DNA of 64,000 nt from Felis catus (Eukaryota), in contig NC_058368.1 in assembly GCF_018350175.1 (NCBI RefSeq), forward strand, positions 88,476,001 through 88,540,000, given 5' to 3'. The notes below the pieces were generated by a model. It ran no database searches. It saw only the letters and a program-made list of their open reading frames with translations, and was not told the origin of the DNA. A program made the translations under genes and the position numbers. Of this stretch, positions 1-64,000 are shown piece after piece; positions within the stretch are counted from its first letter, which is position 1, and each line of letters opens with the position of its first letter.

Positions 1-115
1 ATTATACAGTTTATGATGTCCACAAAGTTGTTTTAAAATGTTTGTATGGAGATATTTTCAGAGCATTTCATTTAATATGAGGATATCCTCCCACACCATT
101 AAAAATCCTCCAATA

Positions 116-320
116 GGGGTGCCTGGGTGGCTCAGTCAGTTAACGGTCTGACTCTTGATTGATTTCAGCTCTGGTCATGATCTCAGGGTTGTGAGTGATT
201 CCTGTGTAAGCCTCTGCACTGACAGCTCAGAGCGTGCTTGGGATTCTCTCTCTCCCTCTCTCTCCCCTCACCAACTGTCACACACTCACTCTCTCTGAAG
301 ATAAATAAATGAACATATGT
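116..320 (+). mobile_element. Carnivore tRNA-derived SINE (SINEC/Can-SINE)
   Basis: Starts GGGGTGCCTGGGTGGCTCAGTCAGTTAA, has a CT-rich tract and A-rich tail; imperfect TSD aaaaatcctccaat (101) / aaaaatgtcccaat (321). Confidence 0.92.
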
Positions 321-1224
321 AAAAATGTCCCAATTAAAAAATATGCTGATATTTCCAGCATCAGAATACTTTGTAAAATGTCACTGAATAATTTTGCAAT
401 TATTTATTATGGTATTTGCCCTACATGTAGGCATAATTATTTTACCCAAATAATGTGATACAGGGATTAAAATATTTAGCTGTACTACTTATTCTATTTA
501 TTCTTCTATTGAAAGGAGTACTCACCTTTGTTCTCAATGAAGATATTTTGAGAGTGAGTGTTCTTGGGTGAAACTCAGAATGTCATTGCTGAGGTAAAAA
601 AAAATGTTCTATAATCACATGATATATGGGATTTTATAAAGCAGTAATTGCACATTCGGTTAAATGGCTGTTTCCAAATGTTTATTATGTGACAAATTTA
701 TCTTCAAAGTCAGAAACAAAAAACTAATAGTTGCCACAAATATATATCTATACCGCAGAACACTTGGGTTATGCTGTCATATTAGGCCCTAGAGACTAGG
801 CCTGATCTATTAGGCTATATTGCCTTAAAGGCACATTGATATCCAAATTGTAGGGATCATAGTCCAGTGTCAGTAAAGGAACATTTGGCTGTTGGCCACT
901 AGTATGTATGTATAATTACTTACTTAATGTATATGAATTTTAAAGATATAAGACATGTATCCCCCCAAAAGAGATAACAAATTATATTCAATAAAATTAT
1001 ATATATATAACTTTTAATATTTTACCAGCTTATGGAATATATGGCTGACCACCTCTAAGTCATGCCTGCTTTCTGTAAATGGCTATCACATACTGAAAAG
1101 GTGTATTTCTGCTGAGTAGATACATAATGTTCTCTGCCATCCCCCCACCGTGACACTCTCGATGGTTTTGGTGTTGAGCCTAGACAAGAAATTACCATGT
1201 TTGCCATAGGTTTGAGTTGGAGAA

Positions 1225-1320
1225 TCAAGTGTAAGACATTCAGTTAAATTTAATTATCAGAAAAATGATGAATAATTATTTTAGTAGATGTATGTACCAA
1301 CTATTGCATACACACATTAA
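1225..1320. mobile_element. Probable hAT-Charlie MITE fragment (MER33/MER3-like)
   Basis: ttcagttaaatttaattatcagaaaaatgatgaataattattttagt resembles the MER33 core as recalled. Confidence 0.45.
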
Positions 1321-3280
1321 ATGCATGTATGCAAGTAATATATAGTGGTCCAAAAAAGTCACTGCCACTTTTCTGAATTTCAGTTCCTGCATCCTGTGAT
1401 TATATTCAATAAATCTGAAAAACTTACCAAGGAAAAATAATGGGATTTGGAAGACATGGATTCTATCTGTAGAAATGAAATATTTAAAAAATATGTATAT
1501 TTGATTGGTGAGTACATAAAAAGGAACTTGGTCTTAGCACAAATATTGAAAACCTCTAAATCTAAATGCACATCTCAGTACTCAGTCTGAAGAGAGATAA
1601 TTAGTTCTTCCTGGGGTTGAGGGTGCAAACACTAAACAGTCCTGGAAGACGGATAAGGCAGATGAAGTTCACTCTAATGTGTATGCTCTTACTTGAGGGT
1701 ATTTTGAATATTTTAAGCCAAAATCATGTACATAATCATAGATAATGGTGAGTAAATATCACCCTTAAATAAACCTGGCACAAACACCCATCATAAGTTC
1801 TTTGGACTGACATCAAATGTCTGAAATAATAAGGGGAAATGAAAGGAAGAAATCATTTGCAACAACCCAAGTGATATTTCTCAGTAGATTATGTTATATA
1901 GGAGAAAATAAAGTTTTATAAAATGTATTTCCTTACCATTATAAAAAATCTTTCATTCGAAGTTCTATTATCCAATAAATTATATAATATTTATACAGTG
2001 CTTTCTAGACTGCCACATGCACGTGCGCGCATGCACACACACACACGCATACTGTATAATCTATATGAAAAAAATCACATCCCATCTTCTTTTGTATTAT
2101 TGTTTCAGTCAATAGCATCATATTTCTCCTTAGTTTTACCATACTTTTAAAAATGAACCACAAAACCTATGTCTAGTTATTTATAGCTTAAAGTCCTTAT
2201 GACAATTGTAAGTGAAAAGGTGCAGGTAAGTTGGTTGGTTCAGTAGTGATAGTGACACCATGAGAAACAGAGCTGAAAATTTGAAAAATTAAAAAAAGAA
2301 CAATTTTTGGAAAAGAACATGTTTTTGTAAAAGGTACTAATGTCAAAATAATTAGTATGCTAATCATCAGATACCATTAAGTAACTGGAAAGCATCTGCT
2401 GCTTTCTGGCAATTGAAAGAGTACAGGGTGCAGAGGGAAACATGATGAATGATGACAAAGATATCATTCTTTTAAGCTATTTAATTCTCTGAAATCCTGG
2501 AGAAAGGAATAAGCAAGCAAAGTGAGAAAAAGTAAAATGCATTCAAATTTGAAATGGAACATGATATGCACACAAATGTCATTCTATAAGTATATAATTG
2601 TATACTCTAATAACATTAATTAAATTCACCTTTAACCTGGAAATAACAACTGATGGTAGTTATAATTCAATAAGTTGTAAGACTGAAACTATGAATATTC
2701 TAATATTTCAACCAAAAATCATGCCTCATCTCACCTCCCTTCTGAGTCTTGAACACTTACTGCTAATGAAGCTGAGAAATAGTCACTTCCTCAAATGAGA
2801 CTTTAGAGTGAGACTGTTTGTGAGAGATGGGACAAGAAGAAGTTATAGAGAAGGGATGTTCTCAGCTCATCTCCCCCATGTCCATAAGTGTCATTTCACC
2901 TGTAGAAGCAGTACAGCCTTAGCTTTGGGATTTGTAGGAGGGGCAGACACTATAGGGAAAAGTGAAATCTCCTACTTCCTGGATAATAATGGAAACATCT
3001 GGGTTCCAAATTTCTACATGTAAGATCATTTCCCTAGATAACCTTTCTAGGAGTTGTATGGTTTCAGCATCGGAAAGACCCAAAGTCTTTCAATAATGTT
3101 AATTTCAAATAACCAGAACACAGCAGCAGATTGTCCAACGTAACTGATGGTTGAAAAGTTTTGGCAGTCTTCACATATATTCTAAATTGGTCTCAAGTTC
3201 CTAGCTAGGTGATACAGCACAATTGTGGGAATGAGTAGTGTCTCCTCCATTTAATTTGGGTGAATTAATTATTTCTGTAA

Positions 3281-3458
3281 CTTTTATTTATTTATTTTTA
3301 AGAGTGAGAGAAAGGAGGGGCATAGAGAGAGGGAGAGAGAGAATCCCAAGTATGCAGCAGAGTGCCTGATGCAGGGCTTGGTCTCACAAACTGTGAAATC
3401 AAGACCTGAGCTGAAGTAAAGAGTTGGACACTTAACTGACTGAGCCACCGCAGTGTCC
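3281..3458 (-). mobile_element. SINEC
   Basis: T-rich tail and (GA)n on +, ending ttaactgactgagccacc (reverse complement of the SINE 5' end). Confidence 0.88.
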
Positions 3459-3924
3459 TGAAGTAATCCTTTTATAGGGATTTCACCACTCTGCCAGGGC
3501 AGCTGTATGGTGAGAAATTTGTAGCCTGCTTTCTAACAGCCTCCTCCACCTGTTTGGTCAGTTGTACTTAGTAAATGTTAAAAGTGAATCTCCATTCAAG
3601 CAGCATTTAGGGTTGAGGTATACACTCTCCTCGCCAAAGTATCTTGTTTGACACAAACTTGTAGGCTCTTGTGGCGGACTATTCTGTCACTCCCAACTCC
3701 AAGTCCCTTCAGTTGTTTCTTCTCATCTTATTTCACACAGTCAGCAATAAGGAAACAACTCTAGAATCTTACCACGTGTTTGTTTTTGTAATACCCATCA
3801 AGAACAACTTCTTATAACTAAGTTTAATCTTAATCCTTATCAATATTGCTGTTTTTGTGGCCCATTTTCACTATCAAAAAACATCTGATATTGGGATAGT
3901 TTTTTAAATAATCCAATAACAAGG

Positions 3925-4090
3925 CTGCATCTGCGTGATTCCAACTACAAGACCTCTGGGAAAAGCAAAACTGCAGAGAAAACAATAGGATCAGTGGTTG
4001 GAAAAGGAGAGAGGGGAATATTTTGAATACAGAGGACTTTTAGAATCTGTAATTCTATAAAGATCCATACAACTCAATATACTTTTTTTC

Positions 4091-4134
<44 letters not shown>

Positions 4135-4350
4135 ACACTAAGAATGAACAATAATGTAACCTCTGGACTTTTGTTGATTATAATGTATCAGTGTAGGTTT
4201 ATCTATTGGAAATAATGTACCACTCTGGTAGAGTATGTGGGTTCTGGTGGAAGCTGCATGTGTGGAAGCAGAAAGTATATTGAAAATCTCTATACCTTAC
4301 CCTTATTTTTTCTGTGAATATAAATGACTGTTCAAATATAAAATATAAAG
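3925..4350 (+). mobile_element. Ancient L1M 3' UTR fragment containing (CA)n at ~4093-4131
   Basis: attccaactac...ggaaaagcaaaactgcagag...gatcagtggttg is typical of old L1MB/MC 3' ends. Confidence 0.6.
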
Positions 4351-4505
4351 CCATTAAAATCTAACATTTATTGCACAATGAGAATGAAGGGGAAGTCTCT
4401 CCATCTGCCACTTGAGGGTGTACCAGGCCACAAATGAAAGACCCGGCATTTCCTGGTTGTGAAATTCAACAAAAATCTACTATTTTTTTTTTGTTAAATG
4501 GATGC

Positions 4506-4554
4506 ATTTTTAATTTTTTTAATATGAAATTTATTGTCAAATTGGTTTCCATAC
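4506..4554 (-). mobile_element. Very short young L1 3'-end fragment
   Basis: atatgaaatttattgtcaaattggtttccatac is the reverse complement of the 3' end of the young L1 at ~37621-37653. Confidence 0.8.
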
Positions 4555-6012
4555 ACTAATAATATAAACTAAAAGAAAAAAAAGACAATATCAATGAAAT
4601 CAAGAGGTTGTTCTTTGAAAAAATAAGCACAACTGAAAAAAACAAAACAAAAACTTCAGCCAGACTGTAAAAAGAAGACTCGAAAAAATAAAATCAGGTG
4701 GCTCAGTTGGTTGAACATCAGACTTTGGCTCAGGTAATGGTCTTTATGGTTTGTGAGTCTGAGCCTCACATTGGTTGCTGCTGTCAGTGCAGAGCCCACT
4801 TTGGATCCTCTGTTACCCCCCTTCTTCTACCCTGGTCACTGTCTCTTTCAAAACTAAATTAAACATTAAAAAAGAAATAAAATAAGTCAAGAAGCTAAAA
4901 TAACAACAGAATCACTTAAGTGCAAAGAAATATAAAATAATATAGGGACAAATTATATGCTAATAACTAGACAAACTAGAAGGAATAGATAAATTGGAAA
5001 ATAGAAAATTGGAACAGACTGTTTACCAGTAATAAAGTTGAATCAGTAATCAAAAATCACCCAAGCAAAGCAAAGTCCAGGTTCAGATGGCTTCACAGGG
5101 GAATTCTATCAAACACTTAAAAAAAAAGTTAATAACTATTCTCAATCTACTAAACGAAAATAGAGCATAAATGAAAACTTTCAAATTGATTTCAAAAGGC
5201 CAGTATTACACAGATATGAAAACCATTATATGCAAGTATTCCTCAACAGGTTTTACCAAAACATATTCAATATTAAATTTTAAAAATCATTAGCTGCTTT
5301 CCACTTTAACTTATTTTAGTGATGCATTGGTGTTTCCAACTTCAATGTGATAAATGACATTAAAATCATGAAGGGTAAAAACCATATATTCATCTCTATA
5401 GATGTAGAAAAAGCATTTGACAAAATACAATACCTATTCATTATAATAAGGCACAACAAAATGAATTTAGAAAGAACATACCTCAACATGAAAAAGGCCA
5501 TATGAGAAAATCAGAGTGGTAATATCATACTCAATGTTGAAAAAGTGAAAACCTTTACACCAAGATCAGGAAGGAAGCACAAATATCCAGTTTCACCACT
5601 TCTGTGTAAACTAGTACCAAAAGTGGTAACCACAGTAATAAGAAAAGAATCAGATAGAAATGTCATCCAAATTTGTAAGGAGTAACGAAAAATTGCAATT
5701 TTCAGATGACATGACACTATATATAAAAACCTTAATGAATCCATCTAAAAATTATTAGAACTGAAAATGTATGCATAAAAATGTAGATATGCCACTAATA
5801 TGCAGGAATATGTTGCATTTTTTACACTCATAATGATGTAGCTGAAAGAAGAGAATTTAAAATTGAATTGAAAAATATTAGAACTGAAAAATAATTCAGT
5901 AAAGTTATAGAATAAACAATTAATATACAGAAATGTGTTGTATTTCCATACACTCGTAATGATGTAGCAGAAAGAAAACAAACAAAAAAACAAACATTTA
6001 CAATTATACCAA
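4555..6012 (+). mobile_element. Decayed L1 ORF2 fragment (linker/RT), interrupted by a SINE
   Basis: Motifs like SPG.DGFTGEFYQT (~5075) and [13 protein letters not shown] (~5390); many stops. Confidence 0.85.
4697..4880 (+). mobile_element. SINEC (5'-clipped)
   Basis: ggtggctcagttggttgaacatcagactttggctcagg ... A-rich tail. Confidence 0.85.
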
Positions 6013-6014
6013 AA

Positions 6015-9000
6015 AGAAATTATAGCTGAAGACATTCCTAATCTGAGACATCCAAATTCAAGAGGCACAGAGAAGTCCCAACAAAATCAACAAAAGCAGG
6101 TAAACACCAAGACATATCAGAGTAGAAATGGTAAAATATAGAGATAATGAAAACATCCTAAAAGCAGCAATAGAAAAGAAGTCCCTAACTTATGAGGGAA
6201 GACAAATAATAGCAGAAGACCTCCCCACAGAAACTGGGCCAACTGGAGTGGCATGATATATTCAACATGCTGAATGGGAAAAATATGCAGCCAAGAATAC
6301 TCTATCCACCAACGCTGTCAATCAGAATAGAAGGAGAGATAATGATTTTCCTAGACAAAAAAGTTAAAGTAGCTGGTGACCAGTAAACCAACACTGAAAT
6401 AAACATTAAAGGGGACACTTTGAGTAAGGAATACCAAATACGACAAAGACTAGAAAGAAACAGAGAAACTCTGCAGAAACAATGACAAAACAGGTGATAA
6501 AATGGCACTGAATTCAGATCTATCAGCAATCACTGTGATTGTAAATACAATACATGCTTCAATCAAAAGACATAGGGTGTTAGAATGAGTAAGAAACAAC
6601 ACCAAAGGGTATGTTGCCTACAAGACATTCATTTTATACCTAAAGACACCTGAAGATTGAAAGTGAGGGGCTAGAGAGCATTTATCATGCAAATAGATGT
6701 GAAGAGAAAGCCAGAGTAGCAATACTGCTATCAGAGAAACAAGATTATAAACCGAGACTGTAAGAAGAGATGAAATACAACACTATAACATACTAAAGAA
6801 GTCTAATTAAAAAGAAAATCCAAAAATTGTAAACATCTGTGCCCCCAATTTGAAAGAACTAAAATGCATAAAACAATTAATAACAATCATAAGATAACTC
6901 AATGACAATACTACAAAAATAGGAAGAGATTTTAACACCCCAAGTATGACAATGGACAGATAATCTAAGCAGAAAGTTAACAAGGTAGCAATGCCTTTGA
7001 AGGAGACCCTGGACAAAATGGATTTAACAGGTATATTCAGAACATTCCATCCTCAAACATTCTTTTTGAGGGCACATGGGGCATTTTCCCGAATAGATAA
7101 CATACTAGGTCACAAAACATGTTAACAAGTACTAAATATTGAGATCATACCATGCATATTTTCCAAGCACGACATATGAAGTTTGAAGTCAAACACAAGT
7201 AAAAATTTGGAAAGACCACAATTACATGAAGGTTAAACAACATTCTATGAAAGAATGACTGGGTCAACCAGGAAATTACAACAGAAATTTTTAAAAATAC
7301 ATGGAAACAAATGATGATGAAAGCACAACAGTCCAAAATATTTGGGATGGTGCAAAAGCAGTCATAAAAGTGAGTATTTGGCAATACAGGCCTACCTCAA
7401 GAAGCAAGGAAAATCTTGAGTACACGACTTAAAGTTACACCTAACGAGTGAGAAAAAGAGCCACAAACTCAGCCTAAAGCCAGCATAAGGGAAATAATGA
7501 AAACTAGAGCAGAAATCATTGACATAGTGGCTCCTAGATGGCCTCATCGGTTAAGCAATCCGACTTCGTCTCAGGTCACGATCTCACAGATGCTGAATTC
7601 AGGCCCCATGTTAGTATCTGTGCTGACAGTTCAGAGTCTGGGGCCTGCTTCAGATTCTGTGTCTCCGTCTCTCTGCCCCTCCCCCACTCGTGCTCTGCCT
7701 TTCAAAAATAAATAAACGTTAAAAAAATAGAAATAGGTGACATAGAAACAAACAAAGAGAAAGACATTGTAGAGCAGATCAATGAAACCAGAGCTGGTTC
7801 TTTGAAAGAATTAATAAAATTGATAAACACCCTTCAAGGCTTCTAAAAAGAAAAGAGAAAGAAACCAAATAAGTAAAATCATGAATGAGTGAGCAGAGAT
7901 CACAATCAACATCAAGAAATACAAAAATGATACAAGAATATTATGAAAAATTAATGCCAAAATTGGGAAATATGGAAGTAATGGATAAGTTCCTAAAAAT
8001 TTACAAGTTACCAACACTGGACAAGAATAAATAGAAAAACAGAATTGACTGATAACCAGCAAAGAAACTGAATCAGTAATCAAAAATATCCCAGCAAACA
8101 AAAATCCTGGACCAGATGGCTTTCCAGGGAATTCTACAAAACATTTAAAGAAACATCAATACCCATTCTTCTCAAAGTGTCCCAAAAATAGAAATGGAAA
8201 CAAAATATTCAAATTAATTTTACAAGCCCATCATTGTAAATCATCTACCTTGATTCCAAAACCAGAAAAAGAGTCCACTAAAAAAGAGAATTGCATGCCA
8301 ATATCCCTAATGAACATGGATGCAAGAGTTCACAAGAAAATACTTGCAAATCTAATCCAACAGTGTATTTAAAGAAATCACTCACCACAATCAAGTGGGT
8401 TTTATTCCTCTACTGCAAAGGTAGTTCAATATTCACACACACAAAAATCACCGTGGTATGACATATTAATAAAGGAAAGGATAAGAACCATATGATCCTC
8501 TCAAAATATGCAGAAAAAATGTTTGGCAAAGTACAGTGTCATTTCTTGATAAAAATACACCATAAAGTGTAGATAAGGAGAATGTACCTCCACAGCACAA
8601 AGGCCATATATGAAAGACCTACAGGTAATATAATCCTCAATGGGGGGAAAAATTGAGAGCGTTTCCTCTATTCAGAAATAAGACAGGGATCTCAACTGTC
8701 ACCACTGGTATTTAACATAGTAATGGAAATCCTAGCCACAGTCATCAGACACCAAAAAGAAATAAGAGGCATCAAAATCAGCGAAGAAGGCAACATTTCA
8801 CTATTTGCAGATGGCGTGACACTCTATGAAGTACAACTGAAAGACCCCACTTAAAAATTGCTAGAATGGATATGTAAATGCAATAAAGGCACAGGATACA
8901 AAATCAATATACGGGAATCTGCTGCAATTCTATACAACAATAATGAAGCAGGAGAGAGAAATCAAGTAATTGATTCCATTTTCAACTGCACCAAGTTCAA

Positions 9001-9740
9001 TAAGATGTCTAAGAATAAACCTACCCAAAGAGGTAAAAGATCTATTGCCTGAGAAATATAAAACACTTGCGAAAGAAATTGATTACACAAAGAAATGGGA
9101 AGCCATTCCATGTTTATGGATTGGAGGAACAAACATTAAAAAGTATCTACAACCGAAAGCAATCTACACATTCAGTGCAATCCCTATTCAAATAACACCA
9201 GTAGTTTTCACAGAGTTAGAACAAACCATCACAAAATTGGTATTGAACCAGAAAAGACTCTGAATAGCCACAGTTATGATGAAAAAAAAAAAAACAAACC
9301 AAAGCTGGAGGCATCACAATTTGGGATTTCCAGCTGCATTGCAAACCTGTAATCATCAAGACAGTATGGTACTTACACAAAAAAAGAAACATGGAACAAA
9401 ATAGAGAATGCAAAAATGGACCCACAAATCTCTGGCCAACCTAATTTTCACAAAGCAGCAAAGAGTATCCAATGGAAAGAAGACAGTTTCTTTAGCAAAT
9501 GGTACTGGGAAAACTGGAGAGTGACATGCAGAAGAGTGAACCTGGACCACTTTCTTACACCATACACAACAATAAATTCAAAATGGATGAAAGACCTAAA
9601 TGTGAGGCAGGAAACCATAAAACTCCTTCAGGAGTAAAGAGGCAGCAAACTCTTTGACCTCGGCCACATCAACTTCTAAGTAGACATGGCTCGGGAGGCA
9701 AGGGAAATAGAAGCAGAAATAAACAATTGGGACCTTATCA
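6015..9740 (+). mobile_element. Decayed carnivore L1 (ORF1 C-terminal part through most of ORF2), cut at 9740
   Basis: ORF1, EN and RT motifs; ORF track fragments such as [24 protein letters not shown]; ends abruptly with no 3' UTR or poly(A). Confidence 0.92.
7527..7728 (+). mobile_element. SINEC_Fc-type SINE nested in L1
   Basis: SINE body with aaaaataaataaacgttaaaaaaa tail; TSD agaaatcattgacatag / agaaataggtgacatag. Confidence 0.9.
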
Positions 9741-11207
9741 GGATCCAAAATAAAAAGATATAGAACCATAACTATGTTTAAAATAAATATGGTCATGTTC
9801 TTTTCTTCAAGATTCTTGGCTTCATTTACTAAATGCCAGCCATGGTTCTGGGCACTGCAAAAAAATAAGATAATTCTGTTTAGGGGATCACATGCTAGCA
9901 GAGTAAAATACATTGTATTATTTGTCCCCATTTGTTCACCTTTCCTTCCTGGCCATCGTCCTCCATGTGGACCACATTTACTTTTCTTTCAGAATGGGCT
10001 TGACAGTATGCCTTGCTTTGGCCTATGGTATGTGAATGGCCTTGTTGCCAAAAGAGACCTTAAACATCCAGATTTTGGAGTCAAGTTTTGCCACAAACTG
10101 GTTGTGAGGTCTTGGGTCAGAATGGTCTATGCAGAAATACCTGTGTGCATACACTCTGCTTCTGTTTTCCTTTCTAACAGAATGGCACCCACCTCAACAA
10201 CTGGTCTTGAGTCCTAGAGGAGTCAATGTGTGTGAAAAACGTTGATTAGGATGCCCAGGTTTTGCTGAGTGTTACCTCCCTCTAGTTCTCTGCCACTGTC
10301 TCAGAGACATGGAGACCCCGCCCACCATCTCGAGAAGGCAGTGACTAGTGTGGGGCCGTGGTGACTGTGATTCTGAGCTGTGCATCACAAACACCAGGAA
10401 ACTCTTCTTTTGCATTCAAACACAACTATTTATTTAAAACTGGTAGACATCCTGAAGGCTATGCCACTCCCACTCCAAGAGGTGACCCACATACCAGTCC
10501 AACTTCCCTTTTATGTCCTCCTAGGGCGACTATGTGTGGTGACCTCTTCCTTTTGAAAATGTGGCCTGGAAGGCAAAAATCCCAAGGAAGCCCTGAATTT
10601 GGACAGAGAGGTCCTGAACTCCAGGAATCTAAGCCGGCCCCTGATTGGCCCACTGCCCAGGAGGTTGGCAGGACCCATCTTTGGGCTGGGGTAGCTCAGT
10701 CTATGACTCGTCTTTCTTAAGGCCTGGGTCTCCTCACTTGCTCCCAATTCCCTCCTCATGTTGGATCATGTCCAGGGACCTGATGCTCTGGCAAGTTCTT
10801 TCAGTCTCGTCCTTCGGCTACACCAAATTTAAACACAGATTTTTCATACTTTGATGTACTTCCACATATATTGTGAGGGAATTCTTCAACTCAAACTCTT
10901 TCTCAGAGAGTTATTTATCACTACCCCTACTGTTGTTAAAAGCCATTTGCATAAATTTGAGCTTTGTACCCAATACTCTGAAAGCTGTATCTATGGCTTT
11001 CCTTCCCCAGGACAGTTTCTGAGCATCAGGTTTTTCTCTTGTTCTTAGTCATGGCAGCCTTTGCTCACTCAGGAGAGAATTCCCCAAGATATAAAGGCTC
11101 CCCAAATGTTATGTTACTAGAATTCTGACTAAAGTTGGCCCCAGACCTGCAGGTCATGGACCCACCAGCATTTGGACACAGTGACCCAAAATGTGTACTG
11201 CACTCTG
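9741..11207 (+). repeat. Segmental duplication unit, copy A (partial)
   Basis: Collinear with 27770-29577 (excluding the L1 insert) and with the reverse complement of ~61290-62746; e.g. gagctgtgcatcacaaacaccaggaaactcttcttttgcatt at ~10376 and ~28743. Confidence 0.95.
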
Positions 11208-11209
11208 TA

Positions 11210-11550
11210 ATAGGTTTGAAACTCTGTGCTAGCATGTGTACTAGCTGTGTTCTAGTATTTGTCCTCAATTGAGTATAGATTGTATGCTATTGTGCATTAG
11301 TGAGTAGTAGTATGTACTGGATGTACTACTGTGTGTACAGATATATGCCAATTTTATACTAGTGTGTGATATAGCTGTATACTTGGATTTATGCAGGCAT
11401 GAGTACTAGCTTGTGTGCTGGTGTGTTCTAGTGAGCAATAAAATGCGCTAGACATCCTTGTGTGATCTAGTGTGTGTGCTAAGTGTGTACTGATGTACAC
11501 CCTTGTGTATACTAGTGTGCACTAATGTGTGTGTGCTAGTGTGTGCTCAT
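11210..11550. repeat. Degenerate TG-rich low-complexity repeat (gtgtgctag / gtactag motifs)
   Basis: Recurring tgtgctagt, gtactag and tgtgtact motifs. Confidence 0.7.
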
Positions 11551-11569
11551 GTGCACAAGGACGAAGAAA

Positions 11570-11690
11570 GGAGGACTGCGTCACAAATACCTTCATGGTA
11601 GCACCCCATGCAGGATGTCCTGTGCACAAATGATGTCATAGAGGACCAGCCAATCAGAATCCTCCTGAGCCTGGGGTCCTCAGGTGAGCG
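11570..11690 (+). promoter_or_regulatory. Possible decayed promoter/first exon
   Basis: CRE-like TGCGTCAC (11577) and TGATGTCA (11631), CCAATCAG (11650), donor-like CAG|GTGAG (11681-11688); GC-rich relative to flanks. Confidence 0.3.
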
Positions 11691-11919
11691 GTGGTGGTTG
11701 GGAGTGAGGGCAGAGTTTGAAAGAGACCCACAGCGCCCCCACAATCCTGGGCCTGGGACCATGCCCACAGCAGGGGTGCTGCATAGTTCCTGTGGTTCTA
11801 CTTCCTGGACTCCCTCCCTTTCACCTCCCGCAGAGACCTGCTACCTGGGCCTGCAGTTACCTGCTTCAGGCGAATTCTTTCTAGGGAACGTTCATGACTT
11901 GTGCTCTGAATTAGCTTTA

Positions 11920-12140
11920 CTATTCAGAAGACCTTGGTTTGAATCCATGCTCTACCATTTGCTGTCTTGGGAAAATTGCTTAATTTGGGTAAGCCGGAGT
12001 TTCATTCTCTACAAAATGACATAGTGGGCAGATCTTGTTAGTGTTGCTGTGGTTTAAATGAGATAATGTGAGTTCAACCTGGGGCACAGTGTTTTAACCT
12101 AAGAATGTGCCCCGTAAGGATCACCACTATTATTATCCTG
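11920..12140 (+). mobile_element. MIR
   Basis: MIR core: ggtttgaatcc...ctctaccatttgctg...gtttcattctctacaaaatg...ttaaatgagataatg. Confidence 0.7.
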
Positions 12141-12199
12141 AATGTCACTAAATATTCGCATTCTCCCAATGTATCTTCTTACACATTGCATAATGGTTT

Positions 12200-12680
12200 T
12201 GTTTGGTTTTAATTGAGATATAAATGATGTATAACATTTGTTTTAGGTGTACAACAGCATAATTATTTACTATTTGTATATAGTGTGAAAATATCAACAG
12301 AATACATGTTAGTATTCATCATAATGCATGTTTACAATTTTTCTTGTAGTAGAAATAAACTTTTAGCAACTTTCAAATAGACAAGATCATTAGCTATAGT
12401 TACCCTGCTGCACATTACATGCCCAGGAATCATGTATCTCGTACCTGGAAGTTTCTACTTTTTGACCACCTTCTGCCATTTTTTCCACCTCCTTACCCCT
12501 CTTCAGGGAACTATTAACATATTCTTTGTGTCTATGAGCTTTTTATTCTTTATAAGATTCCACATATAAGTGATCATGTGTATTTGCCTCTGGTTTATTT
12601 CTGTCCTTTAGCACAATGACATCAAGGTCAATCCATGTTGACACAAATGGCCACATTTCATTCTTTTCATGGATAAATAG

Positions 12681-12726
<46 letters not shown>

Positions 12727-13660
12727 TGTTTCCTGTACCCATTCATCCATCTATGGTCTCATAGGCTGTTTCTAGCTGTTGGCTAGTGTAAATAATGGTG
12801 CAGTGAATATGAGTGTTGGTATATCATTTAGGATTTGTGTTTTTGTTTCCTTCAGATAAATACCCAGAAGTGAATTGCTGGATTGTATGGTAGTTCTATT
12901 TTTAATTTTTTTGAGGAACCTCCGTGTTGTTTTCCAGAGGGGTCGGCACCAAGTTACATTTCCACCAACAGTGTACAGAAATCCCTTTCCTCCACAGTCT
13001 TGCCAACTCTGTGACAGGGGCGAGGTGATAGCTTTTTGTGGTGTTGATTGTCATTTCCCTGCTGTTTAGTGATTTCAGCACTTTGCATTGCTTCACTGTG
13101 TTGCTACTGAGTTGTCTGAGGTGTATATTATATGTATATGATATTGGCCTTTTCTTCAGACTACTATTTGAATTTTTTCTTCCTTTCAATATGTTGTCTA
13201 TTCATTTTTATTGATTGTTTCCTTAGATGTGAAAATTGTTTAGTTTGACTTAGTCTCACTTATTTATTTTTACATTTATTTCCTTTACTTTTGGTGTCAA
13301 ATCCACCATCAAAAAAATTCATCTCAAAGATCCCAAAATGCTTCCCACCCATGTTTCTTTCTAGCAGTTTTATGATTTCAGGTCTTATGTTTCACTCCTT
13401 ACCACATTTTGAAGTGACTTTTGGGTGTGGTTGAAGATAAGGGTCCAGGTTAATTTTTTTTGCTTGTGGCTGTTGACTCCCCCAGCACCATATATTGAAG
13501 AGAGTTTTCTTTCCCCATTGTATGTCCTTGGCTGCTTCTTTGTAATTTCATTAACCATATGTATGTGCTTTCATTATTGTTCTCTCCATTCCTTTCAAAT
13601 GACCCATGTGTTTATTTTTATGCCAGTACCATGCTGTTTTGTGTACTATCTCTTTGTAAT
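12200..13660 (-). mobile_element. Old L1 (L1MA/L1_Carn-like) 3' UTR and ORF2 end, with (TG)n at ~12684-12725
   Basis: Minus-strand fragments such as [11 protein letters not shown] and NEMWPFVSTWIDL; 3' UTR pattern at 12205. Confidence 0.85.
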
Positions 13661-14567
13661 TGGAGTTGCTTGTGTGAGTTTGATAGGAGTTATTTTGTGA
13701 GCAGATAGTGAATTGTAGTAAGAGGTACAGGTGCAGGTTGTCTCCTAGTGATGCCCACGTCTCACAAATGGGAGACAGGCTCATAGCAGAAGAGTCATTC
13801 CTGTGTGCAGATAAAGTAACTTCTAACTGTAGCCTTCTTCCCCACATCTTAATTCCTGGTCATGTGAGTTTTATTCTATGTATAGAAACAGTTGAGAATG
13901 AACATAGTTTGCAAACGGATGGGTGAATCAGGCTGCATGGCCAAAAAGGTTTTCCTGGTGGAGTGCACATTCAAAAGTTTGAGATAACTGATTTAAAGCA
14001 CAAAGGAATCTTTTCTGTCTGGGAGGAGGGTGGGACATGTTTGGGGTGTGCTAAACCATAAAGAAAAGGGGTGGGAAAGATTTTGAGCAGCATCCATCTT
14101 TGAGGTGAGGGGGTTCTCAGTCATGGGTGATTGCTGAAAGAGTGGCCCTGTAGATGTCTTGACCAAATCTGACCGCCAGGACCCTAATACATAAAAAGCC
14201 CTTTAATGGCTACATGTTGTCCTATGCTCTCCCTGGCTCTGTGTGTTTCTCTCTCTGTTCCAGACAAAATTCCTCCTCCTCTGGGCAATGAGAATTTTCT
14301 CTTTGTCCTCCAGTTACCCTGCCCCAACTCATGCGTCTCTTCCTCCATGAACCAGTCCCTGGTATCCTTTGTTGCACTTACCAGTAAACCAAGGTCCATG
14401 AAGTCAGAGACGACATGTTTCCCCCCAACCCCTCATGTATCTATATTGCTAACACAGTCGGTAGCAGATAGCAAGTGCTTGATGAGTGTTTGCCAAAAAC
14501 CAAAGGAGGTACTTTTATGTTACACCCCATCTTTGTCACTAACAATAAAGAGTAAATCATCCTTGTC

Positions 14568-17500
14568 TTTTTTTTTATTATTTTTCTTTTTTAAAATTTA
14601 CATCCAAATTAGTTGGCATATAGTGCGACAATGATTTCAAGAGTAGATTTCTTATTGCCCCTTACCCATTTACACCATCCCCCGTCCCCCAACCCATCCA
14701 GCCACCCTCAGTTTGTTCTCCATATTTATGAGTCTTTTCTGTTTTGTCCCCCTCCCTGTTTTTATATTATTTTTGTTTCCCTTCCCTTATGTTCATCTGT
14801 TTTGTCTCTTAAAGTCCTCATATGAGTGAAGTCATATGATGTTTGTCTTTCTCTGACTGACTAATTTCACTTAGCGTAGTATCCTCCAGTTCCATCCACG
14901 TCGTTGCAAATGGCAAATTCCATTCTTTTTGATTGCCAAGTAATACTCCATTGTATATACCACATCTTCTTTATCCATTCATCCATCGATGGACATTTGG
15001 GCTCTTTCCGTACTTTGGTTATTGTTGATAGTGCTACTATAAACATGGGGGTGCATGTGTCCCTTCGAAACAGCACACCTATATCCCGTGGATAAATGCC
15101 TAGTAGTGCAATTGCTGGGTTGTAGAATAGTTCTATCTTTAGTTTTGTGAGGAACCTCCATATTGGTTTCCAGAGTGGCTGCACCAGCTTGTATTCCCAC
15201 CAACAACGCAAAAGAGATCCTCTTTCTCCGCATCCTGAGTTATTAATGTTACCCATTCTGACAGGTGTAAGGTGGTATCTCATGGTGGTTTTGATTTGTA
15301 TTTCCCTGATGATGAGAGATGTTGAGCATATTTTCATGTGTTGGTTGGCCATCTGGATGTCTTCCTTAGAGAAGTGTCTATTCATGTCTTTTGCCCATTT
15401 CTCCACTGGATTATTTGTTTTTTGGGTGTGGAATTTGATAATTTCTTTGTAGATTTTGGAAACGAATCCTTTATCTGATATGTCAGTTGCAAATATCTTC
15501 TCCTATTCTGTCGGTTGCCTTTTAGGTTTGCTGATTGTTTCCTTAAGTGTGCAGAAGCTTTTTATTATGATGAGGTCCCAGTAGTTCATTTTTGCTTTTG
15601 TTTCCCTTGCCTCTGGAGACGTGTTGAGTAAGAAGTTGCTGTGGCCAAGATCAAAGAGGTTTTTGCCTGCTTTCTCCTCAAGGATTTTAATGGCTTCCTG
15701 TCCTACATTGAGGTCTTTCATCCATTTTGAGTTTATTTTTGTGCATGGTGTAAGAAAGTGGTACAGGTTCATTCTTCTGCATGTCGCTGTCCAGTTTTCC
15801 CAGCACCAGTTGCTGAAGAGACTCTCTTTATTCCATTGGATATTCTTTCCTGCTTTGTCAAAGATTAGTTGGCTATACATTTGTGGGTCAATTTCTGGGC
15901 TCTCTATTCTGTTCCATTGATCTGAGTGCCTGTTCTTGTGCCAGTACCATACTGTCTTGATAATTACAACTTTGTAGTATAGCTTGAGGTCTGGCATTGT
16001 GATGCCTCCTGCTTTGGTTTTCTTTTTCAAAATTGCTTTGGCTATTCGGGGTCTTTTATGGTTCCATACAAATTTTAGGATTATTTGTTCTCGTTCTGTG
16101 AAGAATGCTGGTGTTATTTTGATAGGGGTTGCATTGAATATGTAGATTGCTTTGGGCAGTAGTGACATTTTAACAATATTTCTCCCTCCTATCCAGGAAC
16201 ATGGAATCTTTTTCCATCTTTTGTGTCTTCTTCAATTTTTTTCATAAGCCTTCTATAATTTTTGGTGTATAGATATTTCACCTCTTTCTAGATGTATTCC
16301 TAGGTATTTTATGTTTTTTTTGTACAACTGTAAATGGGATCGATTCCTTGATTTCTCTTTCTGTTGCTTCGCTGTTGCTGTATAGGAATGCAACCTGCAG
16401 TTTTTGGTGGAATCTTTTGGGTTTTTGATATAGAGTATCATATCATCTGCGAAGAGTGAAAGTTTGACCTCCTCCTAACCGATTTGGATGCCTTTAATTT
16501 TTTTGTGTTGTCCAATTGCAGAGGCTAAGACTTCCAATACTATGTTGAATAACAGTGGTGAGAGTGAACATCCCTGTCTTGTTCTTGACCTTAGCAGGGA
16601 AGCTCTCAGTTTTTCCCCATTGAGGATGATATTAGCATTGGGTCGTTCATATATGGCTTTTATGATCTCGAGGTATGCTCCTTCGATCCCTACTTTCTTG
16701 TGGATTTTTATCAAGGAAGGATGCTGTATTTTGTCAAATGCTTTCTCTGCATCTATTGAGAGGATATGGTTCTTGTCCTTTCTTTTATTGATGTGATGAA
16801 TCCCATTAATTGTTTTGTGGATATTGAACCAGACCTGCATCCCAGATATAAATCCCACTTGGTCGTGGTGAATATTTTTTTAAATGTATTGTTGCATCCG
16901 GTTGGCTAATATCTTGTTGAGGATTTTTGCATCCGTGTTCATCAGGGAAATTGGTCTATAGGTGTCCTTTTTAGTGGAGTCTCTGTTTGGTTTTGGAATC
17001 AAGGTAATGCTCGCTTCATAGAAAGAATTTGAAAGTTTTCCTTCCATTTCTATTTTTTGGAACAGTTTCAAGAGAATAGGTGTTAACTCTTCCTTAAATG
17101 TTTGGTAGAATTCCCCTGGGAAGCCATCCAGCCCTGGTCTCTTGCATTTTGGCAGATTTTTCATTACTAATTCAATTTCTTTACTGTTTATGGGTGTGTT
17201 CAAATTTTCTATTTCTTCTTGTTTCAGTTTTGGTAGTGTATATGTTTCTAGGAATTTGTCCGTTTCTTCCAGATTACCCATTTTATTGGCATATAATTGC
17301 TCATAATATTCTCTTATTATTTTTTTTTATTTCTGTTGTGTTGGTTGTGATCTCTCCTCTTTAATTCTTGATTTTACTTATTTTACTTACTTTTTCTTCT
17401 TGATCAAACTGGCTAGTGGTTTATCAATTTTGTTAATTCTTTCAAAGAACCAGCTTCTGGTTTCATTGATCTGTTCTACTGTTTCTTTGGTTTCGATAGC

Positions 17501-20500
17501 ATTAATTTCTGCTCTAATCTTTATTATTTCCTGTCTTCTGCTGGTTTTGGGTTTTATTTGCTGTTCTTTTTCCAGCTCCTTAAGGCGTAAGGTTAGGTTG
17601 TGTATCTGAGATCTTTCTTCCTTCTTTAGGAAGGCCTGGATTGCTATATACTTTCCTCTTATGGCCGCCTTTGCTGCATCCCAGAGGTGTTGGGTTGTGG
17701 TGTTATCATTTTCATTGACTTCCATATACTTTTTAATTTCCTCTTTAACTGCTTGGTTAGGCCATTCATTCTTTAGTAGGATGTTCTTCAGTCTCCAAGT
17801 GTTTGTTACCTTTCCAAAGTTTTTTTTTGTGGTTGATCTCGAGTTTCATAGTGTTGTGGTCTAAAAATATGCATGGTATGATCTCGATCTTTTTGTACTT
17901 ACTTAGGGATGATTTGTGTCCCAGTATATGGTCTATTCTGGAGAACGTTCCATGTGCACTGGAGAAGTATGTATATTCTGCTTTAGGATGAAATATTCTG
18001 AATATATCTGTTAAGTCCATCTGGTCCAGTGTGTTATTCAAAGCCATTGTCTCCTTGTTGATTTTTTGATTAGATGATCTGTTCATTGCTGTGAGTGGGG
18101 TGTTGAAGTCTCCTACTTTTAAGGTATTACTATCGATGAGTTTCTTTATGTTTCTGATTAATTGATTTATATATTTGGGTGCGGCCACATTTGGCGCATA
18201 AATGTTTAAAATTTGTAGGTCCTCTCCGTGGATAGACCCCTTGATTCTAACATAATGCCCTTCTGTATCTCTTGATACAGTCTTTATTTTAAAGTCTAAA
18301 TTGTCTGATATAAGTATGGCAACTCTGGCTTTCTTTTGTTGACCATTAGCATGATAGAGGGTTCCCCATCCCCTTATTTTCAATCTGAAGGTGTCTTTAG
18401 GTCTCAAGTAGGTCTCTTGTAAAGAGCATATAGATGGATTTTGTTTTCTTATCCATTCTGTTACCCTTTGTCTTTTGATTGGAGCATTGAGTCTATTGAC
18501 GTTTAGAGTGAGTACTGAAAGATATGAATTTATTGCCATTATGATGCTTGCAGAGTTGGAGTTTCTGGTGGTGTTCTCTGGTCCTTTATAATCTTTTGTT
18601 GCTTTTGGTATATATACTTTTTTTTTTCATCTCTTCTCCCCTCAGAGAGTCCCCCTTAAAGTTTCTTGCAGGGCTGGTTTAGTGGTCACAAACTCCTTTA
18701 ATTTTTGTTTGCCTGGGAAAAATTTATCTCTCCTTCTATTTTGAATGACAGCCTTACTTGATAAAGAATTCTTGGCTGCATGTTTTTCTGAGTCAGCACA
18801 CTGAATATATCCTGGAACTCCTTTCTGGCCTGCCATGTTTCTGTAGAGATAGGTCTGCTGCAAATCTGATCTGTCTTCCCTAGTATGTTAGGGACTTTTT
18901 TTCCCTTGCTGCTTTCATAATTCTCTCCTTGACTGAGTATTTTGTGAATTTGACTATGATATGCCTTGCTGATGGTCGGTTTTTGTTGAATCTAATGGGG
19001 GTCCTCCGTGCTTCCTGGATTTTGATGTCTGTGTCTTTCCCCAGGTTAGGAAAGTTTTCCACTATGATTGGCTCCAATAACCCTTCTACCCCTATTTCTC
19101 TCTCTTCCTCCTCTGGGACCCTTATGATTCTGATGTTCCTTTTAATGAGTCACTGATTTCTCTAATTCTTAAATTGTGCTCTTTTGCCTGAATCTCCCTC
19201 TTTTTTTCTGCTTTGTTATTCTTTATAAATTTGTCTTCTATATTGTTGATTCTCTGTTCTGCCTTGTCTACCTTGCCACCGCTGCATCCATCCATGATTG
19301 CAGCTCAGTTACAGCATTTTTAATTTCATTCTGGATATTTTTTACTTCTTTTATCTCTGCAGAAATGGATTCTAATCTATTTTCTACTCCAGCTAGTATT
19401 CTTATTCTCGTGATTCTAAATTCTGGTTCAGACATCTTGCTTGTATCTGTGTTGGTTAAATCCCTGGATGTTGTTTCTTCCTGATTTTTCTTTTGGGGTG
19501 AATTCCTTCATTTTGTCATTTTGAAGGGAGAAAAGGAATTAATGAGGTAGAAAAATTCAAATTAAAAAATTCAAATTACAAAAATATTAAAATTAAAAAT
19601 TAAACACACACACAAAAACTAATAGATTATGCTCAATCCTAGGTTTGTTTTGGTCTGGGTGTTGAAATTGGTTTGACAGATTAGAGAAAAAAAAAGGAGG
19701 GGGAAGAAAAAAAGGAAATCGTTTGAGAATTTGAAAAAATGAATACACTGAAGTAGACCAAATGAGATGATGGGGGTAAAATAGAATTTGAGAAAATATA
19801 CACAAAAGTAAAGAATATAGTAGGAAAAAAGTTAAAGAAAAATATTTTTTAATAAAAAGTAAAATATGAGTGTTTTGTTTCTGTGTTTAAGAAAAATGAA
19901 AAGAAAAAAGATAAAAAAGAAAAAAAGGAAAAAAATCGTTTGAAAATTTGAAAAAGTGAATACACTGTAATATAGTAGAATAAAATGATGGGAATAAGAT
20001 AGAATTTGAAAAAATGTACATAAAAGCAAAAAATATAGTAATAAAAATTAAATAAAAATATTTTTAAAATAAATTAAAGTAAAAATTATGTTTTTCTCTT
20101 TCTGCATTCAAGAAAAAGAAAAGAAATAAAAAAGAGAAAAAGGAAAAAGGAAAAAAAGAGAAAAAAATTGAATAGATGAACCTGCTAACAGATTGAAATA
20201 GGACTGAAATTGCTTTGTTTTCCCCTAGAGGTCAGTCTATGTAGCTCTTTATAGTCCATAAATTAAGCTGGAGGTGAGGCTTTTGTTCTTGAAGAGCTAA
20301 GTTGGCCCAGTTGGGAGGAGTTCCATGTAACAGCTCCACTCTCCACTAGATGGCGCTGCTAGCCTACTGGGGTGGATTGTTGCCATGCTGCAGGTTCGTA
20401 TGCGCTTGTGTGGTAGCGGTGTAAATGGCGCCACCCAGCTACCCAGTCTGTTCTTCCAGATCAGCCATTGTGCACCTGTTCTCTGTCTCCAGCTCTTGTC

Positions 20501-21428
20501 CACTCCCCGTTTTTTCACTCTCTGTGACCAGACTCCAGGCAGTACCTCTCTCCCAAGTTTTGTCTCAGATGCGGCTGTTTTCCTGGCCCTTACTTCTGAA
20601 AGGCTGTGGCTTTGACCTGCTCTGCCCCTCTGTGGGAGGGTCTCACTGAGCAATGGCTGAATGAGCAATGGCCAAATGTCAGTTGCAACCAGGAATGCCT
20701 GATTGATCCTGCTGTTGCCAGTGCCCCAAGACTGCAGCCAGGTGCCAGCCTGCCCCCACAAAAGTTCACGAGACAATGTAGCAGCGTTTCAGGGATTATG
20801 GAAAATCACAACACACATCTGGCATCAGGCTTCCCCCTCAATGGCCTTGCCCCAGCACCAGCGAATGTGGCTGCCTTCCAGGGTCTGCTGGGACCAGGAA
20901 GCTTCAACAGTCTCTACCAAATGTCCTTCCAGCAGTGGAACCACTTTTCCCCGTGTGGCCCGAGAACCTTCCAGACCCCACTCTGTTCCTGGGGATTGGC
21001 CCTTCCTACCAGAGCACCACCAGGTATCGAGTTGCAGCCTTTGCGCTCCCCTTGTTTACAGTCTTAATAGAATTTAAACCCTCTCTCCTTTCTCCCTTTT
21101 TAGTTTAGTCCTGCGGTTGTTTCCAATTTTCTACTTTCTCTGCAGCTGCTTTTGGGGAAGGGTACTTTTCCCGTATTCTTCCCCCCTCCCCAGTCTCCGT
21201 CCTCTGCCTGCAAAAGCAGTTCCCTACCTTTTGCAGCCTTTCTCTCCCAAGTTCAGCTCTCCATGCCGTGTACCTCCTTAATTCTGTGGTTCAGGGTGTT
21301 CAGATTGTTGTTAATCCTCCAATCAGTTTTCTAGGTGTGTAAGATGGTTTAGTGTTGGTCTGGCTGTATTTCATGGACATGAGACACACAAAAAGCTTCC
21401 ATGCTGTTCCACCATCTTGGCTCCTCCC
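14568..21428 (-). mobile_element. Near full-length inactive carnivore L1 (~6.9 kb) with a long 5' UTR
   Basis: Poly(T) at 14568; ORF2 fragments 14867-18539 (EN, RT, C-terminus); ORF1 ~18640-19520; 5' end reads gggaggagccaagatgg on minus; multiple frameshifts. Confidence 0.97.
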
Positions 21429-22813
21429 CTCTCCTCTTTCAGTCTTGATTTTATTTCTGTGGGTCAGTCTGTTTTTCTTTGCGATCAATTGGCTAAGCAG
21501 CTATCAAATTTGTTAATTCTTTCAAAGAACCAGATCCTGGTTGATCTGTTCTACTTTTTTTTTAAATTTCATTATTATCATTGTTTGTTTTTTCCTTATA
21601 GTCGTTATTATTTCCCTTCTTCTGCTGTTTGTGGGCTTTATTTGCTGTTCTTTTCCCAGCTCCTTTAGGTGTAAGTTTAGGTTATATATTTGAGACCTTT
21701 CTTTCACCTTTAGGAAGACCTGGATTGCTATAATTCCCTCTTATGATCGCCTTACCTGCATCTAAGAGGTTTTGAGCTCTTGGGTTTTCCTTTTCATTGG
21801 TATCCATGTACCTTTTAATTTCCTCTTTAATTTCTTCTTTAACCAAATCATTCTCTAGTAGGAGGTAATATCCAAATATTCATCATCTTTATAATTTTTT
21901 TCTTGTGGTTCATTTTGATTTTCATAGCATTGTGTTCTGAAAATATGTAATGTATGATCTTGATCTTTTCGTACTTGGTGAGAGCTAATTTGTGACCTGG
22001 TATGTGATCTATTCTGGATAATGTTCCATGTACTCTCAAGAAGAATGTGTATTCAGCTGCTTTAGGATGAAATGTTCTGAATAGATATGTTAAGTCCATC
22101 CAGTCCAGTGTGTCATTCAAAGCCATTGTTTCCTTGTTGATTTTCTGCCTAGAGGATATGCCCATTGTAGTGAGTGGGGTGTTGAAGTCCTCTACTCTTA
22201 TGGTATTGTTATGAATGAGTTTGTGTATGTTTGTGATTAATTGATTTATATACTTGTGTACTTCCATATTTGGTGCAAAAATGTTTATAATTGTTAGATC
22301 TTCTTGGTGGATAGACCCCTTAATTATGATGTAATGCTCTTCTTCATCTCTTTTTACAGTGTTTATTTTAAAATCTAGTTTGTCTATGTATAGCTACTGC
22401 AGCTTTCTTTTGACCACCATTAGCATGCTAGATGGTTCTCCATCCCCTTGCTTTGAATCTGAAGCTGGATTTAGATCTAAAATGAGTTTCTTGTAGGCTG
22501 CATAGAGATGGGTTTTGTTGTCTTATCCATTTTGATACCCTATGTCTTTGATTGGAGCATTTAATCCATTTACATTTAGAGTGAGTCCTGAAATATATTA
22601 ATTCAGTGCATTTTGTTTCCTGTGTAGATGGTGTTTCGGGTGATGTCTCTGGTCTTCTAGTTTGTGTTGCTTTTGGCCTTTTTTGGTTTGTTTGTTTTGT
22701 TTTGTCTTTTCGCCATTCAAAGAGTCTGCCTTAAAATTTCTTGCAGACCTGATTCAGTGGTCACAAACTCCTTTAGTTTTTGTTTGGGAAAATTTTATCT
22801 CTCCTTCTATTTA

Positions 22814-23036
22814 TTTATTAAAAATTGTTGTTATTAATCTTTATTTTTGAGAGAGAGAGAGAGAGAGAGAGCAAGCAGGGGAGGGGCATAGAGAGAGGGA
22901 GACACAGAATCTGAAACAGGCTCCAGGCTATGAGCTGTCAGTGCAGAGCCTAAATCGGACTCTAACTCGCAAACCAGGAGATCATGGCCTGAACTAAAGT
23001 CAGATACTTAACCAATTGAGCCACCCAGGTGCCCCA
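22814..23036 (-). mobile_element. SINEC_Fc-type SINE
   Basis: Ends gagccacccaggtgcccc on +; TSD ctctccttctattt / ctctccttccattt. Confidence 0.92.
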
Positions 23037-23085
23037 CTCTCCTTCCATTTTGAATGCAGCCTTGCTGGATAAAGAATTCTTGGTT

Positions 23086-23638
23086 GCCTTCATACTTTCT
23101 CATTGCCAAGTAGTATTCCATTGTATATATAAACCACATCTTCTATATCCATTCATTAGTTGGTGGATATTTAGGCTTTTTCCATAATTTGGCTATTGTT
23201 GAAAGTGCTGCTATAAGCAAAATCGTGCCATTTGCAGCAGTTTGGATGTAACTGGAAGGTATTATGCTGAGTGAAAAAAGTCAGAGAAAGACAGATAACA
23301 GATGTTTGTACTCAAATGTGGATCTTGAGAATCTTAACAGAAGACCATGGGGAAAGTGAAGGGGAAAAAAGTTTCAAACAGAGAACAGAGGAAAAAAAAG
23401 TAGTTACAAAACTAGTCACAAATACAGAGAACACTCCGAGGGTTGATGGCAGGGTGGGGGACAGGAGAAAATGGGTGATGGGCATTGAGGAGGGCACTTG
23501 TTTGGATGAGCACTGGGTGTGGTATGCAAGTTATGAACCATGGAAATCTACCCCAAAAACATTACATACTGTATGTTAGCCAAATTGACAATAAATTATA
23601 TTTTAAAAAGTAAATAAAAGTTTAATCCATCTTTAAAA
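23086..23638 (+). mobile_element. 5'-inverted (twin-primed) truncated L1
   Basis: ~23090-23217 is antisense L1 and ~23220-23610 is the sense L1 3' end; perfect 15-bp TSD aaagaattcttggtt at 23071-23085 and 23639-23653. Confidence 0.88.
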
Positions 23639-23824
23639 AAAGAATTCTTGGTTCCATATTTTTCCAATTCAGCACAATGTATATATCTGCCACTGTTTTC
23701 TGGCTTGCCAAGTTTCTGTGGATAGGTCTGTTGTGAACCTGATCTGTCTTCCCTTGTTGATTAAGGACTTTTTTCCCTTGCTGCTTTTATAATTCTAAAA
23801 AACTAATTCTAAGAAACTAATTTG

Positions 23825-24100
23825 TGGAGTGCCTGGGTAGGTCAGGGGTTGTGGGTTAAGCGCCTGACTTCGGTTCAGGTCATAATCTTATGGTTCTTGA
23901 GTTTGAGACCCATGTAGGGCTCTCTGCTGGCCCTGAGTCTGAAGCTTGCTTCAAATTCTGTCTCCCTATCTCTCTTCTCCTTCTCTATGCACACTGTGCA
24001 CACTTTCTCTATCTCTCAAAAATAAATAAACGTTTAAAAACTAAACTGAAATGAAATGAATAAATAAAATAAAATAAAATAAAATAAAATAAAATAAAAT
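23825..24100 (+). mobile_element. SINEC_Fc-type SINE with (TAAAA)n tail
   Basis: gagtgcctgggt...gttaagcgcctgacttcggttcagg; TSD aaactaatttg / aaactgatttg. Confidence 0.9.
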
Positions 24101-24539
24101 AAACTGATTTGGAAAAGTTTCAAAGAATTTCACACCTCACCACCATGTGGCTCCTGCTGCAATGGGTCACAGTGATGACATACTGCATGTTCTGACATAG
24201 GCAGTAGTTCTCAATAGGCCATGTGCTCCCCTTATGTCACATTACCTATTACAGACCAGTGAATTCTTAGAGATGAAAAGTAACAAAAATTCCAGGACAC
24301 AGTGTATTTTGATAACATACAACATCATAAATTGTTCTGAAGAAGGTCTGAAAATACTCTTTTAATGCAAGCCTGAATCTTCAAGCACATAAAATACATT
24401 TCTTATGCACAATTCAGCATCACTGGAAAAAATACCCATCACCAATCCGTGATATACATTTTTTTTCCTGATACACATTTTTAATGAGACCCAAAATCTT
24501 TGTTCAAGCTTTCCTACAAGGGCTTCTGCATTTCAGTGG

Positions 24540-24778
24540 CCATTCATTTTCTGTATCCTTTTTTTTGTCACCTGCAGGTATATCAGAATCTGTAGAATAT
24601 TTGATAGGGAAATGATACCCATGATGCTATCTGCCTCATTCACAACCAGCATCCCATGCACCTCAGCCCACTATATGCTGTCCAGGATATTTCTCCAGAT
24701 TACTGTAACTACCAATAAAAATGAAGTACTGTGAGAAGTGCTAAATGGCCTGGGACACTGTTATATCTAGGTTAGTGT

Positions 24779-24827
<49 letters not shown>

Positions 24828-25542
24828 CAGCAAGGTTAATTACATCAGATTTGGAGCAAATATCTACACCTTTCCCTGACTCATGCAATATAGACAAGCC
24901 TGATACTTGTTTTTCTACACAGATGTTTAAGTCTTTACTGAAGGGAGTGTCCGGGTGGATGAAGGTGATGTTGTGGTGGGTCCCAAGTGCAAGAGCATCT
25001 GGGTCCTGCTTCACAAAGGCAGGCTTTGGTATATCAGACATTCAAACCTGAGGAACTTGAGAATCCATTTGTGGGTAAGCATAGGAAGAGCATTCCCACT
25101 TAGAGGATCAACAACTTGCAATGTGTGGATTTTCATTTTTAATCAACAAATATACAGCATGAAAGAGGCTTGCATCTAGAGCTGTATTCACTGAAGGTCA
25201 ATGTTTCTTGTAAATAAACTCCCTCCATGTTTCCATTTCATGTTCCTCTAATTCATAGGTGTGTACCATGAATGACAGATAATATCTATGTAGTGGATTT
25301 ATGAAATCTAATTGTTAGCATTCCTACAAGACTTTGTTCTGAATTCTCCCACATTTGCACTGCTGGAAAACCATTGGCTTCTAAGGCAAAGATAGCCTTT
25401 CTAACTTGTCATGTAGTATGAGAGACCACAAACTTTGAACTGGTTGGACTGATGTGGTGACACTTGTGTGACCTCATGAAGTGCCTGGAAACCCACTTTC
25501 TGAGTCTTGCGACTCTTTTTCCAACTAGAATTTCTCCAGCAT
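24540..25542 (-). pseudogene. PRKAG2: Processed pseudogene of AMPK gamma-2 subunit (CBS-domain region, starting at the short-isoform Met)
   Basis: Minus-strand translation MLEKF*LEKESQDSESG...[30 protein letters not shown]...[14 protein letters not shown]...[33 protein letters not shown]...[19 protein letters not shown]...LDITVSQA...PAGDKKKDTENE matches recalled PRKAG2 (MLEKLEF..., MSDMPKPAFMKQ, PAGAKQKETETE) rather than PRKAG1; intronless, with many stops and frameshifts; probable 3' UTR continues to ~24110. Confidence 0.95.
24783..24825 (-). repeat. 43-nt poly(A) run (poly-T on +) inside the PRKAG2 pseudogene CDS
   Basis: Counted directly; lies at the NLAA-EKT position. Confidence 0.95.
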
Positions 25543-27429
25543 GCCTGATTCCTGGTCCTGGGGCTGCAGAATGAGGAGGTGGAGGTCAGGGATGATCAGT
25601 TCATCTTTGGTGGTGCTCCTCCTGCCTCAGGGGTGGGGAGACCAGGGTGCAGGGGGGATGCTCAGTGGGCACTCCTGTGCAGGTGCAGCTGGAGACATGG
25701 GAGTGTGCATGGGGAAAGAAGTGGGAATGCTGGGGCGGGGGAGTGGGGGTGCAAGGATAAGGTGAAGGGGACGTGGGGGTATAAGGAGAAGTGAGGGATG
25801 CCAGAGAGGGACTGTGGGCACATGGGTGCATGGGGGAACCCAACCAGGCCATGGGTGAGGTGTGACCAATGGAACATGAGGGTGTGCAGAGAGGAGTGGA
25901 GCTATGCTGGAGAGGGAATATGGGTGTGTGGAGGTGTAGATAAGGGAATTGGGAGGGTGGGAAGAAAGGAGTGGGGGAAGAGTAGGGGTGATGGGAAGGG
26001 GAGACTTGGGATCCAATGGGGCAGTGCAAGTGGGGAATGCAGAGTTGTGAGGGTGCAGGGGGAGGAGGTGGGAGTGGGACTGTGAGGGAAATGGGGGTGA
26101 TACCCAGGGAATGTGGGCTCAGCGGTGTCTGGAACAGTGTGAGGGTGGAGGCAGGATGCATGGGGTGCTGGTATTCATGCTTATTAAGGTGGAGAGGCAT
26201 ATGAACCAGGCGCTTGTCAGCCCCTCCACAAAGAAAGAAATCCAGCAGTTCTCCCCCCATTTGTGGGAGTTCTAGCAGTGGATCTTTTGCCTTCTGGTTT
26301 CTCTTTTCAAATGCAGCTCCTTATCTGTGTCCCAGGGCAGACAAATCTGTTACAGTCCCATAGAACTATCACTCCACACCATGGTTTGTAGGCTGGAAAT
26401 GGGGTCCCCTGTCTCTGTCTCTCTTGCCTCTGTCTGTGCTGTCTACCTTTCCTTGTACAGAATATATATGGAGGGCCCTCACCTCCTCTTCAGGAGGAAC
26501 TTCTCTATAAATAGATGTAAATGTGTTGTGTCCATGGAGGTGAGTTTACCTCCTCACCTTTAGTTAGGTGAGTTAGGTCCTTATCTTGGAACCCCGACTC
26601 ACTTCATAAACTTGCTCAAGTTATTTCACTTTTCAGAGTCCCAGTTTCCTGTCTGTGAAACAGACTTTTTTTTTGTTTTTTGAGGATCCAATAGGATTAC
26701 ATATCTAAGGTGACTGGCACACAGTAGGTATTTATTAAATGTTTCTTCTTCCTCTTGTCCAACACAGTGATTTCCAAAACAAATGACCCTTGTTTTTGCA
26801 GACACAAAATGCTCCTCCCACCCTTGATGTCTGAAATTTCTGAGCAGAGTTTGAGAAGACCCACCCTCTTCCTGGCCTTCGCACCTCACAGGTCACTTTG
26901 GCAACTTTACCCGTGCCAATTGCTTGCTTTCTGTCAATCTAATCACCTGAGATGTGAAAGTGACTGACTCCAGCATCCTCTATCAATCATCCTCGTTTGG
27001 AGGAAGCTAACTTCAGAATCCATCAAGGTTCATGAATAATTTAGCATCCAAGAGAAATTCTAAGAGTTGGACCTTCCCAAGGGTTTTAGAACCCCACTGC
27101 TAATAGTTTGATTTTTGGAGAAAATGTCAATAGAGGACCTATGTATGTTTTAGAAGTTGAGTACTAAAGGTTTAACAAAGCTATAATATGGGTTATGAGC
27201 ATCACACCCTGAAGAGAATTTCCATCAAATCTGGGAGCAGGAGTCAGATGTGAAATGGACATGAACAAAAGGGCATATTTGTTAAGTGTCCACAGTGTAA
27301 GCTTCACTGGATCAAGGAATTGATATAGAACTTTTCTGTTAACCTTCTAACAATTTTACAAAGTGGCCATTTCTTGTTTATCCCTGTTTTATAGATGAGG
27401 AAAATGACATTGTTTGGGCTTCACTTAAC

Positions 27430-27705
27430 ATATAGAGGTGATATAGCATGATGCATAGTAGGAGGCTATAGAGCCTACTGAGCCTGGGTTCACATCATAG
27501 CTCCACTGCCTTCTAGCTATGTGACACTGAATGAATTATTGAACCTCTCTGATTCTCAGTCGTGTCATCTACAACATGGAGAAAGCAATGCTTACCTCAT
27601 AAATTTGCTTGAAGATTAAAATGACATAACAAACCTAAAATCCTTAGCAGTGTTTTTAGCACATGGTAAGCACTCAAGAAGTGCTGTCTATTTTTATTTT
27701 TACTA
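27430..27705 (+). mobile_element. MIR
   Basis: cctgggttcacatcatagctccactgccttctagctatgtgac...aacctctctgattctcagt...agcacatggtaagcactcaa. Confidence 0.8.
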
Positions 27706-27846
27706 TTATGGATGTTATTGCCACAAATTGTGGGCTATATACATGCTTTCATGAAATCTAAATCCTTCTGGATTCAAAATGGGAAGAAATAGAATCATAA
27801 CCATATCTAAACGAAAGCTGCTCACATTCTTTCCTTCAAGATTCTT

Positions 27847-28207
27847 ACAACGAATGCATTATGGAGCTAGAAGGCATTATGTTAAGTGAGACACGTCAAT
27901 CAGAGAAAAACAAATACCATATGATTACACTCATAGGTGGAATTTAGGAAACAAAACAGATGATCATATGGGAAGGGGGGGGAAGAGGAGAGAGGGAAAC
28001 AAATCACTAGAGACTCTTCATTATAGAGAACCAACTGAGGGTTGATGGTGGAGATGGGTGGGAGATAAGCTAGATGGGTGATGGGCACTAAGGACAGCAC
28101 TTGTGATGAGGACTTGGTATTGTATGTAAGTGTTGAATCACTAAATTATATTCCTGAAACCAATATTGCAATGCATTTTGGCTAAGTAAAATTTAAATTA
28201 AAAAAAA
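27847..28207 (+). mobile_element. Truncated L1 3' end inserted in copy B only
   Basis: ggagctagaaggcattatgttaagtga... L1 3' UTR and A tail; TSD-like aagattctt / aatattctt; the site is empty in copies A and C. Confidence 0.88.
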
Positions 28208-29661
28208 TATTCTTGACTTTATTTATTAATGCCAGACATGGTTCTGGGCACTGGAAAAACAGAATAAATAAGATAATTCCCTTTAGGGGATTATAAGCCA
28301 GAAGAGTAAGGTAAATTCTCTTATTTGCCCCCAAGTTTTCACCTTTCTTTCCTGGACATGGCCCTCCCCGTGGACCACATTTACTTTTCTTTTCAAATGG
28401 GTTTGGCTATATGACTTGCTTTTGTCAATGGGATGTGAATGGCATTGTTACAAACAGAAACTTTAAGGATCCAGAGTTTGGAGCCAAGCTTTGCCACAAA
28501 GTGGTTGTGAGGTCGTAGGTCAGAAATGGTCTATTCAGAAATAGCTGTGTGTAGACACTGCTTCCATTTTTCTATCAGAATGGAACTCACCTCAGCAGCT
28601 GGCCTTGAGTTCTAGAGGAGCCAATGTATGTGAAAAATGTTGACTAAGATGGGCAGGTTGTACTTTCTCAGAGCCATGGAGACCCCTGCTCACCCTTTGG
28701 AGAATGCAGTTAGTAGTGTGGTGCAGTGGTAACTATGATCATGAGCTGTGCATCACAAACACCAGGAAACTCTTCTTTTGCATTCCAACACAACTATTTA
28801 TTTAAAGCTGGTAGACACCTTGAATGTCATGACACTCCCACTCTAGGATCTGACACACACAACAGCCCAGCTTCCCTTTCTATGTCCTCCTGGGATAGTA
28901 ATGTGTGGTGACCTCTCTCCTTTGAAAATGTGGCATGGAAGGCAAAAATTCCAAGGAAGCACTGAATTTGGAAAAATAATCTTTGAAGCTCAAAGACCTA
29001 ACCTGCCCCTGACACCTCCACCTCCAATGTGGAAGACCTCTCCTTGGACTGGAGGAGCTCAGTCTATGACTTCTCTGCTCTCAGGGGCTGGGACTCCTCC
29101 TTTTGTATCAGCCCCCTCCTCCTCCTGTTGGGCCATGTCCAGGGAGCCCTCTGGCATTGTCTTTCAGTCTTGTCCTTCAGGTACGTGAATTTAAAAAGCA
29201 GATTTTTCATACTTTGATGTGCTTTCACACACACTGTGAGGGAATTCTTTAGCTGAGACTTTTTTGGAGAGTTATTTATTACTGTCCCTGTCTCCCTGCC
29301 TGTGTTAAAAGCCATTTGTATACATTTGGGCTTTCAATCAATTCTCTCAAAGCTGTTTCTATGACTTTCATTCCTAAGGACAGCTTCTGAGCTGCAGGCC
29401 TTTCTCTGGTCCTTAGTCATGGCAGCCTTTTTTCACTCAGGAGAGAACTCCCCAAATGATAAAAGCTCCCCAAGTGGTGTGTTACCAAGACATCAGGCTG
29501 AAGTTGGCCTCAGACCTGTAGGTCATGGATCCATCAGAACCTGGGCACAGTGACCCAGTGTTGGCACTGTACTCTGAATGGCTGCAAGCAACCAGGTCTT
29601 GGCATCCAGCCATGAATCACTGACACGTGAGAGGGAACAACCTCTACCTTCCTTACCACCC

Positions 29662-30104
29662 TGAAAGAGCGGATCTAGGCCGGCTGACTCCATTTTGTTC
29701 TGTGTCCTCCATCTTGAGTGACTATGTCCCCAACATGGCCCCCTTTCCGGGAAAACCGCAGAAAGAAATTCCCGCTCAAACCTCAGACCACGCCTCCTCC
29801 CCTTGAATAATTTCCCTCTCACCCATTCAAACTTCCCGTTCAAACCATGCCCGGCAACCTGCGCAATGGGACTCTGACCCTTCCCCAGCCAATTGGCTAA
29901 GGCCACGATCATCACCCCACCAACTGTCCCTGGACCCCTATAAAACCTTTGTGCTTTTGAAACTTGCTCTCTCTCTGGCATCTCACTGCTGCATCGGTGC
30001 AGGTAGGGGATTGAGCTCGAGCTAGCTCGAATAAAGGCTCTTTGCTTTTGCATCAGACTCAGCTCCCTGGTGGTCTTTGGGGGTCACGAATTCTGGGCAT
30101 AACA
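29662..30104 (+). mobile_element. Solo ERV LTR (class I / gammaretrovirus-like)
   Basis: TG...CA termini (tgaaagag...cataaca), TATAAAA at ~29939, AATAAA at ~30030, flanks caccc / caccg; absent at the matching site in copy C (~61180). Confidence 0.88.
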
Positions 30105-30919
30105 CACCGCACACCTGACTCTGCTGGAGGGGGAATTTTTATCTGGGAAGTAGCCTCAAATTCCTCATGTCTGTGTACAGATGCCCCACTTTTCTGGGTT
30201 TGGGTTGTTCTTCCTTCTCTGTGTCCTGACTTTTCATGTTTCTTACAGAGTCACTGAATGTCTTAGGGTAGAAGGGGCCCTGGGACCAGTTTGTCCCTTT
30301 CTGGCAATGGTGGAACCACTTGGGGGACAAGAATCTGGTCGTGGCCAGGGTTGGCAAGAGGCAGTGGGAGGTTTCTAAGGCCCCTGTCCTCACTGCGTGC
30401 AACTTCTGGGCTCACATTCTTGGAAGGCAGCATTGGGTGGGATGGTTGGGGACTCCTACAGCCAGCTCCCTGGACCAGGCAGTGACGCTGAATTGCACAA
30501 GCTGAGGAGGTCTCTGGGAATAGCAAGATAAAGCCTGGGGCTGGATTCTAACTATGCATGTTGGTGGGTCTTAGAGGGTGGCATAGGGGTAGGCAGTTGA
30601 CCTTGTTGTGTGGAGGTCTGCAGGGGCACAGAGGTACAGGGGTCCTTCTGTGTGCACTGGAAGTTTCCCTTTGCTGAACAGGGAGTGTGGTGTGGAAACT
30701 GTGGAATTAAAGAAGGAAGGTGGGCTGGTTCCCATGGCTCTCTGAGGGCAGGTTGGGGACTGCCCCTTGCTGCATTTGCAGTCAGGAGCCATTGGCAGGG
30801 GGAAGGGGAGGGGAGTGGAATCCTATGGGTGCCTGGATTTTATAAAGTCCTGACCCTCCTAACATAACCACAGCACCCTGTATGCAAACACCAGGCTCCT
30901 CTCAGTACAGTCTCACGCT

Positions 30920-31400
30920 TATCTCCGTCCAATCACCAGGTGGCTTTCAGCGCCAGATGGCCTACAGGGTCAATCACCAGATGGCTATCCACTCACCTCA
31001 GTTTGTGGACAATCAGCAGACGACTCTCACTGTGGGCTCTCTTCTGTGCCCAACCACCAGGCAGCTTACATCATTGCCTCACACAAATGGCCAAAGAGAA
31101 AGCAGCTCTCACTGCAGTCTCCCTTCTGTGTCCAATCACCAAGCTGCCCTCAGCATGGTCTCGCTCATGTGACCAATAACCAGAGGGCTCTCATCATGGT
31201 CCCTCTTATGTGTCCAATCCCCACGTGTCTCTCAGCATGATCCCTCTCATGTGTTCAGTCACCAGGTGGCTCTCAGCAAAGACTAGCTCATGTGTCCAAT
31301 CAACAGGTGACTGTCATCACGGTCCCTCTGTTCATTGACCAATCACAAGGTGGCTCCCAGCTTATTCAGGCTTGCATGTCCAATCACCAGGCAGCTCTCA
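30920..31400 (+). promoter_or_regulatory. Tandem array of ~12 x ~41-bp units with consensus core TGTCCAATCACCAG (CCAAT boxes)
   Basis: Cores near 30927, 30968, 31006, 31046, 31087, 31128, 31169, 31210, 31251, 31292, 31335 and 31376; several have a degenerate CCAAT. Confidence 0.8.
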
Positions 31401-31520
31401 CCCCCACTCTCCTGCCTCCGTGGGGCATCTTGGATCCCTCTGTGGAGGGACCAGCAGATGCACATCCTCTCTCAGGGAAGGGCCTTGCTCCTTGTGGTCT
31501 ACTTCCTGTCCCAGGTGAGA
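31400..31520 (+). other. Putative non-coding first exon of copy B
   Basis: YY1-like GGCATCTTGG (~31424), ETS-like ACTTCCTG (31501), donor CAG|GTGAGA (GT at 31515); conserved in copy C. Confidence 0.45.
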
Positions 31521-31738
31521 AACTGGAGGGGGGAAAGTGATGTGAGGCTCACAGGGAAAGATGTCCTTGTATCTGGAAACAAAATATCAAGGAGCCAGCA
31601 ATATTACCAAGAAGTCATAAGAATTCTAATCAACCTTAGTTTATTCATTCATGTAATTAAATTTTGCACTTAAAATTTTTAAATTAGATCTGGAACGTTT
31701 TACCCAGTTAAGTTTTGACCTTAAAATTAACAGAAATC

Positions 31739-34700
31739 AGGAGAGGAGGGAAGATGGCGGCGTAGGAGGACGCTGGGCTCACCGCGCGTCCTGCTGATCA
31801 CTTAGATTCCACCTACACCTGCCTAAATAACCCAGAAAACCGCCAGAGGATTAGCAGAACGGAGTCTCTGGAGCCAAGCGCAGACGAGAGGCCCACAGAA
31901 GAGGGTAGGAAGGGCGGCAAGGCGGTGCGCGCTCCACGGACTGGCGGGAGGGAGCCGGGGCGGAGGGGTGGCTCGCCGGCCAAGCAGAGCCCCCGAGTCT
32001 GGCTTGCAAAAGCGGAGGGGCCTGACGGACTGTGTTCCGACAGCAAGCGCGACTTAGCGTCTGGGAGGTCATAAGTGAACAGCTCTGCTCGGAAAGCGGG
32101 AAGGCTGGAGGACAAAGGGAGGGAGAGCTGCTGAGCCCCTGGATGACAGAGCTCAGTTTGGTGGGGAACAAAGGCGCTCGCCAGCGCCATCTCCCCCGCC
32201 CATCCCCCAGCCAAAATCCCAAAGAGAACCAGTTCCTGCCAGGGAACTTGCTCGCTCCGCTCAAACACCCAACTCTGTGCTTCTGCGGAGCCAAACCTCC
32301 GGCAGCGGATCTGACTCCCTCCCGCTGCCACAGGGCCCCTCCTGAAGTGGATCACCTAAGGAGAAGCGAGCTAAGCCTGCCCCTCCTGCCCCTGTGCACC
32401 TTGCCTACCCACCCCAGCTAATAAGCCAGATCCCCAGCATCACAAGCCTGGCAGTGTGCAAGTAGCCCAGACGGGCCATGCCACCCCACAGTGAATCCCG
32501 CCCCTAGGAGAGGGGAAGAGAAGGCACACACCAGTCTGACTGTGGCCCCAGCGGTGGGCTGGGGGCAGACATCAGGTCAGACTGCGGCCCCACCCACCAA
32601 CGCCAGTTATACACCACAGCACAGGGGAAGTGCCCTGCAGGTCCTCACCACGCCAGGGACTATCCAAAATGACCAAGCGGAAGAATTCCCCTCAGAAGAA
32701 TCTCCAGGAAATAACAACAGCTAATGAGCTGATCAAAAAGGATTTAAATAATATAACAGAAAGTGAATTTAGAATAATAGTCATAAAATTAATCGCTGGG
32801 CTTGAAAACAGTATACAGGACAGCAGAGAATCTCTTGCTACAGAGATCAAGGGACTAAGGAACAGTCACGAGGAGCTGAAAAATGCTTTAAACGAAATGC
32901 ATAACAAAATGGAAACCACCACGGCTCGGATTGAAGAGGCAGAGGAGAGAATAGGTGAACTAGAGGATAAAGTTATGGAAAAAGAGGAAGCTGAGAAAAA
33001 GAGAGATAAAAAAATCCAGGAGTATGAGGGGAAAATTAGAGAACTAAGTGATACACTAAAAAGAAATAATATACGCATAATTGGTATCCCAGAGGAGGAA
33101 GAGAGAGGGAAAGGTGCTGAAGGGGTACTTGAAGAAATAATAGCTGAGAACTTCCCTGAACTGGGGAAGGAAAAAGGCACTGAAATCCAAGAGGCACAGA
33201 GAACTCCCTTCAGCCGTAACTTGAATCGATCTTCTGCATGACATATCATAGTGAAACTGGCAAAATACAAGGATAAAGAGAAAATTCTGAAAGCAGCAAG
33301 GGGTAAATGTGCCCTCACATATAAAGGGAGACCTATAAGACTTGTGACTGATCTCTCTTTTGAAACTTGGCAGGCCAGAAAGAATTGGCACGAGATTTTC
33401 AGGGTGCTAGACAGAAAAAATATGCAGCCGAGAATCCTTTATCCAGCAAGTCTGTCATTTAGAATAGAAGGAGAGATAAAGGTCTTCCCAAACAAACAAA
33501 AACTGAAGGAATTTGTCACCACTAAACCAGCCCTACAAGAGATCCTAAGGGGGACCCTGTGAGACAAAGTCCCAGAGACATCACTACAAGCATAAAACAT
33601 ACAGACATCACAATGACTCTAAACCCGTATCTTTCTATAATAACACTGAATGTAAATGGATTAAATGCGCCAACCAAAAGACATAGGGTATCAGAATGGA
33701 TAAAAAAACAAGACCCATCTATTTGCTGTCTACAAGAGACTCATTTTAGACCTGAGGACACCTTTAGATTGAGAGTGAGGGCATGGAGAACTATTTCTCA
33801 TGCTACTGGAAGCCAAAAGAAAGCTGGAGTAGCCATACTTATATCAGACAAACTAGACTTTAAATTAAAGGCTGTAACAAGAGATGAAGAAGGACATTAT
33901 ATAATAGTTACAGGGTCTATCCATCAGGAAGAGCTAACAATTATAAATGTCTATGCGCCGAATACCGGAGCCCCCAAATATATAAAACAATTACTCATAA
34001 ACATAAGCAACCTTATTGATAAGAATGTGGTAATTGCAGGGGACTTTAACACCCCACTTACAGAAATGGATAGATCATCTAGACACACGGTCAATAAAGA
34101 AACAAGGGCCCTGAATGAGACATTGGATCAGATGGACTTGACAGATATATTTAGAACTCTACATCCCAAAGCAACAGAATATACTTTCTTCTCGAGTGCA
34201 CATGGAACATTCTCCAAGATAGATCACAGACTGGGTCACAAAACAGCCCTTCATAAGTTTACAAGAATTGAAATTATACCATGCACACTTTCAGACCACA
34301 ATGCTATGAAGCTTGAAATCAACCACAGAAAAAAGTCTGGAAAACCTCCAAAAGCATGGAGGTTAAAGAACACCCTACTAAAGAATGAATGGGTCAACCA
34401 GGCAATTAGAGAAGAAATTAAAAAATATATGGAAACCAACGAAAATGAAAATACAACAATCCAAACACTTTGGGATGCAGCGAAGGCAGTCTTGAGAGGA
34501 AAATACATTGCAATCCAGGCCTATCTCAAGAAACAAGAAAAATCCCAAATACAAAATCTAATAGCACACCTAAAGGAACTAGAAGCAGAACAGCAAAGGC
34601 AGCTTAAACCCAGCAGAAGAAGAGAAATAATAAAGATCAGAGCAGAAATAAACAATATAGAATCTAAAAAAACTGTAGAGCAGATCAACGAAACCAAGAG

Positions 34701-37659
34701 TTGGTTTTTTGAAAAAATAAACAAAATTGACAAACCTCTAGCCAGGCTTCTCAAAAAGAAAAGGGAGATGACCCAAATAGATACAATCATGAATGAAAAT
34801 GGATCTTATTACAACCAATCCCTCAGAGATACAAACAATTATCAGGGAATACTATGAAAAATTATATGCCAACATTTTGGACAACCTGGAAGAAATGGAC
34901 AAATTCCTGAACACCCACACTCTTCCAAAACTCAATCAGGAGGAAATAGAAAGCTTGAACAGATCCATAACCAGCGAAGAAATTGAATCAGTTATCAAAA
35001 ATCTCCCAACAAATAAGAGTCCAGGACCAGATGGCTTCCCAGGGGAGTTCTACCAGATGTTTAAAGCAGAGATAATACCTATCCTTCTCAAGCTATTCCA
35101 AGAAATAGAAAGGGAAGGAAAACTTCCAGACTCATTCTATGAAGCCAATATTACTTTGATTCCTAAACCAGACAGAGACCCAGTAAAAAAAGAGAACTAC
35201 AGGCCAATATCCCTGATGAATATGGATGCAAAAATTCTCCATAAGATACTAGCAAGTCGAATTCAACGGCATATAAAAAGAATTATTCACCATGATCAAG
35301 TGGGATTCATTCCTGGGATGCAGGGCTGGTTCAACATTCTCAAATCAATCAACGTGATACATCACATTAACAAAAAAAAAAGAGAAGAACCATATGATCC
35401 TGTCAATCGACGCAGAAAAGGCCTTTGACAAAATTCAGCACCCTTTCTTAATAAAAACCCTTGAGAAAGTCGGGATAGAAGGAACATACTTAAAGATCAT
35501 AAAAGCCATTTATGAAAAGCCCACAGCTAACATCATCCTCAACGGGGAAAAACTGAAAGCTTTTTCCCTGAGATCAGGAACACGACAAGGATGCCCACTC
35601 TCACCGCTGCTGTTTAACATAGTGCTGGAAGTTCTAGAATCAGCAATCAGACAACAAAAGGAAATCAAAGGCATCAAAATTGGCAAAGATGAAGTCAAGC
35701 TTTCGCTTTTTGCAGATGACATGATATTATACATGGAAAACCCGATAGACTCCACCAAAAGTCTGCTAGAACTGATACATGAATTCAGCAAAGTTGCAGG
35801 ATACAAAATCAATGTACAGAAATCAGTTGCATTCTTATACACTAACAATGAAGCAACAGAAAGACAAATAAAGAAACTGATCCTATTCACAATTGCACCA
35901 AGAAGCATAAAATACCTAGGAATAAATCTAACCAAAGATGTAAAAGATCTGTATGCTGAAAACTATAGAAAGCTTATGAAGGTAATTGAAGAAGATTTAA
36001 AGAAATGGAACGACATTCCCTGCTCATGGATTGGAAGAATAAATATTGTCAAAATGTCAATACTACCCAAAGCTATCTACACATTCAATGCAATCCCAAT
36101 CAAAATTGCACCAGCATTCTTCTCGAAGGTAGAACAAGCAATCTTAAAATTCATATGGAACCACAAAAGGCCCCGAATAGCCAAAGTAATTTTGAAGAAG
36201 ACCAAAGCAGGAGGCATCACAATCCCAGACTTTAGCCTCTACTACAAAGCTGTCATCATCAAGACAGCATGGTATTGGCACAAAAACAGACACATAGACC
36301 AATGGGATAGAATAGAAACCCCATAACTAGACCCACAAACGTATGGCCAACTCATCTTTGACAAAGCAGGAAAGAACATCCAATGGAAAAAAGACAGTCT
36401 CTTTAACAAATGGTGCTGGGAGAACTGGACAGCAACATGTAGAAGGTTGAAACTAGACCACTTTCTCACACCATTCACAAAAATAAACTCAAAATGGATA
36501 AAGGACCTGAATGTGAGACAGGAAACCGTCAAAACCTTAGAGGAGAAAGCAGGAAAAGACCTCTCTGACCTCAGCCGTAGCAATCTCTTACTCGACACAT
36601 CCCCAAAGGCAAGGGAATTAAAAGCAAAAATGAATTACTGGGACCTTATGAAGATAAAAAGCTTCTGCACAGCAAAGGAAACAACCAACAAAACTAAAAG
36701 GCAATCAACGGAATGGGAAAAGATATTTGCAAATGACATATCGGACAAAGGGCTAGTATCCAAAATCTATAAAGAGCTCACCAAACTCCACACCCGAAAA
36801 ACAAATAACCCAGTGAAGAAATGGGCAGAAAACATGAATAGACACTTCTCTAAAGAAGACATCCGGATGGCCAACAGGCACATGAAAAGATGTTCAACGT
36901 CACTCCTTATCAGAGAAATAGAATCAAAACCACACTCAGATATCACCTCATGCCAGTCAGAGTGGCCAAAATGAACAAATCAGGAGACTATAGATGCTGG
37001 AGAGGATGTGGAGAAACGGGAACCCTCTTGCATTGTTGGTGGGAATGCAAATTGGTGCAGACACTCTGGAAAGCAGTGTGGAGGTTCCTCAGAAAATTAA
37101 AAATAGACCTACCCTATGACCCAGCAATAGCACTGCTAGGAATTTATCCAAGGGATACAGGAGTACGGATGCATAGGGGCACTTGTACCCCAGTGTTTAT
37201 AGCAGCACTCTCAACAATAGCCAAATTATGGAAAGAGCCTAAATGTCCATCAACTGATGAATGGATAAAGAAATTGTGGTTTATATACACAATGGAAAAC
37301 TACGTGGCAATGAGAAAAAATGAAATATGGCCTTTTGTAGCAACGTGGATGGAACTGGAGAGTGTGATGCTAAGTGAAATAAGCCATACAGAGAAAGACA
37401 GATACCATATAGTTTCACTCTTATGTGGATCCTGAGAAACTTAATAGAAACCCATGGGGGAGGGGAAGGAAAAAAAAAAGAGGTTAGAGTGGGAGAGAGC
37501 CAAAGCATAAGAAACTGTTAAAAACTGAGAACAAACTGAGGGTTGATGGGGGGTGGGAGGGAGGGGAGGGTGGGTAATGGGTATTGAGGAGGGCACCTTT
37601 TGGGATAAGCACTGGGTGTTGTATGGAAACCAATTTGACAATAAATTTCATATATAAAA
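31739..37659 (+). mobile_element. Young full-length felid-type L1 (~5.9 kb), inactivated
   Basis: CpG-rich 5' UTR; ORF1 32669-33562 with one premature TGA (33239-33241); ORF2 ~33613-37435 with frameshifts near 34800, 35390 and 36920 and a stop at 36324; perfect 16-bp TSD aaaattaacagaaatc (31723-31738 / 37660-37675) at a TT|AAAA site. Confidence 0.98.
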
Positions 37660-37675
37660 AAAATTAACAGAAATC

Positions 37676-38745
37676 TGTTCTCTAGAATCTTTTTCATGAA
37701 ACTCCTTGAGAATGAAGCATTTTTGCAGGAACACTTTTATGAAAGGTTCTGAGTCAAAGAATAATTGTGAATTGTAAACGACTTAACATTGGTGTGGTTA
37801 AAGGTTTGATTAGAGTTAATTACAGGTCAATTGAAGAAATTTGGTTACTGCAAATATTTTTAAGACAGTAACTAGAATTACAGGTGTTAACAATACATGA
37901 GGATGTATTATATCTCTAAGAATTGCGTACAGTTTCTGGATGTTGTTATTAATAGCACTTATCCACATAAATAAAATCTAGGAAGGATTAGAGTCACCTG
38001 TTTTACGATACTTCCTGTATAATTTAACATGATTAAATAGTCTAATTAGTTGAACATCTCCGTTTTTATAGGAGAAAGAATAAATTCATTTTGATCTTAA
38101 CCAGCTTGACCACACACTAAAATTTGTTCTGAAAGATTCCTTTTCCACAACACTTCTACAATGTTTTTAAATTCAGATTTTTCCTAAGTTTTCCCTCTTT
38201 AAATAATCAGCCTCACTTTAGGAAACAATTGCTTTTTTTCTTTTCTTCAACATACAATGATTTCCTTTGCTTTTCTTTAACTAAAGCATTCATCCTACTT
38301 TTCTGCAAGGAGAAATGCCTTCTTTATTCATTCTAGTAGCTTCAACCGGATATAGAATTTTTAACCCTTAATTCCTAACAGAACTAAGTGGTAAGCAATT
38401 ATGAACTATGGGCTACACCACCATCTGTTCGAAGGGAATTTTTTTGAATATATTTCCTGAATCCTAGAAACGTGTGCTTCTTCAGTACAATCTTTCATTA
38501 AAGCACAAGACATGTTTACTAAGAGACCCAAATTTATCTTTAGTTTCTCTGTATTGATGAAGCCAAAAGTAGGTAAACCTGTCTTCAATATTGAAAGTTT
38601 CATTATTTCATGTTATTGGAAATGATCCAGATATGCAATAGATAATTTAACTTAAGCCTTAAATTCTCTCTAATTGAAGATTTCAGGTTACCAAAAAGAT
38701 CTGAGGAAACTATATAAAAATTGTTCCTATAATTTCTGGAGTGAT
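37676..38745. mobile_element. AT-rich segment, probably decayed ERV1 (MER4-group-like) internal sequence, continuous with 31545-31722 before the L1 insertion
   Basis: Continuity shown by the L1 TSD; family guess is from composition and recalled motifs only. Confidence 0.4.
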
Positions 38746-39032
38746 GTCAGAGTAAAGTGGACACAGTGGGCCTGGAGGTGAGTGAGGTTGTGGCCACTGC
38801 TGAGGGGTGAGATGGCTCTGGGTCAACGTGGAGGTCCTGGGAAACAGCTGGATGAAAATGCAGGTGCCCATGTTCCATTCTATCACAGGGAATGACCCAC
38901 TCTGGAGGTGGGGAACATGCTTTCATGTGCTGCTGATGGGATACAAGGACTGAGACATGCTGGCAAGGACCTAGTGGGTGAACAGGCCACAGCATTGAGT
39001 GAGGCTAAGTCACACCAGGCTCCTTTGCTTAC

Positions 39033-42000
39033 CTGCAGGGGACTCTGGGGACTCACATCACCTGACACTATTCCTCAAGGTGTAGGTGGACACTGATGTG
39101 GAGACTGCTGTGCAAGAGGAAATGAGGTGTCAGGTGAACACTGGCACCTGCAGACCTGGAGATCCCCTGGAGCTAATTTCCCACCGCTCACCTGCCCCTC
39201 CTTGGTGAGGCCAGGACCACCCACAGCCTGCCATTCTCCCTGCTGTGACACCTTAGCAGAAGGTGAATCTATATGTCCTCAGGGCTGAGTCTGCTGATGC
39301 AGCATCCCAGACATGCCTGGGGAACTGGTGGTCTTGGTCTGCTGTGTGTCCAGGCAGAGACCAGTAGGGAGGTGGGCAGCGCAGTCTTTCCTCTTCACTG
39401 TTAGACTTTGAGTGTCAACAATCAACTGTGGGTCGAAGGCCACCATCTGTGCCAGCATCACAGAAGTTGTCCCTGCATCCTAAAGAACACAAATTCCATG
39501 TGATCTCAATGTCGTGTGTCCCCTAGACGAGACCCAGGGAGTTCTTGGGAACCAGAGCATCGGGTAATCAGATCTCCTGGACTCTTTCTCAGAAGGTTTT
39601 TTCCTGGTCATAAAGTGACAATTCAACAAATCAGGAGGTTTCACTGCTGCTGCCAAGATCATTTACATTAATGACTTGTTCCTTTTGGAAATGTAAATGG
39701 AAGCCTGGTGCACAAAATTACTATTTTACAAAGACAACAGAGTGGGGAAGGAAACCAGGAACAAGGAATCTATCTAATTCTGACTCATCAGCAGGCCACC
39801 TGCTCCTCCTGCCCACTGCACCTGAACAATGACCCCAGGTGAAATTTTTGCTCTTCAAGGTGTCAGGAGAAAGGGACTGGGTTTTCATTTAGCAGTTCAT
39901 TCTGAGGACATCTGTCCAGGAGATCGGGTGCCTCGTGCCAGCAGCACACAACTGACTGTGAGGAAGAGACAAGGCCTCAAGCTAAGGATCCCAAATTCAT
40001 GGTGCTCTTGCATGCTTCTCCTCCTCATTCATGCTTGGTCATGGTGGGTTTTGGACTCTGAAATCCCAGATCTATTAGTGCCCAGGGGTAGCCATGGGTT
40101 CCCTGGAGCCCTGGTAGTGGCCAGACCCCTTTAATCCTGAGGGTGGGGGCTCCATGCTGGGGGACAGATTGAGACCTATCACCATACCCCATATCTAAAT
40201 CCTATATCCTGAAATTTCCTGTGGCCCCTCCCTGACTGCACAGGGTGGGGAGTCCAGGTTCTGGTGCTGATGCTGACAGTGCTGGAAGTCCCACAGGGTC
40301 CAGTCTGTGTCTGTTAGTAGATATGTAGGTGGAGGAGTGCTGGGGGCTGAGGGGCCAACCTGGCTCTGGGTGAGTGAGACTCTGATATTGGCTCTCAGTA
40401 CAGCTGAGATCCCTTTCTCCCAGTAGAGGATTCAACAGGGGCCAGAGGCTGCAGTCCATTACTCACTACATGAGCAGTGCTCTTCACAGGAAGATCTTCA
40501 CCCACAGCTGGCACAGACACCTGGCTTCAGCCCCACTAAGGCTGAAAAGTCACAAGGCATCCAAGACTTTCCCTAAATGATTATGTGGTTGAAGAAACAT
40601 GGGAGCAGAGATGGTGACAGATAGGGGAAATTTAACTTACAAGATAAAGGGCACTAGAGTAGTTAAAATAGCTACCTGTTCATTACCCAAGGTGAGAAGC
40701 CAGTTAACCTGCCATTCCACCCACCTTTGTCCAAGCTCTTGTTATGCCCAGTGGCTTGTGCTGAAGGAAGCGGAAAGCCCAGGAGGTGGGGAGATGCCAG
40801 TTCATGGACTGTCCTGTCCTGTATGGATACAGAGACATCTCCAGCTTCATCCTGTGTCTGCAGTGTCCTCACAGCTATCCTGGCTGGAAAAACTGCTTCC
40901 CCATTGACCTGCAAGTCCACCTGCAAAACAAGCCAGAGGCTGTACCCTGTATGGTCACCATCTGATTCTGGAGAGTTCTGGGAAGAAGTTACTCTTGTGT
41001 CCTCCAAGGCCAGCTAGCCAGAGGCTCAGGGAGCCCTCGGGGTGACCTACATGGCAGGCACTTTAGCTCCTGAACCACTAAGTGTCCTTAGTGAGCTAGC
41101 TATGCAGAGTAGTCCATGCAGCAGGCTGCAGAGGCCCAGGATGCAGGAGCTGGAGGTTGAACACTGAGCCCAAAGAGGGACACGAGGGCACCAGTGGTCA
41201 CCTCATCCCACCTGCTGCGCTGAGGAGTATGGATTGAGACGTGGCCATGAGCAGTGCATATTTGATGTCTGTGTGAAACACTCAGAGTCTGAAATGTGCC
41301 CAACATGTGTGGTCCTGGGTCTCTCACAGTTGTGAATTACTCCCCAACCCCATACCATGGTCCTGTCCTGAAGCTCTATCTGCCCAGGTCTCATGTCCAT
41401 TTGGATTTAATGCATGCTTTTCCCAATAACAAATCAGGCACACTCCGGGTTCAGGGCAGTACCCTATCCTGTTCATCAGGACAATGGTTTTAGGCACAGA
41501 CACTTAATAAAGATTTGGGTGTCAGTGTGGACCTGGGATGAACAGCTACTGTCCAGATAAAACTCCATATCTCATAGAACTAGATTGAGTTAGACTGTAT
41601 ATTTCAACATGACTCTTTCTAAAGAGCAAGCCATTCATTAGTGAAAAATACCTACTAAACACTGACCAGATTGTGGGGTTCAGTTCCTGTTCTCCTGGAG
41701 GTAATGTTCTGGGAGAAAGAACACAGTGAAGTGAGCCACTTGCAATGACTCCTGGGGCCAGCGTGTTAGCTCAGGGGTAGGACATAGGGTGCTGTGTGAT
41801 GGGCTAGTTTGTGGAGGGATACCTTCTCTGAGGGTTCCTGAGGGAACCCCAGTGAGTGCTGGCACATGGAGATGGGGAGGAACACTTCAGCAGAGATAAC
41901 TAGTGATAGGGGGTGACTGCAGTTCTGGTGGGCTCTATTATGTGGGGTAGAATGAGGAACCTGGGTCCTGGAATCCACAGGAAAGTCTGAGCAGGGACAG

Positions 42001-43386
42001 GTAGGATACACGGAATTTGCTCAGCTTTCACTTAGGCTCCCTCATGGAGAAAAGCTGCCCAGGTAGACAGGAGCAAAGCCAGGGAGGTGTGTACAGGAAG
42101 ATCGTCCACGAGGATGCTTTGGTTTGGGACATGACCAGGTAGGAGAATGAGGCCATTTAATGAAGAGGAGTTGGGGTTACCATCAATATGGCTTTGTATA
42201 GCAATGCCCCACAGTGTGTTCTTCATTTTCACAGCAGAAAGCAGGGGTCTATGAGTCTTCTACAAGTTGTGGTGCAACCATGCTCCTCCTTCAGGTTCAC
42301 TGTCCTGGGACACCCTCACAACCCTGTTTCTGGTGTGTCTAACTGGGCATCACTTCAACTGCGTCTGGATCAGCCCCTCCATCCCTCCACCCTGCTGTGC
42401 AGTCCTCCCACTGCTGCCACACTGAGGAGGGCAGCATGAAGAAGCTGAACTCATGTTCACCTTTCCCAGGTGGAATTGAACTGTCTGACTTTGAGAAGTG
42501 GTTGAAGACATCACTTCCATTTCAGGAATCCCACTCTTTGCAGGAAAGGTTCGGGGTTAATTTTGGCCAAAAAAAAAATCCCAAAGATATGTTTTACTTA
42601 GCTTAGAATGAATGGACTCCCTAATCTTTGGGTCAGACTGATGGCCTGTAGGGGGATGTGTTCTGGTAGAGACAGACTTGGATTGAAATGAATGGTACAC
42701 ACAGTGGGAGGTACAAGGATATTTTCATCTTAATTGGGATGATCTGAAAATTTAACTTATTCCAGCCACTCTGTGTCACGTGGGTTCTCCAGTGCACATG
42801 TAGAGGCTGGATTTGTTTAAATATAGCAAGAGTTAACCCATTAGGAAGAAAGAACTTGGGGCTTGGATACCAGAGATGGTTGGACCTGGGCTGGGAATGG
42901 TCCTGGGTGTATGCCTTAAGGGGGAACCCTTCTGTAGACCCCTAGTCCTGTAGTCAATGGTGAGAGGTCCACATCCCCTAGCTGGTGCCAACGTAGATGT
43001 CAGAGGACCACACACCTGCTTCAGGTTCATGCAGAGAGAGGAAGAGACTGGTCTTTAGGCAGCCAGGTGAGCTGACCAACAGGCTATTCTCCTTTTGTGA
43101 CTCCACGGTGGTGTTGGTGATGAAGGCAAAGGTCATTCCCAAGCAGGCATTTGGGGAGGGTGGGTAGAAAGGAGTGTGTCCCATCTCACTCAAGTCAACA
43201 CACCTGCTCAGGGCTCACCCCCACTCCTGACCTGATCCCTATCGGCAGGTCCTGGGGGATGGTACCCAGGCTGAGGACACTTGAAGGAGGGGTCACCTTG
43301 CTTTTAATTTTGACAAAGCCCAATGTCAATACCAACTGTCCCAGTAAAGTCCGTCCTTTTCTTTTTTTATTTTATTTTTTATATTT

Positions 43387-43417
<31 letters not shown>

Positions 43418-44299
43418 AGTCCATCCTTTTCTATTTCTTTCAGTGTAAACTAAACTTCTCAAATGTTCTCAACACACAGAACACACTTCCAACCTCCCCA
43501 CTAGCTCCTGAAAGCAGCAGTCCTCTTACCATATCAGGCACCATCCGTCTTAGAAATGCCAGTCTCTTTCCTCCCAAGTCCCCCTAAAGTTTACCTTTTT
43601 CCAAAGAACCAGGTTATTCTTGGATCTTCTCAGTTTTTTCCAAGGAGCACACTGCCTTGAGCTTCACCCAGGTACAATTGGCACTATGCTCTCCCCCATC
43701 TCAGCTGTAGCCACAGGCAGGCTCCAGTCCATTGGAACACATAAGGCACTTGATCTCCCACACAGTCCCTAATTGTAAAAGGGACCATCTCCAGGAAGAA
43801 GCTGTACCTCAAACCTGACTTTCCTCTTTCCTTCTATCCCATTCATGACAGATTATCAGCTCTGCCTTTTAGAAGTGGCCACACTCTTCCATATCCATAG
43901 ACAGCCTCCAGTTTCCCAGATGCACCTGTTCCCTCCTTCCCCTTCTCTACCTTGCTGTGTCCAGCCACCCCTCCACCTGGAGCTGCCAGTAGGAATCCAT
44001 ATGTCTTCCCCAATCCCTGCAGTTCTTTTGTGGTTCAGAACAGAGTCAACATTCACGTGACTCCCTCAAGTTTCTCCCTGCTTCCATAACCCTACAGGAT
44101 CTCACCAGAGGGAGGGTATGGTTCCATGTCTCCTATCTCCACCTGATTCTCTGAATGTCTTGTCATATTTGATCTTAGAAGGGTTCCATCAGACAGGAAC
44201 CTATAGTCAGGAAATACCTGCTGTAGTGGCCGGAGTTTGGAGACTTCACATCAGGATCCAACCTCAAGTTTAGCAACCATCTGTCTGGGAGGTCTCAGG
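39033..44299 (-). pseudogene. Unidentified multi-exon gene relic (unprocessed pseudogene)
   Basis: AG/GT-bounded segments on minus: 44299-44218, ~43140-43016 (acceptor uncertain), 41708-41652 (57 nt), 41268-41212 (57 nt), 40920-40725, 39479-39192 (288 nt), 39107-39033 (75 nt); 84-nt intron 39191-39108 with a CTGAC branch point and polypyrimidine tract; in-frame stops present. Confidence 0.5.
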
Positions 44300-44937
44300 C
44301 TAGAAATGTTTTATGCTGAAATACTTGTATACAGACATACTGCTTATACTTTCCTTTCTGTTAGAATGGTGTTAAACTAAGCAGTTGGATGTGGATTCTA
44401 GAAGTCAATGTATTGGGAAATGTTGATGGAGACAGGCAGGTTGTGCCCAGTGTCAGCTCTCTGTAGTTCACTGACACTTTTTCAGATCCATGGAGACCCC
44501 TGCACATGATCAGGACAATGTGATTACTCATAAGACACATTAGTAACTGCAAGCCAAAATGCACATCAGTATAACCCAGGGATTGTTTTTCTTAAATTAA
44601 TTATTCTGAAATGATAATTTAACGTTATTTATTTAATCCTCATATAAATTTTAAAGTCATGTCACTCCTCCACTCCTGGAGATGATCACACTTTTCCCAC
44701 CTCCCCTTTTATATCTTCTAGAGTGCATGGGTGAAGAAACATTAGTCTACTGTGCTCAGGGCCTGAGTCTCCTCTGCAAATTTCTCCAAACCCTACCCCC
44801 TGCCCCCCGCCTGATGTCTGGATATGAGTTTTGGGGTTTTTTTTTGAAATACAACATTTAATTTTATTTAATCTATAGCTTTTAGCCAATAAAATAGAAA
44901 TTATGATTTTGGTTTTTTCTATTTTTTGACAGTACAT

Positions 44938-47900
44938 TTTGTTTGTTTATTTATTTATTTATTTATTTATTTATAATTTATTATGAGATTGGTTTCAATA
45001 CAACACCCAGTGCTCATCCAAAAGGTGCCCTCCTCGATGCCCATCAACCACTTTCCCATATTCCCCAACTCCTATCAACCCTCAGTTTTTTTCTCAGTAT
45101 TTAAGTATCTTATGGTTTGCCTCCCTCCCTCTCTGTAACTTTTTTCCCCCTTCTCCTCCCCCCTGGTCTTCTGTTAAGTTTCTCAGGATCTACATATGAG
45201 TGAAAACATATAGTAACTGTCTTTCTCTGCCTGAGTTATTACACTTAGCATATTACCCTCCAGTTCCATCCACGTTGCTACAAATTGGCCAGATTTCATT
45301 TGTTCTCATTGCCAAGTAGTATTCAATTGTATATATAAACCACATCTTTACCATTCATCAGTTGATGGACATATAGACATATAGACTCTTTCCGTAATTA
45401 GGCTGTTTCCATAATTAGGCATTGGGATACCAGTGCCCCTATGCATCAGAACTCCTATATATCTTGGATAAATTCCTAGCCGTGCTATTGCTGAGTCATA
45501 GGCTAGACCTATTTTTAATTTTTTGAGGAACCTCCACACTGTTTTCCAGAGCGGCTGCACCAGTTTTCATTCCCACCAACAGTGCAAGAGGGTTCACATT
45601 TCTCCACATCCTCTCCAGCATCCATAGTCTCATTTGTTAACTTTACCCACTCTGACCTGTGTGAGCTAGTATCTCAGTGTGGTTTTGAATTGTATTTCCC
45701 TGATGAGGAGTGATGTTGAGCATCTTTTCATGTGTCTGTTTGCCATCTGGATGTCTTCTTTAGAGAAGTGTCTATTCATGTCTTTTGCCCATTTCTTCAT
45801 TAGATTATTTGTTTTTCAGGTGTGGAGTTTGGTGAGTTTTTAAAGATTTTGGATACTAGCTGTTTATCTGATATGTCATTTGCAAAGATCTTTTCCCATT
45901 CAGTCAGTTGCCTTATAGTTTTGTTGATTGTTTCCTTTGCAGTGCAGAAGCTTTTTATCTTCATGAGGTCTCAATAGTTCATTTTTGCTTTCAATTCCCT
46001 GGCCTTTGGAGATGTGTAGAGCAAGAAATTGCTGTGGCTGAGGTCAAAGAGGTTTTTTCCTGCTTTTTTTCTCTAGGGTTTTGATGGTTTCCTGTCTCAC
46101 ATTCAGGCCCTTCATCCATTTTGAGTTTATTTTTGTAAGTGGTGTAAGAAAGTGGTCTAGTTTCATCCTTCTGCATGTTGCTGTCCACTTCTCCCAGCAC
46201 CATTTCTTAAAGAGACTGTCTTTTTTTTCCATTGGATACTCTTTACTGCTTTGTCAAAGATTAGTTGGCCATATATTTGTGGGTCCAATTCTGGGGTCTC
46301 TATTCTATTCCATTGTGCTATGTGTCTGTTTTTGTGCCTATACCATACTGTCTTGATGATTACAGCTTTGTAGTACAGGCTAAAATCTGGGATAGTGATG
46401 CCTCCCACCTTGGTTTTCTTCTTCAAAATTACTTTGGCTATTCGGGGTCTTTTGTGGTTCCACACACATCTTAGGATTGTTTGTTCTAGCTTTGAGAAGA
46501 ATGCTGGTGCAATTTTGATTGGTATTTCATTGAATGTGTAGATTGCTTTGGGTAGTACTGACATTTTAACAATATTTATTCTTCCAATCCGTGAGCATAG
46601 AATGTTTTTTTCATTTCTCTGTATCTTCTTCAATTTCCTTCATAAGCTTTCTATAGTTTTCAGCATACAGAACTTTTACTGCTTTGGTTAGGTTTATTCC
46701 TAGGTATTTTATGATTCTTCGTGCAATTGTGAATGGGGCCAGATTATTTATTTCTCTTTTTCCTGCTTTATTATTGGTGTATAAAAATGCAACTGATTTC
46801 TGTACATTGAATTTGTACCCTGCAACTTTGCCAAATTCAGGTATCAGTTCTAGAAGACTTTTGGTGTAGTCTGGCGGGTTTTCCATGTAGAGTATCATGT
46901 CTTCTGAGAATAGTGAAATTTTGACTTTATCTTTGTGCCAATTTTTATGCCTTTTATTTCATTTTGTTGTCTGATTGCTGCTGCTAGGACGTCCAACACT
47001 ATTGAACAACAGCAATGGGAGTGGACATCCCTGTTTTGCTCCTGATCTCAGGGGAAAAGCTCTCAGTTTTTCCACATTATCGATGATATTAGCTGTGGGA
47101 TTTTCATAAATCGCCTTTATGATGTTTAAGTATGTTCTATGCAGCCTTTCTTGAGGGTTTTTATTAAGAAGGGTGTTGAATTTTGTCAAATGCTTTTTCT
47201 GCATCTATTGACAGAATCATATGACTCTTATCTTTTCTTTTATTAATGTGATGTATCACATTGATTGATTTACAAATATTGAACCAGCCCTGTAGCACAG
47301 GAATGAATCCCACTTGATCATGGTGAATAATTCTTTTTATATCCTGTTGGAATTTGATTTACTAGTATCTTGCTGAGAATTTTACATCCATATTCATCAG
47401 GGATATTGGCCTGTAGTTATCTTTTTTTTTCTGGGTCTCTGTCTGGTTTGGGAATCAAAGTAATGCTGGATTCATAGAATGAGTCTGGAAGTTTTCCTTC
47501 CGTTTCAATTTTTTGGAAAAGCTTGAGAAGGATAGGTATTCTCTCTGCTTTAAATGTCTGGTAGAATTCCCCAGGGAAGCCGTCTGGTCCAGGACTCTTA
47601 TTTCTCAGGAGATTTTTGATGACTGATTCAATTTCTTCATTAGTTATGGGTATGTTCAAATTTTTTATTTCTTCCTGTTTGAGTTTTGGAAGTGTGTGAG
47701 AGTTTAGGAATCTGTCCATTTCTTCCAGGTTGTCCAGTTTGTTGGAATATAATTTTTCATAGTATTACCTGAAAATTGCTTGTATTTCTGAAGGATTGGT
47801 TGTAATAATTCCATTTTATTCATTATTTTATCTATTTGAGTCATCTCTCTTATCTTTTTGGAAGTCTTGGCTAGAGGTTTATCAATTTTGTTTATTTTTT

Positions 47901-50900
47901 CAAAAAAACAACTCTTGGTTTCATTAATCTGCTGTACTATTTTGGATTCAATGTTGCTTATTTCTGCTCTGATCTTTATTATTTCTCTTCTTCTGCTGGG
48001 TTTGGGGTGTTTTTGATATTCTGCTTCTAATTTCTTTAGGTGTGATGTTAAATTTTGTATTCCGGATTTTCTTGTTTCTTGAGATAGGCCTGGATTGCAA
48101 TGTATTTTCCTCTTAGGACTTCCTTTGCTGCATCCCAAAGCTTTTGGATTATTGTATTTTCATTTTCATGTGTTTCCATATATTATTTAACTTCTTCTCT
48201 AATTGTCTTGTTGGCCCATTAATACTTTAGTAGGGTGTACTTTAACCTCCATGCTTTTGGAGGTTTTCCAGACTTTTTCCTGTGGTTGATTTCAAGTTTC
48301 ATAGCATTGTGATCTGAAAGTGTGTATGGTATGATCTCAATTCTTCTACTCTTATTAAGGGCTGTTTTGTGACCCAGTATGTGATCTATCTTGGAGAATG
48401 TTCCATATGCACTTGAGAAGAAAGTATATTCTGTTGTTTTGGGATGCAGAGTTCTAAATATATCTGTCAAGACCATCTGGTCCAATGTATCATTCAGGGC
48501 CCTTGTTTCTTTATTGATCCTGTGTCTAGATGATCTATCCATTGTTGTAAGTGGGGTGTTAAAGTCCCCCTGCATTTACTGCATTCTTATCAATAAGGTT
48601 GCTTATGTTTGTGATTGTTTTATATATTTGGGAGCTCCCGTATTCGGTGCATAGACATTTATAATTGTTAGCTCTTCCTGATGGATAGACCCTGTAACTA
48701 TTATATAATGTCCTTCTTCATCTCTTGTTACAGCCTTTAATTTAAAGTCTAGTTTGTCTGATATAAGTGTGGCTACTCCAGCTTTCTTTTGACTTCCAGT
48801 AGCATGATAGATATTTCTCCATCCCCTCACTTTCAATCTGAAGGTGTCCTCAGGTCTAAAATGAGTCTCTTGTAGACAGCAAATAGATGGGTCTTGTTTT
48901 TTTATCCATTCTGATACCCTATGTCTTTTGGTTGGCGAATTTAGTCCATTTACATTCAGTGTTATTATTGAAAGATAAGGGTTTAGAGTCATTGTGATGT
49001 CTGTAGGTTTCATGCTTACAGTGATGTCTCTGGTACTGTGTGGTCCTTACAACATTTCATTCATAGAATCCCCCTTAGAATTTCTTGTAGGGCTGGTTTA
49101 ATAGTGATTCATTCTTTCAGTTTTTTGTTTGTTTGGGAAAACCTTTATCTCTCCTTCTATTCTGAATGACAGACTGACTGGATAAAGGTTTCTTGGCTGC
49201 ACATTTTTCCTGTTTATCACATTGAAGATCTCCTGCCATTCTTTTCTGGCCTGCCAAGTTTCAGTAGATAGGTCTGCTACTACCCTTATGTGTTTACCTT
49301 TGTATGTTAAGGCCTGTATATCCCTAGCTGCTTTCAGGATTCTCTCTTTATCCTTGTATTTTGCCAGTTTCATTATCATATGTCATGCAGAAGATCGATT
49401 CAAGTTATGTCTAAAGGGAGTTCTCTGTGCCTCTTGGATTTCAATACCTGTTTTCTTCCCCAGATAGGAGAAATTCTCAGCTATTATTTGTTCAATTACA
49501 CCTTCAACCTCTTTCTCTCACTCGTCTTCTGAATTCCCTATGATACAGATATTGTTCTCTTTGATTGCATCACTTTGCTCTCTAATTCTCCCCTCATACT
49601 CATGGATTTTCTTATCTATTTTTCCTAGCTCCTCTTTTTCCATAATTTCATCATCCAATTCACCAATTCTCCCCTCTGCCTCTTCATCCCACTTTGTGGC
49701 TACCTAAATTTTATTTTGTACCTCATTTATAGCATTTTTTAATTCATCATGACTGGTTTTTAGTCCCTTGATCTCTGTAGCAATAGATTCTCTGCTGTCC
49801 TCTATGCTTTTTTCAAGCCCAGCAATTAATTTTATAACTATTAATCTAAATTCATGTTCAGTTATATTGCTTAAGTCAGTTTTGATCAATTTGTTAGCTA
49901 TCATTACTCCCTGGAATTTCGTTTGAGAATTCTTCCATTGCATCATTTTGGCTAGTTTTTTGTCCCTTATGCATTTTAAACAGCTTGTTGTGTGCTCTAC
50001 TACTGTGAGCACTGCTATGTCAAAGGGGGTCATACACTGTCCATTGCCTGGCCCCTGTGGAGGTGTTTTTTGGAGATTGTAACTTGCTCTCTGTTTTTGT
50101 GACTTTGGTTATTTTATTACCCTAGTTTTAGTGATATATTGGATCCTCCATCAGGTGTGTTTTCATTTGTTCCTTGGAGTAGCCCTGTAAAGGATAACAA
50201 AGAGGCAGACAAACAGGAGCTAAAAACACCCAAACATGCAAACAAATAACACAAACAAATAAGCAAAAACAAAAAAACTAAAAAATAAAGCAAAAAAACC
50301 AAAAACACTGACTATAAGTAAAGAACAGGGTGGAAGCAGTGCTGATATAAGAGCACATACAAAGAGAGAAATGATAGGAGCGGGGACAAAGAAAAAATAA
50401 ACATTGCTTAGGCAGAGAGACTAAAAGGCTTAATCCAGAGAGACAGAAAGGAAAATAAAGAAGGAGGTGGGGAAAACTAAACGAAGATAAAGTTACCCAG
50501 ACAAACTATACTGCTTGATTATTTCAGAGAGAGAGAAAGGAATGTAAAGAAGGAGGTGTAGAGCATGTATCAAGGGAATGGATTAAATATATCTGTTTAG
50601 ACAAACCACTATCCAGAGTAACCAGCCCAGAGGAGGGAACAGATAAGGAGGAGAAATGAGTGGTGTGTGTGAGAATATACCTATATATCCAGAATTTACC
50701 TAGAGTTAATCCAGGCAATGCTGCATTGCCGGACTGGAGGAGCTGTCTGCAGGGTCTGTCCAGCTCCGGTTGATACCCAGTTACCCAGTGGGAAGGGGTG
50801 TTGTTTGGTGTAGTGTGGACCCACCTCCACTATGGGTCCTGGAACTGATCCCTGAGGCCCTGCCTTGGTGGTGCTGGGGGTGGGGGGAAATGGAAATTCC

Positions 50901-51771
50901 CCAATCTCTTCTCCACAGACCCAGAAACTGTGCACTCCATTTGAGTCATCCTCACTGTGCTGCAGGCACAGATGGGGTGGTCTTCGCTCCTCCAACTCCC
51001 TTGACCCTTCACTTGGCTAGGATTCAAAGTCCCACTCCGTGCACTCTGGCACTGGGGAAGCACCTCTCAGTGTGGCCGATATGTGGGCCCAGTTGACTTT
51101 GTGCTGCCACACTTCAGGGAGGACCACCTTCTCCTACCGCATATTGCGCCACATACTTCACTGAAGAGCCCTGGGGGTGGCAGATGCAGGTAGATGCAGG
51201 CAGGCTTAGTCTTTTTCCACAGCATTTCAGAGAGGGGGTGGCTTTTTCCTGCTGCAGACTGCACCCTCAGCCCAGCCACTAAGCCCGGGGGTGACAGGCG
51301 CGGGTAGGTTTTGTACTATCATGCAGCCTTCCAGGGATGGGACCACTTTCTCCAACTGCGGACTGAGCCCCTGACCTGAAACCTAATCCAGGCTTGGCTC
51401 CCCTCCTCCCTAGGTGCACGAATAGGGAGCCGGCCCCAGTCCAAAGAAAGCCCAGCAGTTAGAGACAGGATCCCTCTCAGTCACAGTCTGAGGTCTTTCT
51501 CCTGTCCAGATATGGTCCTACACTTCTCTAACCACTCTTTCTCTTCCCTTTGTTTCTCTGCAGAAGGGGGTCCCTCCCCTGTGTGCCTACATGGCCCATT
51601 TTGCAATCACCCACCTATCTTTTTTCCAGTTGACCCATTTTCTTCCTGGTAGATTCAGTCTCTTTTCCCCCAGACTCTGGGGTTCAAAGTCCTTTGCCTT
51701 CAGCACTTCTTTGTTTGAGAGATACGGGACATATGGATCCCCCTACTTCTCTGCTATTTTGGCCCCCATCC
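44938..51771 (-). mobile_element. Near full-length inactive L1 (~6.8 kb) with a ~1.8-kb 5' UTR
   Basis: (TTTA)n tail at 44938-44975; ORF2 fragments 45348-49013; ORF1 ~49080-49950; TSD ctggatatgagtttt (44818-44832) / ctggccatgagtttt (51772-51786). Confidence 0.97.
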
Positions 51772-51889
51772 CTGGCCATGAGTTTTAATACAAAGTGTTC
51801 AAACCATTGGTCTGTCTCTTATTTTATTACATTGTGTTGTTTTCCTATGAGGAGGAGAACCCCCCAAAAGAGGAAGGTTGTGTAGGTGG

Positions 51890-53500
51890 CAGGCCACAAG
51901 GGTCTCTGGCTGAAGTCCATCCCAGGTCAATGGGGGACTCAAGGGCTCTATTTTCTACTATGTTGAAGGGTTCCGAGTTGTCTTGGTGTCCTGGGCACAT
52001 GATTGCTCAGTCCAAAGCTGGTTTGGAGAAGTTGCAACCAGAGGGCTCCTTTTAGACCTGGTGTTCTGGAGATCTGATTGTTCTATAATCTGCTGTGTTG
52101 CACGGGTTTTAGTCTGAGGCCACTTGGTCAGTCTGGTGTCTGTGGGGACTATGTCCCAGCATTGGGACAGGGAACTTATTGTCCCAGGGCCCCAAGTGGG
52201 TCTGGTGTTCTCGTGTTTGAATTGCAAGGTCTGCTGGCTGAGGTCTCCCATCAGAGTGCATATGGTAAGTCAGACATCCGAGTTGCCCTGTGTGTCACGC
52301 AACTGAAGAGTTTTGGTTCAGAGAATACAAACTCAGCCCAATGTCTGGGGACTCCTTTTCCCTGTGTTTAACTGGGTTAGAGGTGTCATGGCCTCAGGGC
52401 TTTCAGTGGGCCTCGTGTTCTGTGGACTTGGTTGCCCTGTTCTCTGCTTAATTAGAAGGCTTCCCCACTATGTGACTCCTTTTCCTGGTGCAGAGTTGGG
52501 TTGGAAGGCTTCTGTTCTTAAGGCTCCTTATCAGTCCATTGTCCAAATAATATATTTACCCAGTGCTGAGCTTGGCTAGTAGGCTTGTCATGTAAGGGTT
52601 CATGTAGACCTAATGTCTGAGGGACTCAAGCCTAGTGCCAAGCTTGGTTGGGGGGTTAATGGGCAGCTGGCAATCTTGGTGTTCTGGGGACCTGATTGTC
52701 TTGTGCTCTGCTCAGCTGGAGGCCTTGTGATAGGAGAGGTCCTGGTCAGCCTGGTATCCAGGGGATTCTTGTGTCCAGTGTTCAATTCCTTTGGTAGGCT
52801 TGTGGCCTGAGGGCTTCTGGTGGGCACAGTGTGATGGGAACTCAATGATGCTGTGCTCTGCTTGTTTGGAGGGCTCATGAGCGCAGGAATCCCTATCAGC
52901 ACAGTGTCCAGATGACTCCTTTGCCAAGAGCCAAGCTGGGTACAAGGGTTTGTGGGCTGGAGGCTACTGGTTGGTCTTGCGTTTTGAGGACCCAATTGCA
53001 CTGTTCTCTACTGGTCTAGAGAGCACCTAGTTAGAGAACTCCTACTCATCAAGTCCAGAGGTCTCCTTTGCCAGTGTCCATCTGGGTTGGAGGGCTTATG
53101 GTTTGGAGGCTCCTCCCAAGCGTTGTGTTCTGTGGACTTGACTGCCTTGTGTTCTTCTGGTTCAGAGGTTTCTTGTTCAGAGGACTTTCCCTCAGCCTGG
53201 TGTCCAGGGTCCTCATTTAATAGTGCCTAGCTGGGTTGGAAATTTCATGGTCTCAGGGCTCCAAAGAGGCCTGGTGTCCTTTACTCTGTTGCATTGGAGG
53301 GCTGCTACTTGGCCCAGTGTCTTGGGGATTCTTTTGCCTGGTGAAGACCTGGGTTACAGTGCTTATTGTACTAAGGCTCCTGGTCACTGTACTGTCCGAA
53401 TGTGACATATGTCCAGTGTCAACCTTGGTTGGAGGGGTTTAGCATGTGTGCTCCTGGTAAGCCTGGTGTTTTGGGCACTCAAGTGCCCTATGATTTACTG
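51890..53500. repeat. Degenerate satellite, ~145-150-bp monomer
   Basis: Motif like cctggtgttctg(g/t)ggacctgattgc..tgt(g/t)ctctgc recurs near 52057, 52200, 52410, 52675, 52822, 52974, 53121, 53270 and 53461. Confidence 0.7.
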
Positions 53501-53509
53501 GATGTCACA

Positions 53510-54530
53510 GAGATGGCAATTATGCAACCAAAAGAAAGAAAAGGCATCCAAATTGGTAATCAAAAAGTAAAACTTTCACTATTTTCAGATGACATGATAC
53601 TCTATAGAGAAAACCCTAAAAAGTCTACCAGAAAGTAGAATTGATAAATGACTTCAATAAATTTCAAGATATAAAATGAATGTGCAGAAACCTGTTGCTT
53701 TTCAATACACTATTAATGAAATAGAAGAAAGAAAATCTAAGAAAACAATGCCACTTGCAATTGCACCAGAAGTGATAAAATGCTTAAGAATAAACCAGGC
53801 CAAAGGGGTGACAGACTTATACTCTGAAAACTCTAAAATATTCATGAAAGAAGTTTAAGATTACATAAAGACAGGGGAAGACATTCAATATTCATGGATG
53901 TGAAGAACAAATATTAAAATGTCTCTACTACCCAAAGCAATCCACGAATATAGTGCAATCCCTATCAAAATACCACTAACACTTTTCACAGAACTAAAGC
54001 AAACAATATTAAAATGTGTATAGAGCCCCAGTAGACCAAGAATACCAAATGGAATCTTGAAAAAGAAAAACTGGAGGCATCACAATTCCAGACTTCACGT
54101 TACATTACAAATGTGACATAAATAATACAATACGGTGCCATGATGAAAACAGACACACAGATCAGTGAAACAGAAAGAAAACCAAAAAATAAACCCACAA
54201 TTATATGGTCAATTATTCTTGGAGAAATCAAGAAAAAACAAACATTGGGAAAAAGATAGTCTCTTCAACAACTAGTATTGGAAAACTGGAAAGCAACATG
54301 TACAAGAAGGAAACTGGATCACTTTGTTACATTATAGAAAAAAGTAAATTTAAAATGAATTGAGACCTGAAACCCTCAACATTCTCAAGGAGAACAGAGG
54401 CAGTAACCTCTTTGACATTTGTTATAACAACTTCTTACTAGATATGTCTCCTGAGGCAAGAGTGTCAAAAGAAAAAAATGGATTATTTTGGATTAAATCA
54501 CAATAAAATGTTTCTACATAGCAAAGGGAT
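53510..54530 (+). mobile_element. Decayed L1 ORF2 fragment (RT to C-terminal half)
   Basis: KGIQIGNQKVKLSLFSDDMILYRENPK in the ORF track; both ends truncated. Confidence 0.9.
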
Positions 54531-54534
54531 CAAT

Positions 54535-56930
54535 ATGCATGGCTGTTGTTTCAGAGTCTCTGTCCTTCAGTGCCTTGACCCTAACCTTACCAATGGTTCT
54601 TGCCCTCCAGAGGCCCACCTACTAGGTCTAAGCCAAAAACAGAATCAGGGCCCATTCCAGGCATACATGATTCAGTGAGAAGCCCAGAAGTTGCCAATGC
54701 CAATTCCAAGGTAATGATGGGACTACAGAGGGTATTCTGAACCCAATCCTATACCTCACCCACACACTTGGCCAGACCCCTAGCTGAACCCCTAAACCTG
54801 ACACTCACCCTGGCCCTTGCACTCAACAAAGCCCTCTGGGGGAAACATGGCCTGATGTTGGTTCTGACCTTGTCTCCTCCAGGGACATAAACCTAACCGT
54901 AACCTTGGCTGTGGTATTAGGGTTCTCCTGTCTTAGCTCTGGAGAAAGAATGGGCTTGAGACCCTTGACCGGCATGACATTCATCAGGGAAGAATGTGGC
55001 AGATCACCATGACATTTTAATGTCTGGGATGGAACTCCAGAAAGGGATCCCAGCTACAGCTGGTCTGTCTCACATTTTCAGCCAATCCCTGAAGCCAAAC
55101 CCAAGTCTGATCAACACGCTGACATGTGCTCTCAACCATTCCCATGGAGGAGATCACTGCACTGCTTGCGGTTCATCCCATGCCACCCTGGGGACCTGAA
55201 CCCTGTCCTTTCAATGCCTCTGGCTCTGATGTTGTCCACCAAGCAGGTGTGAGCAGAGAAGTGACTTGGGGCACTTGACTGGTACAGAATCGCTGAGAGA
55301 GAAAGCCACATGTAAGCCAAGACATTTCCACATGAGGCTTGCGCCGATAGAAGGAGATCCTGAACTCAAACATCCACCTGGCCCACACAGTCAGCCTGCC
55401 CTTGAAGCCAGATCCTAAGCCTCACTCATGCTCTAATAAGCACCCACCATTCAGGCCTCTGAGGGGAGCCTGCACTGCTATTCGCTCATCCCCTGCCCCC
55501 TCCTACTACCTAAATGAATGGCTAGCCATGGATCTGGATTCTAGGGGCATCACACGCCAACTGTGGGCCAGGAACAGAACCACTGTTCATGGCCACCTGA
55601 GATTTCTTCAGGGAGGAAGCCAGATTTCGTCATCACAAGTACAAGACCATATGGGCCTGCAGACACACATCATGAGCCCAGACCTTGGCCTCTCTGAGTC
55701 ACTTGGTGAAACCCTGGAGCCAAATGATAAGCCTGACTAGAACACTAACACGCACCCTCAACTCAGTCTTCTGGGCAGGTCATTGCATGACTGTTGTTTC
55801 AGATGCTATGTCTTCCAGTGGCTTGATCCTAACCCTACCCATGGTTCTTGGCCTCAGGGGGCCCTCCTAGTAGGTCTCAGAAAACAACAGATTCAGGTCC
55901 CTTGCCAGGCATACAATGATTCAGTTAGAAGCCCAAAAATTCTCCATGCCACTTCCAAGGCAATGATGGGTATACAGAATAAAATGGAAGTTGGAACCAA
56001 ATCGTACACCTCATCCACACACTTGGCCAGCGCCCTAGCCAAAATTCTCAGTCTGAAACTCACCTTGTCCCTCGTGCTCAACACAACCCTCTGTGGGGAA
56101 CACAGCCGTGATGTTGGTTCTGACCTTGTCTCCTCCAGGGATCTAACCCTAACCCTAAACTTGGTTCTGGTCTTAGGGGTTCCCCATCCTAGCTCTGAAG
56201 AAAGAATGGACTTGAAACCCTTTAGTGGCATGACATCCATAAGGGAGGGATGCAGCCAAGCACCATGACATCTTCATATCCAGGATGGAACTTCAGGAAA
56301 GGATCCAGAGTTAAAGCATAAGCCTGTCCCACATGTTCCGCCAACCCATGAAGCCAAATCCTAAGCCTAACCTGCACTCTCACATATGCCCTCAATCATT
56401 CCCAAAGGGGAGATCACTGCCTTGTTTGTGTTTCACCACCTGCCACTATGGGGAACGAAACCATAACCCTAGTCATGCCTCTGGCCCTAAGGTAGTACAC
56501 CAAGCAGGTGTGAGGAGAGTAGTTATCTGGGTCTTGGGTAATTTTACTGGCACAGAATCACTTAGCAAGAAATCCTGATGTTCACCATGACATTTCCACC
56601 CCGAGGCTTGTGCCTATAGAAGGATATCTTCAGCCCAAAACTCTACCTGGCTCCCAGAGTTTGCTGCTCCTTGAAGCCAGCTCCTACTGCTCACCTGTGT
56701 ACTATAAATCACCCTCCACTTAGCCCTCAGGGAAAGCCCTTCACTGCTACTGCTTCATCCCCTGCCCCCTCTCAGGTCCTAACCTACCCTAGCCCCTTAC
56801 CCCTGTGGCCTCAAGAGTTTCCAGGCCACAGCTGTGGTCCAGAATCAGAATTGTTGCCACCTGAGATTTCTTCAGGGAGGAAGCCAGAAGTTTGTCATGA
56901 CATGTACAAGGCCCATCAGTGGGAAGACTA
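54535..56930. repeat. Degenerate satellite, ~313-bp monomer x ~8, arranged as two ~1.25-kb 4-mer higher-order units, with TAACCC-like motifs
   Basis: Anchor recurs near 54677, 54988, 55297, 55611, 55925, 56243, 56562 and 56875; monomer n resembles n+4 most (tgaccttgtctcctccaggga at ~54865 and ~56121). Confidence 0.85.
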
Positions 56931-56959
56931 ACAACATGGTTCTATAGCAAATGCTAAAC

Positions 56960-58620
56960 TCAACACATCCATCTGAGCTTGGAAATAAGTTAGAAAATGG
57001 TAGAAATTAGGTGTTGTACTTCTTACCATAATGAAAATATTAAACATAGAGAAGATTAAGCTGAGTGAGAAATTATTAACTAATTGCCAGAATGGCATTC
57101 AGCACTCATAAGAAGGGGATAACATAATCCAGAGGTTCAATGTTGTCACTGTCTCATGTCCAGCCTCCAATAAAAAACTACTCAATGTCTAAGTAAGCAG
57201 GGAAATGGGACTCAAGACTAGGATAATAAACAGTTCACAGCCAAAGACTCCCAAATAAGAGGTGACAAAGTGAAAAGAGAAATTAGAAATATGATCAGGA
57301 ACTAATGAAAAACGTACATGTGATGTGGGAGAAAGGGAATTCCTAAAGAAGAATCAAATCAAATTTCGAGAGCTGAAAATAGGATATGTGAAATGAAAAA
57401 CTACTCCAAATGGGCTTTAAGAATTGGATGAGGGGTGCTTGGGTGGCTCACAAGGTTGAGCGTCTGACTTCGGCCCAGGCCATGATCTCATGGTTTGTGA
57501 GTTCGAGCCCCGTGTTGCGCTCTGTGATGACAGCTCAGAGTCTGCAACCTGCTTCGGATTCTGTGTTTCCTTCTCTTTCTTCCCCTCCCCAACTTGTGCT
57601 CTATTTCCCTTTCAAAAATAAATAAATATTAAAACATGAATGATGGCATGGTGAAGACAAAAAACAAACAAACAAACAAACAACTGAGTGCTTAAATGTA
57701 CAGCAATAAGAACTATGCAAGAAGCCCAGAGAAACAAGGAGATGGGAAACCAATGTAAAGACCATCAGTGACTCATAGGACAACACCAGAAAGGATGGGG
57801 CACAAGAGTAATGGCTTAAATGTCCAAAATGTATGAAAACCATAAAACCACCCATGCAAGAGTTTCTGTGAGTGCCAAGCAGAAAACAAACACAAAATCA
57901 GACGGTGACCTGTAATAATGAAATTGTGGACATAACTGCAAAAGACAAAATCTGAAAATGGTCAGAAAAAACATGATACACATGGGGAAAATGGTAAGTG
58001 GGATGACAACTCTTTATTAGAAGAAAATGCAAACCAATAACGTTGAATGGCATCTTTAAAGTCTGCCAGTGCCAACCTTGAATTCCACACCTAGAAAAAT
58101 TTCCTTAAATGAGGGAAGAAAACTAAATCCATTTATGGAATATCAACACTGAGAATGTCTGTGAATAGACTTTCACTATGAGAAATGTCAATGGGACTTC
58201 TTCAGGGCAACAGAAAACAGTACCAGATGGGCACTGGTATCTAGGAGGAATGAAAAAGGAAGAAATAGTAATTGGAAAAATATCAGACTTTCATTATCTA
58301 ACTTAAAATTTTCCTTTACAAATACTAGACAGTTTAAAGAAATATAAAAGCAATATACTGTTGAGTATGTAGGAAGCGTCAAGAAAAATATAGGACAACA
58401 ATGGCACAAAGGTCAGAAAGGGAAAATGGAAGTTGATTGTTCTGAGTGTATTGTTCATACAATGAAGTAACATATGTATGTGGGGAAATAGTATTTGATG
58501 GCAACGGGTGACAGATTAATGACTCAAGTTATCAATTCTCAAACAACCACTAAGACACATTAGCCACCCCACTTAAAAAAAGAAGGATAGCTAGTAAATC
58601 TTTACTAGACATTGCGGAGG
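56960..58620 (+). mobile_element. Ancient L1M 5'/ORF1-region fragment
   Basis: A-rich decayed ORF1-like text (gaatcaaatcaaatttcgagagctgaaaa; gttgaatggcatctttaaagtctg). Confidence 0.6.
57431..57634 (+). mobile_element. SINEC_Fc-type SINE
   Basis: ggggtgcttgggtggctca...gagcgtctgacttcggcccagg...gacagctcagag...cctgcttcggattctgtg (feliform form). Confidence 0.93.
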
Positions 58621-58668
58621 AAATACCAAAATAATACCAACATAATATTCATGAATCGCAGTAAACTG

Positions 58669-58837
58669 AGGGGTGCTCAGGTGGCCAAGTCTGTTAAGTG
58701 TACGACTCTTGATTTTGGCCTAGGTCATGATTTCAGGGTCTGTGAGATTGAGTCCTGTGTGGGGACAGCACAGAACCTGCATGGGATTGTGTCTCTCTGT
58801 CCCTCCCCTGTTCACACACACTCTCTCTCTCTCTCAG
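58669..58837 (+). mobile_element. SINEC lacking its A tail
   Basis: SINE head and CT tract present, but aaaataaataaa is absent after 58837. Confidence 0.85.
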
Positions 58838-60044
58838 TTGTGACCAGACAGCTTGAAGGAATGAAGCCCCAGGAAACAGCAGCCAGATACCTTGCTTGCA
58901 AGGTTCCCATCAGTCACTTCAGGTGAGTGAAGGGTCCACTCTGGGAAAGTGCCAGTACCTCAGGATATTTCGGAGACCTCGAGAAGAAAAGAGTTAACCC
59001 CAATCAGTGGGGACTGCAGGCAATGTCTGGTGGCAAGTATATGGCTTGGCCTCTGCCCTTGAGGAGCTATTAGAAATTAATCTGATATTGCATATAAGTT
59101 CCAGCAAAGTGGGTTGAAAACAGCCTACATGATTGAGGGCTATCCTTGCTGCACTTATGTAAAGAACCAGGCTGAGAATCATGAAAGTACACTTGCTTTG
59201 CAAACAATTTAGTCTCACTTGCACCATAGTTGGAAGTAAGGGGAATAATTTAGTTTTTGTATTTATGATTTCAGCATTTAGCACGACCCGAGTAGTTGCA
59301 AATAGAGTTTTCTGTGCACAGAGCTTCCTGCAGTTTTTGTAAAGAAAACCCTCAATTGACAGAAACAGGCAGTGGATGAGTGGAAACAGCACCATGGTCC
59401 TCAGTCCCCACATGCAGGACGGGAATCACAGAAAATTGAACTCAAGTCATGACAAAGTGATGTTGGAGACCATTAGCATATACATGGGGTGATTAATTTA
59501 AGAGAACAATGAAGATTCATCACACAGTTGTGTGGATGTTAGATTCTAAACCTGTTCACTGTAAACTGTACGAGGGCTGGATCCTTCCAGGCTCTTCTGA
59601 TGTCTGGCAGCAACTCTCCAAACCCATGTTTGCAATTTTTTCCTAGTTTCTGACTTGGAATCACTGAGGACTAAAGTGCCCTTTTCCCAAAGCCATGCAG
59701 GCTGATGTGGGACAATGTGATGCTTCCAGACCAACATCTAGAAATTTCCGCTGGGGTTGCCTTCAGAACTCAGAAGTGGGGCTATAATCTGCCCTAATCT
59801 TTAACCTTTTTCATTTTGTTACTATGGAAATGTCCCTTAACAACCTGTTGCAAATATGCACACCCCAATTTTGGTGCACCTGCACCCCCACCTCCTAAAA
59901 TGAGACACAACTGCAGGTGCGTTGACCTCTTCTGAGGACTAATAGCCTGACTTATGACACAGGAAACACCAACGCAGGGCAGGTCCAACCCTATTTACAC
60001 CACATCCCCCACTGCCTATGAACCTTAGGTCAGTGACCTCACCA

Positions 60045-62880
60045 CCAGTTTCTCACCTTGCACAGGAAGTCTGGGCCACAGGGGACAGGGAGTGAAGCTC
60101 TGTGCTGAGAGAGGAAGGTCACGATGCTGTTCTGTGCTGTCCCTCAACTGCAGGATCCAAGATGGCCCATCCGGGATGAGGGGAGGAGAGCAGAGTGACA
60201 GCGCCCTGGTGATTGGACACCTAAGACAAATATGAGAGGCTCCTGGTGATTGGGCATGTGAGCAAGACTACACTGAGAGCCGCTTGTTGATTGGACACAG
60301 GAGTGAGACCATCATGAGAGCTTCCTGGTGATTGGACACAGGAGTGAGACCATTCTGAGGGCCTTGGTGTTTGCCAAGAGGTGCTGTGGTTACGTTAGGG
60401 GGGTAAGGACATTAACAAATCGAGGCACCCATGGCTCCCAGTGCAGAGACCGGGTTCCATTCCCCTACCATGCCAATGGCTCCTGACTACATAGTCAGCA
60501 CAGTGGAGCCCCCAACATGTCCTCAGAGAGCCATGGATCCAGCCCTACTCCTTTCTCTAATTCCATAATTTTCACACCATACACCCTGCTCAGCAAAGGG
60601 AATCTTCCATTCCATAGGTTGAGCCACCTGCACCTCTTTGCCCCTGTAGATAGGCAGCTGGCCTTCCATACAGCAAGTCCAGCTGCCTATCCTGCCCCCA
60701 CCCTCCTCGACCCATCTGTATTTATAGTGGGGGTCCAGCCTCAGGCTTTCCTTTGCTGTTCCCAGAGCCATCCTCTGTCTATGCAGCTCATCACCACTGC
60801 CTGGTTCCTGGGATCTGGCTGAAAGAGTCTGCTACCAGTCCTCACGCACACTGCTCCATGCTGCCTTCCAAGAATGTGTGCCAAGAAGTTTGGGCAGTGA
60901 GGATCAGGACCTCAGAAACTCCCACTGCCTCCTGTGAGCCCTGGCTATGAATATGTTCTTGGCCCCCAAGTGGTGAACCATTACCATAAAGTGACAAACT
61001 GGCCCCAGGGACCCTTCCACCCTAACACATCTTGTGACTCTGTAAGACACATGGAAGGTCAGGACACAGAGCAGGAAGAACAACCCAAACAGAAATGTGG
61101 GGCATCTCTACCTAGACATGAGGAATTTGAGGCTATTACTCAAGCACCAATTCCCCCTCCAGCAGAGGGTCAGGTATAGGGATGCCTGTGAAGGTAGAGG
61201 TTGTTTTGATCCCTCTGTGGGGGGTTTACTCCCACATGTCAGTGATTCATGGCTGGATTCCAAGACCCAGTTGGTGCTTTCAGCCATCAAGTGCAGTACA
61301 CGTATTGGGTCACTGTGCTCAGGTGCTGGTGGATCCATGGCATACAGGTTTGGGGCCAACTTCAGTCTGATGTCCTGGTAACATAGCACTTAGGGAGCCA
61401 TTATCTTTTTGGGAATTTTCTCTTGAGTGAGTAAAGGCTTCCATGACTAAGGACAAGGGAAAGACCCTCATCTGGGAACCTGTCCTTCGAAAGAAAGCCA
61501 TAGATAAAGCTTTGAGAAATTTGGGTGGAAAACTCATGTTTACACAAATGCTTTTAATATAGGCAGGGAAAGTGATAAATAACTCTTCAAGAAAGAGTTT
61601 GAGTTAAATAATTCCCTCACATGTGTGTGTGTGTGGGGGGGCACCACAGCATGAAAAATCTGATTTTAATTTGGTGTACCTGAAAGATGAGGTTGAAAGA
61701 CCTTGCCAGAGCACCATGTCTCCTTGAACATGCTGTACGTGAGGAGGGAGCTGGGAGCAAGGAGGGAGACCCAGGCCAGGGGAACAGAGGAGTCATAGGC
61801 TGAGCTCTTCCAGCCTAAGGAGAGGTCCTCCAGACAGGCAGTGGGGGGAGGTGTCAGGGGCAGTTTAGATCTTTGAGCTTCAGAGTACTTTGTCCACATT
61901 CAGGGCTTCCTGGAAGATTTTGCCTTCTAGGCCACATTTTCAAAGGACACAGGTCACCACACATGCTGACCCCAGGAGGACATAGAAGGAAACCTGGGCT
62001 GGTGTGTGGGTCACCTCCTGGAGTGGAGCTAGCATGAGCTTCAGTATGTCTATCAGCTTTAATTAAATGCAAAAGAAGAGCATTTTGGTGATTGTGATGC
62101 ATACTTCAGGATTGTGGTCACCAAAGTTCCACACCACTCCCTGCATTCCCTGGTGGTGGGTAAGGTCTCCATGGCTCTTAGACAGTGGCATGAACTACAG
62201 GGTGCTGGCATACTGCACAACATGGCGATTCTAGTCAACATTTGTCACACACATTGACTCCTCTAGAACTCAAGACCAGATGCTGAGGTGGGTGCCATTC
62301 TGGTAGAAAGGAAAATGGAAGCAGAATGTCTGCACACAGATATTTCTGCAGAGAGCATTTCTGACCTAAGACCTCACAACCAGTTTGTGTTGACACTTGG
62401 GTCTGAGTTCTGGCCATTTAACCTCTTAGTTTGCAACAAGGCCATTCAAATTCCATTGGCTAAAGCAAGTCATACAGCCAAGCCCATTTGGAAAGAAATG
62501 TGAATGTGGTCCACGGGGAGAGCCATGACCGGGAAGAGAAGGTGAATAACATGGGGACAAATAATACAACTTACCTTACTCTGCTAGCCTATAATCCCCT
62601 AAACAGAATTACCTGATTTATTCTGTTTTGCAGTGGCAAGGAACATGCCTAGTATTTAGCAAATGAAGACAAGAAGATTGAAGGAAAGAACATGGCCCAC
62701 TTTATTTGAAACATGTTTGTGGTTCTATGTCTTTTCATTTGGATCCAGAAAGATTTAGGTTTGAATGCAAGTACCCTTGTTTTTAGTGCATGATTTTTGG
62801 CAGTAACATCGGTCATAGTTAAAATAAGAACAGACAACATTTCTTGAGTGTTTAACATGAATTATAAACACTGCTAGGTT
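60045..62880 (-). repeat. Segmental duplication unit, copy C (inverted relative to A and B)
   Basis: Reverse complement is collinear with 27640-31530 minus B's insertions; includes the shared MIR tail at ~62790-62880. Confidence 0.95.
60055..60375 (-). promoter_or_regulatory. Putative promoter and first exon of copy C: ~4-5 CCAAT units, YY1-like and ETS-like motifs, splice donor
   Basis: tgattgg cores on + near 60209, 60247, 60288 and 60329; CCAAGATGGC at 60157-60166; caggaagt at ~60063; donor AAG|GTGAGA (GT at 60056-60055). Confidence 0.55.
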
Positions 62881-62884
62881 TGAA

Positions 62885-64000
62885 GTGATCCAGGGACTGT
62901 GCCAGAGGGAAACCTAGCTGGGTGGCAGCAAAGACTTGCTGGGTGCTGGTGCCTGTGCCCAAGAGAGAAGTAATAGGTGATGAATCAACAAAAGCTACCT
63001 GTGTGGTGCTTCCCAAGACTTGCTGGGTGCTGGTGCCTGTGCCCAAGGGAGAAGTAATAGGTGATGAATCAACAAAAGCTACCTGTGTGGTGCTTCCCAA
63101 GACTTGCTGGCTTGGCTTTATATTTGGAAGTCAGCAAGGGCCATATGGGTACAACAGACTGAGGACAATGAATGTCAAGAGATGTCTGGAAGCAGATATT
63201 TCAGGGAGGAGAGGGGTCCAGTTGAGCCTGGTGTCCTTTGACACAAAGGATACAGCCAGGTTGCCCCTGAAGTGGATTCCAGGGTGGCCATTGACCCTGG
63301 AAGACTTGAATTTTCCTGCATCTATCCTGTGTGCATTCCCGCTGGGGGCTGGAGGGACAGTAGGAGCAGGAGCAGCCCTACACCAGGCAGGGGGAAACCC
63401 TGGAGTTGCTCAGCCCCACACTTCAAGATGGGCACACACTCACCCCACAGTGCTCTATTGATGGTATGGGGTGCTGCTTCCTCCTCATAGCCTCAGTCAT
63501 CAGTGATGCCTGGAAACCCACCCAGGGTGTGGTGGCCATCTTGCCGGGTCCCCTTGTCCCCAGAAATCACAGTCTTCTTTGCTCATTGCAACCCCAAACA
63601 TCTTTTGTTTGTATGGCCTGAAAGTGTCAGGTGCAGGGGAGGAGTTGCTCCAGCATTGTTTCTTTTCCAATATTACTTAGGTATTATCTTCGTCTGGTTC
63701 TTCTTCTGGGCCACCACTGAAGCTGTTGCTGGGGTTTGAGGGCACTCCTGCTTCACTTTCTGTTACATCTTCTGCGTCATCTGGAGCATCGTGGACACGG
63801 TTCAGCTTTTTTCTTTTGCAGCTTCAGGAAAACATCAGGTGCAGCTGCACGAGATCGTGTGGCAGGATGTTTGGGGCAGATCTGACAACAGGTCTAGGGC
63901 TTATTTTGGAACATGCCTTTTGAAGTCTTGGGGTGGAAGTTTCCCTGTAGAACTCATGGCTGGCATGAAGGAAGAGACCCTTCCATGGTTGTCCCAGGGC
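62885..64000 (-). pseudogene. Possible decayed POM121/NPAP1-like retrocopy fragment
   Basis: Minus-strand EKKQCWSNSSPAPDTFRPYKQK resembles POM121 [32 protein letters not shown]...TSTQQVFAAT resembles PIFGGATHSAF...ASSQPAFGGS; stops present, and the spacing between motifs is much shorter than in POM121. Confidence 0.3.
62931..63110. repeat. Near-perfect 84-bp tandem duplication
   Basis: aagacttgctgg at 62931, 63015 and 63099; the two full units differ at one visible base (aagagagaag vs aagggagaag). Confidence 0.97.

What the first reader, a model, noticed from the sequence alone, without database searches (positions are those of the whole stretch)
9741..62880. Three diverged copies of one promoter-bearing duplicon, two facing each other as an inverted repeat
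Seen: A (9741-11207, +), B (27640-31530, +) and C (60045-62880, -) are collinear paralogs. B and C share a MIR tail, so the unit is a segmental duplication rather than a transposon. B and C both end in a CCAAT array, YY1-like and ETS-like motifs and a splice donor, and point toward each other across ~28.5 kb. Downstream of each copy the sequence differs (TG repeat plus another promoter-like segment; ERV-like DNA plus L1; unique DNA). Inference: a 'core duplicon' promoter module repeatedly joined to new downstream DNA, as in ampliconic testis-gene regions, possibly producing convergent lncRNAs or chimeric transcripts.
Basis: partly seen in the sequence, partly recalled or inferred. Interest (0 to 1): 0.7.

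Follow-up and report, generated by a model that had tools for sequence, protein, structure and literature searches.

The report
Old duplicated promoter-like exon in cats
An ancient stretch of cat DNA that looks like the start of a gene was copied locally several times, and one copy now appears as a middle exon in a predicted cat transcript, a known kind of genome recycling and not a young testis amplicon.

Summary
The paralogy is real. A, B and C are 75-81% identical (K2P 0.21-0.24), and a fourth partial copy, D, was missed. Only B and C carry the 41-bp CCAAT array and donor; A stops before them. The YY1-like core is intact only in C.

The locus lies on a ~239-Mb felid autosome and is far too diverged to be an amplicon, palindrome or core duplicon. 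Identity shows no peak over the promoter or exon.

New evidence: the predicted cat gene model LOC109492746 uses C's donor. It reads 60220-60057, then 58977 onward, matching the window at 54/54 and 18/18 residues. But C is an internal exon there, joined from exons outside the window through an acceptor present in only 1 of 10 array units. Tiger and lion models splice instead into a decayed POM121-like stretch upstream of C.

Best reading: old local copies of a gene 5' end, with C a candidate hybrid first/internal exon. No RNA reads were examined, so transcription starts, testis expression and convergent transcription are untested. The scan's earlier notes held no look-alike on other DNA.

The parts
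9738..11207 (+). Copy A: upstream 1.47 kb of the unit only; no array, exon or donor; left end abuts an L1, right end abuts a degenerate TG-rich repeat
11640..11700 (+). Separate promoter-like spot (AGCCAATCAG box, then CAG|GTGAGC); not shown homologous to the B/C end
27645..31555 (+). Copy B, complete unit, starting in a MIR-like tail (label recalled)
27847..28205 (+). L1 3' fragment inserted into B after duplication (absent from A and C; near-duplicated flank)
29662..30104 (+). 443-bp solo-LTR-like insertion (TG...CA) in B only
30909..31398 (+). B CCAAT minisatellite, 12 units of ~41 bp, 7 intact CCAAT
31376..31514 (+). B exon-like segment ending at donor CAG|GTGAGA (intron starts 31515); YY1-like core broken; no AG at the position of C's acceptor
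31724..37675 (+). Full-length-type L1 with 15-bp target-site duplication, inserted ~210 bp downstream of B's donor
44252..44740 (+). Copy D, older or more decayed fragment of the upstream part (K2P 0.32-0.38)
58891..58977 (-). Exon after C in cat model LOC109492746 (acceptor at 58977, model stop near 58920; donor at 58890 inferred from sequence only)
60057..60220 (-). C exon, 164 bp: acceptor inside the last array unit, YY1-like and ETS-like motifs, donor AAG|GTGAGA; encodes residues 286-339 of XP_044918233.1 exactly
60198..60355 (-). C CCAAT minisatellite, 4 units (spacing 41, 41, 37)
60015..62876 (-). Copy C, complete unit
63158..63821 (-). Decayed POM121-like coding remnant just upstream of C; 63821-63677 is the last coding exon of tiger and lion models of the same locus

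Best explanation
The unit is the 5' end of an old gene: about 2.5 kb of upstream DNA, a 41-bp CCAAT minisatellite promoter, a non-coding first exon and its donor. It was copied locally several times, once inverted, on the largest felid autosome, roughly 50-80 Myr ago (inferred from recalled rates). The copies then decayed independently. A and D lost the promoter end. B expanded its array but lost the YY1-like core and took L1/LTR insertions. C kept its motifs and gained a splice acceptor in its last, shortened array unit. A transcript from an uncharacterised felid gene to the right of the window can therefore splice into C and on to 58977. C works like a hybrid first/internal exon. Shown: paralogy, anatomy, later insertions, and the exact match to the predicted cat model. 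Inferred: the age, the ancestral promoter role, NF-Y binding (phased CCAAT boxes, four helical turns apart), and any start at C.
For: Uniform K2P 0.21-0.24 among A/B/C against 0.11 for an L1 pair. The copies share no common ends, and B-only insertions postdate the copying. The donor is shared by B and C, but AG at the acceptor position occurs in 1 of 10 array units examined (0 of 6 in B, 1 of 4 in C); an ancestral donor without an ancestral acceptor suggests a first exon. XP_044918233.1 matches the window at 54/54 and 18/18 residues across canonical AG/GT junctions. Tiger and lion models continue the same upstream peptide into a different exon at 63821. The CCAAT core is the best-kept part of the unit (0.89 vs 0.67). 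Gain of a 3' splice site by first exons is a described route (PMC11797052).
Against: No RNA reads were examined, and the cat model is a prediction whose support is unknown. Only 1 of 6 candidate proteins scored with the C-exon peptide, so coding use is seen in one model only. The exon and donor flank are 77% identical against 80% upstream, and identical runs are no richer than background (5 runs of 9 or more in 178 columns, about 4 expected), so no purifying selection is shown. CpG o/e is 0.17-0.18. The CCAAT-core conservation is partly circular, because units were registered on the motif. Every unit carries a weak CTCAG-like acceptor motif, and B has other AGs a few bases upstream. No parent gene was identified.
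Confidence: 0.55

Rival explanations
1. Never a promoter. The array is a plain minisatellite, and the C exon is an old internal or cryptic exon picked up by noisy splicing of the upstream felid gene. B is a dead paralogous piece.
For: The only annotated use is internal. There is no conservation peak and the region is CpG-poor. C's CCAAT cluster is reached by 17 of 100 shuffles. Most boxes have T before CCAAT, a poor NF-Y flank (recalled consensus).
Against: Array, ETS-like site and donor sit in promoter order in both copies. The acceptor is unique to one shortened unit of C. The 41-bp spacing is a known preferred spacing for NF-Y sites (PMC4982600).
Confidence: 0.22
2. The array plus exon is a very old LTR (an LTR12-like U3 with a donor) that was inserted before the duplication and carried along.
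For: LTR12 U3 regions hold 5-17 repeats of ~41 bp with CCAAT boxes (PMC11853044). B has 12 units.
Against: No AATAAA/ATTAAA or TATA match lies between array and donor in B or C. Identity is uniform across the supposed boundary. No dispersed copy turned up in the searches available, which hold little mammalian DNA.
Confidence: 0.11
3. One reading: an active core-duplicon promoter module, repeatedly joined to new DNA, drives convergent or chimeric testis transcripts.
For: Four local copies with different flanks. C's exon sits in a mosaic predicted transcript.
Against: Copies are 75-81% identical, on an autosome. Only 2 of 4 copies carry the promoter end. The unit encodes no gene family. The nested L1 pair (86% over 5052 bp) is a better inverted repeat than B/C and arose independently.
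Confidence: 0.1

Closest known systems
Hybrid first-internal exons (Mick et al. 2024, PMC11797052; abstract and section 21 read)
   Same: An exon with promoter elements that is also used internally; first exons become hybrid by gaining a 3' splice site or an upstream first exon
   Different: Here internal use rests on one predicted model, and first-exon use is not shown
LTR12/ERV9 U3 enhancer repeats (PMC11853044, PMC4982600; passages read)
   Same: Tandem ~41-bp units each holding a CCAAT box, variable copy number, upstream of a putative start
   Different: Primate retroviral LTR (recalled). The cat array lacks a polyA signal before the donor and lies inside a local duplication; sequence homology could not be tested
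Primate core duplicons such as LCR16a/NPIP, and the HYDIN2 promoter segment (PMC7419210, PMC5345166; passages read)
   Same: A duplicated segment with differing flanks that contributes to fusion-type transcripts
   Different: Those are young, high-identity, transcribed, dispersed, and (for cores) gene-encoding. This is ~3 kb, 75-81% identical, local, with no encoded family
X-chromosome amplicon palindromes (PMC8327919; passages read)
   Same: Two copies in inverted orientation around a spacer
   Different: Arms are 2.9-3.9 kb at 75-80% identity on an autosome, against >8 kb and >99%; no sign of homogenisation

Membership tests
Amplicon/palindrome | Arm-to-arm identity >99%, arms >8 kb | tested here: not met
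   75-80% over 2.9-3.9 kb; definition in PMC8327919
Amplicon/palindrome | Sex-chromosome location with testis-biased gene family | tested here: not met
   Matching models on 238-244 Mb contigs; earlier notes place PARP4, WDR95, CAB39L, PCDH9 and LMO7 on the same piece. Expression untested
Core duplicon | Recent high-identity segmental duplication (90% or more, recalled convention) | tested here: not met
   K2P 0.21-0.24
Core duplicon | Overrepresented seed across many interspersed duplication blocks | not testable with these tools
   No genome held for this window; only 4 local copies seen
Core duplicon | Encodes an expanded, often positively selected gene family | tested here: not met
   0 of 272 open stretches outside L1 reached a Pfam cut-off; the C peptide hits one model only
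Core duplicon | Transcriptionally active | tested here: inconclusive
   One predicted model uses C internally; no reads examined
Transposable element / LTR | Shared defined termini among copies | tested here: not met
   A, B, C and D start and end at different points
Transposable element / LTR | PolyA signal downstream of the promoter within the element | tested here: not met
   None between array and donor in B or C
Transposable element / LTR | Match to a curated repeat family | not testable with these tools
   No Dfam/Repbase library available
LTR12-type U3 array | 5-17 tandem ~41-bp repeats with CCAAT | tested here: inconclusive
   B has 12 units (7 intact), C has 4
LTR12-type U3 array | GATA and MZF1 sites in the repeats; homology to ERV9 | not tested
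   No motif or homology test run
Hybrid first-internal exon | Used as an internal exon | tested here: met
   At gene-model level only: XP_044918233.1
Hybrid first-internal exon | Also used as a first exon (start near the 3' splice site) | not testable with these tools
   No CAGE or read data examined

The most novel reading that the evidence does not exclude
The 41-bp CCAAT minisatellite is a non-retroviral counterpart of the LTR12 enhancer: a live NF-Y promoter cassette whose strength is set by repeat number (12 units in B, 4 in C). It seeds new carnivore transcripts, and one repeat unit was turned into a splice acceptor so that C switches between start and internal exon.
Probability: 0.12. 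Interest if true: 0.6.

Novelty: new member of a known kind. Interest (0 to 1): 0.27.

Why it matters
Modest. It is a tidy paired example, with B serving as a built-in comparison for C, of how a duplicated gene start may be recycled as an internal exon by gaining an acceptor. It also shows a 41-bp CCAAT array outside the known LTR12 setting. It does not point to a new ampliconic or testis gene system, and no function is shown.

Tried and rejected
Rfam: 0 matches at gathering score; 3 weak SCARNA7 matches on dinucleotide repeats. No tRNAs.

Pfam on 272 open stretches of 55 aa or more, from six regions outside the main L1s: none reached a cut-off, 4 had weak hits. This scan is insensitive: it missed the AMPK-gamma pseudogene that one search found.

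Hunches of a decayed TRIM exon at 40.6-41.5 kb and an Ig-like exon at 38.9-40.3 kb found no support. An initial guess of an X-linked MAGE-type promoter was dropped once the locus proved autosomal.

No 5' continuation of A was found beyond the L1 block (83 and 59 of 200 shuffles as high). No B-side homologue of C's downstream exon exists in the window. Protein atlas: no usable hit. Metagenome scans: 0 loci.

Twenty public runs hold words of 54540-64000, 5 of them on record as RNA. None was laid, so they are not used as evidence. The first POM121 Pfam hits (E 0.03 and 0.003) are not significant alone. No RNA folding was run.
Full report
Observation. Self-BLAST of the window and alignments confirm that A, B and C are collinear paralogues, with C inverted. 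Ungapped identity is 79-81% and K2P distance 0.21-0.24 for all three pairs. A fourth fragment, D (~44252-44740, +), is more diverged (K2P 0.32-0.38; 0 of 200 shuffles reach the score of its 3' part). A covers only the upstream 1.47 kb and has no array, exon or donor. The CCAAT/donor spot at 11640-11700 is not significantly similar to the B end (17 of 200 shuffles as high). So two copies, not three, carry the promoter-like end.

Anatomy of B and C. Both end in a ~41-bp tandem array: 12 units in B with 7 intact CCAAT, and 4 units in C, all intact. An exon-like segment follows, with ACTTCCTG and AG|GTGAGA; homology runs about 40 bp past the donor. GCCATCTT is present in C, while B reads GGCATCTT. 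CpG o/e is 0.17-0.18, and no TATA or polyA-signal match lies between array and donor. B's cluster is unusual against shuffles (2 of 100) and C's is not (17 of 100); tandem growth explains clustering in any case. The CCAAT columns are the best kept in the unit (0.89 vs 0.67 over 16 units), but units were registered on the motif and one was out of register, so this is weak. Identity along the unit is flat (0.73-0.86 per 200 columns), and the exon with its donor flank is 77%. Runs of identity there (5 of 9 bases or more in 178 columns) match background (about 4 expected). No purifying selection is shown.

Later insertions. B alone holds an L1 3' fragment with a near-duplicated flank and a 443-bp TG...CA solo LTR. 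About 210 bp after its donor sits an L1 with a 15-bp target-site duplication. Repeat names are recalled; no repeat library was available. An oppositely oriented L1 at 44962-49956 is 86% identical to that L1 over 5052 bp (K2P 0.11). It is younger than the B/C duplication and a better inverted repeat than B/C. At recalled neutral rates of 1.5-2.2e-9 per site per year the duplication dates to about 50-80 Myr; this is an inference.

Location. No genome is held for the window. Earlier scan notes place PARP4, WDR95, CAB39L, PCDH9, LMO7 and an olfactory-receptor cluster 88, 78, 66, 46, 38 and 1.8 Mb before it on the same piece (unchecked notes). The protein models that match the window lie on contigs of 238-244 Mb in tiger, lion, jaguar, clouded leopard and cat. 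By recall that is chromosome A1, an autosome.

Use of the donor. A profile search with the reading frame upstream of C returned 2 proteins. One was a tiger model, LOC122231206 X2, whose last 47 residues match 63820-63680 (-) at 96%. The other was an unnamed POM121-family protein (Pfam E 4.8e-11) matching 63519-63158 at ~39% (E 1.6e-10). Searching with the tiger protein returned 3 clusters of 454 candidates, all felid, including cat LOC109492746 (XP_044918233.1). Residues 286-339 of the cat protein equal the translation of 60219-60058 exactly, and residues 341-358 equal the translation of the exon starting at 58977. The junctions are TTAG|G at 60220, AAG|GT at 60057/60056 and CGAG|G at 58977, with a 1079-bp intron. 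Residues 1-285 have no 8-residue match in the window, so those exons lie outside it, upstream on the minus strand. The shared upstream peptide continues with W in cat and C in tiger and lion. That fits one upstream donor spliced either to C or to the POM121-like exon (inference). Only 1 of 6 candidates scored with the C-exon peptide; non-coding use would be invisible to this search. These are predicted models, and I could not see their read support. RNA reads were not examined, so starts, tissue and convergent transcription remain open.

Mechanism. The AG used as acceptor stands in 1 of 10 array units examined: C's last, 37-bp unit (6 of B's 12 units and all 4 of C's were listed). The donor is shared by B and C. 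A shared donor with a private acceptor is what an ancestral first exon that gained an acceptor would look like. Against this, B has other AGs nearby and each unit carries a weak acceptor-like motif. Mick et al. (PMC11797052; abstract and section 21) report that first exons commonly become hybrid this way. CCAAT boxes at 41 bp lie on one helical face, and this spacing is prominent at LTR12 (PMC4982600, passages). LTR12 U3 holds 5-17 repeats of ~41 bp (PMC11853044, passages). Flanking bases matter for NF-Y binding (PMC3730095, passages), and most boxes here have T before CCAAT, which I recall as unfavourable. So the array may work like an LTR12 enhancer, but membership is not supported.

Comparison. 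Core duplicons are overrepresented, transcribed, gene-encoding seeds (PMC7419210, passages; PMC5345166, passages). Amplicon palindromes need arms >8 kb at >99% (PMC8327919, passages). The unit fails the identity and size tests. Searches for the four LOC identifiers and for CCAAT + minisatellite + promoter + carnivore + duplicated returned 0 papers. Searches were seen as listings, apart from the papers named above. No supplements were read. Earlier scan notes held no look-alike.

Verdict. This is an old local duplication of a promoter-like gene end, with one copy appearing as an internal exon of a predicted felid transcript. New member of a known kind; interest 0.27.

Noticed in passing
window 24400-25560 (-): Processed pseudogene of an AMPK gamma subunit (phmmer to solved gamma-1 chains, E 4e-29; looks like PRKAG2 by recall), with a 43-base A run expanded inside the coding sequence at 24783-24825.
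   Followed up: partly
window 54540-56940: Degenerate tandem array of about eight ~312-bp units arranged as two 1250-bp blocks (77% identical). Two units hold a 27-bp AG...GT microexon-like stretch on the minus strand, downstream of C. No family hit.
   Followed up: partly
window 63158-63821 (-): Decayed POM121-like reading frame whose middle is used as the last coding exon in tiger and lion gene models.
   Followed up: partly
right of window 64000 (outside): Uncharacterised felid gene (LOC109492746 and relatives in four big-cat species), with no non-felid relative among 454 candidates and no Pfam family at cut-off; a possible lineage-specific gene.
   Followed up: partly
window 32659-37662 (+) and 44962-49956 (-): Inverted pair of L1 elements, 86% identical over 5 kb, nested between B and C.
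   Followed up: partly
window 62931-63110: Very young 84-bp tandem duplication (98-99% identical) just upstream of C.
   Followed up: no
window 38730-43400: GC-rich, CpG-poor unique DNA with several donor-like sites, intron-like in appearance; no coding remnant identified.
   Followed up: partly
window 11640-11900 (+): Independent promoter-like spot with a consensus-type CCAAT box and donor, after a degenerate TG-rich repeat at 11210-11570.
   Followed up: partly
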